Part shown: in pieces, positions 1 to 64,000 of the stretch
How positions within the stretch are numbered: position 1 is the first letter of the stretch
Layout of the letters: the number at the start of each line of letters is the position of its first letter
From: Bdellovibrionales bacterium
GTDB lineage: Bacteria > Bdellovibrionota > Bdellovibrionia > Bdellovibrionales > JAUICD01
NCBI GenBank assembly: GCA_965203275.1
Contig: OZ241865.1
Coordinates: forward strand, 1 to 64,000
Length of the DNA: 64,000 nt
Direction: 5' to 3'
Made by a program: the position numbers and the translations under genes
The notes under the pieces: model-generated
Databases searched by the model: none
Told to the model about the DNA's origin: nothing
Seen by the model: only the letters and a program-made list of their open reading frames with translations

Positions 1-311
<311 letters not shown>

Positions 312-345
312 GCATAAAAGATTGTACATATTGCCATATAGTTTT

Positions 346-957
346 TTATATTAAAAGAGACTGTAGGTGTGAGGTGAGTTTTTGTTGAACTTCTTTAAAG
401 TCAACATCCTGCATAAAATCTGTTAAACCAGTCATAATATCTTGAGAGAAGCCACAAGGGTTAAAACGACCATAGTCTAAAAATTCATTTTTAAAATTAA
501 AAGCCAATCCATGATACGAAATCCATTTTTTGACACCAATGCCAATGGATGCTATTTTTTTATGAACTTGCTTGCCAACCCAAACACCTGTTGCTCCTGA
601 CTTACAATAAGACGATATATTATAATCTTTGAGTGTATTGACCACTGTTACTTCTAGATTTCTTAAAATTTTATGTGTATCATAATTTCTTTTTCTTAAA
701 TCTAAAATAGGGTAGACGATGATTTGTCCAGGTCCATGAAAAGTAACTCCACCGCCTCTTTGAACTTTTACAATCTCTCCATCCCATTGTTGAATATCCT
801 TTACAGTAGCAGAACGTCCTATAGTTAAAACAGGTGGATGAGAGCAAAGGATCAGAGTTTCATTGGATTTTTGATAATAGACTTTTTCTAGCATTTCTAT
901 TTGAAAGTCTAGAGCTTTTTTGTAAGGGATTAAACCTAGATCTATTAGTTCAAGCAT
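346..957 (-). CDS. lipB: Octanoyltransferase LipB
   Basis: HPPVLTIG, RGGGVTFHGPGQ, KIASIG, HGLAFN, PCG motifs. Confidence 0.95.
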   Translation of the reverse strand: MLELIDLGLIPYKKALDFQIEMLEKVYYQKSNETLILCSHPPVLTIGRSATVKDIQQWDGEIVKVQRGGGVTFHGPGQIIVYPILDLRKRNYDTHKILRNLEVTVVNTLKDYNISSYCKSGATGVWVGKQVHKKIASIGIGVKKWISYHGLAFNFKNEFLDYGRFNPCGFSQDIMTGLTDFMQDVDFKEVQQKLTSHLQSLLI

Positions 958-968
958 ATTCGGTTCTT

Positions 969-2010
969 TTCACTCAAAATGAGCCACACCTCTGGTGTGT
1001 TTTTGGGCATTGCTCTGACAGCTTACGCTGTCCAAAAAGAGCAATGCCGCAAAAAACTGCTCATTTTGAGTAGGGAGGATCTCCTCATTTCTTTACACCA
1101 TGTTAAGGAAAAAGTTCAGTTTTAGGGCCTGTTGCCGGGTTGCCGGATCCCGGATCCCGGATCCCGGATAAAATCAAATTTAATTTTAAGTATTTTTACA
1201 CAGTTTGTATAAAAAAGCACCTAATTTGGTTCACTAAAAGTGGTCTAGCCTCTGTTTCCCTAAAATTGAACTAGCCGTTTGGTTCACTCAAAATGCATCA
1301 TGCCTCTGGCATGTTTTTGGGCAATGACCGCAATGGCTTTCGCCATTGGCAAAATGGTCATTACCTCAAAAATCTATGCATTTTGAGTAGAGGAGGATCT
1401 CTTCGTTTTTTTACTCCATGTTAAGGAAAACATCCTTCTAATGGGTAGCCCGACGGCTGTCGCCGTCGATCAAAGGCTAACTGCCTCATTTGATTTGCAC
1501 TAAAAGTAAACTAGCCTCTGGTCACTTTTGGGTTGCCAGCCGAAGGCTATCGCCTTCTTATCTTTTTCACTAAAAATAAACCAGCCTCTGGCTGTTTTTG
1601 GGCATTGCTCTGACAGCTATCGCTGTCCAAAAAGAGCAATGCCTCAAAAATCCGTTTATTTTTAGTAGGGAAGGATCTCTTCGTCCTTTAACATGATGTT
1701 AAGGAAAAATTCCTTCATCACCAATGGCAACCTAGAAAGCTTGACCACTTTTAGTAGGGAGGATCTCTTCGTTTTTTAACTCCATGTTAAGGAGTTTGTT
1801 TCACTTGAAATGAACCACACCTCTGGTGTGTTTTTTGGTGTTGCCTGCAAAGGCTTACGCCTTTGACAAAATAGGCAACACCTAAAAAATCTGTTCATTT
1901 CAAGTAGGGAAGGATCCCTTCGTTTTTTAACTCCATGTTAAGGAAAAAGTTCAGTTTTAGGGCCTGTTGCCGGGATGCTAGATCCCGGATCCCAGATAAA
2001 CATCGTGTTG
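969..2010 (+). repeat. Cluster of ~140-bp branched-hairpin elements with heptamer tails
   Basis: Full units start TTCAC at 969, 1283, 1566 and 1800 and end ATGTTAAGGAA. Nested fragments lie between them. CCGGATC arrays at ~1133-1170 and ~1968-1997. Confidence 0.95.
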
Positions 2011-2059
2011 GAAAAAAGTAGGAATATATATTCCTAATAATGCAGTTATTAAAGCAAGT

Positions 2060-2452
2060 TTATTTACAGATTTGGTGAACTTCTTCTTCTGATAAGCCAG
2101 TAATTTCACAAACTTCTTGAATGGTCATGTTTTTTTCAATAAGTTTAAGAGCCACCTCTTGCCGACCTTCTTGTCGACCCTCGGCGATACCTTCCTGCCG
2201 ACCCTCAGCGATACCTTCCTGCCGACCTTTAGCTAAACCTTCTAATAAACCTCTTTTAACCATTGGTATATATGCACCCATCTTACCTCCTTCTACTTTG
2301 ACTAATTTACTATCCTTATCTGAAGCTAATTTCAAACATCTATTGAAAAAATCCAAATCTATTTTTGGATTTCTACGATATAAATGATATTGAACTGCTG
2401 ATAATATTATATCTTGATTATTCACTCCATGCAACCCTTTAAACAATTTCAC
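2060..2452 (-). pseudogene. 5'-truncated Rpn/YhgA-like (PD-(D/E)XK 'transposase') gene retaining the C-terminal region; probable small ORF 2281-2060
   Basis: EGRQEG repeats plus terminal HTH (IQEVCEITGLSEEEV). The GTG 'start' is the repeat end. GAAGGAGGTAAG-ATG at 2281. Confidence 0.75.
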
Positions 2453-3260
2453 TAAAAGTAAACCAACCTCTGGTTGCTTTTGGGCATTGCTCTGACAGCT
2501 ATACGCTGTCTAAAAAGAGCAATGCCTCAAAAGTCCGTTTACTTTTAGTAGGCAGGATCCTTTCCTTTTTTAACAAGATGTTAAGGAAACAAGATGTTCC
2601 TTTTTTTGTTTTTTTATTCTCTTTTAGATTCTGCGTAACTTTCAAAAAAGCAGTAATTAGGGAGGAGGATAGGGCAGTGGGAGACTGAATGAGTTGGTTC
2701 ACTAAAAGTGGTCTTTTTCACTAAAAATAAACCAGCCGTCATTTTCACTAAAAGTAAACTAGCCTCTGGCTACTTTTGGGCAATGACCGCAAAGGCTTTC
2801 GCCTTTGACAAAATGGTCATTGCCTCAAAAGCCTGACCACTTTTAGTAGGAAGGATCCCTTCGTCCCTTAACTCCATGTTAAGGAAAAAGTTCTTTCTTA
2901 CACCTTTTGGCTCACGCCGTCGATCAAAGGCTGGCTACCTCAAAAGTCCGTTTACTTTTAGTAGAAAGGATCTCCTTGTCTCTTAACACGATGTTAAGGA
3001 AACAAGAAGTTCATTTCTCTGTATTTTCTAAAAGATGGAAAAAAGGTATTTAAAAATTGGAAATCCAGTGATTCTAGCTAGTTTGTTTCACTCAAAATAA
3101 ATCATGCCTCTGTTTCCCTAAAATTGAACTAGCCTCTGGTTGCTTTTGGGCGATGACTACGACGACTGTCGTCGTCGATAAAATGGTCATCGCCTCAAAA
3201 GTCCGTTTACTTTTAGTAAGGAGGATCCCTTCTTTTTTTAATACCATGTTAGGGAAACAA
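2448..3260 (+). repeat. Hairpin-element cluster
   Basis: Units at 2448, 2744 and ~3113 plus stacked left-end fragments. Confidence 0.93.
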
Positions 3261-3323
3261 GGTGTTCGTTTCTCTGGATTTCTTTGAAAAGGTAGAGAAT
3301 TTGGGTTTAAAAATTAGATTTTC

Positions 3324-3736
3324 AGTGATTTCAGCTATTTAATACTGTGACTTTTGTATAAAAGTTACAGTATTAAGTGTTTGTAATTGTTAGACTTTTT
3401 TAGGTCGACTTTAGAAATTTCTAATTTTTCGTCTAACACAATTCTTATCGTTTATTATGACATAAAACTTTATATTTTTGTTAAAAAAAATCAAAAAAAG
3501 TGACATTTTGTATCAAAAAGAATCACTTTTTTTAATTTTTGTATCATCTTGAAACACTTTACTAATCTTAAAGACATAAGATCAGAAAAATAAGTAGCGA
3601 TTTTTAATTCTTGTTTTATAACTTTTGTTTTGTTTGATTTTTCAAAACAATTTTCTTGCAAAAAACTGTCTGTTTTTTACTCTTTCAAATTGTGACTTTT
3701 ATACAAAAGTTACAGTGCTAAGTCCTTGAAATCACT
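3324..3736. promoter_or_regulatory. AT-rich segment bounded by ~46-bp imperfect inverted repeats, upstream of pilin 1
   Basis: AGTGATTTCA..ACTGTGACTTTTGTATAAAAGTTACA versus TGTGACTTTTATACAAAAGTTACAGT..TGAAATCACT; near-identical copy at 8082-8493. Confidence 0.6.
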
Positions 3737-3754
3737 AGGTCGTTTAGGATGGGT

Positions 3755-3965
3755 TCATTAAAAGTGGCCAGAAGCTGGTTTACTTTTAGTGAAAAGGAAA
3801 TCAATAGAAGGAAATCTTTTTCCTTAACATGTGGTTAAGAGAGAAGGATATCCTTCCTACTCAAAATAAATAATTTTTCTAGGCAGTTAGCCTTTCATCG
3901 ACGGCGGTAGCCGTCAGGCTAACTGCCAGAAAACATGCCAGAGGCATGATTTATTTTGAGTGAAT
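3755..3965 (-). repeat. Hairpin element (reverse) ending just before the pilin RBS
   Basis: TTCCTTAACAT...TTTTGAGTGAA, then GGAGG and ATG at 3984. Confidence 0.9.
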
Positions 3966-3983
3966 TAAACCGTGGAGGTTATT

Positions 3984-4724
3984 ATGGAACGTTTAATTAA
4001 GAATCAAAAAGGTTTTAGTTTAATTGAATTAATGGTCGTCGTGGCTATTATTGGAATTCTGGCCGCTGTGGCTATTCCAAACTATCAACAGTTTCAACGT
4101 AGAGCTATCCAAACAGAAGCAAAAGCTAAGTTAGGTGCTTTATATGTAGCTGAAACTACATTTATAAATGAGTGGGGATCCGGTACTACGAATCTTGAAT
4201 TATTAGGTTATGATCAAAAGGGAGATGCAAGTTATTATATTGTAGGATGGCATGCTAGTGATAATGTAGAAGGTGGTACAATAAAACCGAATAACTCAAC
4301 AACAGCTAGACCTACGGGTTATAGAGGTCCACTTCCAAGTGCAACCACTACAGTGAATACTCATACTTTTCAACCAGGAAGTCATAACAAGATGGCTTAT
4401 TCTGCACCTACAAATCTTCAAATAGCTGGAGCTTTGGAAAGAGTTGGAAGTTGTGGAAACAGTTCTGGTCATACTGGATGTTGTGCTGCCAATACAACAT
4501 ATCCAACTTGTAGTGATGCGAGTCCTCTTCCTTCTACTTGTACAGGCGGAAGTTGTACTTCTGCAAAGCCAGTTGCAAATACAGGCATTAGAAACGTAAG
4601 TTTCACTATAGGGGCAAGTGGAGTGATTGATGGTTCTACTGAGGTAGGAACAGCCGGAGCAAATTTAGATCGATGGACTATAACTCAAGAGAAGACTTTA
4701 GTAAACTCACAGACAGGACTTTAA
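3984..4724 (+). CDS. Type IV pilin (PilA-like) 1
   Basis: KG|FSLIELMVVVAIIGILAAVAIP prepilin motif; GGAGG RBS before ATG 3984; Cys-rich insert. Confidence 0.93.
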   Translation: MERLIKNQKGFSLIELMVVVAIIGILAAVAIPNYQQFQRRAIQTEAKAKLGALYVAETTFINEWGSGTTNLELLGYDQKGDASYYIVGWHASDNVEGGTIKPNNSTTARPTGYRGPLPSATTTVNTHTFQPGSHNKMAYSAPTNLQIAGALERVGSCGNSSGHTGCCAANTTYPTCSDASPLPSTCTGGSCTSAKPVANTGIRNVSFTIGASGVIDGSTEVGTAGANLDRWTITQEKTLVNSQTGL

Positions 4725-4754
4725 ACATAATCCTTTAATTTTAAAGTTTAAGCA

Positions 4755-4830
4755 TGATGGAGCATAAAGGCCGTTTGCTACGGCCCTTATGTTCTTTTTA
4801 ACAATAAGGGTTTAACGGCCCTTTTGTTTT
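4755..4830 (+). terminator. Two tandem rho-independent terminator-like hairpins
   Basis: GAGCATAAAGGCCG..CGGCCCTTATGTTC+T-tract and AAGGGTTTAACGGCCCTT+TTGTTTT. Confidence 0.7.
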
Positions 4831-4870
4831 AGTTTTATTAATTTTTAACCAAACCATAAGGGGGTGAATT

Positions 4871-5200
4871 ATGCCAGTACCTATTTTAATACCAGTTTTC
4901 GTGGGGGGAATTATTGTCGGTGTAGTTTCTTATAAATCCTTAGATACAGCTTATGAGCATGGTGTAAAAGAAGGATTGAGACGAGCAAAAGGCAAGAAGC
5001 CTATAAAATTTGCTGAAAACAAAAAGCTATTGAAAGAACTTAAAAAGATGGGAATGACAATACAGGATACTGTTAATCTCTTATTAAATGCTAAAAATGG
5101 AAACATAGAGGAGCTTAAAAAAGATGCTCAAAAACTTATAGCTAGCAAACCTAAAAAATCTAAGAAGCTTGAGAAAAGGTCTAAAAGGAAAAAAACTTAA
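4871..5200 (+). CDS. Hypothetical protein, N-terminal TM, basic
   Basis: 109 aa, GGGGG RBS, hydrophobic N-terminus. Confidence 0.7.
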   Translation: MPVPILIPVFVGGIIVGVVSYKSLDTAYEHGVKEGLRRAKGKKPIKFAENKKLLKELKKMGMTIQDTVNLLLNAKNGNIEELKKDAQKLIASKPKKSKKLEKRSKRKKT

Positions 5201-5237
5201 TCTCTCTTTTGTTTTAACTAACTTAAGGATGTAAAAT

Positions 5238-5426
5238 ATGGAAACATTATATACCTATGTTTTAATCTTACTTTTATGTGCTTGTTTTTGTTTTGCTCTT
5301 TATAAGGACCATAAGAAATATAAAGGAGAGCAGTTTAAAATATATGCTTATGCTTTTTTAAACTTCTTATTTGTGGCCTTTGTGACAGGTTGTACAAAAG
5401 TTTTAATCTTATTCGGATCTAGATAA
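5238..5426 (+). CDS. Small 2-TM hypothetical protein
   Basis: 62 aa, AAGGA RBS, two hydrophobic stretches. Confidence 0.6.
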   Translation: METLYTYVLILLLCACFCFALYKDHKKYKGEQFKIYAYAFLNFLFVAFVTGCTKVLILFGSR

Positions 5427-5486
5427 AAAGCTTATTTAAGGGCTTAACCGCCCTTTTGTTTTATCCAAACTAAAAGGAAAGAAAGT

Positions 5487-5777
5487 ATGGACAAAGCCGT
5501 GGAAATTTTAGCTTTAATATTGGTTTTAATGGCCGTCGCTTTATCAACATTTGTATATTTTTTTATGTTGCCTTTTGAATTGGCATTTGGCTTTTTAGGA
5601 CCGATCATCAGTAAGATTATCGGGTTTTCAATAAGTATGTATTTTTTGTATATATTTTTTGCTTACGACAAAAAACTAGAGATATTTGCCTTATATGTAT
5701 GCTTATATCTAACTTTGTTTCTTATGAGTTATGTGATGATATTTCTTATGGGTATTGTATCTAAAATAAAATCATAA
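5487..5777 (+). CDS. Small membrane protein, paralog of 10193-10534
   Basis: MDK...PF...FLGPI...G...YF.Y.F shared with the 10193 ORF. Confidence 0.7.
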   Translation: MDKAVEILALILVLMAVALSTFVYFFMLPFELAFGFLGPIISKIIGFSISMYFLYIFFAYDKKLEIFALYVCLYLTLFLMSYVMIFLMGIVSKIKS

Positions 5778-5832
5778 AAGGGCTTAACGGCCCTTTTGTT
5801 TTAACTAAATTAAAAGAAAGCGGGGTAGCCTT

Positions 5833-6162
5833 ATGTTTTTTAACAATAAAAAAATTTTTAAAAGCACAAAACAAAAATATAATATTATTTATTTTGATTT
5901 GATTATGTTGTTAGCTTTGGATGGAATAGATCCGGAAAAAGTACTTGAGGCACTTATCAAAGACCCAGGACGAATAGAGGATGTTGTAGAACATTATAAA
6001 AAGATTAACTTAAAATCTACCAAAGAGAAAAGAGAAGAGCATTATTATAGAATCCTTCAATGGACAATGCTTTCTCTTTTAGAAGACGGGTTTGATGTTT
6101 CAGAGTTCCTTAAAGAACATTTGGATAACATAAAAAAAATAATGAACAAAAGGGCATCATAA
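5833..6162 (+). CDS. Hypothetical protein
   Basis: 109 aa helical, charged ORF behind the repeated hairpin leader. Confidence 0.65.
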   Translation: MFFNNKKIFKSTKQKYNIIYFDLIMLLALDGIDPEKVLEALIKDPGRIEDVVEHYKKINLKSTKEKREEHYYRILQWTMLSLLEDGFDVSEFLKEHLDNIKKIMNKRAS

Positions 6163-6184
6163 AGAAAGCAGAAAAGGAGAGATT

Positions 6185-6547
6185 ATGTGGTATTTTAGTA
6201 AAAAGAAAGAAACACCAAGCGTTTATGATGATTTTCATACAATAATTAACACTAAAGAGGAAGACCTAGAAGGTTTAAATGCCGAAGAATTGCTCTTACT
6301 TCTAAGAAACACAATGTCTGTGCAACGTGCAATAAAAGACTATGTCATAAAAATAGGATATAATCCTATAAAATATTATGAGAACTGGATTACCATCATG
6401 ATGTTTGAAGGGAAGGAAAAGCCAGGGAATTTATTAGAGGTTATGGCTTGTACTCGTCTATATATGGCCGTTAGAGATGTACAACAGCTTGGTAAAGACC
6501 CTGTTAAATTAGCTGAGCTAGCTATAAAACCACTTGATAAGAAATAG
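6185..6547 (+). CDS. Hypothetical protein
   Basis: 120 aa, AAGGAG RBS. Confidence 0.7.
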   Translation: MWYFSKKKETPSVYDDFHTIINTKEEDLEGLNAEELLLLLRNTMSVQRAIKDYVIKIGYNPIKYYENWITIMMFEGKEKPGNLLEVMACTRLYMAVRDVQQLGKDPVKLAELAIKPLDKK

Positions 6548-6591
6548 AAGAAATAGTATCTTAATATAACAAATATTGAGGCATTATAACT

Positions 6592-6729
6592 TTGGAAAAT
6601 GTCAAACAATATGTAGCTTATTATAGAGTATCAACATCAAGGCAAACTATTGGCTTACAAACTCAAGAGACAATGGTTAAAGCCTATCTTAAAGATCAAT
6701 TCTCATTAAGTCTTGAATTTGACAGTTGA
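6592..6729 (+). pseudogene. Serine recombinase (resolvase/invertase) N-terminal remnant
   Basis: Manual translation from TTG 6592: ENVKQYVAYYRVSTSRQTIGLQTQ (YxRVST catalytic-Ser motif); stops after 45 codons. Confidence 0.75.
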
Positions 6730-7089
6730 TTTGCGAATGCAGATATCTTTTTTGAGAATATTTTATTTATAGGTATTAGAGGATTTTGATTTTTAAATTT
6801 CTTCAAAACTTGTAGTAAGACAAATTTTTGTAAATTTTTATCAATAAAGTCTTGATATAGAAAGCTATACATTATTGAGTAAAATGATGATGAAAAATGA
6901 TGTAAAACATGAGAAGCCTAAAAATAAAGGGAAGGGGAAGATGAAATTTCAGATGAATAAATTAATGATTTCCCCTAAATTAAAAAGCTTACAGTAAAAA
7001 AAGCTCACATTCTAGTGGCACAAAATCTTATTACGCTTATAACCTACTGAAATCTCACAGCTTTATTTTTTCAGGCTATCAAACTCAGG
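6712..7089. mobile_element. Non-autonomous IS1634-like remnant (clear right end, possible left end)
   Basis: 7010-7089 matches the right end of the IS at 51680-51756 (...CAGGCTATCAAACTCAGG). CTTGAATTTGACAG at 6712 is an 11/14 inverted match. Confidence 0.6.
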
Positions 7090-7543
7090 ACTTACTTTTT
7101 AGCTTTAAAATATGATCTTGAGATAAACCTGTCACCTGAGAGATTAAAGCAATATTCATATTCTCTTTTAACATATTGTGTGCAACTAATTCCATACCCT
7201 TTTCCATACCTTCTTGCCGACCCTCAGCGATACCTTCTTGTCGACCCTCAGCGATACCTTCTTGCCGACCCTCAGCGATACCCTCTTGTCGACCCTCGGC
7301 GATACCTTCTTGCCGACCTTTAGCTAAACCTTCTAATAAGCCTCTTTTAACCATTGGTATATATGCACCCATCTTACCTCCTTCTACTTTGACTAATTTA
7401 CTATCCTTATCTGAAGCTAATTTCAAACATCTATTGAAAAAATCCAAATCTATTTTTGGATTTCTACGATATAAATGATATTGAACTGCTGATAATATTA
7501 TATCTTGATTATTCACTCCATGCAACCCTTTAAACAATTTCAC
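7085..7543 (-). pseudogene. Second truncated Rpn-family gene; probable small ORF 7372-7085
   Basis: 5' part essentially identical to the 2060-2452 copy, more EGIAEGRQ repeats, different terminal HTH. Confidence 0.75.
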
Positions 7544-8015
7544 TAAAAGTAAACCAACCTCTGTTTCCCTAAAATTGAACTAGCCGTTTGGTTCACTCAA
7601 AATGCATCATGCCTCTGGCATGTTTTTGGGCAATGACCGCAATGGCTTTCGCCATTGGCAAAATGGTCATTACCTCAAAAATCTATGCATTTTGAGTAGA
7701 GGAGGATCTCTTCGTTTTTTGACCACATGTTAAGGAAAATATCCTTTTAATGGCACTTAGCCCAACGGCTTATCGCCGTTGATCAAAGGCTAACTGCCTA
7801 GAAAATCCATTTATTTTGAGTAGAGAGGATCCTTTTTTCTCTTAACACCATATTAAGGAAAAAGTTCATTTTAAACCCGCCAAGGACTCAGGAGGAAATT
7901 TTTTAGATGAAAAAATTCATTACGATCAATCTTCTAGAAACTGACTGCCGGGTTGCCGGATGCCGGATCCCGGATCCCAAATTCCGGATCCCGGATGAAA
8001 ATCATGTTAGGGGAA
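7539..8015 (+). repeat. Hairpin-element cluster with linker and heptamer tail
   Basis: Stacked left ends at 7539 and 7565, full unit at 7592, CCGGATC array at ~7947-7996. Confidence 0.93.
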
Positions 8016-8081
8016 CAAGACGTTCGTTTCTCTGGATTTCTTTGAAAAGGTAGAGAATTTAGGTTTAAAAATTAGAAATTA

Positions 8082-8493
8082 AGTGATTTCAATAAGTTAA
8101 TACTGTGACTTTTGTATAAAAGTTACAGTATTAAGTGTTTGTAATCGTTAGACTTTTTTAGGTCGACTTTAGAAATTTCTAATTTTTCGTCTAACACAAT
8201 TCTTATCGTTTATTATGACATAAAACTTTATATTTTTGTTAAAAAAAATCAAAAAAAGTGACATTTTGTATCAAAAAGAATCACTTTTTTGAATTTTTGT
8301 ATCATCTTGAAACACTTGACCAATCTTAAAAACATAAGATCAGCAAAATGAGCAATGATTTTTCATTGGTGTTTTATAACTTTTGATTTGTTTGATTTTT
8401 CAAAACAATTTTCTTGCAAAAATTTGCCTGTTTTTTACTCTTTCAAATTGTGACTTTTATACAAAAGTTACAGTGCTAAGTCATTGAAATCAC
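8082..8493. promoter_or_regulatory. Second copy of the inverted-repeat-bounded segment, upstream of pilin 2
   Basis: Near-identical to 3324-3736. Confidence 0.6.
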
Positions 8494-8511
8494 TAGGTCG
8501 TTTAGGTTTGT

Positions 8512-8712
8512 TTCACTAAAAGTGGTCTAGCCTCTGGCTACTTTCTGGTTGCCAGCCGAAGGCTATTCGCCTTCTTAAATGCTGGCAACCTAGAAAGCCT
8601 GACCACTTTTAGTAATGAGGATCCCTTCGTTTTTTAACACAATGTTAGGGAAAAAGTTTTTTTTGATGCCGGGTTGCCGGTTTACCGGATCCCGGATGGA
8701 CATCGTGTTAAG
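8512..8712 (+). repeat. Hairpin element with heptamer tail
   Basis: ACTAAAAGTGGTC...GACCACTTTTAGT unit. Confidence 0.93.
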
Positions 8713-8852
8713 TAAAGAGGAGGAAGGAAGGGTTAGGTGGAGTTGAGCATTTAAGGGATACAAACAAGCCTGACTAAAAGGTAAAAGAGGATGGTTTAAG
8801 ATGCTATCCATAAATTTTTTAATATCATTTTAACAATATAAGGGGGTTTAAA

Positions 8853-9536
8853 ATGACATATTTATTTACTAACCAAAAAAGAAATCAAAGGGGCTTTAGC
8901 TTAATCGAGCTAATGGTCGTCGTAGCAATTATTGGATTGCTTGCGGCATTTGCCATACCACAGTATGGTAAGTTTCAAAAGAAAGCAAGACAGCAAGAGG
9001 TTAAAGTAGGTTTAAGTGGTCTTTATACGGCTGAAAAAGCTTTTATCACAGAATGGAATTATGTAACATCCGATATGACTCAACTTGGCTTTCAGATTCA
9101 AGGAAGCAGTCCTTTATATTCAATCGGCTTTGCTGATGTTTTAGGAAGTGGTAGAGATGCGGCACAAAGCCCGGCACCATCAGGGTATGACGGGCCAGAT
9201 TATGTTGCTGCTGATGATGCACCGCATGTGGGTGGTACATGGCCAACACCAGGTACTTATAGCAATTCTCATACCATCTTTGGAGCAGGTGCCGCTTGTA
9301 ATACTTACACCACACAACCAACCTGTGATGCGGCATCCGGTTGTAGCTGGGGTACAAACTGTACTGGTACACCAACTGGTGGATTAAGTATTGGCTCTGG
9401 TAGCACTATCACATTTCGTGTTGGTGGAATCGGATACCTTGGTGTTAAGTCTTCACCGACAGCTACAGATTACGATACGTGGACAATTAATAATTCAAAA
9501 GAATTAGAAAATGAGAATGAAGGTCTTGATAAATAA
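8853..9536 (+). CDS. Type IV pilin (PilA-like) 2
   Basis: RG|FSLIELMVVVAIIGLLAAFAIP; shares LY.AE..FI.EW and D.WTI with pilin 1. Confidence 0.93.
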   Translation: MTYLFTNQKRNQRGFSLIELMVVVAIIGLLAAFAIPQYGKFQKKARQQEVKVGLSGLYTAEKAFITEWNYVTSDMTQLGFQIQGSSPLYSIGFADVLGSGRDAAQSPAPSGYDGPDYVAADDAPHVGGTWPTPGTYSNSHTIFGAGAACNTYTTQPTCDAASGCSWGTNCTGTPTGGLSIGSGSTITFRVGGIGYLGVKSSPTATDYDTWTINNSKELENENEGLDK

Positions 9537-9553
9537 ACCTCATTAATTCAAAT

Positions 9554-9592
9554 ATAAGGCTATGGGTTTATCAGGCCCATAGCTTTTATTTT
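9554..9592 (+). terminator. Rho-independent terminator after pilin 2
   Basis: AAGGCTATGGGTT..GGCCCATAGCTTT followed by T-tract. Confidence 0.7.
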
Positions 9593-9596
9593 ATCT

Positions 9597-10112
9597 TTGG
9601 AGACTATAGTCATGTTAAAAATAAGAAAAGCCATCAGATATTTAGCAAAGCCGAGACAATTTATGTATTTATTGGCTTTATTGGTCGGTCTTTGGCTAAA
9701 TGCCTTTTATATGTTTGCTGAGGACAATTATCTAAGAGCTAAATTCAAGTCTGATCAAGAGATAGAAAATCAAGAGAAAATACATGATAAAACATACCAA
9801 ATAGATTTGAACACCGGACGTAAGTCATACGATAGCGTCTTTGATCCGGATGAGGCTATTAGAAGTAAGAGAATAGATACGATTGAGAGGTATCTCAATA
9901 TATGCAATAGAGCATCTTGTCGATTGATCGGTGGATTAGAACCCACAATAAAAGTTTGCAATAAAGAGCTGTCAACATCCCGGAATTTTCATAAGTATAG
10001 GGTTTATACGTGTAAATTAAAGATCACACTAGAGAATGACCAGCCTATGGATTGTACGAGGGTAAATTGGAGTGATGTAAAAGGCTTTTGTGAAAAGTTA
10101 AAAGATACATAA
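9597..10112 (+). CDS. Membrane-anchored Cys-containing hypothetical protein (start possibly ATG 9612)
   Basis: N-terminal TM, six Cys in the C-terminal half. Confidence 0.7.
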   Translation: METIVMLKIRKAIRYLAKPRQFMYLLALLVGLWLNAFYMFAEDNYLRAKFKSDQEIENQEKIHDKTYQIDLNTGRKSYDSVFDPDEAIRSKRIDTIERYLNICNRASCRLIGGLEPTIKVCNKELSTSRNFHKYRVYTCKLKITLENDQPMDCTRVNWSDVKGFCEKLKDT

Positions 10113-10192
10113 AACCTTTTTGAGAACTTAATTATGAGTTTTCATTTTACAGAAGGGCCAAATGGCCCTTCTGTTTTTAATAGGGGGGATAT

Positions 10193-10534
10193 ATGGACAA
10201 AATTTTAGAACGATTAGTATTTGCTCTTATGTTTATATGTTTACTACCCCTTATGTTAATATTTGCTATTATAACTCTTTTTTCAATACCTTTTGATATA
10301 TTTTTTGAGACTTTTTTAGGTCCGATTTTAGGAAGGATAGCCGGTCTCTTGATGGGGCTTTATTTTATTTATCTTTTTTGGGGAGCTGAAAATAAAATAT
10401 TTATAATATGTTTTTTGGTGTGTTTTTATTTCTTTGCAATTTTTAATAAGATACAGTTTTTTAAAGCCCTTGCTAATATGGAAAAAAAGAAAGAGGGAGT
10501 CCCTAAGGAATTAAAGAACACCAACGTTAAATGA
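10193..10534 (+). CDS. Small membrane protein, paralog of 5487-5777
   Basis: Shared motifs; preceded by AGAAGGGCC..GGCCCTTCT hairpin and GGGGGG RBS. Confidence 0.7.
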   Translation: MDKILERLVFALMFICLLPLMLIFAIITLFSIPFDIFFETFLGPILGRIAGLLMGLYFIYLFWGAENKIFIICFLVCFYFFAIFNKIQFFKALANMEKKKEGVPKELKNTNVK

Positions 10535-10801
10535 TACATAATCCTTTAATTTTAAAGTTTAAGCATGATGGAACAGAGGGGCCGTTGCTAAGTCCCTCTG
10601 TTCTTTTTATAATAAATGGATGTTTATGATGAATTATTCAAATGATTTTTTTGATAGTTTATGGTTTTTTATAAAAAACATTCTTTTATATTTTAAAGAA
10701 AATTCAGAGGTGCTTATCTTTTGCATAGTTATTGGAATGTGAATTATAAGTTTAAGTCTTTATAATCCATCCATATTAGAAACTTTTAAGAAAAGTTATT
10801 T

Positions 10802-11059
10802 TTAAGAGTTAGAATCTAAAACATTTAGTTTTTTCTGTATTTCTCGTATTTTGTTCTCTGTGGACTCTGTGATTTTTGCAATGGTCGAAATATCCATATT
10901 ATTTTTAAGCATTTTTAAAATGATACTTTGTTCCTTTTCTTGCAGGCCTTCCTGTCGCCCTTCTTGTCGCCCTTCCTGTAATAATCTTTCTCTTGTGATC
11001 TGTAATGGTGGCATGGTTCTTTCCTCCTTTGATATATGTTTTTCTTCTATCTTTTGCAA
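10802..11059 (-). pseudogene. Third Rpn-family C-terminal fragment (divergent)
   Basis: LLQEGRQEGRQEG...MLKNNMDISTIAKIT; cut by a hairpin element at 11099. Confidence 0.7.
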
Positions 11060-11098
11060 TACTTTCCATGTAAAACTAGGATTATAAATCCTGTCTCT

Positions 11099-11284
11099 TT
11101 CACTAAAAGTAAACTAGCCTCTGTTTCCCTAAAATTGAACTAGCCTCTAGCTACTTTTGGGCATTGCTCTGACAGCTTACGCTGTCTAAAAAGAGCAATG
11201 CCTCAAAAGTCCGTTTACTTTTAGTGAAAAACAGAGGTGTGGCTCATTTTGAGTGAAACAGAGGCCAGCTCATTTTGAGTGAAA
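11099..11284. repeat. Hairpin-element fragments with left ends facing outward on both sides
   Basis: TTCACT at 11099; reverse GAGTGAAA ends at ~11258 and ~11284. Confidence 0.9.
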
Positions 11285-11590
11285 TGTTCAGCTTTCAGTC
11301 AGTACTGTTATCCTATTGACAAATGAATCAGAAGCTTATAGAGTACAAAAAGACTATATTAATGAGTAAAAATGGTCACAAAAATATGCAGGGGGATGGG
11401 TCAACTATGCTGAACCTTGAACCTCTACAAGTTTAATGCTCTTAAAGACGATATGACAGAAGTAAAGACAAACATTGCAGAAATAAAAATTAAAGATTCC
11501 AATCAAAGGATTTTAGATATTCTAATTCAAGGTAAAGCTGTTTCTAATGAAATTTCTATTATTTAAAAAATTATAACTAATGGCTAAGAA

Positions 11591-12448
11591 ATGACGTTGA
11601 TCACAAGAGAGCAAAAACAATATTTATTTCAAACCCTTTGTCTACTTTCCACTTTACTGGTGGTATCCATTTTATTGGTATTGCTTTTGCATATTTTTTT
11701 AGAAGGTAAAGATTGGCTGAGTTTTGATTTTTTAACAAGTTATCCTTCTCGTCGGCCCCATTTAGCAGGGATCAAAGCAGCTCTCTACGGTAGTTTTTGG
11801 ATTATCTCTCTAACAACACTTATCTCTGTTTTTGTAGGTGTTTCAACTGCTCTTTTTTTAGAAGAATATGCTCCTAAAAATTCCAAATGGGTTTACTTTT
11901 TGCAAATCAACATTGCTAATCTTGCAGGGATGCCTTCTATTATTTATGGACTGTTAGGTTTAACTATTTTTGTGCGATTTTTTGCACTTGATCAAAGTGT
12001 TTTAGCAGGCTCTTTAACCCTTAGTTTGCTGGTGATACCTATCATTATTATGGCTTCTCAGGGGGCTATTCGATCTGTCCCTCAATCCTTAAGAGATGCT
12101 GCTTTTGCACTTGGTGCTTATAAATGGCAGGTGGTGTGTTTGCAAGTGCTACCCGCTGCTTCTGCTGGCATTTTAACAGGTATTATTCTTTCAACGTCTA
12201 GAGCCATAGGAGAAGCAGCCCCTTTGATTATGATAGGGGCTTTAAGTTTTGTAGCTTTTACACCTGAAAATATTATGGATTCTTTTACTGTCCTGCCTGT
12301 ACAAATCTTTAATTGGGCGTCTAGACCTCAAGAAGATTTTCACAGTCTTGCAGCAGCAGGTATTATTGTGTTATTAAGTTTACTTTTGTCCTTGAATTTT
12401 TTAGCTATTTTGATTAGAAACTATAGCCGTAAAAGGTATAAAATATGA
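11591..12448 (+). CDS. pstA: Phosphate ABC transporter permease PstA
   Basis: [22 protein letters not shown]. Confidence 0.93.
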
Positions 12449-13221
12449 ACTTGCAAGAAAACTCTCACAAACACACTCCCATTATTCAAACTAAGGATTT
12501 AAATATTTCTTACGGTCAGATACTTGCAGTTAAGAATGTCTCTTTAGATATTATGAAATCTAAAGTATCAGCGATCATTGGCCCTTCTGGCTGTGGTAAA
12601 AGCACTCTATTAAGATCTTTTAATAAAATGAATGACTTTATTGAGAATATTACACAATCAGGGAGTATCTTTATTGCAGGGGAAAATATTCTAAGCAAAA
12701 AAGTCAACGTTGTAAAATTAAGAAGAAAGGTAGGCATGGTTTTCCAAACACCCAATCCTTTTCCTAAATCTGTTGCTAAAAATATTCTTTGGGCCCCTCA
12801 AGTGAATGGATTAAAATTTAATGCTGATGAACTACTTGAAGGCTCACTTAAAAAAGCAGCGTTATGGGATGAGGTTAAAGATAGACTTCATTCTTCTGCA
12901 TTAAAGCTATCTGGCGGACAACAGCAAAGGCTTTGTATTGCTAGAACCATTGCCATGAATCCAGAGATTATTTTAATGGATGAACCTTGTTCCTCTTTAG
13001 ATCCTAAATCTACAGCAAAAATTGAAGAACTTATTTTGCAACTCGCTCAAGTCTATACCATTATCATTGTGACACATAATATGCAACAAGCTTCTCGTAT
13101 CTCTGATTTTACACATTTTTTTTACGAAGGTGTTTTAGTAGAGTCAGGACAGACTGATCATATCTTTACCAATCCTCAAGAACAAAGGACAGAAGATTAC
13201 ATTACTGGCAAGTTTGGTTAG
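12445..13221 (+). CDS. pstB: Phosphate ABC transporter ATPase PstB
   Basis: [23 protein letters not shown]-terminal [10 protein letters not shown]. Confidence 0.97.
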
Positions 13222-13289
13222 ACTGTTTTGTTGACACTACTGGAATAAAAATAGATTTTTTAAGCAAGAGGTATCTTACATGAACATAA

Positions 13290-14126
13290 TTATCGTCGAT
13301 ATTTTTTTCCTGGCTGTAGGACTCCTGGTTGCATTTTGTAAATCCTCTCTAATCTTTGAATTTTCATTGAGATAAAATCTCTCTCAGATGCATCTAATGA
13401 GCTTTTATAATCCTCTAAGAACTTTGACAAAAAAGTGATGGCTTTTTGAAACTCTTTTTGTTCTTCATAACAAGTTGACAGCGATAAAAAAACTTTATTT
13501 GTTATAGACTTTTGAGGGAACTTTTCAATAAGACTTTCATAAACAGAGCTTGCTTGTTGGAAGTTTCTCTGTCCAAGCAAAATATCTCCTTGAAGGACAA
13601 GTACCTCAAATCGATCGCTTTGTTGTATCTTCTGTAACTCAATCTGAGCTTGCTCTAACTTGCCAATGTGATAATAAGACCTTGCAATTTTAAGTTGGAT
13701 ATCTAGCTTTACTGAACGGCTTAATTTAAAATCCAGCAATTGACTTAACTCATCGATAGCCCCATTGTAATCTCTTATATCGTTAAAATAAATATTAGCA
13801 ATTTTTTTTTGACTCGCAAGTCTTTCCTCTCTGTCTTGAGAGTAGAGCAGAACAAGACGTAGATATCTCAAGCGAAGATTAATTTTAAAAGCACTTTGAA
13901 TATTATTTTGTGAGTCATTGTTGATAATATGAAGACCTAGTTGAGAAGCTTTAAGTAATAATTGAGGGTCTTTGTTGAGTTCTATTGTCTTGTTGATATG
14001 CACAATGGCTTGAGTGGGATTTGGGCTTTCTTTTGCCTTTTCAAGGTAAGAAACATTCTTAGGTGTTCTGGTACAAGCAAGAAATAAACCCAATGCCAGT
14101 GCAGTTATTTTTAAAATATTTTTCAT
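13290..14126 (-). CDS. TPR-repeat lipoprotein
   Basis: FLAC lipobox; TPR-like helices (IARSYYHIGKLEQA). Confidence 0.8.
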   Translation of the reverse strand: MKNILKITALALGLFLACTRTPKNVSYLEKAKESPNPTQAIVHINKTIELNKDPQLLLKASQLGLHIINNDSQNNIQSAFKINLRLRYLRLVLLYSQDREERLASQKKIANIYFNDIRDYNGAIDELSQLLDFKLSRSVKLDIQLKIARSYYHIGKLEQAQIELQKIQQSDRFEVLVLQGDILLGQRNFQQASSVYESLIEKFPQKSITNKVFLSLSTCYEEQKEFQKAITFLSKFLEDYKSSLDASERDFISMKIQRLERIYKMQPGVLQPGKKYRR

Positions 14127-14372
14127 AAAAAACTCTAAAATAATAGCTTCAAGATAACCCTTATGATATTACAATTTATGGATCACATCTATAGATTTAT
14201 ATGAAGTAAGGCAAGCATAAGAGTCAACATAAAAGCAGACACGCCGTGTCATAAAGTCAATTTTATTTATAATTATGATTCATGTATGTATATTATGCAA
14301 TATTGTTGTTTGTATTGTACTCTAATGTAAATGATAGGTTAAGTTTTATAGAAATTAGGAGGACTTTTTAAA

Positions 14373-15788
14373 GTGTGTAGGTTTTTTTCAAAAATAACTT
14401 TTTTATTATGTGTTTTGTTCCCTTTTTATAGCAGTTTTGCTCAATTAGCAAAACCTGTCCTGATTGATTTTGTAAAAGAGCATTTAGGTGAAAAATTTAA
14501 TGAACCTGAATGGAAAGAATGGCAGGATATGATAGCTGATCAGCATTTTGTAAAATGGACTGATAGAGATATGAAAGATTTTTTGCATCTTCTGACAAGA
14601 AAAATAGGCATAGATCAAACTTTAAAAAAAATAAAAGAACCTGATTATTTTCATGATCACAACTATCTAGAATTCACACAAAGGATTAAGCTTCTTACTT
14701 CTTATATAGGTGAAGATTCTGTTTGGCTATGGGTAGAAATTTTAACATTAGAAGAATTTCATTTGGGCCGTAACAATATACAAAGGACAATCCAGTGGTT
14801 TGAAGACTACGTTGGAAAACAAGAAACTTCAATATTGATGCAAGAAAATCTTTTCTTCTTTTTAATAACTGTACCTCGTCAATTAATACACGTAGAGAAT
14901 CTTTTACATGAATTTTGTGGCATAAGCAGAGAAGATATAAAAGAAAATATCAAGAATAATCCTTCGTTCTCAAGGTTTATCATGACGGCAAATTATGGCT
15001 CTCTAAAAAATGTTATAGCCTTACTCACAGATGATCGTGGATTTCATATAAGTCAAATCAGAACCATGATTCAAAAATACCCTGATGCCTTTATTATTGC
15101 TAGAGATTATTATTTAGAAAGCAGTATAGATATTTTAGAAAAGATACCCTTAACAGAACAAGATACAAATAAGATTATTGAACAATCATTTAATACTTTA
15201 GTGACTAACAACATAACATGGGATCAATTCAAAGACTTAATAGATTTTATGATTTATAATAGATTCACAATGAAAAGTATAAAAACAATGATCAAACAAA
15301 ATTTCTATGCCTTTTTGAATATTGCAAAATTTTTGATAGAAGTTTTAGAGGCAAAAGGTTTTAACAAAATCAATATCAAATATATAATGATACAAACCTT
15401 TGAAAGTCTTTCTTATATGAATGAAGATATGGTGACCCATTTTCGTAAAAGCATTGAATTGAAAGAAGCCAGCATGGACAAGCAAAGGGTGGAAAGTGCT
15501 GTCATTGAGTTTATGTATAACTTTGATTTTGCAACAGAAGAAATACTCACAATGCTGAGGCAAAATCCTGTTGCCTTTTTTATGTTCACAAAACCTTTAG
15601 TGGAACATTTAGATGACTTACAAACCTTTACAAAAGAAAAAATAAAAAATATCCTCATAGATACATTTAGACAATTAGCTAAAAACAAAAACATAAATGA
15701 GCTAAAGGATTTTATGGAAATTTTTAAGATTCCAGAAAGTAAATTATTTCAAAGAAATTATAATTGTACTGCTTCATTGGTTCGCTAA
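14373..15788 (+). CDS. Secreted helical-repeat protein, mTERF-like repeats
   Basis: Signal peptide (SSFA|Q); repeated 'L...GF....I..MI.K.P.AF' units. Confidence 0.6.
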   Translation: MCRFFSKITFLLCVLFPFYSSFAQLAKPVLIDFVKEHLGEKFNEPEWKEWQDMIADQHFVKWTDRDMKDFLHLLTRKIGIDQTLKKIKEPDYFHDHNYLEFTQRIKLLTSYIGEDSVWLWVEILTLEEFHLGRNNIQRTIQWFEDYVGKQETSILMQENLFFFLITVPRQLIHVENLLHEFCGISREDIKENIKNNPSFSRFIMTANYGSLKNVIALLTDDRGFHISQIRTMIQKYPDAFIIARDYYLESSIDILEKIPLTEQDTNKIIEQSFNTLVTNNITWDQFKDLIDFMIYNRFTMKSIKTMIKQNFYAFLNIAKFLIEVLEAKGFNKINIKYIMIQTFESLSYMNEDMVTHFRKSIELKEASMDKQRVESAVIEFMYNFDFATEEILTMLRQNPVAFFMFTKPLVEHLDDLQTFTKEKIKNILIDTFRQLAKNKNINELKDFMEIFKIPESKLFQRNYNCTASLVR

Positions 15789-15804
15789 TTCACTGTTTCA
15801 TTGG

Positions 15805-16335
15805 TTCACTAAAAATAAACCAGCCTCTGGCTGTTTTTGGGCAATCAGCCCGACGGCTCTCGCCGTCGATCAAAGGCTGATTGCCTCAAAAATCCGTTTA
15901 TTTTTAGTAGAGAGGATATCCTTGCCTCTTGACATCATGTTAAGGAAAAAGTTCTTTCTTACACCTTTTGGCTCTCGCCGTCGATCAAAGGCTGATTGCC
16001 TCATTTGATTTGCACTAAAAGTAAACTAGCCTCTGGCTACTTTTGGACATTGCTCTGACAGCTTACGCTGTCCAAAAAGAGCAATGTCGTTGGTTCACTA
16101 AAAGTGGTCTGACCTCTGGTCACTTTCTGGCGATGACCACGATGGCTTTCGCCATCGATAAAATGGTCATCGCCTAGAAAGCTTGACCACTTTTAGTAGA
16201 AAGGATCCTTTCCTCTTTTAACATGATGTTAAGGAAAAAGAGTTCTTTCTGATGGCGGGATCCCGGATCCCGGATCCCGGATGCCAGATCCCGGATGCCG
16301 GATCCCAGATCCCGGATCCCAGATCCCAGACCCTA
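15805..16335 (+). repeat. Hairpin-element cluster with long heptamer array
   Basis: Units at 15805, ~16010 and ~16094; array at 16255-16330. Confidence 0.93.
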
Positions 16336-16360
16336 GATAAACCCCACAATAAAATTATAC

Positions 16361-16825
16361 CTATGAAGATGTTGATAAAATAGTGAGCAGTTCAGGTAAA
16401 AGCAATTGATTGATAGGCAACATCTCACTATAACGCTCTAATTGAGAAGGCTTAACCCATTCCAGTTGCGTATGATATAAATTTTTTACCTGGCCTTGCC
16501 AAGATACTATATCGTAAAATAAAAGTAATAATCGATGATCTTCTTTAATTGTATGGCAATGACCTAGCCTTAAAGATCCCACTTGAACAGTGATATTGAT
16601 TTCTTCTTTCACCTCTCTTACAAGAGCCTCTTTGAGGCCTTCTCCCCATTTGACTTTCCCTCCCGGGAATTCCCAAAATCCTCCTAAATAACTTGATTCT
16701 GGTCGAAGCCCTAAGAGGACTTTCCCATCTTGACGTAAAAGAGCTATCACAACAGGAACAGTTATTTTATTATTGGTTTTTTCAATCAAGCTTTCAGTCA
16801 AGTTTTCAGTCAAATTTTCAGCCAA
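16361..16825 (-). CDS. mutT: MutT-like Nudix hydrolase
   Basis: WEFPGGK...ALVREVKEE Nudix box. Confidence 0.85.
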   Translation of the reverse strand: MAENLTENLTESLIEKTNNKITVPVVIALLRQDGKVLLGLRPESSYLGGFWEFPGGKVKWGEGLKEALVREVKEEINITVQVGSLRLGHCHTIKEDHRLLLLFYDIVSWQGQVKNLYHTQLEWVKPSQLERYSEMLPINQLLLPELLTILSTSS

Positions 16826-16890
16826 AACAACTCCTTATGATGATTATTCTTGACAAGTCGTGTTTTTATTAGATAAAGTATTGACTTTAA

Positions 16891-17709
16891 ATGATACGCA
16901 AGTATATAATTATAGGGTTAGAGGATGGTTTGACAATGATTCATTTCAAAATAAAGAGAATACTTAAACTTTTAATTATATTTTTGTACTTGATGACAGC
17001 AGGTTGTTCTTCGGCTCCTCAAAAAGAAGGTGCTGGTTCTGTAGCTAATGCAGAGAGCTTATTTCAAAAAGCCACTAAGTTAGAAGCTGACAAATATTAT
17101 GAAGAAGCACTGGAAGTCTATGTAGAAGTGCGAGATCAATATCCTCATTTAAAATACAGCATGTTAGCTAAGCTTAAAATGGCTGATATTTACTTTAAAC
17201 AAAGAGATTACATCTCTGCTCAAGTTTTTTATGAACTTTTTAAAAGTATGCATCCAAGACATCGTCCTGATTATGTCCTTTATCAATTATCCTTATCTTA
17301 TTATCATAGATTGCCTAGAGCTATTGATAGAGACTTAACCCTTGCTACAAAATGTATAGATCATCTCAAAGAACTTTTAACAAGGTACCCTCGATCTCGC
17401 CTACGTCGAGTAGCTGAAGTGAAATTTCAAGAAGTTCAGGAAAAGCTCGCTAAAAAAGAACTCTACATTGCTAACTTTTACTTTGTCAGAAAGATGTATA
17501 AAAGTGCCTTACAGCGTTATTCTCGTATCATTCAAAATACTTCTTATATGCGTTTATGGCCCAAGGCTCTGCTCAATGGAAGTATTAGTGCAGCAGAAAT
17601 AGGAGATTCATCACAGAGCAAGCAATACCTCAACACATTAAAAGCTAAATTTCCTAACGTATCAGAAACTTATAAAATCCCCAGGGTGATAAGAAAATAT
17701 GCCTTATGA
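16891..17709 (+). CDS. bamD: Outer membrane assembly lipoprotein BamD (start likely 16936)
   Basis: TAGC lipobox, TPRs, DRD and LAKKELYIANFY motifs. Confidence 0.88.
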   Translation: MIRKYIIIGLEDGLTMIHFKIKRILKLLIIFLYLMTAGCSSAPQKEGAGSVANAESLFQKATKLEADKYYEEALEVYVEVRDQYPHLKYSMLAKLKMADIYFKQRDYISAQVFYELFKSMHPRHRPDYVLYQLSLSYYHRLPRAIDRDLTLATKCIDHLKELLTRYPRSRLRRVAEVKFQEVQEKLAKKELYIANFYFVRKMYKSALQRYSRIIQNTSYMRLWPKALLNGSISAAEIGDSSQSKQYLNTLKAKFPNVSETYKIPRVIRKYAL

Positions 17710-18436
17710 TCAAATAGATAGTAATTTTAATGAACTCTTAGATTTAGCAAGAGAACACTTTATTGGAGGTCGGTATACACAAGCTGAACCACTACTCCAA
17801 CAAATTTTATTAAAGAACAATAAAGAACCTGAAATATTTCAAATGCTAGCTACTATTTATTACGATCAAGGCAAATTCAATAAAGCTATTAAAACATTTA
17901 AAAGAGCTTTAGAGGTTGACCCTGCTTACACCGATGCATCTGTGGGATTATCTATTGTCTTAAATGATTTAGGTCGTTATGAAGAAGGTCGAGAGGTTTT
18001 TGAAGCTGCTCAAAAAGTATTAGAGAAGAAAAAAACATCTGATCCTTTTATCAATAAACTTTTAGCTCAAAAACATGAGGAGTTGGGGGATATTTATAAT
18101 GACAACAAAAGATATACAGAAGCCTTAGAGCAGTTTTCTAAAGCAAGAGACTTAAGTTCATCAGAAACACATATTAAATTGAAAATAGCTGATACCTTTG
18201 TCAACGCTCAAAGGCCTGTAGAAGCAGTTAAGGAATTGCGTCAAATGATAGCTCAACATCCTGAATGTTTGGAGGCCAGACAAAAACTAGGCCAGCTTTA
18301 TTATGATGCAGATCGAATTGTAGATGCTGTGGAAACATGGGAGTCTATTTTATTACATGATTCCCAAAATGCTATAGCAAAAGCTTCTTTGAAGTTAGCT
18401 TCAGAAGCTCAATTAACTCTTGTCAACGAAAGGTGA
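17699..18436 (+). CDS. TPR-repeat protein
   Basis: Multiple TPRs; overlaps the bamD stop. Confidence 0.88.
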   Translation: MPYDQIDSNFNELLDLAREHFIGGRYTQAEPLLQQILLKNNKEPEIFQMLATIYYDQGKFNKAIKTFKRALEVDPAYTDASVGLSIVLNDLGRYEEGREVFEAAQKVLEKKKTSDPFINKLLAQKHEELGDIYNDNKRYTEALEQFSKARDLSSSETHIKLKIADTFVNAQRPVEAVKELRQMIAQHPECLEARQKLGQLYYDADRIVDAVETWESILLHDSQNAIAKASLKLASEAQLTLVNER

Positions 18437-18443
18437 ATAAACA

Positions 18444-19004
18444 ATGACCAAACCAAAACACAACGAAACACTTAAAGATGATCTCATCCTTTACATGACA
18501 AAGGAGGAGATTGACAAAATAGTCACTCAACTGGCCCAAGAAATTCAAGGAGAATATCAAGAATATCTAGGGGAAGATCTTGTTTTAATCTGTCCTCTGA
18601 AAGGATCATTTTTGTTTGCTGCTGATTTAATACGTAAAATTAACTTGCTTCTTAAAGTAGATTTTGTAGAACTCACAAGTGTTTCATTAGAAAAAGACTC
18701 CAATCGTAATACCATTAAGATCATCAAAGACATTTCTGAAGATATTTTTAAAAAGCATGTTTTGATTTTAGAAGAAATCATTGACGAAGGTCGTAAGCTA
18801 AGTTTTTTAAGAGATAGATTACTTGCTGGTTATCCAGCTTCTATTAAAATTGCAACACTTTTAGATAAACCTGCAAGACGTTTGACGAACATTCAACCTG
18901 ACTTCACAGGAAAAGTCATTGAAGATAGGTTTGTAGTAGGTTATGGGCTAGATGACAATGAAATTGGCCGTAATTATGCAGACCTCTATCACCTTAAACA
19001 ATAA
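18444..19004 (+). CDS. hpt: Hypoxanthine phosphoribosyltransferase-like protein
   Basis: LKGSFLFAADL, LLDKP, FVVGYGLD; PRPP loop variant LEEIIDEG. Confidence 0.85.
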   Translation: MTKPKHNETLKDDLILYMTKEEIDKIVTQLAQEIQGEYQEYLGEDLVLICPLKGSFLFAADLIRKINLLLKVDFVELTSVSLEKDSNRNTIKIIKDISEDIFKKHVLILEEIIDEGRKLSFLRDRLLAGYPASIKIATLLDKPARRLTNIQPDFTGKVIEDRFVVGYGLDDNEIGRNYADLYHLKQ

Positions 19005-19059
19005 AGTTTCATTTGAAATAAACAACTTTCACCTTATAAATTATTAAGCTACATACAGG

Positions 19060-20412
19060 TTAAGGTTCATACCAATACACAATGACAGGAGGACCTGTCG
19101 GAGCTTTTGCCTGTTGTGTATTGGTCGTATTATTATTGGTAGGCTGTTTTGTATTTGCCGAAGCAGAGGTTGGATTGGGATTGGCTTTGTTATTTTGAAG
19201 ATTGGTCTTTGCTCTAGATAAGTTGGAGGCTGTAGCTTCCACATCGTACACAATAGCAATAATATCCTTTTGAACATTATTAGAAAGACCTGTGCTTTTG
19301 ATCATAAAATTATATTCTGAGCCAAAATAAAAAGGAATTTTTTTATTTCTCATGGACTGCGTATCAATGAAACCATCTAAAAAAGTAAAAAAATCTTCTG
19401 CGTTTTGAAATAAGCCCTGTGAGGGATCACTTTTTCTCTCCTCTATAGCTGCCACAACCTCGTCTGTAATCCTTGCATCCAAAGTCTTTAATAAATGGGT
19501 ACCTGCATAATTGGGATTGATGCCTTTGTTCCCATAAACAGTGATATGAGGGGCTAATAAATTATAAATTTTATTTGTTACTCCATTGACCATTTTAACT
19601 TCTTGTAAAGTCCGAAAGGGACGATTTGGTGGCAGGTCACCTCTAATATCATTATCAACAACAATTTGAGAGTAAAGATTACTTTCTGCTCCACCTTTTT
19701 GACCATTTTGATCTCTGTCAACCCAATCTGTGATATTATCAACGATTTGTTCATAATCATAATCAGGAAAGGTTCTTCCATAACTTTCTTCATTCTCCAT
19801 ATTGGTATCAAAGATATTAATTAATTGCATGCGGGTCATGTCTCTAAGGGCTTCTATCTCTGATGCAAGATCATTGATATCTATTTTAGAACCTTCACTT
19901 AAAATTTGTGTTGTGTACTGCGTTGATCCCATTAGGGATTCACTGACAGTATCTTGTATTTGCTCTCTTTCCACTCGCCCTAACTCTGCGGGTAATACAG
20001 AGGTGATGGGCCAAACCAAAGGGAAATTCCAAATCATATCTAATAAATGTTGCTGTCCAGCAAGCTGTTGTCCAAGTTGAGCAAATGCTTGTTTATAAAT
20101 ATGAATCCGAAGACGAGAAAGTTCTACTCCAGCCTTAGCAGCATAGTAAGCTTTAAGCCTGTGATATTCCTTATTTGAAATAATGTATTCAATACTGACA
20201 TCATAGCTTAATTCCACAGCAATAAAGCTTAAAACAATCACAGCAAAAAGAGAGATCATCAAAGCCACACCTGTTTGTTTGTGTCTCTTTAAAAAGATAT
20301 GTTTTTGAGGTGCTCTAGGGTAGTTAGCTTGATGTTTTAAGTTATTGCAAAAAGCCCGAAGAGCTTTTTTTATTTTAAGGATATAGCATTTGGTGTTCAT
20401 ATTTGTATCCAT
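19060..20412 (-). CDS. gspK: Type II secretion protein GspK
   Basis: G|VALMISL, KIDINDL, DWVDRD, INPNYA; follows gspJ. Confidence 0.9.
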   Translation of the reverse strand: MDTNMNTKCYILKIKKALRAFCNNLKHQANYPRAPQKHIFLKRHKQTGVALMISLFAVIVLSFIAVELSYDVSIEYIISNKEYHRLKAYYAAKAGVELSRLRIHIYKQAFAQLGQQLAGQQHLLDMIWNFPLVWPITSVLPAELGRVEREQIQDTVSESLMGSTQYTTQILSEGSKIDINDLASEIEALRDMTRMQLINIFDTNMENEESYGRTFPDYDYEQIVDNITDWVDRDQNGQKGGAESNLYSQIVVDNDIRGDLPPNRPFRTLQEVKMVNGVTNKIYNLLAPHITVYGNKGINPNYAGTHLLKTLDARITDEVVAAIEERKSDPSQGLFQNAEDFFTFLDGFIDTQSMRNKKIPFYFGSEYNFMIKSTGLSNNVQKDIIAIVYDVEATASNLSRAKTNLQNNKANPNPTSASANTKQPTNNNTTNTQQAKAPTGPPVIVYWYEP

Positions 20413-20458
20413 CCTTTTTTGGACCTTTTATTATCTAATTCCATATATCTGGAAGTTT

Positions 20459-21241
20459 CTATAGCCCTAGCTGTTGCACAGGTGCTTTGTTATTTACATT
20501 AGGATTGTGAGTATGCCTAAGAGGGATTACAGATTGTCTTTTAATAGGAGGTCGTTTGTTGTTTTCTACTTCCAATGTAATTTCCACAGCTCTTGGAAAA
20601 GTGTTTTGTGTCTTAGAATTCCATACAGAGTCCCAGGATTTACGTTCTCCATTATAAAAGCGAAATTCCAATAACTTGACATTTTCTAGTAATACACGTG
20701 CAGCCCCTCCTCTTTCAACATCATCATCTACAAAAGAGGCTATCCTTCTCCAAAGGCAATCAGATGTTTCATTACGTTTTATAAAACCCTTACACTCTTC
20801 TATATAATAACCCACCTCCTTAATATCACCATCTAATCCCTTGCTATAACCTCGCCCTTGAAGTAAGGTCACAAAATTTATTCGAGATTCTTCTCCTAGA
20901 AATTGTGTTGTTTGTGGTGGAGGGATCGCACCATGAGCTTGTTGTGGTTGTGTGACAGCAGTAGGAGGACGTTGAAGAGGAGGGTTTGCATTTTGCTTTT
21001 TGTTATTCCCAAGCTTTGTGAGAAGTTCATGGTGAATATCTTTAAAATGAAAAGTCATTTGTATGTCTCTTTCAATAATTTTGAAAGCTGTTTCAATAGA
21101 AGATATATTATCTATATTGGTTTGCATCCTACTTTTATCTCGAATAGATCTTGAAATAGACTGAGCTGTTAAAACAGAAAGCGTTGCTAAAATACCCATA
21201 GCAATTAAAACTTCAATGAGGGTAAAGCCTTGCTGTTTCAT
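20459..21241 (-). CDS. gspJ: Type II secretion pseudopilin GspJ
   Basis: G|FTLIEVL, PRAVEITL; gene order. Confidence 0.85.
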   Translation of the reverse strand: MKQQGFTLIEVLIAMGILATLSVLTAQSISRSIRDKSRMQTNIDNISSIETAFKIIERDIQMTFHFKDIHHELLTKLGNNKKQNANPPLQRPPTAVTQPQQAHGAIPPPQTTQFLGEESRINFVTLLQGRGYSKGLDGDIKEVGYYIEECKGFIKRNETSDCLWRRIASFVDDDVERGGAARVLLENVKLLEFRFYNGERKSWDSVWNSKTQNTFPRAVEITLEVENNKRPPIKRQSVIPLRHTHNPNVNNKAPVQQLGL

Positions 21242-21774
21242 TGATTTAACCCTCCTGCACCTGCTCCAGCTCCAGGTAAATTGACTTGATTGTAAAAGAC
21301 CAAATAAGTGGTAATACTATAGGTCAGAGTTCTGTTTTTAGCTTTCCAAAGTACAGAGACTTTCATTTCTTTAACAGCTTTAGATAATTGAGATGAGAGT
21401 TGTTGGATCATAGTCAAGGTCATTTGATTAACTCCACCTTCTTCAGATTGGCTAACGATCACAGGGGCAAGGTTAGGAAACTCTAAGGGTTTAATTTCTG
21501 TTTTCCAGGATAAATCAGGATAATCTCTGCCAAAGTCACCTTCAAGTTCTTGATCAGTGATAATATTTTGATCTTTAAATTGCAGTTCCATTTCTGTTGC
21601 TTGTTTTTGAAGTAGGTGAGTGATCACATTGACTTTTCTGCCTTTTCGATAAGCCATCACACTACCAGTCCATGAAGCTGAAAGAGCTACCAAAGCTCCA
21701 GACAATATCATCATTGCGATAAGGACTTCAATAAGGGTAAAGCCATGCCGTTTCATTTGATTTTCCCTATTCAT
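21238..21774 (-). CDS. gspI: Type II secretion pseudopilin GspI
   Basis: G|FTLIEVL; gene order. Confidence 0.8.
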   Translation of the reverse strand: MNRENQMKRHGFTLIEVLIAMMILSGALVALSASWTGSVMAYRKGRKVNVITHLLQKQATEMELQFKDQNIITDQELEGDFGRDYPDLSWKTEIKPLEFPNLAPVIVSQSEEGGVNQMTLTMIQQLSSQLSKAVKEMKVSVLWKAKNRTLTYSITTYLVFYNQVNLPGAGAGAGGLNQ

Positions 21775-22439
21775 CTGATTTCTCTCTTCAAAGCTTTTAA
21801 TGAAAGCCGACGACCAATAATATGCCCCTTACCCGTTAAAGAATTATAAGTAATAGTCCAATTTGCTTTTTTCCCATCAGAAATATGAATAGCTGCTTGC
21901 TCTATGATCCCTTGAGGGAAAAAGTGTATATAAGCTTTGCCCTCCTCTACCATCTGACCCTCAACTTCAATATCTTGAAAGGAAAGAGGCTTAGGTAATA
22001 AGACAGGTTCTGGTAAAATACCTTCTTCCATTTGAAAAGTACTTAACTGGGGGGATTTTTCATTGTCTTCTTCAATGTTATTTTCATCTTCTTCATTAAA
22101 ATCTTCAGAGACATAACCTGATGTGCTTTCTATCCAAAAACTATGTGGCTTTTGCTTTGAAAGGTCAAAAACCAATCGATATGTTTTGTGTTCTAGTCGA
22201 GAATAAACTTGAAGCTGTTTACCTAAAACAGTCAGTTTTCTAATAGTCGCTTTAAATTCATTCTGATGAGAACCAATGCGAGGTAGAGCTAACATAGCAA
22301 GCCCTGCTAATAGAAGTAAAATGATCATCACCTCTATCAAGGTAAAGGCTTGCTCTGCTTTGATATTAGAGATGAAGGATTCTCTGCTAGAAGGACCCTT
22401 TGCCGGTCGAAATACTTGCCGGTCAAAGTGCCTTGCCAT
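21771..22439 (-). CDS. gspH: Type II secretion pseudopilin GspH-like
   Basis: A|FTLIEVM, IHFFPQG; gene order. Confidence 0.78.
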   Translation of the reverse strand: MARHFDRQVFRPAKGPSSRESFISNIKAEQAFTLIEVMIILLLLAGLAMLALPRIGSHQNEFKATIRKLTVLGKQLQVYSRLEHKTYRLVFDLSKQKPHSFWIESTSGYVSEDFNEEDENNIEEDNEKSPQLSTFQMEEGILPEPVLLPKPLSFQDIEVEGQMVEEGKAYIHFFPQGIIEQAAIHISDGKKANWTITYNSLTGKGHIIGRRLSLKALKREIR

Positions 22440-22462
22440 TTAAACCTCCTTATTAACATAAA

Positions 22463-22915
22463 TTATTCATCGTCTGAGGATATATCTTTGTCGGAGCCTG
22501 TTCCTCCTTCACGGCCATCAGCTCCTAGAGAACTGACAATATAGCTACTGCCATCTCTTTCATAGACAAACTCATTATTCCAGGGATCTCTAGGAACTTT
22601 ATCAATATAAGGTTCAGGACCCCACTCAGGACAGTTACTAGGTGCCTCCACTAAGGCTTGTAATCCTTCGCCACTATCGGGGAAAAAACCACAAGCTGCA
22701 TAAAACATACCCAGATGATTTTTAAGGGTTTGGATTTGAATTCTAGCTTGTCTGACATTACCACTACGCAATTGCCTCATCACATTAGGAGCTAAAATAG
22801 CCATTAAGCTTCCTACAATGACCAAAACAATCATAATCTCCATTAAGGTCATACCTTTTCGACCTTTTACTATGCTTACTATGCGATCTTGTGTGAACTG
22901 AAAATAGTTTTTCAC
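22463..22915 (-). CDS. gspG: Major pseudopilin GspG
   Basis: G|MTLMEIM, GLQALV, PRDPWNN, SLGADGREGG. Confidence 0.93.
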   Translation of the reverse strand: MKNYFQFTQDRIVSIVKGRKGMTLMEIMIVLVIVGSLMAILAPNVMRQLRSGNVRQARIQIQTLKNHLGMFYAACGFFPDSGEGLQALVEAPSNCPEWGPEPYIDKVPRDPWNNEFVYERDGSSYIVSSLGADGREGGTGSDKDISSDDE

Positions 22916-23035
22916 TTCTGCCTCCTCTTTAATTTTAATAATTTTTTAGTTTTAGAGTGATTAGTTAAAAAATAAATAAAAGTATATCCACTTTTATATT
23001 ATATCCACAATAAAATATTTTGTCCATCATTTTTT

Positions 23036-23600
23036 TTCACTAAAAGTGGTCTGTTTCACTAAAAGTGGTCTGTTTCACTAAAAGTGGTCTAGCCTCTGGC
23101 TACTTTTGGGCAATGACCGCAAAGGCTTTCGCCTTTGACAAAATGGTCATTGCCTCAAAAGCCTGACCACTTTTAGTAGGGAGGATCCTTTCGTCTCTTG
23201 ACCACATGTTAAGGAAAAAGTCCTTTTGTTTCACTAAAAGTGGTCTGACCTCTGGTCACTTTCTGGTTGCCAGCCCGACGGCTATCGCCGTCGATCAAAG
23301 GCTAACTGCCTAGAAAATTCATTTATTTTGAGTAGGGAGGATCTCCTTGCTTCTGACACCATGTTAAGGAAATAAGATATGCTTCTAATTTTTTGAGAGC
23401 AAATGGGTTGCAATGAAGGAACTTTTTCCTTAACATCGTGTAAAGAGACGAGAGGATCCTCATTACTAAAAGTGGTCAGGCTTTCTAGGTTGCCAGCATT
23501 TAAGAAGGCGGTAGCCTTCGGCTGGCAACCAGAAAGTGACCAGAGGTCAGACCACTTTTAGTGAACCAACGGCTAGTTTACTTTTAGTGAACCAGAGTGA
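23036..23600. repeat. Hairpin-element cluster: tail-to-tail doublet with 3x19-bp stacked left ends
   Basis: TTCACTAAAAGTGGTCTG(T) repeated at 23036, 23055 and 23074; linker 23371-23425; reverse unit to 23565. Confidence 0.93.
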
Positions 23601-23619
23601 AAAAGACAAAGAGGTACTT

Positions 23620-24414
23620 ATGGATAAACAAAAATATACGAAGTTAGATAATAATAGATCCAAAAAATGGTGTGCAGCTAATTGGAAGCTTCATAAAACA
23701 CCTCAAGAAGCAGGGCAGTTTATTGATTTGTTTTTGCAAAAAGCCAAAGATTTTTTGACAGATTCTTGCTGTCAGATAGTTATTTATCCTCAAAATTTTT
23801 CTTGCCCTATACTTGCAGAGAAAACCAAAAACACACCTCTTATATGGGGTGGACAAAATGCTTATATTTCATCCTCTGGTGCTTATACAGGAGAAAACTC
23901 ATACACCCTTCTTAAATGCCTAGGAGCTAGCACTGTACTTGTAGGACATAGTGAGAGAAGAACCCTTTTTAAAGAAACCAATGAAATGATAGCTACAAAA
24001 ATGCAACTAGCCTCTCAAGCTGGTTTGATTCCTATGCTTTGTGTGGGTGAAAATGAACAAGAATGCCAGATGAAACAAACCAAAAAGGTTCTAGCTGAAC
24101 AACTCAAAATAGGACTGAGTCGTTTTGATTTGACTCGTCCCTTATTGATAGCTTATGAACCTGTTTGGGCTATTTCTACAGGGAATCCTGCCACCTTAGA
24201 GATCATTGAAGAAGCTCATTTATGGATCAAGCAAACTCTATCATCCCTTTATAATTTCAAAGAAAATATACCAGTTCTTTATGGGGGGAGTGTGAAACCA
24301 GAAAATGCTCAAAAGCTTGCCCATGGGAAAAACGTGGATGGTTTTTTAGTAGGAGGAGCTTCTTTAGAGGTAGATAGTTTTCTTACTATTATTAAAACTT
24401 TAAACACCAACTAA
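23620..24414 (+). CDS. tpiA: Triosephosphate isomerase
   Basis: ANWK, GHSERR, AYEPVWAI, YGGSV, LVGGASL; GAGG RBS before ATG 23620. Confidence 0.95.
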   Translation: MDKQKYTKLDNNRSKKWCAANWKLHKTPQEAGQFIDLFLQKAKDFLTDSCCQIVIYPQNFSCPILAEKTKNTPLIWGGQNAYISSSGAYTGENSYTLLKCLGASTVLVGHSERRTLFKETNEMIATKMQLASQAGLIPMLCVGENEQECQMKQTKKVLAEQLKIGLSRFDLTRPLLIAYEPVWAISTGNPATLEIIEEAHLWIKQTLSSLYNFKENIPVLYGGSVKPENAQKLAHGKNVDGFLVGGASLEVDSFLTIIKTLNTN

Positions 24415-24479
24415 TTATTATGATATATACCATTTGACAGAGTGCTTTTCTTAAAGTAAAACAGACAAAAGGGGTCATA

Positions 24480-24971
24480 ATGGATTTTTTAACCATAATA
24501 CATATCATTATAGCTATTATATTAATTCTCTTGGTCTTAGTTCAAGATTCTAAAGGGGCTATGGGTAGCACCTTTGGTGGTGGAGGGGGCGGGGGTTCTA
24601 ATACCTTATTTGGAGCGACTGGTGTGGAGAATGTCCTCACGAGGTCCACTAAAATTATTGTTATTTTCTTTGCACTCACTTGCATTCTCCTCACACGATT
24701 GTCTTCACAAAATAGGGACAGTGTTTTAGATACAGAAGGTCATCGTCCCACACAGCCTGTCAACACAGAGCAACCTATAGCCTTACCGCCTACAGATACC
24801 AATCCTACTGATAGAGAAGACCTAGAAGGAGATCAAATCAATCAAGCTATTACAGATGATAAAAAAAATCAATCTGTCACTAAAGATCCAATCAATCAAG
24901 GTGACAAGCAAACAAATGAGATAGAAAAAACACAAGATACTACAAATAAAAAAGAAGATAATACCAAATAA
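24480..24971 (+). CDS. secG: Preprotein translocase SecG with long polar tail
   Basis: LVLVQ..KG, FGG, LTRST; downstream of tpiA. Confidence 0.92.
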   Translation: MDFLTIIHIIIAIILILLVLVQDSKGAMGSTFGGGGGGGSNTLFGATGVENVLTRSTKIIVIFFALTCILLTRLSSQNRDSVLDTEGHRPTQPVNTEQPIALPPTDTNPTDREDLEGDQINQAITDDKKNQSVTKDPINQGDKQTNEIEKTQDTTNKKEDNTK

Positions 24972-25005
24972 ACAGTTATAAATATATCAAATCATCAATG
25001 AGTTT

Positions 25006-26226
25006 CTAGTGAGTTTCCAAAACTTTTAAACCAGGAAGGCTTTGCCCTTGAAGGTATTTTAAACTAGCTCCGCCTCCTGTTGACAAATTTTTAATACAAG
25101 AGTTACTTTTTTTCACAGCTGAGAGAGAATCTCCTCCACCCACTATACAATAAGCTTTTCCATGAGCAATAGCTTGAGCTATTTCAAAAGTCCCTTTTGC
25201 AAAAGTGGGGACTTCAAATAGGCCCATAGGTCCATTCCAAAAGATTGTTTGACTCTTTGCAATAACACTTTTGTATTTTTCAATTGTCTGAGGACCTAAA
25301 TCATAAGCAAAGTATTTTGGTGGAATGACAGAATCTTTTGTGATCTTTGTATTTATTGAAACTTCTGATGTAATATCTTGAGTAGCTTTTGAGCAGATCA
25401 CGTGATCTATAGGCAATAAGCATGTTTTACTTCGAGCTTCTAAATGTTTCAGGATATCTTTAATGGTTTGTATTTGATCATTTTGTACGGGCATATCCCC
25501 TACGTCTACACCTTGAGCTTTCAAAAAAGCATAAGCCATCAGGCCACCTATAATAAAAATATCTGCTTGATCTATTAAATGCTGTATGACGCCTAGCTTA
25601 TCATCAAGCTTAGCTCCCCCTAAAATCACTGTAAAGGGCGACGGAGCTTGGAATAAAGAATCTAATAATTTCATTTCTTTTTGGACTAAAAATCCTACAC
25701 CTTTTTTTTTAACGATAGTGGGTAAACCAACAAGGCTTGCATGTGATCTGTGGCAAACAGCAAAGGCATCATTAATATAAATATCTGTATAGCTTGCAAA
25801 ATGGGTAGCTAAAGTAAGGGCATTTTGTTCTTCCCCTGGGTTAAAGCGTAAGTTTTCTAACATCAGTATTTGATTGAAGTGCAGACCTTGAATTAAGTGA
25901 CGAGGAGCCTCTCCTAAAACATCTTCCATCAACAACACTTCTATATTTAATTTTTCTGCTAAATAGTCAGCTATGGGCATGAGGCTTAATTTTTTTTTGT
26001 CTTTTTTCAGGTGGGGACGTCCAAGGTGAGATGCTACAATAAGTTTAGCTCTTTGTTTGAGAGCATATTCAATGGTAGGTAGAGTGGCTATGATACGGCT
26101 ATCATCTATAATCTTTTGATCTTTTATGGGAACATTGAGGTCTAAACGTAAAAAAACTCTTTGAGATTGCAGATCAAAGTCTGTAATGCATTTTATTTTG
26201 GATATTTTTGAATGATAAGAGACCAT
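25006..26226 (-). CDS. pgk: Phosphoglycerate kinase
   Basis: RLDLNVP, SHLGRP, LENLRF, WNGPMG, STGGGASL. Confidence 0.95.
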   Translation of the reverse strand: MVSYHSKISKIKCITDFDLQSQRVFLRLDLNVPIKDQKIIDDSRIIATLPTIEYALKQRAKLIVASHLGRPHLKKDKKKLSLMPIADYLAEKLNIEVLLMEDVLGEAPRHLIQGLHFNQILMLENLRFNPGEEQNALTLATHFASYTDIYINDAFAVCHRSHASLVGLPTIVKKKGVGFLVQKEMKLLDSLFQAPSPFTVILGGAKLDDKLGVIQHLIDQADIFIIGGLMAYAFLKAQGVDVGDMPVQNDQIQTIKDILKHLEARSKTCLLPIDHVICSKATQDITSEVSINTKITKDSVIPPKYFAYDLGPQTIEKYKSVIAKSQTIFWNGPMGLFEVPTFAKGTFEIAQAIAHGKAYCIVGGGDSLSAVKKSNSCIKNLSTGGGASLKYLQGQSLPGLKVLETH

Positions 26227-26404
26227 TTTTACTCCGGATAAAATCTTAATAACTCATTTCATAATAAGTGTTGTACTATGTTTATTTATACTATTAGAAT
26301 TCTATCAGCAAGTGCAATAAATGCATGGTAACATTTAAACACTTCGAAGATCAATGAGTGTGGAGGATATATACAAAAGGATATCCCTAACCCCACCCCC
26401 CGCC

Positions 26405-26810
26405 CTTCGATCAAAGGCTGAGTTGTTTCACTCAAAGTGAACTGACCTCTGGTCACTTTTGGACAATGACCGCAAAGGCTTTCGCCTTTGACAAAATGGT
26501 CATTGTCTCAAAAGCCTGTTCACTTTGAGTAGAGAGGATCCTTTTTTCTCTTAACACCATGTTAAGGAAAAAGAGTTCTTTCTGATCCCTGACTGCCCGG
26601 ATCCCGGGTTGTTTCACTAAAAGTGGTCTAGCCTCTGGCTACTTTCTGGCGATGACCACGATGGCTTTCGCCATCGATAAAATGGTCATCGCCTAGAAAG
26701 CCTGACCACTTTTAGTAATGAGGATCTCTTCGTCTCTTGACCACATGTTAAGGAAACAAAATGCCTTTTCTGCCTGATGCCGGGTTGCCGGATCCCAGAT
26801 CCCGGAGGGA
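26405..26810 (+). repeat. Hairpin-element cluster
   Basis: Full units at 26427 and 26613, each with a short heptamer tail. Confidence 0.93.
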
Positions 26811-26959
26811 AAATCAAATCAAGAATCAATTGTCAAATGCCGTGTAATTTATTTATATAAACCCTTGCAAAGGGCATATCTTTTTTACAAACATGTTTTT
26901 TTTTACAAATATGTCTTCTCTTAACTTGCAATAGAGGAAAAATATAATATAACTCACTT

Positions 26960-28996
26960 ATGATGAAAAAATATTTTTTATGTTTATTTTTTGTAGTCAG
27001 TGTAATCAATGTTGGTGAGACATTTGCCTTACCTCAAGAACATTGCCCTGACGTTTTACTTACTGTTGCGGATAAAGATCATCAAAGGTTCAGAGAGCTT
27101 TCACCAGAAGCTCAAAACATGCTCCAAATAGCTTCTCTCATTGCTCAAGTGACACATAGCAATAACTCTATACCAGTAAAAGTGAATATTTATCATGTCT
27201 TACTTGCAGCTTTGACAAAAATCCAATCAGCCAATGAGGCCATCTATCGTTTAAATTTAGAGGATTTAGCTGGTGATGGTGAAAATAAAAGTGCATTATT
27301 TGTTGTTTTAAAAAACCTAGGAATTTTAAGGGATTTTCAAAGATTTCTTTTAGAAGAAATAGGTTTAAATAGTAGCAACCCAGAGCCTTTTGAATTCCAG
27401 TCAGATGGATTACTTCTCCTCAATCTGAATGAAGCTGTATTGACATCGATAAAAATTGACTATGATGAAGAATTTGATCGCTTATGGAATTTAGCTATTC
27501 GTGAGAAAGAAGAAGAGATCAGAAACATACATCGTCAAAATGGTCGGATTTTACAACTTAGTAATACAGAAAATGCAGTCAGGTACATAAAAATTAGGGA
27601 TAAGACAAAACGATATGATAAGACTTTTCGGATTCCCACTTTCCCAGAACATTTCTTTTTAGCGTCCTTACATGTTGATTTGCCTATTTTTCATTTTCTA
27701 TCAGAGTATTTTGATGGTAAGACACCGGCTCAGATTAAAGGTACACTCTATCCATTGATAGATCAAGCTAAGCGATCTTTTTGGAATTTTTCAAAAAAGA
27801 AAAAACGCAATTCTTACTCTAAAGAACAAAAAGCAGAGGGCGTTGCTCTACTGATAGAAAAAATAAATAAAGGGATAGGAATTACTCAAGCTGTTGTAGA
27901 AATAGCAGAGAAAATAGGGATTCATGCTAGCACTCTGAATAATCTGTTTTATGAATATAAAACAGAGGTCATTGATCTAGTTATTAATAGAGAGCAAGAG
28001 ATAGAATCTGAAAAAGCTATTGCAGAGGTAGCAGAGCAGAAAAATATTGATCCTGAGATTTTGCAGGATTGGATTGACAAATATAAGGAGCCATCTAAGC
28101 ACACTGAAAAAAATATTTACACTAAAAAAAGAAAAGCAGAGACTATTGATCTAATGATGGAAAAAATAAATAAAGGGATAAGAATTACTCAAGCCATTGC
28201 AGAAGTAGCAGAGCAAACAAAGATTCCTACCTCTACTTTGCATAATTGGTTTTATAAATATAAAAGAGAGTCCATTGCTCTAGTGATGAACAGAGAGCAA
28301 AAGATAGGGTCTGAAAAAGCTATTGCAGAAGTCGCAGTGCAGAAGAATATCTATCCTGAGATTTTGCAAGATTGGGTTGACAAATATAAGGAGAATAAAT
28401 CTAAACCTAAACAAAATTTTTACTTAAAAAAAAGAAAAGCAAAGGCCATTGCTCTAATGATGGAAAAAGTAAATAAAGGGATAAGAATTACTCAAGCTAG
28501 TGCAGAAATAGCAGAGCAAACAGGAATTCCTGCCATCACTCTGAGTAATTGGTTTTATGAATATAAAAGAGAGTCCATTGATCTAGTTATGAACAGAGAG
28601 CAAGAGATAGGGTCTGAAAAAGCTATTGCAGAAGTAGCAGAGGAGCAGAACATCGATCCTGAGATTTTGCAGGATTGGATTGATAAATATAAGGAGCCAT
28701 CTAAGCACACTGAAAAAAATACTTACAATAAAAAAAGAAAAACAGAGGCCATTGCTTCACTTATTAAAAGAAAGAAAGAAATAGAAGGATCGTTTCATAA
28801 AGTTATTGCAGAAGTAGCAGAGCAAACAGGAATTCCTGCTAATACTCTGTGGAATTGGCTTAAGAAATATAAAAAAGAGGTCATTGCTCTAGTGATGAAC
28901 AGAGAGCAAGAGATAGAATCTGAAAAAGCCATTTTAGAAGTAGCAGAGGAGCAGAACATCGATCCTGAGATTTTGCAGGATTGGATTGACAAATAG
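26960..28996 (+). CDS. Secreted protein with Clp-N-like N-terminus and tandem transposase-type HTH repeats
   Basis: Signal peptide; three ~100-aa repeats 'Y.K..KAE.I.L...IAEVAEQTGIP..TL.NW...I.PEILQDW'. Confidence 0.75.
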   Translation: MMKKYFLCLFFVVSVINVGETFALPQEHCPDVLLTVADKDHQRFRELSPEAQNMLQIASLIAQVTHSNNSIPVKVNIYHVLLAALTKIQSANEAIYRLNLEDLAGDGENKSALFVVLKNLGILRDFQRFLLEEIGLNSSNPEPFEFQSDGLLLLNLNEAVLTSIKIDYDEEFDRLWNLAIREKEEEIRNIHRQNGRILQLSNTENAVRYIKIRDKTKRYDKTFRIPTFPEHFFLASLHVDLPIFHFLSEYFDGKTPAQIKGTLYPLIDQAKRSFWNFSKKKKRNSYSKEQKAEGVALLIEKINKGIGITQAVVEIAEKIGIHASTLNNLFYEYKTEVIDLVINREQEIESEKAIAEVAEQKNIDPEILQDWIDKYKEPSKHTEKNIYTKKRKAETIDLMMEKINKGIRITQAIAEVAEQTKIPTSTLHNWFYKYKRESIALVMNREQKIGSEKAIAEVAVQKNIYPEILQDWVDKYKENKSKPKQNFYLKKRKAKAIALMMEKVNKGIRITQASAEIAEQTGIPAITLSNWFYEYKRESIDLVMNREQEIGSEKAIAEVAEEQNIDPEILQDWIDKYKEPSKHTEKNTYNKKRKTEAIASLIKRKKEIEGSFHKVIAEVAEQTGIPANTLWNWLKKYKKEVIALVMNREQEIESEKAILEVAEEQNIDPEILQDWIDK

Positions 28997-29179
28997 GAGA
29001 CACCTAAACGTGAATATAAAAAAGATTCTTACTTAAAAAAAAGCAAAGCAAAGCAAAGGCTATTGATTTAGTTATGGAAAAAGAAAAAGAGATAGGATCA
29101 CTTAATAAAGCCTTTGCAGAAGTTGCAAAGCAAACAAAGATTCATGTCAAAACTCTGAGGTCTTGGTTTGATGAGTTGG

Positions 29180-29295
29180 TTCACTAAAAGTAGCCCATTT
29201 CACTCAAAGTGACTAGAGGTCAGTTTACTTTTAGGGAAACAAACGGCATGATGCATTTTGAGTGAAAAAGACCACTTTTAGGGAAACAAACGGGA
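29180..29295. repeat. Stacked left-end fragments of the hairpin element
   Basis: Forward ends at 29180 and 29199; reverse ends at ~29238, 29265 and 29285. Confidence 0.85.
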
Positions 29296-29304
29296 AACAA
29301 AACA

Positions 29305-30537
29305 ATGTTACAAATTTGGATGATTTGGAAATACTTAAAAGGAGGAGGTCGGTTTATCAATTGGACCTCTTTTTTAGCACTCCTAGGGTTGATTTTAGCT
29401 GTGGGTTGTTTGATTCTCACAATGGCTGTGATCAGTGGTGTGGAATCTCATCTCAAAAAAGCTATCATTGATGTCAGTGGGCATTTTGTGATGATAGACA
29501 ACCGTGGACCTATTCAAAACCTATCTCAACTTGAAAAAGAACTTCAAAAAGCTCTTCCTCAAATGAATCAAATAAACCCTTTTGTTCAGGAAGAAGGATT
29601 AATTGTTTCAAAGGGCATCCTATCTGGAGTTTTAATCAATGGTCTGGCACAAAAATCTTATAAAAATATTTTATACTTAGAACAAAGACTTTTAGATGGA
29701 AGTTTAACGCTCAAAGGCAAAGGGCCGACTCAAGCAGCTTTATTAGGTGGGGTCCTTGCTAATAAATTAAAACTAAATATAGGGGATACATTTCAAATTG
29801 TCATTCCAAGACCTCACCCCATCAATGAAAGAGCCTTTCAACCTCGCAAAGCTACTTTTTATTTAGCAGGTACATTAGATATGGGCAAACATGATTATAA
29901 CGAACGCATTGTATTTGTTCAAGATAGTCCATTGCAAAAGCTTAAAGGTTGGAGACAGAACCATTATTCTGGTTTAAGAATTAGCTTTGAATCGGACATG
30001 GCTGCCAGAAGGGCTGCGACTCAAATAGGTGAGAGTTTAGGTTATGATTATTACACAGACTATTATATGAGGGATTGGTATAGTAGCAATCGTGTTTTTT
30101 TTTCAGAAGTGGCAGTTCAAAAATGGGTTATCTTTGTTGTGCTACTCTTCATTGTCATTGTAGCTTGTTTTAACTTATGTAGTACTCTTTTTATTCATGT
30201 TCTTCGACGTTTCTCTGATATTAGTGTATTGCAAACACTTGGAGCAACCCGTGGTTTTTTACTACGTTTATTTATAAGTTATGGACTTTTCATTGGTGTG
30301 GTAGGTTGCTTAGGAGGGCTTAGTTTGGGATGGGTTTTATGTCAAATCATGGAGCATTTTCGTATCTTGTATGTCCCTAGTCAAATTTATCAATTTGATC
30401 ATCTTCCTGTAGAAATCCGTTGGATGGATGTTTGCTTTGTTTTAGGCATAACTCTTGTCATTTGTTTTTTATCAACCTTATTGCCAGCCTTCAAAGGCTC
30501 TCGCATTAAACCTATAGAAGGATTACATTATGAATGA
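29305..30537 (+). CDS. lolC: Lipoprotein-releasing ABC permease LolC/E
   Basis: FtsX-type TM pattern, ISVLQTLGA, C-terminal PIEGLHYE; adjacent to lolD. Confidence 0.85.
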   Translation: MLQIWMIWKYLKGGGRFINWTSFLALLGLILAVGCLILTMAVISGVESHLKKAIIDVSGHFVMIDNRGPIQNLSQLEKELQKALPQMNQINPFVQEEGLIVSKGILSGVLINGLAQKSYKNILYLEQRLLDGSLTLKGKGPTQAALLGGVLANKLKLNIGDTFQIVIPRPHPINERAFQPRKATFYLAGTLDMGKHDYNERIVFVQDSPLQKLKGWRQNHYSGLRISFESDMAARRAATQIGESLGYDYYTDYYMRDWYSSNRVFFSEVAVQKWVIFVVLLFIVIVACFNLCSTLFIHVLRRFSDISVLQTLGATRGFLLRLFISYGLFIGVVGCLGGLSLGWVLCQIMEHFRILYVPSQIYQFDHLPVEIRWMDVCFVLGITLVICFLSTLLPAFKGSRIKPIEGLHYE

Positions 30538-31225
30538 AAATATGAATGAAAATATATTATTAGAAGCTAAAAATCTTGTTAAAAGCTATCAGACTGGTCA
30601 GGTAGAGGTTTTACGTGGTATAGATTTGAAAATTTACAAAGGGGAGGCCTTATGTGTTATGGGAAGTTCTGGAACAGGTAAGAGTACTCTTTTGCATTTG
30701 CTAGGAAGCTTAGATCGTCCTTCAAGTGGTCAAGTTTTTTATAAAGGCCAGGATATTTTTAATCAAACGGCTGATCAGTTAGCCACTTTTCGCAATCAAA
30801 ATATGGGCTTTGTGTTTCAATTTCATCATTTATTAAAAGAATTTACAGCATTAGAAAATGTCATGTTACCTGCTAGGATTGGAGGATTGCCTTTACAAGA
30901 AGCAACACATAAAGCAGGTGTTTTATTAAGAGAGCTTGATGTACATCATCGTCAAAATCATTTGCCAAAGGAACTCAGTGGAGGGGAACAGCAAAGGGTA
31001 GCTATTGCCAGAGCCCTTATTTGCAAGCCTGATATTTTATTTGCTGATGAACCAACAGGGAATTTAGACAGCCAAAATGCACAGATCATTGAGGATATAT
31101 TTTTTCAATTGCATGAGAGTAAAAAAATTACTCTTGTTGTGGTCACCCATGATCAGAAATTTTCTGAAAGATTTTCTCGTATTTTAAGGTTGGAGGATGG
31201 TTTATTTTCCTCAACAAAACCATAA
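30530..31225 (+). CDS. lolD: Lipoprotein-releasing ABC ATPase LolD
   Basis: [38 protein letters not shown]. Confidence 0.93.
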
Positions 31226-31227
31226 AA

Positions 31228-34200
31228 TCAATTTGTCCTTGTATAATATTCCACTGTGATAACAGCATTTGGTCTCCCTGAAGCAGTAGCCTTAATACTG
31301 ATAGTATTTTTTCTAGGATCATAACTCCAATTTTTCTTTTCTATTGGACGACTAGAGGGCGATCCAGGGTTTTGCAATAATACTCTTGTCCTATTTGTCA
31401 CAATAGGACGATGTCTCAGAGGGATCTCTAATTTAAATATTTTCTCGTTGACTTGATCAAAAATCTTCTTGAAGTCGCGTATATAATGATCAAAATTATG
31501 ACCCCTCCCAGTATCATGTCTAATCCATGTAGCGATTCCTTCGAATGCATCTACAAGCTCTTGAACTCCATACGCAAATTCCTTTTTAGGTTTTCTTGGA
31601 TGTGCATCTTCTCTTCTTCTATTTCTATCGGTATTGCTATCAAAAATGCCATTTATACTTAATTTATTGCCTTTTAACCTCCTTAAATCAGCTCGGACAG
31701 TGTGATGTGTGACATCTGTACAGTACTCCTCGGCACCTTCTTGTTCGCATCTATGTTCATTATTTTTTCCTCCTTTTTTAGGAGGTTTATAACCAAGGCT
31801 TTTAGCATAACTTGGGTATCTAGCACAGACATCTGCCTCATCAGTGATAAAAATAACAATCAGTGATGCATCAGGACGGAAAAAGTCTAATCTTTGATTT
31901 TCTGTCAAACGTGTTCCTCCAATGCTGTCCTCCAAGGACTTAAGGTTCATTTCCTCACGTTGCATTTTGCGACATTCATCATCCCCTTCTAAATGTTTGA
32001 GTATCTTTCTTCCATCAAACTTTTTCTTTAAATTCTTTCGGATGTCTGATGGAGAACTATTAGAAGAAAGTACTTTTGGTTCATTTGATACTGAAAAGAT
32101 TTGTCCTGACTGATAATGTCGTCCGCTTGACACACGACGATCCACATCTACAAGAGCCAAAATAGTGGCTATCCTGAAATCAGCAGACGGTTTTAATTTA
32201 TCTATAAATTGATCTATAGCACCATCCTCTTCAGTTAGCTTTGTCATAAGATCATCTACACTACCTGATGGATCAAGTACAAACAAAATATCTGTTTTGT
32301 TAAGATCCTTTTGTGTTATGGACTGTGTGTGTCTTTGATACTGGGGTGGTTTTCTTTTTTGACAAGTGACTGAGTTTCGGCCTCCATGGTATCCATCACA
32401 TCGCCATCTATGATGAGTGCTTGTATCAGCAATAGCCCTAGCATTGTACCAACCTTTAAGACATTTATTTCTACGAGCATTGTTGCACACTCCATCGATG
32501 GGTTTTCTTTTTTGACAAGTGACTGAGCGACCTCCATGGTATCCATCACATCGCCATCTATGAAGTGTGCCTGTATCAGCAATAGCCCTAGCGTTGTACC
32601 AACCTTTAAGACATTTATTTCTACGAGCATTGTTGCACACTCCATCGATGGGTTTTCTTTTTTGACAAGTGACTGAGCGACCTCCATGGTATCCATCACA
32701 TCGCCATCTATGAAGTGTGCCTGTATCAGCAATAGCTCTAAATGTGCCTGTACGACACTTATTTGGGCGAGCATTGTTGCACACTCCATCGATGGGTTTT
32801 CTTTTTTGACAAGTGACTGAGCGACCTCCATGTTGTCCATCACATCGCCATCTATGAAGTGTGCCTGTATCAGCCACAGCTCCAGCATTAACTCTACCTG
32901 CATAACATCTATTTTCGCGAGCATTGTTGCACACTCCATTGATGGGTTTTTTCTTTTGACAAGTGACTGAGCGACCTCCATGCTGTCCATCACATCGCCA
33001 TCTATAGTCAGCACTTGTATCAGCCACAGCTCCAGCATTAACTCTGCCTGTGCGACATGTATTTTGGCGAGCATTGTTGCACACTCCATTGATGGGTTTT
33101 TTCTTTTGACAAGTGACTGAGCGACCTCCATGCTGTCCATCACATCGCCATCTATAGTCAGCACTTGTATCAGCCACAGCTCCAGCATTAACTCTGCCTG
33201 TGCGACATGTATTTTGGCGAGCATTGTTGCACACTCCATTGATGGGTTTTTTCTTTTGACAAGTGACTGAGCGACCTCCATGTTGTCCATCACATCGCCA
33301 TCTATAGTCAGCACTTGTATCAGCCACAGCTCCAGCATTAACTCTGCCTGTGCGACATGTATTTTGGCGAGCATTGTTGCACACTCCATTGATGGGTTTT
33401 TTCTTTTGACAAGTGACTGAGCGACCTCCATGTTGTCCATCACATCGCCATCTATAGTCAGCACTTGTATCAGCAATAGCCCCAGCATTGGCTCTGCCTG
33501 TGCGACATGCATTTTGGCGAGCATTGTTGCACACTCCATTGATGGGTTTTCTGAGTTGACAAGTGCCTGAATTTTGACCTCCATGTTGCCCATCACATCG
33601 CCATTTATAAAGTGTGTTTGTATCAGCCACAGCCTCATCATTGGCTGTACCTGTTTGACATCTATTTCTCTGAGCATTGTTGCACTGTCCAGTAATTGGT
33701 TTTATGAATTGACAAGTCTCTGAGTTTTGACCCTCATATTGTCCATCACACCTCCATTTATAATGTGTGTCTGTATCTGCCACAGCCGTTGGATTAGGTG
33801 TGCCAGCAGAACACTCATTTTGGGCATTATTATTGCATGACCCATTAAGAGGTTTACCTTTCTGACAATCTGTAGCAGTTGTTCCTCCATGCTCCCCTTC
33901 ACAATGCCATTTATAAAATTCTTCTGTGTCTGCTATGACAGCATCATCAACATCACCTGCAAGACATCCATTTCTTTGAGCATTGTTACACTGTCCGTTA
34001 ATTGGTTTTATGAATTGACACGTGCCTGAGTTTTGACCTCCATATTCTCCTTCACAATGCCATTGATAATATGTGTCTGTATCTGCCACAGCCGTTGGAT
34101 TAGGTGTGCCAGCAGAACATCCATTTTTGACATTGTTATTGCAGGCACCATTAAGGGTTTTATCCTTCTGACAGTCTGTAGCTGTTGTTCCTTCATGTTC

Positions 34201-35679
34201 CCCTTCACAATGCCATTTATAAAATTCTGTTGAATCTTCTGAGGCCTCATCATTGACTTGGCCTGCAAGACATCCATTTCTACGAGAGTTATCACACTGT
34301 CCATTGATGGGTATTCTCTTACTGCAATCTGTGGCTGTCTCTCCATTGTTGACCCCCACACAATGCCATTTATAAAATTCTTCTGTGTCGGCTATGACAC
34401 CATCATCAGCATCACCTGTCACACAACCATTTCTAAGAGAATTGTCACATTGTCCATCTATACTTCTATCAGAAACAAGACCTGGACGATCATTATTATT
34501 TGTACTTGCTAATCCAATACTCTCTGAACAAAAATGTTGCCCCATACTTTCTTTCAGAGAACCAAAATAACAAAACCCACTTTGAGCTGGGCAATAATTG
34601 TAATATTGATAAGATGAGTCAATGTGATCTCCTGAAGAAATCCAAAATTTAACAAGAGTCCTCTGACACTCTTTATTTGAACTTAAACTAATATCTATAG
34701 AACCTTGACAATTTATTGAAGAACGCTTTCTATTATTGAGCTGAAATTCGCATTTGTCGGCATTTTTAATATCTAAATTTAAAATTTGGGTATTTCCTCT
34801 AGGCCTTCTATATTTATAAATATCATTGTTTTCTAGCACTACAGCTATGTCCTGACCATCATCTGTTATTTGAAATGGATTGATGTAGGCCTGCAGATTT
34901 TCTGTCACTTGAATTTCTTTTTTTCTATAGACCAGACATCCTGCTGAATCCACAGCAGAGACTTCAATGATCAAAGGGCCTGATGGCTCCCCTGTCAGGT
35001 CTATAGTCAATGTTGCACCATTAAAAATTTGCTCCCTAGAAGGTAATGTAACTTTCCACGTGATATCTGTAAAATCAGAAGCATCTCTCAAGGTCAAAGT
35101 GGCAGAAGAATCACTGGTGAAAGAACCTGACTGAAGCTCTATCTCTAATATATTTTCTAAATGACATTCTGCCCCGACCACAATCCGCTTAATGGATTGA
35201 GTCAATGAATCAGAAGAACTTCCTTGGTGGGCTGTGGCAAATAAAATGTAACTTCCTGTTTGTGTGAAGCGATGTTGATACTCATTTTGATTTGTGATTT
35301 GAGAGTCTACAATACTTTCAAAACCTCTTGTAATAGTCCATTTAAAGTTATCTGCGTTAGGATGAACATGTCTCATTTTGAGATAGACATCTGCATTGAC
35401 ATCAAATCTATCTTTGGGCATACCCTCGCCCTCTGAGGATAAGTAAGCAATGACTTGACCTTTTTCATAAGACAAAGATGAAGGTGCCTCGGGATTTTCT
35501 GGTTCTTGTGAAGTGGTGCTGGTAGATATGGTTTCAGACTTACAGTTTTGAAATACGACCACTAAAAAGCCAATGCAAACCAAACCTATAATATATAGAC
35601 CTTTAAACTTGCTTCTTCTCACATGTATATTACGTACAAAACTGTTTGAATGATCTTGTATTTTCTTAAAAAATTTCAT
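31228..35679 (-). CDS. Large surface lipoprotein/adhesin: Ig/PKD-like region, ~14 Cys-rich 50-aa repeats, C-terminal VWA domain
   Basis: VVFQNC signal; PINGxCNN...W[HR]CxGxxGG..C repeats; ILFVLDPSGS MIDAS-like motif and IFITDE. Confidence 0.85.
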   Translation of the reverse strand: MKFFKKIQDHSNSFVRNIHVRRSKFKGLYIIGLVCIGFLVVVFQNCKSETISTSTTSQEPENPEAPSSLSYEKGQVIAYLSSEGEGMPKDRFDVNADVYLKMRHVHPNADNFKWTITRGFESIVDSQITNQNEYQHRFTQTGSYILFATAHQGSSSDSLTQSIKRIVVGAECHLENILEIELQSGSFTSDSSATLTLRDASDFTDITWKVTLPSREQIFNGATLTIDLTGEPSGPLIIEVSAVDSAGCLVYRKKEIQVTENLQAYINPFQITDDGQDIAVVLENNDIYKYRRPRGNTQILNLDIKNADKCEFQLNNRKRSSINCQGSIDISLSSNKECQRTLVKFWISSGDHIDSSYQYYNYCPAQSGFCYFGSLKESMGQHFCSESIGLASTNNNDRPGLVSDRSIDGQCDNSLRNGCVTGDADDGVIADTEEFYKWHCVGVNNGETATDCSKRIPINGQCDNSRRNGCLAGQVNDEASEDSTEFYKWHCEGEHEGTTATDCQKDKTLNGACNNNVKNGCSAGTPNPTAVADTDTYYQWHCEGEYGGQNSGTCQFIKPINGQCNNAQRNGCLAGDVDDAVIADTEEFYKWHCEGEHGGTTATDCQKGKPLNGSCNNNAQNECSAGTPNPTAVADTDTHYKWRCDGQYEGQNSETCQFIKPITGQCNNAQRNRCQTGTANDEAVADTNTLYKWRCDGQHGGQNSGTCQLRKPINGVCNNARQNACRTGRANAGAIADTSADYRWRCDGQHGGRSVTCQKKKPINGVCNNARQNTCRTGRVNAGAVADTSADYRWRCDGQHGGRSVTCQKKKPINGVCNNARQNTCRTGRVNAGAVADTSADYRWRCDGQHGGRSVTCQKKKPINGVCNNARQNTCRTGRVNAGAVADTSADYRWRCDGQHGGRSVTCQKKKPINGVCNNARENRCYAGRVNAGAVADTGTLHRWRCDGQHGGRSVTCQKRKPIDGVCNNARPNKCRTGTFRAIADTGTLHRWRCDGYHGGRSVTCQKRKPIDGVCNNARRNKCLKGWYNARAIADTGTLHRWRCDGYHGGRSVTCQKRKPIDGVCNNARRNKCLKGWYNARAIADTSTHHRWRCDGYHGGRNSVTCQKRKPPQYQRHTQSITQKDLNKTDILFVLDPSGSVDDLMTKLTEEDGAIDQFIDKLKPSADFRIATILALVDVDRRVSSGRHYQSGQIFSVSNEPKVLSSNSSPSDIRKNLKKKFDGRKILKHLEGDDECRKMQREEMNLKSLEDSIGGTRLTENQRLDFFRPDASLIVIFITDEADVCARYPSYAKSLGYKPPKKGGKNNEHRCEQEGAEEYCTDVTHHTVRADLRRLKGNKLSINGIFDSNTDRNRRREDAHPRKPKKEFAYGVQELVDAFEGIATWIRHDTGRGHNFDHYIRDFKKIFDQVNEKIFKLEIPLRHRPIVTNRTRVLLQNPGSPSSRPIEKKNWSYDPRKNTISIKATASGRPNAVITVEYYTRTN
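32350..34460 (-). repeat. Intragenic 150/153-bp tandem repeat array
   Basis: Near-identical 150-bp units at ~32920-33540, more diverged units toward 34460. Confidence 0.95.
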
Positions 35680-35839
35680 TTTTAAAATACCCAGAATGTC
35701 TTCAATTGATACATACCTGTTAATAATATCGGTAAGAATAAAACAAAACTTAAGTATTAAAAAAAAATAAAGCACCATTATTTGAATTGTTTAATTATGT
35801 CTTTATTTTTTACACAGAGATTTATTTTCTCTAACAGGG

Positions 35840-36525
35840 TGTTTATCTGGGATCTGGGATCCGGGATCAGGCAATCTGGCATCCCGGGATCCGGCATCCG
35901 GGATCCGGGATCCGGGATCCGGCATCCGGCATCCGGCATCCGGGATCAGGCAGTCAGGCAGGGATGAAGCGAATAGCTTGTTTCCTTAACATTTCACTCA
36001 AAATGCATCATGCCTTTCTTTCACTCAAAATGAGCCACACCTCTGGTGTGTTTTTTGATGTTGCCTGCAAAGGCTTTCGCCTTTGACAAAATGGTCATTG
36101 TCTCATTTGATTTGCACTAAAAGTAAACTGACCTCTGGTCACTTTCTGGCGATGACCACGACGGCTCTCGCCGTCGATAAAATGGTCATCGCCTAGAAAG
36201 CCTGTTCACTTTGAGTAAGAAGGAACCCTTCGTTTCTTAACACGATATTAAGGAAACAGAGTTTCATTTGTAGACCCGCCTGCTCCTTAAAAACATTTTA
36301 GAAGCATATCTTGTTTCCTTAACATGCTGTAAAGGAATAAAAGGATCCTCTCTACTTAAAATGAACAAGCTTTTGAGGTAGCCAGCCTTTGATCGACGGC
36401 GTGAGCCGTCGGGCTGGCTACCCAAAAGTGGCCAGAGGCCAGTTCATTTTGAGTGAAATGTTAAGGAAAAAGTTCAGTTTTAGGGCCTGTTGCCGGATGC
36501 CGGATCCCGGATAAATACCATGTTA
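35840..36525. repeat. Hairpin-element cluster with the longest heptamer array and a tail-to-tail doublet
   Basis: Array at 35845-35950; linker at 36258-36315. Confidence 0.93.
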
Positions 36526-36540
36526 CAGTCAGTGATGATA

Positions 36541-38427
36541 TCAATCATCAGGCCAGGCTTCGACTGCCCGTTTTCTTTCAATGACACGCTCTATGTATTG
36601 ATGATAGACTTGTTCTTGGATATTTATTTTAGGTTTACTGTTCTCTTTAAAATTTTCTAGTTTGAGGCGTAGGGAATTATTAGATGATATCTCACTTTCT
36701 AGGATTTCAAGTTCTCTTTGTTTGCTCCGCCCTAATAGATTTTGTCTTTTGCATTGGCTTTTTAATGTTATACCGATATCAAGATTATAACAGTCATTAT
36801 AAAGCCTAACATCATTTCTTGTAAGGCAGTTGTTATAAAGAATAACATTAAAATGAGTAGGATCTAAAAGAGAGACATCTTGACCTGATTTAAAAACATT
36901 ATTCCATCTATCCAATGTATAGGCCATAATGCTATTATATTGAATACTCTCAAGATTATTATTATTTGTTGAAGGATTCACACTGATATATTCACTATCT
37001 ACTCCAATATCCTCTCCAGTATCCTCAAATATCGGAAAAGACATAGCATATTCATCTTCTAATCCAAAGATATGAAGTAGTTCATGAAGCATAGTAGGAC
37101 ACTCTATATTGCTTGGATATTCATCAAATCTTGCCATCATAAGATTAGGAAGAGTTATAGTTATTGTGTGTGCTGGAGTGCAAATATCTTTCTTTTCATA
37201 AGCGTCTTCAAGAACAATTTCTAGCTTTTCACCACGTGGTCCTAACATCTTAGGATTTACTTGATTTATACACTGCCTTGCTTTATTTAAAAAATGTGTA
37301 TGGATATGGTGATCATACGCTTCTGATACCTCTTGACTGTCTGAGCCTGAAAATCCATGAGGATCGGTATTGTGAGGATCAGCATGAGGATCAGCATGAG
37401 GATCAGAAGGAGCTATAGAGGTGAATTTTATAGGTACAGATATTTTATAGTGATTATTATTTTCTTTTTTAACAATGTAATTGGCAAAGTCACCTACTTT
37501 TTCTCTTTCTTCACCAATTGAATACTCACTACACAAGAGATGATCATTGATTTCATTTAGAAAACTTTGAGTATCACTTAAAATTGTTTCCTGGCTTAGG
37601 CAACTTTCAACTGTTTGAGGATTATGTTGTATCTGTGCTGTCAGTAAAGACAGACGTCTTTGGATCACCCGATTGTTCGTCAATATATTTTGGCATATAG
37701 GATGATTGCTTTCCTGCTGACAACGACCTGGTATAGATAATTTAAAAGAAGGATAAGCTTCATAACTTCTATAACGATAACGACGACTTGGACCTTCTTT
37801 GAGAAAACCTATCATAGCTTTTAAACAAGCATCTCCCATTCTTTTTAATTGATCCAATGCCTGATTAGATTGCTGTGGAGAACCATAGATTAACATTTGA
37901 GCCACATCAGGATGGCGACATATATCACATCCTGCATCAAAGAGAGTTTCGACCTCATTTACCAGGCTTTGATCAAGAGAGTCCACAGGTTTATAATTAT
38001 CAGGATATAAAATACGACTGGCTTGATGTTGTAATAGTTGCTGTTGTATATTTATAATCATAGGTTCTATTTCTTGTAAACAAGATTCATCATAAGTGGT
38101 TGGTTCGTTAAGTGATCTCCGATCATTTGTACATAAGCTTGCTATTTTATCGTTTAAGTAGTTATTTATCCACTCTTTATTTTCACGATCTGACTGATTT
38201 AGCCATTGCTTAGCACGTTCTAAAAAAGATGACCTGTTGATCATTCTTCTATTATTATCAAAAAGAATAATAAATTTTTGGTTGTAATCATTAAAGTAAT
38301 GAATGGTGACCCTTTGATTATTTTCTACACTAGAGTCTACCTGTGTGGAGGAGGATATTATTTGAGAATTAGCAACAGTAATATAAAATATAATTAAAAG
38401 AAAATATAATAATCTATATGTTTTCAT
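36541..38427 (-). CDS. Secreted Cys-rich zinc metalloprotease
   Basis: Signal peptide; HELLHIFGLEDEY (HExxHxxGxxD); SIMAY Met-turn-like motif. Confidence 0.8.
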   Translation of the reverse strand: MKTYRLLYFLLIIFYITVANSQIISSSTQVDSSVENNQRVTIHYFNDYNQKFIILFDNNRRMINRSSFLERAKQWLNQSDRENKEWINNYLNDKIASLCTNDRRSLNEPTTYDESCLQEIEPMIINIQQQLLQHQASRILYPDNYKPVDSLDQSLVNEVETLFDAGCDICRHPDVAQMLIYGSPQQSNQALDQLKRMGDACLKAMIGFLKEGPSRRYRYRSYEAYPSFKLSIPGRCQQESNHPICQNILTNNRVIQRRLSLLTAQIQHNPQTVESCLSQETILSDTQSFLNEINDHLLCSEYSIGEEREKVGDFANYIVKKENNNHYKISVPIKFTSIAPSDPHADPHADPHNTDPHGFSGSDSQEVSEAYDHHIHTHFLNKARQCINQVNPKMLGPRGEKLEIVLEDAYEKKDICTPAHTITITLPNLMMARFDEYPSNIECPTMLHELLHIFGLEDEYAMSFPIFEDTGEDIGVDSEYISVNPSTNNNNLESIQYNSIMAYTLDRWNNVFKSGQDVSLLDPTHFNVILYNNCLTRNDVRLYNDCYNLDIGITLKSQCKRQNLLGRSKQRELEILESEISSNNSLRLKLENFKENSKPKINIQEQVYHQYIERVIERKRAVEAWPDD

Positions 38428-38599
38428 TACCTAGTCCTTGTTATACTTTATAAGAAGACATTATACCGTATATCAATAAACTATAAATGTCAAGTGCTAT
38501 TACATATATTTTTATCGGTATCGGCAAAAATAAGCTTTCATTTGATCTGATCAACGGCGATAAGCCGTCGGGTGTAAGAAGAGAATTCCCCCCCCCCTT

Positions 38600-38690
38600 C
38601 CTGGGTTTGATAGCCAGAAAAATAAAGTTGTGAGATTTCAGTAGGTTATAAGAGTAATAAGATTTTGTGCCACTACAATGTGAGCTTTTT
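38600..38690 (-). mobile_element. Solo IS1634-like right end
   Basis: Reverse complement of ~7000-7089 with few mismatches. Confidence 0.75.
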
Positions 38691-38854
38691 AAACCTAAGA
38701 AATTATTGTACATTATATCAGTTTTATTGATGATTTGCTTCTTAAGATATATTTGACACAAGTTGAGTATGCCTTTCTTAATGACTTCCAATATAGATGG
38801 ATCATAATAGCGTTACACCTTTTTCCAAATAGCTTATTCATAAAGGACTTGAAT

Positions 38855-39328
38855 TTATGAATCTTTTTTATCTTTATCAATTTTTTTATATTTTCTTTTC
38901 TCTTTTATCTTTGGTATAAAGTTCTTTATTTTTATTCTTTTCTCTAGCTTTTTACTATCATCCATAATCTTTTTGTTAATTATTTCATTCTGGTCAATTT
39001 CATCGCCTTCAATATCACCATGCCTTGTCATAAAATCGCCCATAGCGTCTATAAAGCTATCCTTGTCAATATCAATATATCTTGATGCTAAAATGACAGT
39101 CAAAAAAAGACTCTCAAATCGACCGTGTTTTCTAAAATAATCAAAAGCCTCTTCAACACTCAGTGAAGTATTTCTTGGAGTATCAATAACTCTTTTCATA
39201 TCTTTATAAATATTCTCAATACCATAGCCAGTATGATCACTTAAAAAATTTATAAGACCATCAAGTATTTCAAATAAAAATTTTGCTTTAAGTTGGCTTG
39301 TTTCTTTTTTATTCATAAAACCCTCCAT
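38855..39328 (-). CDS. Hypothetical protein (start likely 39316)
   Basis: Charged helical ORF; GGAGGG upstream of the second Met. Confidence 0.7.
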   Translation of the reverse strand: MEGFMNKKETSQLKAKFLFEILDGLINFLSDHTGYGIENIYKDMKRVIDTPRNTSLSVEEAFDYFRKHGRFESLFLTVILASRYIDIDKDSFIDAMGDFMTRHGDIEGDEIDQNEIINKKIMDDSKKLEKRIKIKNFIPKIKEKRKYKKIDKDKKDS

Positions 39329-39519
39329 GTTAGTTTATGTTTCTAAGTTGATTTCTTTTTATAGGATTATTTTTTGAAAAAAGCAAAAAAAAAGATATCC
39401 ACATCCATAAATCAACTCAATACAAGGCATACAAAGCCGATTCAAAGCATCTTAAACGAATACGAACCTCTCGCTGTCGATATGCTTGACTATCATATCC
39501 TTTTTTAAGGCAAGGTGTT

Positions 39520-40400
39520 TATCCGGGATCTGGGATCCGGGATCCGGGATCCGGGATCCGGGATCTGGGATCTAGTTCCAGAGTATTGATTGTAATGAAT
39601 TTTTTCATCTAAAAAATTTCCTCCTGAGCCCTGGCGGGTTTAAAAAGAACTTTTTCCTTAACATTTCACTCAAAATGAGCCACACCTCTGTTTCCCTAAA
39701 ATTGAACTAGCCTCTGGCTACTTTTGGACAGTTAGCCCGACGGCTCTCGCCGTCGATCAAAGGCTAACTGTCTCAAAAGCCTGTTCAATTTTAGGAAGGA
39801 GGATGTCCTCATTTCTTAACACAATGTTAAGGAAAAAGATTTCCTTCTGACATTTGCTCTGACAGCTATCGCTGTCTAAAAAGAGCAATGCCTCAAAAAT
39901 CTGCTCATTTTGAGTAGAGCGGATCTCCTTGCTTCTGACACCATGTTAAGGAAACAAGATATGCCTCTAAAATCTTTTTGGGAAGCAAGCGGGTTGCAAT
40001 AAATGAACTTTTTCCTTAACACCGTGTAAAGAGAGGAGAGGATCCTCCCTACTCAAAGTGAACAGGCTTTTGAGGCAATGACCATTTTGCCAATGGCGAA
40101 AGCCATTGCGGTCATTGCCCAAAAGTGACCAGAGGTCAGTTCACTTTGAGTGAAACAGAGGCTGGTTTACTTTTAGTGAAACAACCCGGGATCTGGCAAC
40201 CGGCATCAGGTCCTAAAACTGAACTGTTTCCTTAACATGGAGTTAAGGGACGAAGGGATCCTCCTTACTAAAAGTAAACGGACTTTTGAGGTAGCCAGCC
40301 TTTGATCGACGGCGGTAGCCGTCGGGCTGGCTACCCAAAAGTGACCAGAGGTCAGTTTACTTTTAGGGAAACAGCCCACTTTTAGTGAAACTTAGTGAAC
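39520..40400. repeat. Hairpin-element cluster
   Basis: Heptamer array 39520-39572, unit at 39692, doublet linker 39955-40012, reverse units to 40371. Confidence 0.93.
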
Positions 40401-40404
40401 CAAC

Positions 40405-42858
40405 TCACTTTGAATGAAAGTCTTCTTCTAAAATCAAGGCAAAGTTGGCTACAGATTGTCCACTTTTGAGATTAATAAGACGTACACCTTGAGCATTCCT
40501 GCCTATTGTAGAAATTTGCTCTGTTTTGAGACGAATCAATTGACCTTTATTGGTGATCAACATGAGATCATCATGTTTGCCAACACTGGCTGTACCTATA
40601 ACAGAACCCACTTTATCTGTGACCTTTTGAGTGATAATACCTGTTCCACCTCGCCTTTGAGTCCTATATTGATCTGCAAAGGTTTTTTTGCCATAGCCTT
40701 TTTCTGTGACCATCATGATAATTTGCTTTTCTTCCTTACTAATATTTTCTTTTGGCTTTTCAAGGATTTCTATGCCCACAACTTGATCATCTTTTGCTAA
40801 AGCTATACCTTTGACACCTCTAGCAGTTCGCCCCATTGGCCTGACTTGATCTTCATTAAAACGAATGGACTTACCCTGTGATGTGGCAACAAAAATATCA
40901 TTTTGACCAGAACTCAATTTAGCCCCTACAAGATGATCATTTAAGTCAATCGTCAAAGCAATGATGCCTGAAGGTCTTGGTTTTGAAAAAGCAGACAGTG
41001 GTGTTTTTTTAATGATGCCTTTTCCAGTAATTAAAACAACATGGCTATTCTCTTTAAACTCATCGACTGGTAAAATAGCCATCACCTTTTCTTGAGCAGA
41101 TAAATTAATTAAATTAGCTATAGCTTTCCCTTTAGAAGTTCTAAGCCCTTGAGGTAATTTATAAACCTTTAACCAATAGATTCGACCCTTGTTGGTAAAC
41201 ACCAATAAGGTTGTAAAGGTATTGACAGCAAATATATTGCACACAAAATCTTCTTCTCTGGTACCTGCTCCTTTGATACCTCGACCCCCTCTATGTTGTG
41301 TTTTATAAGTTGAGCTGGGGATACGCTTAATATAATTTGTGTGAGTTATTGTCACAATCACATCTTCTTTAGCAATGAGGTCTTCGTCTTCAAGATCTTC
41401 TTGCCTCTCCTCAATCACAGTTTGTCTTTTGTCGCCGTATCTTTCTTTAATAGCTATGAGTTCCTTTTTAATGATTTGATAAATCTTTTTAATATCACTT
41501 AACACCTCTTTAAGCCATTGAATTTTCTTTTCTAACTCTTTGATTTCATTAAGGATTTTTTCTCTTTCAAGACCAGTTAAACGTGCTAACCTCATATCTA
41601 AAATGGCTTGAGTTTGTACTGGAGTAAAATCAAATTTTTTCATTAAGGTAGCCTTTGCTACAGAAGGCTCTCGGCTTTTTCGAATCACTTCAACCACTTG
41701 ATCAATATGATCCAAAGCCTTTTTCAAACCTTGCAAAATATGAATGCGACTTTCTGCTTTTTGCAAGTCAAAAATACAGCGTTTGGTCACCACATCTTTT
41801 CTGTGTTCAATAAAAGCTTTTAGACAAGATTTGAGATCAAAAACTTTTGGTTGGCTCCCTTTATCTAAAGCTAACATAATCATAGAGAAACGAATTTGCA
41901 TCTGTGTGTATTTATAAAGACGATTTAATATAACTCCACTATTTTCACCCTTTTTAATGTCTAAAACAATTCGCATGCCGGCTTTTGAAGACTCATCTCG
42001 AATATCAGAAATACCTTCAATCTTTCTCTCTTTGACAAGATCAGCAATGGATTCAATAAGGCGAGCTTTATTGACTTGATAAGGGATTTCTTTGACAATG
42101 ATCGCCTCCCTATCACCTTTTTTGCTTTCAATATCCACAACTGATTTGATGGTGACGCCACCTCTGCCAGTTTTGTAGGCTGATATAATGCCATCCCTTC
42201 CTGAAATCACACCATGAGAAGGGAAATCAGGACCAGGGATAATTTTAATTAAAGAATCAATAGAACAATCAGGCTGGTCAATCAAGTGGATACAACCATT
42301 AATGACTTCTACGAGATTGTGGGGTGGAATATTAGTGGCCATACCTACAGCAATACCTGAAGATCCATTGATCAAAAGATTAGGGATCTTAGCAGGTAAC
42401 ACAGAAGGGATCTCTAGTGAATCATCATAGTTAGGGTAAAAATCTACTGTATTTTTTTGAATATCTTCTAGCAACTCTTCTGCTAGTTGAGTCATGCGAA
42501 CTTCTGTATACCTCATAGCAGCAGGGCTATCTCCATCAATGGAACCAAAATTACCTTGTCCATCTATTAGAGGGTATCTTAAAGAAAAACTTTGTGCCAT
42601 TCTCACGATACTATCATAGACAGCAACATCGCCATGAGGATGATACTTACCAATCACATCACCTACCACACGGGCTGATTTTTTATAAGGTTTATTATGT
42701 ACATTGTTCATTTCGTGCTGTGCAAATAAGATGCGACGATGAACTGGCTTAAGCCCATCTCGCACATCTGGTAAGGCTCTGCCCACAATCACACTCATGG
42801 AGTATTGCAGGTAAGCGTCTTTCATTTCGAGTTCAATATCGACTTGTTGAGGCTTCAT
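40405..42858 (-). CDS. gyrA: DNA gyrase subunit A
   Basis: GRALPDVRDGLKPVHRR, YHPHGD, AAMRYTE, QHRGGRG GyrA-box. Confidence 0.98.
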   Translation of the reverse strand: MKPQQVDIELEMKDAYLQYSMSVIVGRALPDVRDGLKPVHRRILFAQHEMNNVHNKPYKKSARVVGDVIGKYHPHGDVAVYDSIVRMAQSFSLRYPLIDGQGNFGSIDGDSPAAMRYTEVRMTQLAEELLEDIQKNTVDFYPNYDDSLEIPSVLPAKIPNLLINGSSGIAVGMATNIPPHNLVEVINGCIHLIDQPDCSIDSLIKIIPGPDFPSHGVISGRDGIISAYKTGRGGVTIKSVVDIESKKGDREAIIVKEIPYQVNKARLIESIADLVKERKIEGISDIRDESSKAGMRIVLDIKKGENSGVILNRLYKYTQMQIRFSMIMLALDKGSQPKVFDLKSCLKAFIEHRKDVVTKRCIFDLQKAESRIHILQGLKKALDHIDQVVEVIRKSREPSVAKATLMKKFDFTPVQTQAILDMRLARLTGLEREKILNEIKELEKKIQWLKEVLSDIKKIYQIIKKELIAIKERYGDKRQTVIEERQEDLEDEDLIAKEDVIVTITHTNYIKRIPSSTYKTQHRGGRGIKGAGTREEDFVCNIFAVNTFTTLLVFTNKGRIYWLKVYKLPQGLRTSKGKAIANLINLSAQEKVMAILPVDEFKENSHVVLITGKGIIKKTPLSAFSKPRPSGIIALTIDLNDHLVGAKLSSGQNDIFVATSQGKSIRFNEDQVRPMGRTARGVKGIALAKDDQVVGIEILEKPKENISKEEKQIIMMVTEKGYGKKTFADQYRTQRRGGTGIITQKVTDKVGSVIGTASVGKHDDLMLITNKGQLIRLKTEQISTIGRNAQGVRLINLKSGQSVANFALILEEDFHSK

Positions 42859-43044
42859 TATAGGTTCCCTTTTTTGTTTTGTTGATGACTATTGAATTAA
42901 CTATTGAAAGGATTATGATAAAACAAATAGATATCATTAATCAAGTTATTTTTTAGAGCTTGCTACTGCATTATTTATTCACCTAATTTCTTACACAAAT
43001 GCATTTATTTTCTTAAAAGCATAGATATATTATTTCTTAAATAA

Positions 43045-44307
43045 TTATGTTGATTTTCGTTCAATGGCTCGGTCCATAGACTCAGGAGACATACCAAATA
43101 TGTCAAAGTAAGTATCCTGATCCTTTGATCCTGAAGCATTATATGCTTGAATGATCTGATCGGATAATTGAGTAAAGGCTTGAGCAGCTGTATCTAAATC
43201 TCTTTTTGTATGGGTTGCAATAACAGAACATCGAATAAGTGCTTGACCCCTAGGAACTGCTGGATACATGACAGGGGTTGTAAAGACACCTATATCTAAA
43301 AGCTTTTGGCAAATGATAAGAGTGGCCTGATCGTCCCCTATTAATATAGGAATGATACTTGTCTGAGAATCAACTATGTCTAGTTTTGCTTGCTTGAGTT
43401 GATCTCTTAAATACTTTGCATTAGCTCTTTGTTGGTTGATTCTTTCGGGTTCTGCCCTCAAAATATTCAAGGCTGTGTTAGCTGCTGCTGTATTTGCAGG
43501 TGAAAGCCCTGCCGAAAACATAAAACTACGCGATCTATGTTTAATCCATTCAATAGTCTCATGGCTACTGCAAATGTAACCTCCCTGGGTAGCTAGTGAC
43601 TTAGAAAAAGTTCCCATAATAATATCAGGACACAAGCTATAATGACTGCTAGTCCCTCGACCTTCTTTGCCAATAACTCCCAATCCATGAGCATCATCTA
43701 AATAAATTTTAGCATTGTATTGTTCAGCTAAATCAGTCATTTTGTCTAAAGGAACAATATCTCCTTTCATAGAAAATACACCATCTGTAATAATGAGTTT
43801 GTCTTTTTTGTGAGAAGTTTTAAGCTTTTCTTCCAGATTGTTCATGTCTGAATGCTTGTAAACATGTACTTGAGCTTTTGTCAGTTTACAGCCTTCAATA
43901 ATACAGGCATGGTTTTCTTCATCACTAAATATATCAGTGTTTTCATCTGTGAAAGAGGCTATGGCTAAATTAGCCATAAAGCCTGCTGCATAAACTAAAC
44001 AAGAGTCATAAGCTAAAAAATCAGCAAGATTTTCTTCCAACTCCTCATGCAACAAAAGATTGCCATTTAAAAATCGCGACCCTGTACAACCTACTCCCCA
44101 CTTTTTAATTGCATCAATAGCAGCTTGCATGACCCTAGGGTCATGGGTTAAGCCTAAATAATTATTGGATCCCATCATCACAAGCTTTTTGTTATTATGA
44201 ATGACATGATCACTACGACTGTCTTCTAAGATTCTAAAGTAAGGATAAATCTTTTTACTTTTCAAGAGTTTTATAAGCCGTAAGCCATGCTTTTTAGAAT
44301 CAAGCAT
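43045..44307 (-). CDS. Alpha-oxoamine synthase, most like serine palmitoyltransferase
   Basis: YPYFR, MGSNNYLGLT, GCTGSRFLNG, DDAHG, GTFSKS; AAGGAG RBS before ATG 44307. Confidence 0.75.
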   Translation of the reverse strand: MLDSKKHGLRLIKLLKSKKIYPYFRILEDSRSDHVIHNNKKLVMMGSNNYLGLTHDPRVMQAAIDAIKKWGVGCTGSRFLNGNLLLHEELEENLADFLAYDSCLVYAAGFMANLAIASFTDENTDIFSDEENHACIIEGCKLTKAQVHVYKHSDMNNLEEKLKTSHKKDKLIITDGVFSMKGDIVPLDKMTDLAEQYNAKIYLDDAHGLGVIGKEGRGTSSHYSLCPDIIMGTFSKSLATQGGYICSSHETIEWIKHRSRSFMFSAGLSPANTAAANTALNILRAEPERINQQRANAKYLRDQLKQAKLDIVDSQTSIIPILIGDDQATLIICQKLLDIGVFTTPVMYPAVPRGQALIRCSVIATHTKRDLDTAAQAFTQLSDQIIQAYNASGSKDQDTYFDIFGMSPESMDRAIERKST

Positions 44308-44329
44308 ATTTTTTCTCCTTTTGGTTTTT

Positions 44330-45300
44330 TTCACTAAAAGTAAACTGACCTCTGGTCACTTTTGGGTAGCCAGCCCGACGGCTATCGCCGTCGATCAAAG
44401 GCTGGCTACCTCAAAAGTCCGTTTACTTTTAGTAGGGAGGATCCCTTCGTTTCTTAACCACATGTTAAGGAAAAAGTTCCTTCTAACACCTTTTCCTTCT
44501 GATGCCGGATTGCCGGATCCCGGATGCCAGATCCCAGAAAAAGTATCCCTTCATTTCTTTATACCATGTTGAGGAAATAAGGCATTCGTTTTTTTGTTTT
44601 TTTTACTCTCTTTTAGATTCTGCGTAATTTTCAAAAAAGCATGAATATTATGAGTGGGAGGCGGGGGTAGGCTGGAGGGGTTGTTTCACTAAAAGTGGTC
44701 TATTTCACTCAAAATGAGCCACACCTCTGGTGTGTTTTTGGGCATTGCTCTGACAGCTTACGCTGTCTAAAAAGAGCAATACCACAAAAAACTGCTCATT
44801 TTTAGTAGGGAGGATCCCTTCGTCCCTTAACTCCATGTTAAGGAAAAAGTTCCTTCATCACCGCTGGCAACCTAGAAAGCCTGTTCACTTTGAGTAAGGA
44901 GGATCTTTTCGTCTCTTAACTACATGTTAAGGAAAAAGAATTCCTTCTTTTTCACTAAAAGTGGTCTAGCCTCTGTTTCACTCAAAGTGAACTGACCTCT
45001 GGTCACTTTCTGGTTGCCAGCCGAAGGCTATTCGCCTTCTCAAATGCTGGCAACCTAGAAAGCTTGACCACTTTTAGTAGGAAGGATCCCTTCGTTTCTT
45101 AACCACATGTTAAGGAAAAAGTTCCTTCTTTTTCACTAAAAGTAAACTGACCTCTGGTCACTTTTGGGTAGCCAGCCCGACGGCGACAGCCGTCGGGCTA
45201 ACTGCCAGAAAACATGCCAGAGGCATGATTTATTTTTAGTGAAAAAAACAATCGAAGGGTGGCGGGTGGGGTTAGGGAGTTAGTTGTTTCACTAAAAATA
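44330..45300. repeat. Hairpin-element cluster
   Basis: Units at 44330, 44704 and 44977; head-to-head fused unit 45132-45243. Confidence 0.93.
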
Positions 45301-45560
45301 ACCCAACCCATTTTAAAATCTATTTTAGAATTTCATCATAGATAGGTGAATAAAGTCAAGATAAGAATAAGCATATTTTTATCAAATAACACAAAAAATA
45401 AGATAAATTTCAAAAAATGGCTTTATAGATGTTCTAAGATTTGATTTTATTTAGTAATTATTTTTTACGACAACCATAATATTTAGAGAACTCTTTTGTC
45501 AATGGTCAATAAAGTCAATAAATAAACAATAAAATGTTAATGAGAAACTTATAATACTTT

Positions 45561-47687
45561 CTAAAATGTTTTAAAATTCCAAATAGATTCATAAGCTTTA
45601 TGTATCTGATCTAACTTCCAACAAATATGATGATTGGCAATCACATCTCCTCCTGTTTGACCTATGACTTGAGCTTTACAGTTATGTCCATTGAATTGCT
45701 CTAAAATATTCTCTTTATGCTGAAGATCTACAACTAGAATCACTTGGTAGAGCTGATCAGAAAATAAATTAGGAATATCTTCAAATAATTTTATGCCTAC
45801 ACAAGCTTCTTGAATAATATCTTCACAGCAACACATTTTACACAGACTGTACCCTAGCCCCCATCGACTCACAATATGGGAAGCTAGTACTTTTTGAGTC
45901 GAACATAAATCTTGCAAAGCAACAATCCATTGAGCTAAGAGGTGATGTGTTGCATTTTGAGGAGAAATATCGTATGAAAACTCTAAAAGCAAAACATCTT
46001 GTCCTTCTTGCATAATATAGTCTTTTGGAATTGCTAAGGTGCTTTCTTTCAAGCCTACCATGCCAATGGCAGGAGTTGGTAATATATTATGACTTTGAAA
46101 CTCATTATAAAAACTTACATTGCCAGAAACAATAGGTGTCTGTAAAACCTTACAAGCTACATTCATCCCATCAATAGTATCCACAAATTGAGTCATTATT
46201 TTTTTATTTTCTGGATTGCCAAAATTCAAGCAATTCGTCACAGCTAGAGGTTGGAAGCCTTTAATAGCAAGTTTTATAGCAGGATAAAAGATAGCATCAT
46301 GCCCTCCTAAAAAGGCATTTTGTTGCATGAGGTGAGGACGACCTCCCAACACCACTGCTAAGTCTCTTTGGCTTTCTGGTAGTTTCAATACACCTATACT
46401 CCAGCTACAATCTTTGTAAGTGTTTGCCCCCACCCTTTGATCATACTGCTGGAAAATCCAACGCCGAGAACGTCCTCGAATATCAGAAAGCTTTTTGAAA
46501 ATATCTTGATCATCTTTTGATAGTGGCTGTGGAAAAATACATTGTGTATGATCCCTTTGGCTATGAGGTCTGTCGTATTCAGGGGCATCTTTTACTAAAA
46601 TGTCAGGATCTATTTGAGCAATTTGTTGATGGTGCCAGTAAAGTGTAATGCTTTTTTCTTTAGTTGTATGTCCTATTTGTTGGGCTTCTAAACCCCATCG
46701 AGCAAAAATCTTTTGTAGTTTTGAGAAATTTTCAGATCGGCATAAAATTAACATACGTTCTTGGCTTTCTGATAAAAGAATATCTTCTGGTGTGAGATTG
46801 GCATCTCTTAAAGGTACTTGATCTAAAAAAAGTTTCATCCCTATTTGAGATTTAGAAGCCATTTCAAAGCTGGAGCTTGTTAAACCAGAAGCCCCCATAT
46901 CTTGAATTGCTTCTACAAGATGAGCCTTCATAACTTCTAAGCAAGATTCAATTAATAATTTTTCAAAAAAGGGATCTCCTATTTGCACAGTGGGTTTATT
47001 GTCAATATTTTTATCTGAAGGTTGACTAGCCATACTAGCACCATGGATGCCATCTCGACCTGTCTTAGCTCCTACGTAAACGATAAGGCTATTGGTATTG
47101 TCTGTATGAGATAAAAAAACTTGATCTTGCTTTCCAAAATACCCCAAAGCTAAAGCATTCATCACAATATTGTGATTGTAGCCAGGGTCAAACTCTGTCT
47201 GACCTGTGAGCATGGGGACACCTACACAATTACCATAATCAGCTATACCTTCTACCACTCCTTGAAGTAGTTTTTTTGTATGGGCAGAAAGAGGGTATCC
47301 AAAACAAAGGTAATTGGCAAGGGCTATGGGCCTTGCTCCCATTGTAAAAATATCTCTTAAAATACCGCCCACACCCGTAGCAGCTCCTTGATAGGGTTCA
47401 ATCAGGCTTGGATGGTTATGACTTTCTATTTTAAAGGCAATCCTTTCGCCTTGTCCTAGATCTACAACCCCAGCATTTTCACCCGCTCCATGTAAAACCC
47501 TTTTATGTTGAGAAAAAAGTTTTTTAAGATGTTTTTTAGAGCTTTTATAGCTACAATGTTCACTCCAAAGAGCAGAGAAAATAGCCCACTCCACCCCTTC
47601 TAATGGTCTTTTAAGTTTTTGACAGATGAGATCATATTCTGTTGGAGATAGACCATAATGTTTAAGCTTATCTTCTAAAAGCATTGT
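45561..47687 (-). CDS. purL: FGAM synthase subunit PurL (small form)
   Basis: WSEHCSYK, ESHNHPS, GAATGVGG, LSESQERM; start likely the Met overlapping the purQ end. Confidence 0.95.
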   Translation of the reverse strand, partial: TMLLEDKLKHYGLSPTEYDLICQKLKRPLEGVEWAIFSALWSEHCSYKSSKKHLKKLFSQHKRVLHGAGENAGVVDLGQGERIAFKIESHNHPSLIEPYQGAATGVGGILRDIFTMGARPIALANYLCFGYPLSAHTKKLLQGVVEGIADYGNCVGVPMLTGQTEFDPGYNHNIVMNALALGYFGKQDQVFLSHTDNTNSLIVYVGAKTGRDGIHGASMASQPSDKNIDNKPTVQIGDPFFEKLLIESCLEVMKAHLVEAIQDMGASGLTSSSFEMASKSQIGMKLFLDQVPLRDANLTPEDILLSESQERMLILCRSENFSKLQKIFARWGLEAQQIGHTTKEKSITLYWHHQQIAQIDPDILVKDAPEYDRPHSQRDHTQCIFPQPLSKDDQDIFKKLSDIRGRSRRWIFQQYDQRVGANTYKDCSWSIGVLKLPESQRDLAVVLGGRPHLMQQNAFLGGHDAIFYPAIKLAIKGFQPLAVTNCLNFGNPENKKIMTQFVDTIDGMNVACKVLQTPIVSGNVSFYNEFQSHNILPTPAIGMVGLKESTLAIPKDYIMQEGQDVLLLEFSYDISPQNATHHLLAQWIVALQDLCSTQKVLASHIVSRWGLGYSLCKMCCCEDIIQEACVGIKLFEDIPNLFSDQLYQVILVVDLQHKENILEQFNGHNCKAQVIGQTGGDVIANHHICWKLDQIHKAYESIWNFKTF

Positions 47688-48313
47688 AAAACCTTTCTTC
47701 CATCTTGACACCCCATCCAAGAAAATATAGCCCTTTCAGGGTGAGGCATCAAGGCTGCTACATTTTTAGTTTTGTTAAAAATACCTGCAATGCTTTTAAC
47801 AGAGCCATTGGGATTGTTTGTATATTGAAGCCAAATTTGTTCTTTGTCTTCCATAGACTTGAGTAAATCTACTGGAGCAAAGTACCGTCCTTCTTTGTGT
47901 GCGATAGGTAAAAAAATCTTGGTAGAAATAGTCCAGTAAGATGTCTTAGAGAAAGGCTTAAGTGCCGTCCATTGATCAATGAATTTGTGATGGATGTTAG
48001 GAAGTAAAACACCTGGGAGTAATCCAGATTCGCATAAAATTTGAAAACCATTGCAGATGCCTAAAATGGGTTTTTGTTTCTGAGAAGCTAGAACAAGGTC
48101 TTTAATAGCAGGACTCATAGAGGCTAATACACCAGCTCTTAAATAATCTCCAAAGCTAAACCCTCCTGGTACCACAAAACCATCAAATGCTTGAGCATTG
48201 AATCGATCTCTATGCCAAAGCCAATGAGGTTGGTATGAAAGTGTTTTTAAAGCACGAAATACATCAAAATCGCAGTTTGTACCAGGAAATCTCAGCACAC
48301 CTATTTTCTTCAT
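47675..48313 (-). CDS. purQ: FGAM synthase glutaminase subunit PurQ
   Basis: FPGTNC, PGGFSFGDYLR, GICNGFQ, MPHPER. Confidence 0.96.
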   Translation of the reverse strand: MKKIGVLRFPGTNCDFDVFRALKTLSYQPHWLWHRDRFNAQAFDGFVVPGGFSFGDYLRAGVLASMSPAIKDLVLASQKQKPILGICNGFQILCESGLLPGVLLPNIHHKFIDQWTALKPFSKTSYWTISTKIFLPIAHKEGRYFAPVDLLKSMEDKEQIWLQYTNNPNGSVKSIAGIFNKTKNVAALMPHPERAIFSWMGCQDGRKVLQCF

Positions 48314-48796
48314 GCTGTCACCTTCATTATTTTCATCATTGCCAGCAAACTCCTATTAATTTCTGTGGATGGTTCTGTGAATGGATTTGTTCAGAAATAT
48401 AATTTGATACTGAAAAAATAGCAATTATTACATCTTTGAGTGACAAAGAATGTCTCATTTATTGACAGTTTTTGTCATTTTTTCATGGTTTTTTCTTCAT
48501 ACACCTCTATTCAACAAATTATTTTAAAAAGCCTTTAAAATATTTATGTATACTTTTCCACCCCTTGAATGTCATCTAATATTTTTAAAAAATAAAGTTA
48601 TTTCAATATGTTATAAAAATATCATCATCCATTTTATATTTGCATATAAGGCTTAAATGAAAAATATAAATTTTATTCTGACAAATAACAAAAGATGGCT
48701 TTAGATTTGCACATATTTTTAGCGATTCATATAATTTTATGAATTTAGAGGAGTTTAAAGACTAAAAGACTAATTAATAAAAAGAAGGAGTTTAAA

Positions 48797-49978
48797 ATGC
48801 AAGTTTTAAGTAGTAAAAGATTATTTATTATAGTATTTGTTAATTTTTTTATAGGTGTACAGCCAGTGGATGCTCAAAAACTGGATATGATTATAGACAG
48901 TGAATTAAATAACGAAATTAACCGGGAGTTAAGATTTAAGTCTTTTCCTATATATCAAGCCAATGAAGAAGTGGTTAATGGTATCCCTTTAAAAGAAGTG
49001 GTCCATGGTCAGTGTGGACTCCATGTCAATACATGTATGAAAGGTCATGTGACGGATGTAAGAGAAATGAATGGCACAAGATGGTCTTGTCAGGGATCAG
49101 GCGGTGGTCGTACTGATTTTTGTTATGTTCCAGAATCAGCTGAAGCTAAAAGAAATCGTAGACTTTCGGATTTGGCAAAAGACATAGACAAAGAAGTCTC
49201 TAATAAAATGGAAGATGAAAGGTTGAAACTTTTAGAAGAACATGGTAGAAAGACTATGGAACGTCTTAATAAAAGACAAAAAGATGCCGATAGAGAAAGA
49301 GTAGCGGCTATAAATAATAAAATTCTTACAACAACCCGCACGGCTTCACCTAGAATTAACAAAGTAGATGATCAGATCATGGCTTTTTACATTGGAGGTG
49401 GAGCAGGTGTGAGGTTCTTTTCAGGCAATGAAGATGTTGACAATGGTCTTAATGTCAATGCTACTTTAGGAGCTGCATTTTCTCAAAATAAAAACTGGCT
49501 ATTTGAAACAGGCTTTTCTTATTCTGATTTTAAGTTAAGTAATTTTTATTATTATGGAGGAAGAGGAGATAAGCCTATTCAATGTATTGATTGTCGTATA
49601 AAAGAATATGCAGCAACTGTGAATGTAAAACGTCATATTTTCACTGAAACGATCAGACCTTTTGTAGGATTTTCTGGAGTATATAGATACCGTGATTATC
49701 AAGAAGATAATATTCTTCGGGGTGGTTTTGATAGTCGAGATGGATATTATAATGCTTCAGACTCTCACGGGTTTGATATGGGTATCAATGCAGGTGTCGA
49801 TTTTGCTTTAAACTCACAATTTATGGTAGGAGCAGAATTTAAGTATATGATTAACCTCGTAAGTGCTTATAAAAAACCATTTTACCCAGTTACGCCACGA
49901 GATCGCATGTTCAATGATCATCGTGCGGATGATATGAACTACTTTACTTTTGGAGTTAATGCTAAGTTCTTTCTTTAA
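48797..49978 (+). CDS. Outer-membrane beta-barrel protein with an N-terminal Cys-repeat unit and coiled coil
   Basis: Signal peptide, amphipathic strands, terminal FTFGVNAKFFL. Confidence 0.8.
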   Translation: MQVLSSKRLFIIVFVNFFIGVQPVDAQKLDMIIDSELNNEINRELRFKSFPIYQANEEVVNGIPLKEVVHGQCGLHVNTCMKGHVTDVREMNGTRWSCQGSGGGRTDFCYVPESAEAKRNRRLSDLAKDIDKEVSNKMEDERLKLLEEHGRKTMERLNKRQKDADRERVAAINNKILTTTRTASPRINKVDDQIMAFYIGGGAGVRFFSGNEDVDNGLNVNATLGAAFSQNKNWLFETGFSYSDFKLSNFYYYGGRGDKPIQCIDCRIKEYAATVNVKRHIFTETIRPFVGFSGVYRYRDYQEDNILRGGFDSRDGYYNASDSHGFDMGINAGVDFALNSQFMVGAEFKYMINLVSAYKKPFYPVTPRDRMFNDHRADDMNYFTFGVNAKFFL

Positions 49979-50394
49979 GCTAACATGAATTTGTATTGCA
50001 AGATAATCTTTTGTGTGGTATAGGCATTGTTCATTGCTACATTTAAAATATGTACAACTTGACATTGGAATACGTTTTAAATAAAGATTTAGATAGAGCT
50101 TTTGAACTACTCAACAGAGAGCTTTTTTCAATACAAAATACTGAGACTGGTGATGACTACCAACAATTTGAACCATTATATCTCCCTATAATTAAACATA
50201 TAACTATTGGTCCTGCTATCGCACCTACAGTAAAAGATTTTTTTAGAAATAGAAGATGAAGTCATTAAATAATATTAATTTAATGACTATCAGTCCTATC
50301 AGGTAATAATGTCTAAAAACATTAATAAAAGCACAATGCCAACACAACTTGGGTTTTAAAAAATGCTGGTGCCTCGCACCCCTTCTTGATCAAT

Positions 50395-51756
50395 TCTGAG
50401 TTGATAGCCTGCAAAAATAAAGTTAAGTAGATTCAGTCTTTAGATATTCTAGCAGAACATAAGGAAGATATAGAAAAAAAACTCTACAATAAAAATAAAG
50501 CTCAGATGAATCTTTTTAATCAATGTAATGTTGTTTTATATGATCTAACCACTTTAAGATTTGAGAGTACAAGAGAAGATTTAGACCACCTTCGAAGATT
50601 TGGTTATAGTAAAGAAAAAAGAAGTGATTGCACACAAGTTGTATTTGGCTTGTTAGTAGATACAGAAGGTATGCCGTTAGGATTTGATGTCTATCCTGGT
50701 AATACTTATGAAGGTAAGACAATGCCAGAAGCGATCTCAAAGTTAAAAGAGAAGTTTAACATAAGAAGATTTATATTAGTAGGAGATCGTGGATTATTTT
50801 CTAATGAAAATCTAAATTTATTTAAGGAAGAAGGTCATGAGTTTATAGTAGGATTAAAGTTAGGTTTATTAAAAGATCGTTTTAAGGAGATATATAATCT
50901 AAAGAATTTTAAATGGGTTAATGATGACTTAGCTATCTATGAGACAGAACACAAAGGTCGTCGTTGTATCATCGGTTGGTCAAGCAAGCGAGCAGAACGA
51001 GATAAAAAATTAAGAGAAGATATTTTATCTAAACTGCAAACAAAATTATCTAAAAAGACAATTAATCCCAAAGACTTTATATCTAATATGAATTACAAAA
51101 AATACATAAGTCATCCTACTTCAAAAGACAAGCCTCAATTAAATGAAGATGCAATAAAAGCATCAGAACAACAAGATGGATTTTTTGGAATTATTACAAA
51201 TGCAAAAAACTTATCCTCTAAGGAGCTTATATTAAATTATAAACATCTTTGGAAGGTAGAGAAAGCATTTAGAGATATAAAAGGTTTTCTCAAGACTCGT
51301 CCGATGTTTCATTGGACAGACAAGAGGATATTAGGTCACTTGGTATTATGTTTTATATCATATCTTTGTGAAGCTTATTTAAGCAAGAAGCTTTATGAAA
51401 AAGGTATTAAATGTAGAGAAGAATTAATGACAGGTCAGAATAAACAAGCAAGGCAACTGAGTGTTTCAGAAGCAATGTTAAAGTTAAAAGAAGTCAGAGC
51501 AGTGCCTGTCACATTAAAAGATAAGACCCTGTGGATGAGAACAGATATCACAGGTCATGCAACAGATGTATTTAAAGCAGTCAAAATACCAGCAAAACAA
51601 TTAAAAGTAGAATCATCACAATCACAATCTTAATTAATCTTAATAGATTGTTCAAAATTCTGCCACAAAAACAAAAACCTAGTGGCACAAAAGCCCTTTC
51701 GACTCATAACTTACTGACTTCGCTCAACTTTATTTTTGCAGGCTATCAAACTCAGG
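50395..51756 (+). mobile_element. IS1634-family element, 5'-truncated
   Basis: Inverted ends CTGAG(T)TTGATAGCCTGCAAAAATAAAGTT at 50396 and 51726-51756, flanking the transposase. Confidence 0.8.
50437..51633 (+). pseudogene. IS1634-family DDE transposase lacking its N-terminus
   Basis: YDLTTLRFE, FGYSKEKRSD, GDRG, WKVEKAFR, RPMFHW; frame extends upstream of 50506 with no start codon. Confidence 0.85.
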
Positions 51757-51884
51757 AAGATTTAAAAAACTCTTTGCCTATTTCTGAAATAGATACTCTT
51801 AAATCAGAACATATATTAAGATGGATAGAATCCCTTAATGATAAAGCAAAGGAATAAAGAATAGATTTTTTTGAAGTCTTTTGT

Positions 51885-51956
51885 TTCCCTAAAATTGAAG
51901 TGGCCAGAGGTCCGTTTACTTTTAGTGAAAGAGAACCAGTGCAGTTTGAGTGAAAC
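51885..51956. repeat. Left-end fragments of the hairpin element abutting a stop codon
   Basis: TTCCCTAAAATTGAA then reverse TTTTAGTGAAA and TTTGAGTGAAAC. Confidence 0.8.
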
Positions 51957-51957
51957 A

Positions 51958-53958
51958 TTAAGGAAGTGATGCCGAGGAAGATATCCAGTCATCTAACCCT
52001 GTAAAATAAGTATAAAATTCTTGTTCTAATTGGGATTGGATATGAGGATCGTTTATTTTAATTTTTGTTTGAAATTTTTTTATCTGAAACACTTGTGTAT
52101 TTCTTAAAGCTTTCTTGTATTCTAAAAGATAAGAGCCTTTTCTATACCAATAGTAATGACTGTCTGAAAAAAGTGCTATACCTTCTTCATCATTTAATAA
52201 ATTTCTGCCTATAAAAGAATACCATCCCTCATAACCTATCATATAAAGAAGAGTCGAAGAAACATCTTGATGAGAACCCACTTTTGAAATCTCTCCTTTT
52301 TTTGTTAGCCCCCTTTGATCTAAAATAATCAAAGGGACTTGTAGAGATTGCAAGGTATTAGCTTGATATGTGATAGGATTCCATGATCTATGATCTCCCG
52401 TGAGAACTATGATAAGATTATCACCTAAAAGGGCAGAAATATCTTTAACAAAATTTTCTACAAGCCAATTCGTATAACATAATCCCTTTTGAAGATCTTG
52501 AGAATAAATAGATTGAGGATTAAGTTGACAAAACTCATCAAATGCAAATTGTTGAAATAGAGAATCTGAAGATGAGTTGATCACATCTCCAAAATGGAGT
52601 GAATTAAAAATCATCTTTACAAAAAGAGGCCCCTTCTGATGATGTCTTTGTATTTCATCTAAAGTACTACTGATCAGCTTTCTATCGTCTATTTGAATGA
52701 CTCCTCTTAAAGAATGAGAAGAAAAATATTTAGGTACAATCACTTTATCTCCACCATATTCTAAAAAGTAAGGCTCCATATTATATAAACCAGATCCTAC
52801 AGCTAACAAAGAGGTGTAACCCATTGGTTTAAGTAATTGCATGAGAGACTTTTTATTCAAACTATTGTCAGGTTGAAAATGATAACCATCAATCATGGGA
52901 AAACCCATGAGCAGAGAAAGAAGTGCATTGAAACTGCATTGCCAATGAAAATAAAAGTTTTTAAAGGATAAACCCTCCCGAGCCATTTGATTTAAATAAG
53001 GAAGAAACGAATCCTCCTCTGGAGTGCTTTCTAAAAATTTTGCAGAAAGAGAATCAATACTGACCAAAACAATATGAGGTTTTGTTTGAAGTTTTGTTTG
53101 AGGGTTTTTAAACTGTCTGACTATATTGTTCTCGTTTAAAAGTTCTGTGTGACGACTTTTTATAATATCTTGAAATGTTTCTGAAACATCAGGGTCAGTG
53201 TTGAGTCCTAAATTTATTTTATTACTAAGAAATAAATAGGAACTTAAGTTATAAAAAGCATTTTTAGCTACCACTTGATAGAAGGTTTTCTGAAAAGGAC
53301 GATGAATAATATCATTTAAAGTGATCAAAGGTTGTAAATAAATAAAACTAGTTAAAAAAAGTAACAAAACATGAAAAAAGGCGATTTGATAATATTGAGT
53401 ATTATTTAAGTGATGAATAAGTGGCTTTTTTAAAAAATAATGCCCAGAAATCAAATGGTAAAGTGTGACTAAGGAAATACTCCATCTTGTGAAAAAATAG
53501 GCAAATACAATAACTGAGGGAAGTAAAAAGATCACAAAAGGAAACTTATGATAAATAGATAAAAAAATAGGGATAGTAGAAGAGATATCTAAAAATTGTC
53601 CAAAGGCGTATGCATGAGTACGATCATAATAAATTTGAAAAAAAACAATATCTACAAAAGACAACATAATGAATAGAAAAATCACAAAGGTCATATAAGC
53701 AGTCTTAAGTCTGTGAAAAACAGATGATTTGAAAATAAATGATAAACAAGTTGGCATAAATAAAATAGATAAAACACTACTGTCTATCATCAAGCCAATG
53801 ATAAAAACTTTTAGAATTTGCCAGTCAAAAGGGATAAAGCTTCCATTAATAAATAAAAATAAGGCTCTTAGAAAAAATCCTAAAAAGAGAGTCAAAGCAA
53901 AGGTTGTTAGGATATTAGAAGATAAATCATCTTGTTTGCTCATAAGACTTTTGCTCAT
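51958..53958 (-). CDS. LTA synthase/sulfatase-family membrane protein
   Basis: Five N-terminal TMs; PHIVLVSIDS, LTGDH, VPLII, GSHQDV, GRNLL. Confidence 0.85.
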   Translation of the reverse strand: MSKSLMSKQDDLSSNILTTFALTLFLGFFLRALFLFINGSFIPFDWQILKVFIIGLMIDSSVLSILFMPTCLSFIFKSSVFHRLKTAYMTFVIFLFIMLSFVDIVFFQIYYDRTHAYAFGQFLDISSTIPIFLSIYHKFPFVIFLLPSVIVFAYFFTRWSISLVTLYHLISGHYFLKKPLIHHLNNTQYYQIAFFHVLLLFLTSFIYLQPLITLNDIIHRPFQKTFYQVVAKNAFYNLSSYLFLSNKINLGLNTDPDVSETFQDIIKSRHTELLNENNIVRQFKNPQTKLQTKPHIVLVSIDSLSAKFLESTPEEDSFLPYLNQMAREGLSFKNFYFHWQCSFNALLSLLMGFPMIDGYHFQPDNSLNKKSLMQLLKPMGYTSLLAVGSGLYNMEPYFLEYGGDKVIVPKYFSSHSLRGVIQIDDRKLISSTLDEIQRHHQKGPLFVKMIFNSLHFGDVINSSSDSLFQQFAFDEFCQLNPQSIYSQDLQKGLCYTNWLVENFVKDISALLGDNLIIVLTGDHRSWNPITYQANTLQSLQVPLIILDQRGLTKKGEISKVGSHQDVSSTLLYMIGYEGWYSFIGRNLLNDEEGIALFSDSHYYWYRKGSYLLEYKKALRNTQVFQIKKFQTKIKINDPHIQSQLEQEFYTYFTGLDDWISSSASLP

Positions 53959-54078
53959 AATGAGTTACCTTTTTGTTGGTAGTTTGTTTGTAGTTTTTGA
54001 AACTATAAGAATGTATTGAAATATATCCTATTTAAATGAGATAGAGTACAAATAAGATAATCTCTTGTCAAGGCTATT

Positions 54079-54361
54079 TGGACCTTTTATTATCTAATTT
54101 CGGTGATCTTCGTCTACCCGTACGTACCTCTCTCAGAGATACGTGAACTGTTTCCCTCAAAATTTCCCTTCCTTGAATATTCTATTTCTAATTTCTTACA
54201 TTCACCAGGTCAAGCCCCTTTCAGAGAACCGGAAGGTCAATTTTGAGGCGATCGGCTAGAATCTCAATGCATAACATCCTACATATATGCTCTTTGTTGT
54301 ATATATTATTCTCACTTCATTATCTGGACCTTTTATTATCTAATTTCGGTGATCTTCGTCT
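54079..54361 (+). repeat. Second repeat family: 37-bp direct repeat
   Basis: TGGACCTTTTATTATCTAATTTCGGTGATCTTCGTCT at 54079 and 54325; first 21 bp also at 20420. Confidence 0.8.
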
Positions 54362-54363
54362 TT

Positions 54364-55090
54364 TTCACTAAAAGTAAACTGACCTCTGGTCACTTTTGGG
54401 TAGCCAGCCCGACGGCTACCGCCGTCGATCAAAGGCTGGCAACCTCAAAAGTCCGTTTACTTTTAGTAGGGGAGGATCCTCTCGTCTCTTGACCACATGT
54501 TAAGGAAAAATTTCTTTCTTATACCTGTTGCCTGCAAAGGCTTTCGCCTTTGACAAAATGGTCATTGCCTCAAAAGCCTGACCACTTTTAGTAGGAAGGA
54601 TCCTCTCGTCTCTTTACACGATGTTAGGGAAAAAGTTCCTTTTGTTTCACTAAAAGTGGTCTAGCCTCTGTTTCACTCAAAGTGAACTGGCCTCTGGTCA
54701 CTTTCTGGTGATGACCACGATGGCTTTCGCCATCGATAAAATGGTCATCACCTAGAAAGATTGACCACTTTTAGTAGGGAGGAAACCTTCGTTTTTTAAC
54801 ACGATGTTAAGGAAAAAGAGTTCTTTCTGATGCCTGACTGCCGGATCCCAGATCCCGGATTGTTTCACTAAAAGTAAACTAGCCTCTGGCTACTTTTGGG
54901 CATTGCTCTGACAGCTATCGCTGTCTAAAAAGAGCAATGCCTCAAAAGTCCGTTTACTTTTAGTAAGGAGGATCCATTCATTTTCTGACACGATGTTAAG
55001 GAAACAAGATATTCAGCCCCGGGATCAGGCAATCCGGCAAGCAGGCATCCGGGTTCCGGGACCTGATCCCGGATACTGGATAAACACCAT
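54364..55090 (+). repeat. Hairpin-element cluster
   Basis: Units at 54364, 54672 and 54864 plus fragments and tails. Confidence 0.93.
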
Positions 55091-55287
55091 GTATAGTATA
55101 ATTTCAAAATCATTATTTAAAATACAAAGTAAGATTTTATAAAAGGTCTAGTACTCCAATGGAATAAAGCCGAAAAGGTACAATGTTTTTAGATAGATAA
55201 AGGCTTATAAAGAATTTAAGTTTTTAATTTTTACTTTTTTGAAGGCTTGACTTTATAAAAAAATAAGGGCATATTTAAATAGTTATT

Positions 55288-56496
55288 ATGCAAGGTAAAC
55301 CTCAATTAAGTGTCAAATGGATTGATCCGAAAGCTTTAGATATCATCAAACGGCTTCAAAAAAAAGGCTATCCAACATATTTTGTAGGAGGATGTGTTAG
55401 GGATTTGCTTTTAGGCATTGAACCTAAAGACTTTGATATTGTCACATCGGCTCATCCTCGCCAAATCTGCAATATTATTCCAAACAGTCATGTGATTGGT
55501 CGACGGTTTTGTTTAGTTTTAGTCAAAAGAGGACAGGATCAATTTGAAGTGTCAACATTTCGCAGAAATGCTTCTGAAAATCAGAATAAACCTGAAGGTC
55601 AATCAAAGATAATTTTGAGAGACAATCTCTTTGGAACACCTATTGAGGATGCAAACCGGAGAGATTTTACAATCAATGGTCTTTTTTATGATCCTTTCAA
55701 AGATCAGCTTATTGATCACTGTGATGGATTGAAGGATATTCGATCAAGAGTGATCCGTATGATTGGTGATCCTTATGTACGGATACCAGAAGATCCTATT
55801 CGTATTTTAAGATCTTTGCGTTTAGCTCATAAATTACAATTTTCCATTAATCCCATTTTGCGCAAGGCTATCTCTGCATTGTCTCAAGATATTGCTTTAT
55901 CTGCTTTGCCGAGGATGCGTGAGGAGATGCTTAAAATCTTAAGGCTACAAAATCCTATATTAGCTCTTCAAGAAATTTATGATCTACAAGTGATGAAATA
56001 TGCATGGCCTCAATTGCATCAAATTTTAGAATCTCAGCAATCAAGACATATTTTTTGGCATTATTTTCAATGTATTTCTGAAATGAAGCAACATGATCAA
56101 AATCAAAAAGCTTATAAAAATTCACAAAAGGCAAGCTCTTTAGAACTTTTTGCTTTACTCACTTTGAGTTTATTTGTGGCTCAAAATATTTATGATCCTC
56201 TCAAGGTTGTTCCTGCTGGTACTTATTTAGAGAACACAGAATTTAAGAGACCAATGAAAGAAGAATGGGGTATGTTTGGTTGGGAGATCACAGAAGTTTT
56301 AAGAGGTTTAGAAATTTTACCTTCACTGAAGGATAAATACAAAGTGTTTAAAAAGTGGCGAAAAACAAGGCAGAGAAATTTTTTAAGGCAAAAAGGTTTT
56401 GCTGTAGCACTTTATTTAGCTGCCGTAGAGCAGACAATACCTTATTGGGATATTTTGTCATGGACAAAAGCCTGTCAAAAATACTTATTAAAATAA
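55288..56496 (+). CDS. pcnB: Poly(A) polymerase I-like nucleotidyltransferase
   Basis: VGGCVRDLL, KDFDI, VIGRRF (PAP signature), RRDFTIN, EDPIRILR. Confidence 0.85.
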   Translation: MQGKPQLSVKWIDPKALDIIKRLQKKGYPTYFVGGCVRDLLLGIEPKDFDIVTSAHPRQICNIIPNSHVIGRRFCLVLVKRGQDQFEVSTFRRNASENQNKPEGQSKIILRDNLFGTPIEDANRRDFTINGLFYDPFKDQLIDHCDGLKDIRSRVIRMIGDPYVRIPEDPIRILRSLRLAHKLQFSINPILRKAISALSQDIALSALPRMREEMLKILRLQNPILALQEIYDLQVMKYAWPQLHQILESQQSRHIFWHYFQCISEMKQHDQNQKAYKNSQKASSLELFALLTLSLFVAQNIYDPLKVVPAGTYLENTEFKRPMKEEWGMFGWEITEVLRGLEILPSLKDKYKVFKKWRKTRQRNFLRQKGFAVALYLAAVEQTIPYWDILSWTKACQKYLLK

Positions 56497-56504
56497 GCGT
56501 TCAT

Positions 56505-56905
56505 TTCACTAAAAGTGGTCTAGCCTCTGTTTCCCTAAAATTGAACTAGCCTCTGGCTACTTTTGGGTAGCCAGCCCGACGACTTTCGTCGTCGATCAAA
56601 GGCTGGCTACCTCAAAAGCTTGTTCAATTTTAGGAAGAAGGATCTCCTTGTCTCTTAACACCATGTTAAGGAAACAAAATGCCTTTAAAATTATATTAAA
56701 AGAGCAATGTCTCAAAAGTCCGTTTACTTTTAGTAGGAAGAATCCTCTCGTCTCTTTACACGATGTTAAGGAAACAAATCTTTCTGATGCCTGACTGCCG
56801 GATCCCAGATCCCGGATTGGTTCACTAAAAGTAGCCAGAGGCTAGTTCAATTTTAGGGAAACAGAGGCATGGCTCATTTTGAGTGAAATGTTAAGGAAAA
56901 ATTCC
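56505..56905. repeat. Hairpin-element cluster
   Basis: Left end 8 bp after the pcnB stop; full unit at 56532. Confidence 0.93.
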
Positions 56906-57172
56906 TTCTATCAGTTTCCCTTCTTTGAATTTTTGATTTTATAACATCGTAATATCTAAAAAAACTTACTTAAGGATGTTCCTATTCGCTTTTTTTACTT
57001 AATTTTTAAAAAGTGCTTGACTTTGGCCACTAAATAAGATATATTTACAAAAATTATCAAGGTTTATTTCTAAAACATAGAAAAAGCCCTTTTAATCAAG
57101 GCTTTAACCTTGTATGTACTTTATTGTTATTGAACTTAAAAATTTAAACCAATTTAAAAGGAGTAACAAACA

Positions 57173-58066
57173 ATGAGAAATATATTTATATTTTTATTTT
57201 TGTCCATGGTTGTATGTCAAAATGTTGAAGGAACACAACTTTATTTTCATCGATCTGAACCTCTAAATATCCATACGGATTTAATACATGCTAGTAAAGA
57301 TGGCGATATAGAGGCTGTAAGGAAATATCTAGAACAAGGTGCTAACGTCAATTATCAAAGTCATTATGGCTGGACGGCTTTAATGTGGGCTGGTAAACAA
57401 GGCCATATAGAGGTTGTAAGGGCATTACTAGAGGCCGGATCTAACGTCGATCTTCAAGATAGAGATGACGCGACGGCTTTAATGTATACTAGTACTAGAG
57501 GCCATATAGAGATTGTAAGGGCATTGCTAGCGGCCGGTGCGGACGTCAATATTCAAAGAAAAATTGGCAGGCACTATTTTGGCAATAGGACTTTAAATGG
57601 CGGTACGGCTTTAACTAATGCTAGTCGTGGATGCCATATTGAAGCTGTAAGGGCATTGCTAGCGGCCGGTGCTAAGGTCAATATGCCAGACCAAAAAGGC
57701 AAGACGGCTTTATGGTTTGCTAATAGGAATGGCTGTGTTGATATTGTAAGGACATTGCTAGAGGCCGGAGCTAACGGCGATATGGCTTTAATTTATGCTA
57801 GTCGTGAGGGATTTTTGCAGTCTGTAATGGCATTGCTAGCGGCCGGTGCGGACGTCGATCTTCAAACATCTAATGGCTATACGGCTTTAATGTATGCTAG
57901 TTTTGAAGACCATATTGAGATTGTAAGGGCATTACTAGAGGCCGGAGCTAACGTCGATCTTGAAGACAAACTTGGATTTAGTATCTTAGACCATGAGAGA
58001 GTACTTTCAGAAGATGTGAAAAGGCTCTTAAGAGAGTCGACGTTCCAACACCCACCATTTCTTTAA
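57173..58066 (+). CDS. Secreted ankyrin-repeat protein
   Basis: Signal peptide; about seven TALMxA..GH.E.VRALL.AGA.V repeats. Confidence 0.95.
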   Translation: MRNIFIFLFLSMVVCQNVEGTQLYFHRSEPLNIHTDLIHASKDGDIEAVRKYLEQGANVNYQSHYGWTALMWAGKQGHIEVVRALLEAGSNVDLQDRDDATALMYTSTRGHIEIVRALLAAGADVNIQRKIGRHYFGNRTLNGGTALTNASRGCHIEAVRALLAAGAKVNMPDQKGKTALWFANRNGCVDIVRTLLEAGANGDMALIYASREGFLQSVMALLAAGADVDLQTSNGYTALMYASFEDHIEIVRALLEAGANVDLEDKLGFSILDHERVLSEDVKRLLRESTFQHPPFL

Positions 58067-58785
58067 TTTCAGAAGATGTGAAAAGACTCTTAAGAGAGGC
58101 GACACAATAACTATCTATTTAATAAGAATATACGGGCCGTAGCAATCGGCCTTTATGCTCTTTTCAAGCCGGTCTTTTTATAATTCACAAGGAAGTTTAT
58201 CATCCTATTTATCTGAAAAAAGGCTATAGAACTTAAATATATAAGTAGAATTTATCAAAATTGGCAGTTTGGTGATGCTATCACGCCCCCTGGCAGGCCC
58301 TAACTATAACCCGTGCTTATAAACTACTTTAGAACATCCTGACAATTATAATTGAAGTTTATATTCGTAGGCTTGTCTTCAATCTTTGACTCAATCTTGT
58401 TTAGCTTGCAATTTGTCAGACTCCAAAACATTAAAGGAATAAAAAAACATTTACAAACTTTCCAAACGTTCACTTTCTTTAAGAAATTCTTAGTATTTTT
58501 AAAATTCAAACTTAATCTCGATTTATTTTCTTTACTAAAACTCAAACTCACATTCAAATTCAGCTTCAAAGTTAATTTATCTTTTCTATCTAAAATCAAA
58601 ATATTCTTTACTCCTCATTAAGTAATCATTGTTAAAATGTATATTTCCCTCCGTAGGAGGTTATTTAACTCAAATTTATACACTTGTCAACAAAAAAATG
58701 AATTTTTCAAATAAAAAAAAGGACCACAAGTGGTCCCTTCCTAGTATCATGGAAAACTTCAATTTTCATATCCACTTAAGATTGC

Positions 58786-59112
58786 TTATCTTCTCGTAAG
58801 GACGTCAATAATCTTTTCTATATTCCCTTTTATTTCATTAATCTCATTCTTTAATTCATTAATATCTGCCTTGAGTTCCGTCCTTACGTTTTCAATCTTT
58901 GTAGGTATATGGTTGTTTACTTGCTTTTTAATGTCTTCCATGTCTTTTTTTGTAGAAATAGCTTGTTCCTTAACAAAATCCACTTCTGCTTTGATAGGTT
59001 TATTTAGAACATTATTTATCATAATTAAACTACCTACAACACTAAAAACGCCAATTATAAAGATACCTATAAGAATACCTATTATTGGTAGGGTTTCATA
59101 TACTAATTCCAT
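58786..59112 (-). CDS. N-terminal TM plus coiled-coil hypothetical protein
   Basis: AAGGA RBS, hydrophobic helix, heptad ELKADINELKNEINEIK. Confidence 0.75.
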   Translation of the reverse strand: MELVYETLPIIGILIGIFIIGVFSVVGSLIMINNVLNKPIKAEVDFVKEQAISTKKDMEDIKKQVNNHIPTKIENVRTELKADINELKNEINEIKGNIEKIIDVLTRR

Positions 59113-59624
59113 TATTTTTATCCTTTTTTAGTTTTTAGTTTTATTATTCATGCACCAATGTTCTTATTTGTCTTGCAAGTGGTGAGTTTAGGCATGGACT
59201 AGAATATCTATTGGTATATTTAATAAAGAAGTTGAGATTTCCAAATTCTGAGGATGTGTTGATTTAATATGCTCGACACTAGTCTGATTTATAAGACTGA
59301 AACGTCATGGAACAATTAAAGGGAAAAAATAAGTTATAAGCGTTCTCTCTAACTTATCAAACATTGATTGTTTAGTGCCATCGAATGTGACTTATCGAAT
59401 GTGACTTTAGGATAAGGCCATAGAATAAATGTCTCATTAGATAGAAAAAATACTAAAATAAACCTTATTTTCTTTTTCATACACTCACCATATATATATT
59501 CTTTTAAAAAATCAATAAAAGCTTTAACCCCCTGCATAAACTTATATTTATCTTATCATGTAGAACAAAGTATGTCAAACCATCTTGAAAATGAGGTCTT
59601 GATGAGCTTTAGCATTAAAAAAAC

Positions 59625-59910
59625 TAGCCGTTTGGTTCACTCAAAATGAGCCACACCGCTGGTGTGTTTTTTGATGTTGCCTGCAAAGGCTTTCGCCTTT
59701 GACAAAATAGGCAACATCTAAAAAATCCGCTCATTTTGAGTAGAGGAGGATATCCTCATCTCTTAACTACATGTTAAGGAAAAATTTCAGTTTTAGGGCC
59801 TGATGCCAGGTTACCGGATGCCTGATCCCGGATCCCGGATGAAAATCATGTTAAGGAAATAAGCTGTTTATCACGATGGCTACTGCCGTCGATCAAAAGC
59901 TGGCTATCTC
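59625..59910 (+). repeat. Hairpin element with tail
   Basis: Full unit at 59636. Confidence 0.93.
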
Positions 59911-59928
59911 TACCCCTTGTCAGAAAAC

Positions 59929-60579
59929 TTAAAGTAATTTCTTTAAAATTTTTAAAGATTCTACAGCACACAATCTTGGTCTATTACGACGGATGTACTC
60001 GTTATGAGTTAATCTTACTTGTGTATTACCTCTATATTCATATTTCATCATATTGTTTTCATACCGGCTTATTTTATTCTTTATAAATTCCTCCAGGGTC
60101 TTGTTGACATACCTATATTGAGTCTCATAATAATTATGATTGTCTTCTATTAAAGGTACTTGCCCTGCAAATGTATAATTATAATGATCTGCATTATAGT
60201 AATTTAATGGACCATCTAAATTAACCCCTTGCTTGACCATATCTCTTAACAAGAGAGCTGCAATATCATACTGTCTGAGTTCAATTGCTATAACCACTAA
60301 ATTTTTTGTATTAGAGTTTACTGTAGCTCCATCTCGTAATGCAGTTTGTACACCTTGAACACTTTTATTCATAAGTGCTATAAGTAATTTTTGTTCAGGA
60401 GTTAGTAACCTAGCATCATAAAATAAAGGCAAAGGAGCAACATTAGAAGAGTCTGTAAATTCTTCGCATGAAAGACTTGCAAATCTTTCTGATACTATAT
60501 CACCTAAGTATGCTCGCGATTGGGTTATAAATCCTAAACTCATAACACCCGCTATAACTAAATTGAGTAAAAATTTCAT
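59929..60579 (-). CDS. Secreted protein with degenerate ankyrin-like repeats
   Basis: GGAGG before ATG 60579; signal peptide; VQTALRDGATVN...IAIELRQYDIAALLL. Confidence 0.65.
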   Translation of the reverse strand: MKFLLNLVIAGVMSLGFITQSRAYLGDIVSERFASLSCEEFTDSSNVAPLPLFYDARLLTPEQKLLIALMNKSVQGVQTALRDGATVNSNTKNLVVIAIELRQYDIAALLLRDMVKQGVNLDGPLNYYNADHYNYTFAGQVPLIEDNHNYYETQYRYVNKTLEEFIKNKISRYENNMMKYEYRGNTQVRLTHNEYIRRNRPRLCAVESLKILKKLL

Positions 60580-60664
60580 AAAACACCTCCATTTTAATTG
60601 ATTAAACATTCTTATTATAATTAACTGACCATTAAAAAACTCTTAAAACACTTCCCTCTAAATA

Positions 60665-61473
60665 TCCGGAATCCGGCACCCCGCACCCCAGCATCCGAAG
60701 GAAATCTTGTTTCCTTAACATCATGTAAAGAGACAAGAGGATCCTTCTTACTCAAAGTAAACGGACTTTTGAGACGATGACCATTTTGTCAAAGGCGAAA
60801 GCCTTTGCGGTCATCGTCCAAAAGTGACCAGAGGCCAGTTCACTTTGAGTGAACCAGTGGCATTGCTCTTTTAATATAATCTTAAAGGCATTTTGTTCCC
60901 TTAACATCCTGTTAAGAAATGAAGGGATTCTCTCTACTAAAAGTGGTCAAGCTTTCTAGGTTGCCAGCATTTGAGAAGGCGAATAGCCTTCGGCTGGCAA
61001 CCAGAAAGTGACCAGAGGTCAGACCACTTTTAGTGAGCCAACAGCGTAAGCTGTCAGAGCAATGTCCAAAAGCAACCAGAGGTTGGTTTACTTTTAGTGC
61101 AAATCAAATGAGGCAATCAGCCTTTGATCGACGGCGTGAGCCGTCGGGCTAACTGCCATTAGAAGGACATTTTCCTTAACATGTAGTCAAAAAACGAAGA
61201 TATCCTCCCTACTCAAAATGCATAGATTTTTGAGGCAATGACCATTTTGCCAATGGCGAAAGCCATTGCGGTCATCGTCCAAAAGTGACCAGAGGCCAGT
61301 TCACTTTGAGTGAGCTAAAACATCTTGTTTCCTTAACATCATGTTAAGAAATGAGGACATCCTCCTTCCTAAAATTGAACAAGCTTTTGAGGCAATCAGC
61401 CTTTGATCGACGGCGATAGCCGTCGGGCTGATTGCCCAAAAGTAGCCAGAGGCTAGTTCAATTTTAGGGAAAC
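60665..61473 (-). repeat. Hairpin-element cluster (reverse)
   Basis: Four near-full reverse units and fragments. Confidence 0.93.
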
Positions 61474-61717
61474 ATAGGAAACCCTACCCCAACTTAAGTA
61501 TTGCGACAAGAAATAAATTTTTATAATGAACATAATTTCATCTTATAACCATTGACGATCTTAAAGTTTGAGAGGTTGATTTATGAAATTAGAAGACGTC
61601 TTAAGTCTATAATTACATATTTTAGAAAAAATTCAGTCATCATTTAAGGTTCAACAGCCGATGTGTTTTTAAGGTTATATGTAAACTCATAAAACAACTT
61701 AAGATATAGGATACATA

Positions 61718-64000
61718 ATGAGTTTAACACATCTAAGTTTTATTAGCTTGTTCGTCCTGTTAATATCTTGTACAGATGATGTTATAGATAGAAATAAAAG
61801 CTGGGGACCTGCTCGTGGTTTAGAGGTTGTAGGATTAAGTGATGATTCAAAACCTAGGAAATCAAAAACATGGCTTCTTGCTTGTCAAGACGATGGCAAC
61901 TTTGTTAATTGCACTTATCGTTACAAAATCAACAAAAAATCATCACACACCTTTACAAATAAAGATCAATATAAAAAGCAAACAAAAGTGATCAAAGAGG
62001 ATGGAGATGGCCGGTATTATTTACATGTTCAAGCCAAAGCAACAACGCAACTAGCAACACAAACAGCAACACAAAAAGTTTCAAGAGTTAAAAGTGTCTT
62101 TGCTACACTCGATAACACCTCCCCAACTCGCCTGAGATCTTCTCAATTTGAAGCTCCAAAGAATTCCAGTACAAATTCCTTTAAAGTGACTGTGAATAAA
62201 TTAACAGCTAGGCACACTGTCAAAGTATATGTTGCTGGAGGAAGTGGTGGGACCTCTCAACTGATCAATACAAATAAGGCAAATAATAATATCTCTGAAA
62301 ACACAGATATTGAAGACGATGAAGACAACAATAAAGACGACGAAGACAGCAATGACGATAACAACGACAATGACGACAACAACAACAACAATGAAGAAAA
62401 TGCAAAGTTTTGTACTAAAAACAACCAAGTGGGCTTAGGTCAAGTGGGTAGCAATAAAACTTCAGTTAAGATCACAGTTAATGCAAAACCTGGAACCCAC
62501 GACTACTATGCATCTGTAACAGATAGAGCCGGTAACACTAGTGGCTGTGTGCAGGCCTTCCGCCACACAAACACAAACACGAATAACAGAGACTCTGTTG
62601 CATCTTGTCCGTCAACTCAACCATCCCCGCACTGGCAATTTGTTAAGGGAAAATGCCGTCCATCTTGTGGTCATGCAGCCACACAGGCAGGTTATGGGGG
62701 CAGTGGAGCAGATAAAAAGGCAAATACCCAAGATGATCTCTTTACTTATGATTCTAAAGCGACTTCTTGTAAAAGTTTAAACAAATGGGGACATGATGAT
62801 TGGATAGAATTTAGTTTTCAAAATGCAGGAGAGAAAATAAATAGCCGTGAATCTATTATAGTCGCAAAATATGGAGGTGTTTGTTGTGGACGAGGGACTC
62901 CTATCAATCCTGTCACTCCCCCTACTGTGACTGGTCTTGAGGATAATAATAAAGTCACTGCTCCAGCCTCTTTCAGATGGAGTTGTGATAAGAATGGCTG
63001 TCAGTATCGTTATGCTATCACTACATCTCGCAGGCATATATTTCAAGTGGCAGCTTTTACTGGTATAAATAAAATAATAAAAAAGAGCATAAGCCCCGGA
63101 ACTGTTTATTATCTTCATGTCCAAGCAGCCTTTGAGGATAGGCTCTCTGCCATTAAGACAGTCCGTTTTGCATCCCATAATTTGTCTACGGGTAAGGGTA
63201 CAGGCATCCCCAGAATTGCTTTAAAAACTCCTTTAGCTAATATGAGCCATAATTATTTACATGACAAACCGACCTTTATAATAAGCTATGTTGCTCAGGG
63301 TGACAAAGTCACTTTGTATCGAAGATCCAATACAGAAAAATGCTCAGGGGCAAGTTGTTGCACCACTGCCCATAGAGGTATTAAAGTAGCTTCTAAGGTA
63401 TGCCCTTCAGGAGAGTGTACTCTTTCAGCAAGCTTGCCCTCTATTAAAGACAGGTACAGGGATTCTTATAAATTCTATGTTAAAAGAGAGTATAAAAATG
63501 CACAAACACGCAATCGCTTGACTTCTTTATGCAGTAGCCAGTCTGATTCCAGTGAGTCAAAAAATACAAAAAATACACAAAATACAACTACTAAGAAGTT
63601 TGTTATTTATAATCGTTGGGTTTATAAGCCTCTTTCTATGGCTGAGCAATATGGGTGCTTTTTATCTAAGACAGGTCAGATCAAATGCTGGGGTCCTGAC
63701 GCTTTTAGTGGAGTCAATCAGTGCTTACCACCTGGAGGTCAGTTTGAAGATACAAATCGTATTGCTACTTTTGATCCTGAAAAATTCTCACAAAATGTTG
63801 ATTTAGGGTGCAGGGATGGTTCTAAATCATGTGCATCACATGAAAAATACACTGCACTAGCTTTATCTGTCTCTGGTTTAAAACATAAACCTTTTAGTTT
63901 TTGTAAAGTTTGTTCTAATAATAATTGTGTTCGCGGACAGCACCCTTATTGTGATGTGGGTAGAACCAATGACAGACATACAGATGGTCGCAGTCTTCCT
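61718..64000 (+). CDS. Large Cys-rich surface lipoprotein, runs off the window (absent from the ORF track)
   Basis: Manual translation, no stop through 64000: MSLTHLSFISLFVLLISC lipobox, two 'GL.D...W.C...C.YRY...YYLHVQA' domains, D/N tract, TDRAGN, GCFLSKTGQIKCWG (RCC1-like). Confidence 0.88.
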   Translation, partial: MSLTHLSFISLFVLLISCTDDVIDRNKSWGPARGLEVVGLSDDSKPRKSKTWLLACQDDGNFVNCTYRYKINKKSSHTFTNKDQYKKQTKVIKEDGDGRYYLHVQAKATTQLATQTATQKVSRVKSVFATLDNTSPTRLRSSQFEAPKNSSTNSFKVTVNKLTARHTVKVYVAGGSGGTSQLINTNKANNNISENTDIEDDEDNNKDDEDSNDDNNDNDDNNNNNEENAKFCTKNNQVGLGQVGSNKTSVKITVNAKPGTHDYYASVTDRAGNTSGCVQAFRHTNTNTNNRDSVASCPSTQPSPHWQFVKGKCRPSCGHAATQAGYGGSGADKKANTQDDLFTYDSKATSCKSLNKWGHDDWIEFSFQNAGEKINSRESIIVAKYGGVCCGRGTPINPVTPPTVTGLEDNNKVTAPASFRWSCDKNGCQYRYAITTSRRHIFQVAAFTGINKIIKKSISPGTVYYLHVQAAFEDRLSAIKTVRFASHNLSTGKGTGIPRIALKTPLANMSHNYLHDKPTFIISYVAQGDKVTLYRRSNTEKCSGASCCTTAHRGIKVASKVCPSGECTLSASLPSIKDRYRDSYKFYVKREYKNAQTRNRLTSLCSSQSDSSESKNTKNTQNTTTKKFVIYNRWVYKPLSMAEQYGCFLSKTGQIKCWGPDAFSGVNQCLPPGGQFEDTNRIATFDPEKFSQNVDLGCRDGSKSCASHEKYTALALSVSGLKHKPFSFCKVCSNNNCVRGQHPYCDVGRTNDRHTDGRSLP

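Follow-up and report, generated by a model that had tools for sequence, protein, structure and literature searches.

The spread of high-copy palindromic repeats in bacteria is understood only in part, and the cases studied adjoin RAYT genes. In the extracts drawn on here, REPINs and BIMEs are described as intergenic and high-copy, with mosaic clusters, tandem arrays that include flanks, and compensatory changes (PMC3116915, PMC8266576). For the Rickettsia palindromic elements (RPEs), the extracted sections name no mover (PMC10969869, PMC3733652). IS91, in the portion of its description used here, has two unlike ends and produces no target duplication; its CTTG/GTTC target lies beside oriIS, and terIS is read through in 1–14% (PMC13181058). 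Mini-hairpins of the GCGNNAGC type are placed at primase-dependent phage origins by the extract available, which reports that they bind SSB poorly (PMC13037366).

We analysed a stretch of 64,000 nucleotides (the window) from the small genome of an uncultured Bdellovibrio-like bacterium (G000, 90% complete) and confirmed that it contains a real element family. The ~145-base unit (about 144, rather than the ~140 bp of the preliminary description) runs from TTTCAC to ATGTTAAGGAAA and folds into three-armed hairpin DNA. In the window, a covariance model recognised 34 full copies scoring at least 112 bits, 25 on the plus strand and 9 on the minus, besides fragments, and a three-block pattern gave 29 matches against 0 in 100 shuffles. 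Searching the whole genome with nhmmer returned 1402 matches, 773 of them near-full, and none in the reversed genome; the family amounts to about 6% of the genome's DNA. Both ends were parsed in 736 copies genome-wide (648 distinct), which lie on both strands. The copies in the window, beginning with the prototype and its parts, are as follows.

968–1111, plus: prototype full element, head TTTCAC to terminus ATGTTAAGGAAA (covariance model, 143 bits)
968–973, plus: head, the sharp end; C-[A/C]-C-T invariant
972–984, plus: P1 left arm, partner 1059–1071
985–999, plus: P2 hairpin, with CCTCTG as the principal site of self-insertion
1000–1055, plus: P3 (6 bp, bulge, 10 bp) around P4 and an A-rich one-sided loop
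1021–1028, minus: GCGNNAGC DNA mini-hairpin motif at the P4 tip (type as in the PMC13037366 extract)
1059–1071, plus: P1 right arm, ending in the GT of GTAG
1072–1111, plus: weak P5, and P6 with invariant terminal arm ATGTTAAGG
1112–1227, plus: carried tail, truncated by the next head; a heptamer tract and the end (last about 42 bases, minus strand) of a four-helix-bundle (TIGR02436) gene
1228–1948, plus: mosaic cluster; three full copies (at 1282, 1565 and 1799), stacked fragments of heads, and 3' remnants
2447–3257, plus: three full copies (at 2447, 2743 and 3113), remnants and fragments of heads
3760–3965, minus: full copy 3819–3965 and one head fragment
within 7560–8010, plus: full copy 7591–7738, remnant to 7863
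within 7560–8010, plus: captured four-helix-bundle leader, heptamer tract and second half-terminus
8511–8653, plus: full copy (covariance model)
11124–11258, plus: copy with P1–P4 retained and terminus degenerate
15804–16237, plus: two full copies, two fragments
23073–23566, both strands: two plus copies and one minus, between gspG and tpiA
26426–26756, plus: two full copies (covariance model)
36020–36458, both strands: fragment, plus copy 36112–36256, minus copy 36314–36458
39665–39956, plus: clear nested insertion; a host head fragment ends in CCTCTG, followed by an inserted copy with other alleles (39691–39835), a 20-base tail, and a host remnant whose P1 arm matches the host head fragment
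40011–40371, minus: two copies just past the gyrA stop codon
44329–45246, plus: three full copies and remnants
54363–55004, plus: three full copies and one remnant
56530–56860, both strands: full plus copy, remnant, minus head fragment
59635–59782, plus: full copy (covariance model)
60710–61472, minus: four copies with fragments

Single copies folded as DNA with z-scores of −8.8 to −10.5 (5/5 folds). In an alignment of 39 sequences, 96.3% of cells were paired, compared with 82.5% in shuffles and 35–51% with slid partners, and both sides had changed in 34 of 51 pairs, figures that ignore kinship. P1–P4 covary strictly, which bears out that part of the covariation claimed previously; P5 is weak and barely covaries (90% paired, 2/4 pairs compensated), and P6 has 0/6 pairs compensated, its right arm being invariant and its left arm tolerating wobble. 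All eight P1 alleles reported earlier are present, each with its exact reverse complement 85–90 bases downstream; the positions given for them are element starts, and the alleles themselves begin 3 bases later. Exact complementarity holds for most copies and is not universal (P1 is perfect in 512 of 636 parsed copies). The preliminary description held that the fold is kept rather than the sequence. The fold is indeed kept, but the sequence is conserved as well, with about 50 near-invariant positions.

The fold looks like DNA rather than RNA, because G-T equals A-C in the stems (210 and 205 cells, with 15511 Watson-Crick) and because the GCGNNAGC mini-hairpin occurs on the minus strand of 591 of the 736 copies (on the plus strand in 7). 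Its loops carry a pyrimidine at position 3 in 198/591 cases, and GNRA loops form the majority (393/591). Among congeneric copies, RCGNNAGY was found in only 16 of 50, with 30 unparsed. The strand signals are at odds, P4 loops favouring minus and P6 wobbles plus. At the right foot of P1, before P5, the tetramer is GTAG in 534, GTAA in 122 and GGAA in 56 of 712 copies. The unit is asymmetric and branched, with its 3' terminus unpaired and P1 not terminal at the 3' side. The base-pair and loop counts, together with the lack of orientation bias between genes (below), speak against the structured RNA offered as one option earlier. Copies with an intact outer stem (P1) spread more often, in agreement with the proposed selection on the fold: 76 of 297 perfect-P1 haplotypes lay at several distant loci, versus 3 of 77 with at least two P1 mismatches (Fisher p = 6.5e-6), a comparison confounded by new chimeras being unique by origin.

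Polarity, self-nesting and carried tails, all absent from the preliminary description, are the most telling on mechanism. The element has two functionally unlike ends, a sharp fixed head and a leaky tail. Where flanks were not themselves element, fewer than 20 bases were common with any other copy on the head side in 161/271 cases and on the tail side in 21/244; at least 30 were common in 208/244 tail flanks, so that tails comprise tens to hundreds of bases common to other copies. YTG directly precedes the head in 443/736 copies (genome background 3.6%), the commonest 4-mers at this place being TTTG, TCTG and GTTG, not CTTG; it does so in 81/197 at unique flanks and in 29/44 in the congeneric genome. 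Copy junctions had no fixed-length target duplication and, on inspection, no shared CT or CA dinucleotide. Head junctions contain 0–7 non-target bases before the head, and on the tail side target bases are lost or duplicated, with deletions or long duplications opposite the head at 37/304 unique-flank copies versus 49/2708 random sites. CCTCTG of P2 directly precedes 103/736 heads, and in such nested cases the P1 alleles of the left head and right remnant matched in 25/66 (7.4 expected; 2000 permutations gave at most 19).

Of 151 genomes, 3 gave the element, which is restricted to one genus; matches in the third genome lie at least partly on a contaminant contig. Just 7 of the 773 near-full copies fall in long ORFs. 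In tandem gene gaps orientation is unbiased (196 vs 219), 194 copies lie between divergent gene pairs, and in 35 of 90 sense cases the head is within 20 bases of the upstream stop codon. Of 33 loci, two gave syntenic gene pairs; at both, the element is present in the congeneric genome and missing from G000, and such site differences point to mobility between species. Four public runs showed no empty allele. The first proposal, of a mobile element whose three-way-junction fold is conserved, is supported.

One gene recurs beside it. The terminus faces the stop of 10 of 11 intact four-helix-bundle (TIGR02436, Avd-like) genes, compared with 78/1794 other genes. This gene is under purifying selection (39/57 variants at third codon positions), and in its truncated versions a head interrupts it at one of a few fixed sites. 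Of 201 genomes in the order, 71 contain the gene family, with 10–19 copies in several others (G021, G113, G148, G159). In the surroundings of the 10 such genes examined from G113 and G148, the element model found nothing above 29 bits, and in the congeneric genome the element adjoins 3 of 7 loci examined, in mixed orientation. The gene is best read as target and passenger.

The window holds no cognate enzyme, as stated previously, and the genome scan suggested at that time found none among the families searched. The Y1_Tnp profile gave 0 in G000 (control matched in 6/14 genomes), RVT_1 gave 0 candidates (control 3/14), and a Bdellovibrionales RAYT query gave 0 at E 1, with no positive control. 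Y2_Tnp and NF033538 profiles also gave 0 in the genome, and their controls matched nowhere either; Rep_trans gave 0, and a motif scan of 1863 ORFs revealed no credible HUH protein. No IS110, TnpB or TnpA gene was found in the genome, its sole PF07282 match lying inside a 1365-aa frame. No autonomous element with the same ends was among the matches listed from genome, metagenome, virus, plasmid and phage scans. Plasmid and phage BLAST with the element gave no match, nor did Rfam, in line with the earlier failure to recognise a family. Two tyrosine recombinases (307 and 187 aa) are, by eye, XerD-like and small. In G001, the Y1 gene is IS200 with no element nearby, and the reverse transcriptases (group II and retron types) have no G000 match better than E 0.1; G002, a genome of the same family, has RAYT-like genes. 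An attC/integron identity was rejected, since neither IntI nor a same-strand cassette array was found and copies lie on both strands. IS110 bridge RNA and IS200/IS605 omega RNA were rejected likewise, the genes they require not being found in the genome.

We put the chances about evenly on a mobile DNA element that is polar and non-autonomous: it would be recognised in its folded, single-stranded form and copied one way only, working much as one-ended IS91 transposition does. The nick at the head would be made by a single-strand nickase supplied in trans, of the HUH/tyrosine kind and behaving in an IS91-like manner, and the nicked head would be joined to the target 3' end after YTG. Synthesis would pass through the element, often beyond the P6 terminus, and micro- or full homology close to the nick would serve to resolve the far end, producing small deletions or, less often, long duplications. 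Mosaic alleles may arise from crossing-over with resident copies during resolution. The enzyme may have been lost, lie on an unassembled replicon, or belong to a family undetected by the profiles used.

A possible though doubtful reading is one-ended mobile DNA that has no genes and can do without any known transposase. Its branched fold and primase-type mini-hairpin would recruit the mover, an unrecognised nickase or host priming/repair enzymes, perhaps with the Avd-like protein as chaperone, and copying from the fixed head would carry downstream DNA, whole genes included. We consider it unlikely that there is no dedicated transposase and that the folded strand hijacks host replication enzymes through template switching at lagging-strand gaps, perhaps with the Avd-like protein assisting. 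The SSB-resistant mini-hairpin and CTG by the head would then act as a primase start signal; E. coli primase starts at CTG, which lies ahead of 23/44 congeneric heads. The frequency of the mini-hairpin, the messy junctions, as in repair synthesis, the orientation towards a gene under purifying selection, and the failure to find a known mobiliser among the families searched all fit. However, the gene family is far more widespread than the element, the G113/G148 genes examined have no element nearby above 29 bits, and in the congeneric genome only 3 of 7 loci adjoin one, in mixed orientation. A SINE-like retro-element is quite improbable. Here, the 3' end GUGAAA-CAR of a minus-strand RNA would prime reverse transcription at a nicked target, and the tails would be transcript from upstream, varying in length. 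Target-primed reverse transcription fits the pairing of a precise end with a variable one, the short head linkers and the far-end deletions and duplications; GNRA loops and an Avd-like neighbour are in keeping with a retro-element. Nevertheless, the reverse transcriptase results above argue against it, as do stems without G-U excess, gene truncation at fixed sites rather than random 5' truncation, and mutations (per thousand: C>T 8.1, G>A 9.8, T>C 2.9, A>G 3.9) that are neither adenine-specific nor strand-biased.

We give just as little credence to a REP/REPIN-type element of a lost RAYT, with GTAG at the P5 foot as REP guide. Intergenic location, hundreds of copies, mosaic clusters, tandem arrays with flanks, compensatory changes, the prevalence of GTAG and the RAYT-like genes of G002 recommend it, but no RAYT was found in G000 or G001, GTAG is replaced in 178/712 copies beside a P5 that barely covaries, the unit is not a symmetric doublet, and the junctions lack the shared dinucleotide. 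Very unlikely is a host-selected regulatory RNA (terminator, RNase III or stability element) spread by gene conversion: heads near stop codons and rarity inside ORFs suit it, whereas unbiased orientation, copies between divergent genes, sites differing among congeneric genomes, nesting copies that destroy each other, and the Rfam result do not. A classical MITE of the resident IS256, IS1634 or Rpn genes, all multi-copy in G000, has scarcely any probability and is largely refuted: IS256 and IS1634 ends are unlike those of the element, P1 is not terminal 3', no fixed target duplication exists, and Rpn has 16 matches in G003, a genome without the element.

More than 700 nested full copies form a record of many insertions in one genome, legible without culture, from which junctions, targets and the value of stems can be read. 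A new mover would mean either a novel enzyme acting on single-stranded DNA or a route driven by the host, by which flanking genes are amplified too. If an HUH enzyme is lost or hidden, this would still be an unusually elaborate, structure-selected mini rolling-circle element.

Among described systems, the primase-dependent origins of phage G4 and ssiA, in the extract used, likewise have a mini-hairpin in a multi-hairpin single strand (PMC13037366); those are single-copy, whereas this is a dispersed mobile repeat whose priming role is hypothetical. RPEs, compared by description only and from partial accounts, resemble it in length (about 150 bases), palindromic nature and host-associated bacteria, but often lie in frame inside genes (PMC10969869, PMC3733652). 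REP/BIME/REPIN sequences, as far as the extracts describe them, share high-copy intergenic palindromes, mosaic clusters, compensatory changes, a strand folded as DNA and a hairpin-foot GTAG, here in most copies (PMC3116915, PMC8266576, PMC6006769, PMC3733652). Unlike them, the element is a 144-base three-way junction, asymmetric and polar, with variable GTAG and no RAYT in either genome. REP hairpins carry GT[AG]G at the 5' foot; GTAG here stands at the 3' foot of P1 and ahead of the weak P5. With IS91/IS801/IS1294, in the portion described, it shares unlike ends, subterminal hairpins, no fixed target duplication, a leaky far end bringing neighbouring DNA along, and possibly a fixed-end target of pyrimidine-T-G type, CTTG there and YTG here (PMC13181058). 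IS91 inserts cleanly, in contrast to the extra bases and target loss or duplication seen here, and the IS91 family differs also in that for this element no Y2 transposase (the Y2 profile controls matching nowhere) or parent element was found, and in that this element has a branched covarying fold and hundreds of copies. The present element, its mover not found, is best taken as a variant of the known non-autonomous single-strand elements.

The element family is real and abundant. Its covariance model recovered 34 full copies scoring at least 112 bits in the window, together with many fragments, and a three-block pattern gave 29 matches there against none in 100 shuffles. In the whole genome of the same source (2.57 Mb, 90% complete), 1402 profile matches covered ~161 kb (6%), and 773 of these were near-full. 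The matches were divided evenly between the strands, and the reversed genome yielded none. Both ends could be parsed in 736 copies, 648 of which were distinct. An Rfam search of the window returned no match, in keeping with the preliminary description, which had recognised no known family; a tRNA scan of the window with ARAGORN also found nothing. The genes of the window include those for type II secretion, pilins, glycolysis and gyrA.

Each unit extends for ~144 bases from the head, TTTCAC, to the terminus, ATGTTAAGGAAA, and the invariant part of the head is limited to C-[A/C]-C-T. The 13-bp P1 is the closing stem of a three-way junction whose other arms are P2 and P3, the latter bearing P4. 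Eight P1 alleles had been listed as self-complementary, and the exact complement of each was indeed located 85-90 bases downstream. We aligned 39 copies, comprising 24 from the window and 15 from loci of a congeneric genome and of G004, a third genome with matches. Paired cells reached 96.3%, compared with 82.5% in shuffles, which leave relatedness in, and 35-51% with slid partners. Both sides had changed in 34 of 51 stem pairs, a statistic in which kinship between copies remains. The proposed three-way-junction fold with complementary stem alleles thus held for P1-P4, but the 3' part differed: P5 was paired at 90%, and the right arm of P6 was invariant, with a left partner alternating between C and T.

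Stems were exchanged as modules, with 92 combinations among the common P1, P3 and P4 alleles; despite this exchange, 512 of 636 copies had a perfect P1, where 88 would be expected. We also examined spread in relation to P1 alone, counting core haplotypes present at several distant loci. Such haplotypes made up 76 of 297 with a perfect P1, 6 of 43 with one mismatch and 3 of 77 with at least two (p 6.5e-6, perfect versus at least two). This association between an intact P1 and spread is suggestive of selection on the fold, although it falls short of proof because new chimeras are unique by origin.

The possibility of a structured RNA, also raised in the preliminary description, was not supported. 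Across 26 stem pairs in 622 distinct copies, there were 15511 Watson-Crick, 210 G-T and 205 A-C cells; as G-T and A-C were about equally frequent, neither strand profits from wobble pairs. On the minus strand, the P4 tip of 591 out of 736 copies read GCGNNAGC, whereas 7 copies had this motif on the plus strand. Among the 591 tips, 198 carried a pyrimidine in the third position of the loop, a feature disfavoured in GNRA RNA loops. The sections of PMC13037366 dealing with GCGNNAGC describe it as a defined DNA mini-hairpin of exceptional stability that is far weaker in RNA form, binds SSB poorly and occurs at primase-dependent phage origins. Copies in tandem gene gaps showed no orientation bias (196 vs 219), and 7 of 773 lay inside long ORFs. 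Counter to a DNA reading, congeneric copies were parsed as RCGNNAGY in just 16 of 50 cases (30 were unparsed), and P6 wobbles favoured the plus strand. Nevertheless, the fold looks like one of DNA rather than RNA.

The two ends of the element behaved differently. YTG stood before the sharp head in 443 of 736 copies (3.6% in the background), including 81 of the 197 with unique flanks; for the congeneric copies the figure was 29 of 44. When flanks derived from the element were set aside, fewer than 20 bases were common with any other copy in 161 of 271 head-side flanks versus 21 of 244 tail-side flanks, and 208 of these 244 had at least 30 bases in common with another copy. Tails consisted of remnants of the element itself, of other repeats and heptamer tracts, and of fragments of a four-helix-bundle gene; they often ended in a second half-terminus. 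In a ribosomal operon, 56 bases of the rpsQ end were duplicated together with the element. The shared flanks, the tail content and this duplication indicate that the tail side travels with the element. An orientation bias near stop codons (98 vs 22) was given no weight, because copies lying tail-first are displaced from genes by the tails that they carry.

Copies were also nested. In 103 of 736 copies the head came straight after CCTCTG in the P2 of another copy, and the host sequence usually picked up 10-25 positions later, after a tail of 14-25 bases, as in the following example:

Window 39665-39956: nested insertion

The P1 alleles of left fragment and right remnant agreed in 25 of 66 cases, where 7.4 were expected and the highest count among 2000 permutations was 19; part of these are single nesting events, and the others are later recombination or carried remnants. 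At targets other than CCTCTG, 0-7 non-target bases stood before the head, mostly ending in TG. A general or fixed target-site duplication was rejected, as long duplications occurred in 37 of 304 unique-flank copies, many in tandem arrays, versus 49 of 2708 random sites. Contigs from four public runs over a 19.9-kb stretch of the source genome outside the window broke at repeats and provided no clean empty site, and carry no weight either way.

When 151 genomes of the order were scanned with the covariance model, 3 contained the element. G004, among these, is probably a mixed bin, so the family is known from one genus. Two rplN sets are present in G004. On the element-bearing contig C11, rplN was 98% identical to that of the congeneric genome and 79% identical to G004's own on C14. 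Judged from this comparison, which was made for C11, that contig is a contaminant from the window's genus, and C1 and C4 probably are too. The 12 element matches of G004 were confined to C1, C4 and C11, whereas its four-helix-bundle genes lay on C6 and C12-C15, which undid an apparent co-occurrence of the two in three genomes. Divergent copies on C1, C4 and C11 kept P1-P4 but had other loops and no clear terminus. C11 also carried a second ribosomal operon 98% like the congeneric one, further partial rplN copies and, twice, a divergent terminus-less element behind a duplicated piece reading like a tRNA 3' half. Synteny with the source genome was seen at 2 of 33 congeneric loci, and the source genome lacked the element at both (median protein identity 66%). 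Viral, plasmid and phage collections contained no copies, nor did metagenome collections apart from one chance match (L131); in a genome-collection scan, all of the matches listed came from one Bdellovibrionales record.

The four-helix-bundle gene (TIGR02436, Avd-like) is tightly linked to the element in the source genome. The terminus faced the stop codon in 10 of its 11 intact copies there, compared with 78 of 1794 other genes. The most fitting reading of the gene is as a favoured target and passenger of the element: 71 of 201 genomes of the order have members of its family, often many of them but no element; the tie is loose in the congeneric genome, where the element adjoined 3 of 7 loci of the gene; heads interrupt the truncated copies at fixed sites; and no adenine-specific change was seen, on which ground DGR-type mutagenesis was also rejected. 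The 11 intact or near-intact copies were under purifying selection, and several other genomes of the order had 10-19 copies with other short tandem repeats. The cassette looks like a mobile unit of its own, for which no enzyme was found. Its representatives are:

Source genome, e.g. 2111804-2112109: four-helix-bundle cassette, multi-copy, with hairpin leader and heptamer tracts
Window 1186-1227, 7870-7960 and 39553-39640: four-helix-bundle remnants

The element is interleaved with at least four further families of dispersed intergenic repeats (window 2600-2700, 8030-8500 and 39960-40000). Their units are a long AT-rich one of 236 bases, a fold-back whose arms are CCGAAGTCCTC and GCGGAAGATC, a GTACGTAC-core unit and a purine-rich unit. 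Further features of the window are:

Window 26960-28996: 678-aa protein carrying many HTH-like repeats in tandem and a signal-like N-terminus
Window 50506-51633: truncated IS1634-type transposase (6 genome copies, 2 full length)
Window 2060-2452 and 7085-7543: Rpn/YhgA-like gene fragments

The N-terminus of the 678-aa protein is common to a 12-copy family, and residues 1-330 gave no usable match in the ESM Atlas. Nine IS256-type copies with short target duplications lie outside the window. The Rpn/YhgA-like family has ~46 members in the source genome, several broken by the element. Other paralog families there comprise ~160 ankyrin-linked ORFs, 79 small ORFs with transmembrane and coiled-coil segments and 34 pilin-like ORFs; such large families are typical of host-associated bacteria. 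GC skew along the contig was nearly flat.

The preliminary description had seen no cognate enzyme in the window; we found none there, and the searched families provided none in the source genome either. Y1_Tnp, IS110, RVT_1 and Rep_trans had no matches in that genome, nor did a RAYT protein query. Y2_Tnp and the IS91 transposase likewise had no matches, but these blanks are weak, as the controls also matched nowhere. Decayed remnants of Y1 or reverse transcriptase genes are ruled out within the reach of the Y1_Tnp, RVT_1 and RAYT searches and of a comparison with the congeneric reverse transcriptases. SbcD_C was not found in the source genome, a member of the same family (G002), an order member without the element (G003) or G004. 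GIY-YIG matched once per genome, in a ~600-650-aa frame that we read as a putative UvrC. TnpB was discarded as the mover, its sole family match in the source genome being a 1365-aa frame, and an integron reading was dropped because neither of the two tyrosine recombinases, judged by eye, resembles IntI. The congeneric Y1 gene is plain IS200, and the congeneric reverse transcriptases are of group II and retron types; all are unrelated to the element. IS256 and IS1634 differ from it in their ends, and the distribution of Rpn does not match. G002 has two RAYT-like Y1 genes (L013 and L014) with short flanking palindromes of their own, unrelated to the element. The 1.6-Mb genomes G003 and G004 had no Phage_integrase match, so no XerC/D was found.

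Fold, polarity, target preference, nesting, carried tails and between-species turnover are all observed in the copies; the steps of movement would be as follows. The element would be recognised as a folded single strand and nicked at the head, which would be joined to the target after YTG. Synthesis would often continue past the terminus, and the far end may be resolved by homology guidance. We give such HUH-like one-ended copying roughly an even chance. E. coli primase starts at CTG; copying of the element by host priming enzymes appears unlikely. Retro-copying is less probable still, and a RAYT that moved the element and has since been lost seems similarly doubtful.

We found no published description of the family, although a closer relative could be listed among REP or IS ends in the supplementary material of the papers cited. 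The element works like IS91 one-ended transposition as treated in the relevant parts of PMC13181058, but its insertions are not clean and no parent element was found, so we do not file it as IS91. It also has habits in common with REPINs and BIMEs, as far as these are covered in the corresponding parts of PMC3116915, PMC8266576, PMC6006769 and PMC3733652, but lacks both a RAYT and the symmetric doublet. Non-autonomous single-strand elements are already known as a kind, and the present one is a new lineage-specific variant.

Follow-up and report, generated by a model that had tools for sequence, protein, structure and literature searches.

The IS200/IS605 and IS91/ISCR elements have folded single-strand ends, make no target duplication and keep one sharp end; they insert exactly beside a fixed target of 4-5 bases with no deletion, and one-ended events of the IS91 type carry neighbouring DNA. 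Eukaryotic SINE/LINE copying transduces flanks and leaves one fixed and one variable end. The REP/BIME/REPIN repeats with their RAYT (TnpA-REP) Y1 transposases, as presented in the available text of PMC3116915 and PMC3333891, occur as hundreds of intergenic, non-coding hairpin copies in mosaic clusters, insert into or beside older copies, form inverted doublets at set spacing, have variable flanks and are proposed to pass through a single-strand intermediate. In Acinetobacter baylyi, SPDIR (short-patch double illegitimate recombination) integrates single strands via microhomology with loss of target bases and without a transposase, and is favoured when RecJ is missing (10.1101/2023.11.22.568220, 10.1101/2024.07.02.601687, in the portions available). 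The first of these portions reports that loss of RecJ/ExoX raises SPDIR, that SPDIR is very rare and that its patches are no longer than about 100 bp. Group II intron-type reverse transcriptases including G2L4 join ends by microhomology and carry out snap-back synthesis (PMC11761039, in the available text).

Here we describe a 141-position repeat of a Bdellovibrionales bacterium that works like the REPIN/BIME repeats, with all the traits listed above for them, but fails the tests of membership in that group. REP, as far as the available text goes, is a short palindrome behind a 5' GTAG, whereas here a 141-base three-way junction has covarying stems. In place of a conserved 5' GTAG/GTGG, an internal GTAG at 103-106 varies, and in place of a repeat-flanked RAYT/Y1 gene there were 0 PF01797 matches in the genome. 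Compared with what the same sources describe, the element appears to have no constant cut dinucleotide, loses target, carries a leader of 9-12 bases and nests as a rule (580/1,395) rather than in a minority of cases. The route that we propose would resemble SPDIR in its single strands, microhomology at the leader end, target loss, lack of a transposase and missing RecJ, with tail-end homology not above control; SPDIR, in the portions available, is a rare mutation with arbitrary donors up to about 100 bp, whereas here one folded 141-base unit occupies 6.4% of the genome.

The IS200/IS605 and IS91/ISCR elements and their non-autonomous forms share single-strand folded ends, no target duplication, one sharp end and flank carriage, but here both joints vary and a Y1 gene was not found in the genome; where a non-autonomous IS200/IS605 element inserts exactly and without loss, 21/25 of our empty/filled pairs lose target and gain donor flank. 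The terminal inverted repeats and fixed target-site duplication of MITEs of DDE transposases were not found, nor were the recombinase and target-covarying loops of an IS110/IS1111 bridge-RNA element (0 PF02371; mutual information <=0.18). Flank transduction and one fixed plus one variable end are shared with group II intron, SINE and LINE copying, and microhomology joining and snap-back synthesis with the group II intron-type enzymes; unlike these, the element comes with no intron domains, Rfam match or target duplication, and no reverse transcriptase was found in its genome. We found no description of the 141-base element or of its junction pattern in open-licence papers.

Results

An intergenic repeat with a conserved fold

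The window, that is, the whole 64-kb stretch analysed, is the first 64 kb of the source genome (G000), a single 2.57-Mb contig with 35% GC that is ~90% complete. Its ordinary genes (pilins, type II secretion, gyrase, glycolysis) are separated by the 141-position repeat, which is present in 93 pieces, 34 of them full. Genome-wide, a score-filtered, two-strand jump-profile parse called 702 full copies besides 1,503 fragments (693 5' pieces, 610 3' pieces and 200 internal pieces), for a total of 164,581 bases or 6.4% of the genome. Only 4/702 full copies of this intergenic repeat lie mostly inside an ORF of at least 200 aa. Identical cores with different flanks occur, and 128/601 full copies have an identical twin.

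Rfam gave no match at gathering level in the window and, for 900-4000, weak chance-level matches, none convincing. Six viral pattern matches were attributed to chance and a metagenome search gave 0 matches; a genome-wide database scan gave at least 30 loci, on one Bdellovibrionales record among the matches listed. A covariance model of the repeat had matches in 4/121 genomes of the order: the source genome, G001 of the same genus (2.94 Mb; sampled as 800 kb in 40 stretches picked for elements or four-helix-bundle genes), G004 and one marginal case. All 13 matches of G004 are on 64 kb of three small contigs (C1, C4, C11) with 0 on 292 kb of its other contigs, and the proteins of the element-bearing contigs are closer to those of the source genome (median 56% vs 49%), which suggests that these contigs are mis-binned. 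Replication-linked GC skew is nearly absent from the source genome and its genes are evenly divided between strands, as expected from frequent rearrangement among repeats; no replication-strand bias of the repeats was seen, the skew signal being too weak for a fair test.

Positions 4-104 are predicted to fold into a three-way junction with the following helices:

P1, positions 4-16 with 92-104
P2, positions 17-21 with 25-29, with a 3-base loop
P3, positions 30-46 with 71-88, with a bulge at 82
P4, positions 47-53 with 58-64

Compensatory changes were found at 30/41 predicted pairs in a 39-copy alignment, the four core helices are paired at 96-99%, and the P1 arms, 80 bases apart, are complementary in full copies (91% vs 59%). 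The last hairpin (P6) is weak and the hairpin before it inconsistent; many copies have the internal GTAG at 103-106 (variants GGAA and GTAA), and the hairpin that follows has no consistent pairing. The repeat ends are unrelated motifs without terminal inverted repeats. On the minus strand, the P4 loop reads G...A in 477/510 distinct copies (277 GNRA and 161 GNYA, so that GNRA makes up 277 of 438 G..A tetraloops), and the core stems are almost purely Watson-Crick with few wobble pairs. G...A loops stabilise DNA mini-hairpins. From the loop on that strand and the scarcity of wobble pairs in the core, we infer that the folded species is the minus strand. In P3b, A-C outnumbers G-T (103 vs 27), and the G-T pairs of the weak P6 stem favour the plus strand.

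Repeat clusters in the window

A first-pass annotation of the window had proposed that elements nest inside each other at a few recurring structural positions, and each of the junctions that it listed was recovered by the jump-profile parse. Heads of consensus 1-25 end at the P2 loop at 1254, 7563, 11123, 39690, 44975, 54670 and 56529 (11 such junctions in the window altogether). Heads 1-17/18 end at the P1/P2 junction at 2714, 23053, 23072 and 44702, and junctions past position 84, after the P3 bulge, have a common 7-base linker at 1488, 16003 and 36105; a further junction of this kind, with the same linker, lies near 61109 on the minus strand. The joins read as P6-loop insertions at 35992/35993 and 39664/39665 are present, as are two more at 36457/36458 and 56887/56888, but in each case the 9-base piece is opposite in strand to the new unit, and the targeting of a P6 host loop was not supported by the analysis below. 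The main loci are:

969..1108, plus strand: full 141-position core upstream of the cluster (jump-profile parse)
1109..1169, plus strand: element 3' tail into a 7-base repeat tract of the four-helix-bundle cassette (sequence)
1186..1227, minus strand: end of a four-helix-bundle gene (TIGR02436/PF05635), its final 13 codons plus stop, truncated by the element start at 1230
1230..1254, plus strand: orphan head, consensus 1-25, ending just beyond the P2 loop
1256..1282, plus strand: second head (1-21) and 6-base linker at the P2 loop
1283..1426, plus strand: full core, part of the block 1249-1410 identical to 7558-7719
1427..1446, plus strand: 3' tail carried along, with its join to a piece of resumed host
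1447..1495, plus strand: internal fragment (43-84) and fixed linker of the putative "P3-bulge" founder junction
1496..1560, plus strand: host 5' part (1-66), probably a recombinant head (jump-profile parse)
1561..1722, plus strand: complete guest, with leader 1561-1565, core 1566-1704 and tail 1705-1722
1723..1792, plus strand: resumed host 3' part, about consensus 69-141
1800..1943, plus strand: full core in tandem behind a 7-base linker
2698..2999, plus strand: cluster made up of a 1-17 head (P1/P2 site), a 1-21 head, the full core 2744-2884, a tail and a resumed piece 51-141
7539..7858, plus strand: the 1249-1410 block again, after another head, followed by a piece that resumes at about 36-39
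15805..16234, plus strand: cluster with the shared 2885 tail junction and a position-84 junction
35984..36466, no single strand: cluster in which two opposite-strand P6 joins accompany a position-84 junction and a tail-to-tail doublet
39656..39951, plus strand: P6 join followed by a genuine P2-loop nest with host halves that agree at 6/6 P1 pairs

The host at 1496-1792, described in the first-pass annotation as split by a complete guest and then resuming, has exactly this arrangement in the parse. Its halves agree in the inner P3 stem, yet at just 3/6 diagnostic P1 pairs, whereas at G000:2304589 another copy with both of these junctions agrees at 6/6; the window copy is therefore probably a later recombinant.

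The 7-base tract at 1109..1169 also flanks the copies of the four-helix-bundle gene. This 101-aa gene (TIGR02436/PF05635) has about 11 near-identical copies plus fragments in the source genome (32 tblastn matches; for example C1:2111804-2112109), with 7-base repeat tracts on both sides in the same orientation and a hairpin that covers the ribosome-binding site. The gene is interrupted by the element at several sites, and in 20/21 joins the two are antisense to each other. The gene is multi-copy also in G001, G004, G021, G025 and G026, and the cassette at first appeared co-distributed with the element in family f1; as a fixed partner it was rejected, since in G004 0/18 matches have the element within 300 bases, the element-bearing contigs of that genome may be mis-binned and the orientation in G001 is mixed. 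The protein may act as a trans factor. At L015 of G004, three copies of another intergenic repeat surround a four-helix-bundle gene; this repeat has a short motif in common with the flanking repeats of G000 and G001. No description of the cassette was found in open-licence papers.

Short tandem repeats at 2150-2230 and 7085-7543 of the window lie within ORFs of a large paralogous family (up to 27 copies), which we take to resemble Rpn/PD-(D/E)XK nucleases. A 678-aa ORF at 26960-28996 has several transposase-type helix-turn-helix matches, the best at residues 413-641.

Nesting and its preferred site

In the source genome, 580/1,395 element starts sit in an existing copy. A truncated same-strand host lies within 14 bases of 481 starts, an opposite-strand piece precedes 99 and a complete end precedes 90. 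Breakpoints are far from uniform along the consensus, with 340/481 same-strand junctions at 8 of 126 scorable positions. A truncated 5' host followed by a new start was found 426 times; the guest is truncated in 172, full with nothing after it in 93, full and followed by another start in 34 and full and followed by an internal piece in 127. Of these 127, 82 have the host piece back near register, between -10 and +15 of the break and mostly 5-15 bases beyond it. The P1 arms of resumed hosts are complementary in 312/426 cells (73%; random 57.8 +/- 2.6%) and perfectly so in 31/71 hosts vs 8.3 expected, whereas 45 out-of-register cases are at or near chance. This difference argues that insertion into host copies is real and that many cases, 1496-1792 included, were scrambled by later recombination.

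The further proposal that the element targets unpaired parts of its own fold held for the P2 loop and was not supported as a general rule. Among distinct junction types, loops are enriched overall (30/80 vs 0.246 expected, p=0.007), but not outside positions 20-27 (14/55 types vs 0.229 expected, p=0.37; with a 1-base margin, 23/55 vs 0.347 expected, p=0.17), and 41/80 types fall in positions 13-27. The P2 loop accounts for 58 resumed hosts with at least 13 different 3' junctions in the source genome, and for 17/19 nested junctions of the G001 sample (at 24-25), which have linkers of their own; by these junctions it is a recurrent target, in the second genome also. Position 25 (201 junctions in register) ranks first of 276 sites on both strands in likeness to the leader consensus of non-nested starts, a score that is partly circular as free leaders include carried ones. 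Four about equally leader-like sites in or beside stems have 0 junctions, as does the minus-strand site 66-67, which is unpaired and leader-like.

At the other sites the picture differs. The P1/P2 junction, taken earlier for an unpaired target, is predicted to be mostly paired, and 45/45 of the alleles that use it lack A at position 15 (background 219/601; events not independent), so that sequence decides there. The P3-bulge join, at position 84, lies 2 bases beyond the bulge and has one linker in 23/24 cases; sites 48, 63, 84 and 110 have essentially one linker each and look like single amplified founders. At P6, 88/99 opposite-strand junctions are at one position without a linker. Of 92 contexts of 30 bases, 78 are different, and the rest of a host follows near register in 1/92. 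The join, being exact and opposite-strand with hardly any host remainder, does not demonstrate nesting. Self-templated fold-back of the element's own tail was rejected as its source (3.9 vs 4.2 +/- 0.24 shared bases, n=49).

Rare haplotypes, often recombinant ones, are over-represented among heads (25/145 vs 28/581, p=3e-6), an excess that agrees with re-targeting and may alternatively stem from decay. Heads are not slippage duplicates of the guest, because head and guest alleles are unlinked (identical in 3/150, 5.3 +/- 2.1 expected).

Anatomy of an insertion

Paralogous empty sites were found for 25/677 full copies, many of them within other repeats and not independent. Target bases are lost in 21/25 empty/filled pairs, with 1 flush and 3 overlapping, and most pairs gain non-target bases on both sides. 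The target-site duplications that the first-pass annotation suggested looking for were absent as a fixed feature (shared 5-mers 43% vs 38 +/- 1.7%); instead, insertions delete about 5-15 bases. They carry 9-12 bases of the previous left flank (the leader) and a 3' tail. Of 672 non-nested starts, 48 share at least 9 bases with the leader of a nested junction while the wider context is unrelated, where column shuffles give 7.1 +/- 2.6; 33 of the 48 share 9-12 bases, and several shared leaders reproduce element-internal sequence at unique sites. Judged by sequence, the bases added at insertion are those of the donor's earlier site.

The tail end is looser. Inherited tails are mostly 13-27 bases long, the upper values being inflated by mismatches, and one tail lineage joins many different resume positions. 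Homology at the tail joint is not above control (3.45 vs 3.38 +/- 0.07, n=135). A tail that guides by matching the upstream target was rejected (z 0.1-0.5, n=47), matching of the tail to the replaced host segment was not above control, and no internal programmable loops covary with the flanks (flank-to-core mutual information <=0.18).

In G001, short inverted additions start at the same P2 loop, the two top classes having 34 and 13 copies. They are consistent with snap-back synthesis and would be a sign of free 3' ends there. Inverted copies of the P2 arm at the loop, sometimes two or three repeats, can be seen at L037:12352-12518, L047:11640-11811 and L067:19470-20000.

Composite blocks

Composite blocks are copied or recombined as units, as the first-pass annotation had it: identical blocks stand behind different heads and identical cores have different flanks. 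The block 1249-1410 equals 7558-7719 at 162/162 bases and begins in the conserved P2 loop behind different heads. The likeness noted between the junctions at 2881 and 15942 extends over 2876-2940 and 15937-16001 (61/65), and their common 28-base tail junction has 12 occurrences in the genome. Identical blocks start and stop inside conserved motifs. Tail-to-tail doublets (81 pairs, 68 of them 50-69 bases apart) mix arms at a short shared 8-base motif; they are built on a second hairpin repeat with an AGCAAGC core (window 36115-36457 and 23230-23565). G001 has a tandem array of eight 235-base units with a full element (L073:3261-5045) and five tandem copies of positions 86-141 (L067:8882-9161).

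Enzyme and repair genes

Searches covered selected protein families, in a genome that is ~90% complete and may lack plasmids or phages. The source genome had 0 matches to Y1 (PF01797), and neither it nor G001 matched IS110 (PF02371). G001 has one Y1 gene with hairpin ends of its own and no element in its 3.4-kb locus. No reverse transcriptase was found in the source genome by Pfam (RVT_1), tblastn, phmmer or motif scan; G001 has 3 RVT_1 matches, with no element ends at its group II intron enzymes, and no RVT_1 or Y1 gene is bounded by the element. A Y2 search matched 0/5 genomes, its control likewise matching nowhere.

TnpB was rejected, the sole PF07282 match being a 1,325-aa Cas12-like ORF (G000:C1:238802-242779; also G001 L026) that has the element 120 bases behind it. 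Two more long ORFs, at 1990534 and 2274014, are presumably Cas9-like by their N-termini. An Xer/dif-like reading of the last hairpin, compared with what we take to be the dif-like motif, was also rejected, since the spacing is unfit and G004 gave no tyrosine recombinase match.

Among 21 related genomes, recJ was not found in G000, G001 and 7 others (9/21 in all); these 7 are without the repeat. MutS and exonuclease VII are present, and SbcD is absent from G000 and present in G001.

Discussion

We favour a reading in which the repeat is selfish and non-autonomous and enters new sites as a copy in the form of a folded single strand, most likely minus-strand DNA. What travels would be the three-way-junction core together with two unpaired arms from its previous site, a leader of about 9-12 bases of left flank and a tail of about 13-25 bases of right flank. 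The leader arm would pair with a few matching bases in single-stranded target DNA, which would fix the start, and the tail end would be joined more loosely, 5-15 bases further on, so that target is lost and not duplicated. Completion would fall to host replication or repair enzymes, as in SPDIR. The P2 loop would recur because it is the best match to the usual leader and is exposed in the folded host. After landing at position x, a copy would have host sequence for its leader, and this would match x in about 1,400 other copies; founders could thus re-target their own site, and by this re-targeting, whether through single-strand DNA or RNA, few sites would recur. Units running from an outer head to the first tail, together with recombination in conserved motifs, would then spread composites and leave orphan heads.

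We hold this account, in which folded minus-strand DNA anneals by its carried flank and host enzymes build it in, as a tentative one, somewhat short of an even chance. In its favour are the target loss in 21/25 pairs, leader carry-over above shuffles, the one tail lineage with its many resume positions, the rank of position 25 as the top leader site against 0 junctions at four similar sites in or beside stems, the excess of rare heads and the lack of linkage between head and guest alleles. The G...A loop and the nearly pure Watson-Crick core speak for the minus strand, and the inverted additions of G001 for free 3' ends there. The missing recJ of G000 and G001 counts towards an SPDIR-like route, but recJ is missing also in 7 repeat-free genomes of 21. 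In an SPDIR-type joint test, the leader end fits and target loss is seen, whereas tail-end homology is not above control and SPDIR relies on microhomology annealing. The unpaired, leader-like minus-strand site 66-67 goes unused, and the exact P6 join (88/99, no linker) fits a nicking enzyme equally well. The P6 G-T pairs favour the plus strand and the GNRA majority (277/438) suits RNA, both of which speak against minus-strand DNA. Junction anatomy, carry-over of flanks, true nesting, copying of blocks, recurrence at P2 and the conserved fold are observations, whereas we infer the free single strand, its polarity and chemistry, the re-targeting by a carried leader and the enzymes.

The GNRA majority, which is stronger still in G001, leads to an RNA route, in which a group II intron-type enzyme acting in trans would reverse-transcribe a processed minus-strand transcript at the 3' end of a target, in the manner of a SINE, with stalls and template jumps producing the stacked heads and snap-back additions. 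One end fixed with microhomology and the other loose, 41/80 junction types in positions 13-27 and the 3 RVT_1 matches of G001 all fit it, and the minus strand is sense in 16/23 co-directional gene contexts (not significant). Group II intron-type enzymes do perform snap-back synthesis and microhomology joining, as stated in the available text of PMC11761039. Yet no reverse transcriptase was found in the source genome although 128/601 full copies have an identical twin, the core has very few G-U pairs and the element ends are absent at the G001 group II intron enzymes, and we consider the route unlikely.

In-place template switching we rate as equally improbable. Forks would stall at the hairpins, the nascent strand would jump to another copy via short homology and return, and gene conversion among about 1,400 copies would spread mosaics with no free intermediate. 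The composite blocks speak for it: they start and stop inside conserved motifs, identical cores have different flanks, tail-to-tail doublets mix arms at an 8-base motif (81 pairs, 68 at 50-69 bases), and G001 adds snap-back additions and tandem arrays. By itself, though, switching leaves unexplained why copied units at unique non-repeat sites begin shortly ahead of one and the same start motif and reach 13-25 bases past the last hairpin, and why P1 arms that lie 80 bases apart stay complementary in full copies (91% vs 59%).

A structure-recognising nickase of RAYT/HUH type, now lost or unassembled, that would cut the fold at its loops and carry out strand transfer as with REP/BIME/REPIN, is a little less probable again. 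Both of the strongest sites lie at 3-base hairpin loops, the P6 join is exact and the stems are protected, but loops are not enriched outside P2. According to the available text, RAYT cuts at a variable distance from its hairpin and builds mosaics (PMC3333891), and REPINs insert into or beside REPINs (PMC3116915). At many P2 and P1/P2 joins a C followed by T can be read, and under the C^T cut of E. coli TnpA-REP the P2, P1/P2, 63, 76 and 84 joins are allowed, with microhomology blurring the cut; founder junctions 48, 81 and 110, P6 and several empty/filled pairs do not fit. A Y1 gene was not found in the source genome, and that of G001 has its own hairpin ends with no element nearby.

That the mosaics are assembly chimeras among near-identical repeats is very improbable: no compared contig spans a nested array, and contigs break inside repeats without a clean empty allele, but fixed non-consensus linkers stand at junctions of many loci, host halves are complementary above chance, a second genome has the same P2 nesting with its own linkers, and contigs from other runs (one from another study) contain junction linkers and pass, with no differences, from unique flanks into element starts.

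Copying by a folded single strand, the reading we prefer, would have a wider form, which we put forward as doubtful: selfish DNA that has no transposase, either of its own or supplied in trans, and that exploits host replication and repair as a folded single strand resistant to nucleases, with ~10 bases of its last site guiding the next insertion, so that target choice is inherited. It is still debated how REP-like repeats multiply into the hundreds and become mosaic, and the common explanation requires RAYT; here a larger and more structured repeat takes up 6.4% of a genome, and its junctions do not resemble those of known transposases. As the element lands in itself, the empty target is known, and the genome thus holds hundreds of natural insertion records. 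If the wider form is true, the nest hot spots would be heritable targeting lineages, and if carried flanks set the next target, this would be heritable, sequence-programmed insertion without a guide RNA or a dedicated enzyme.
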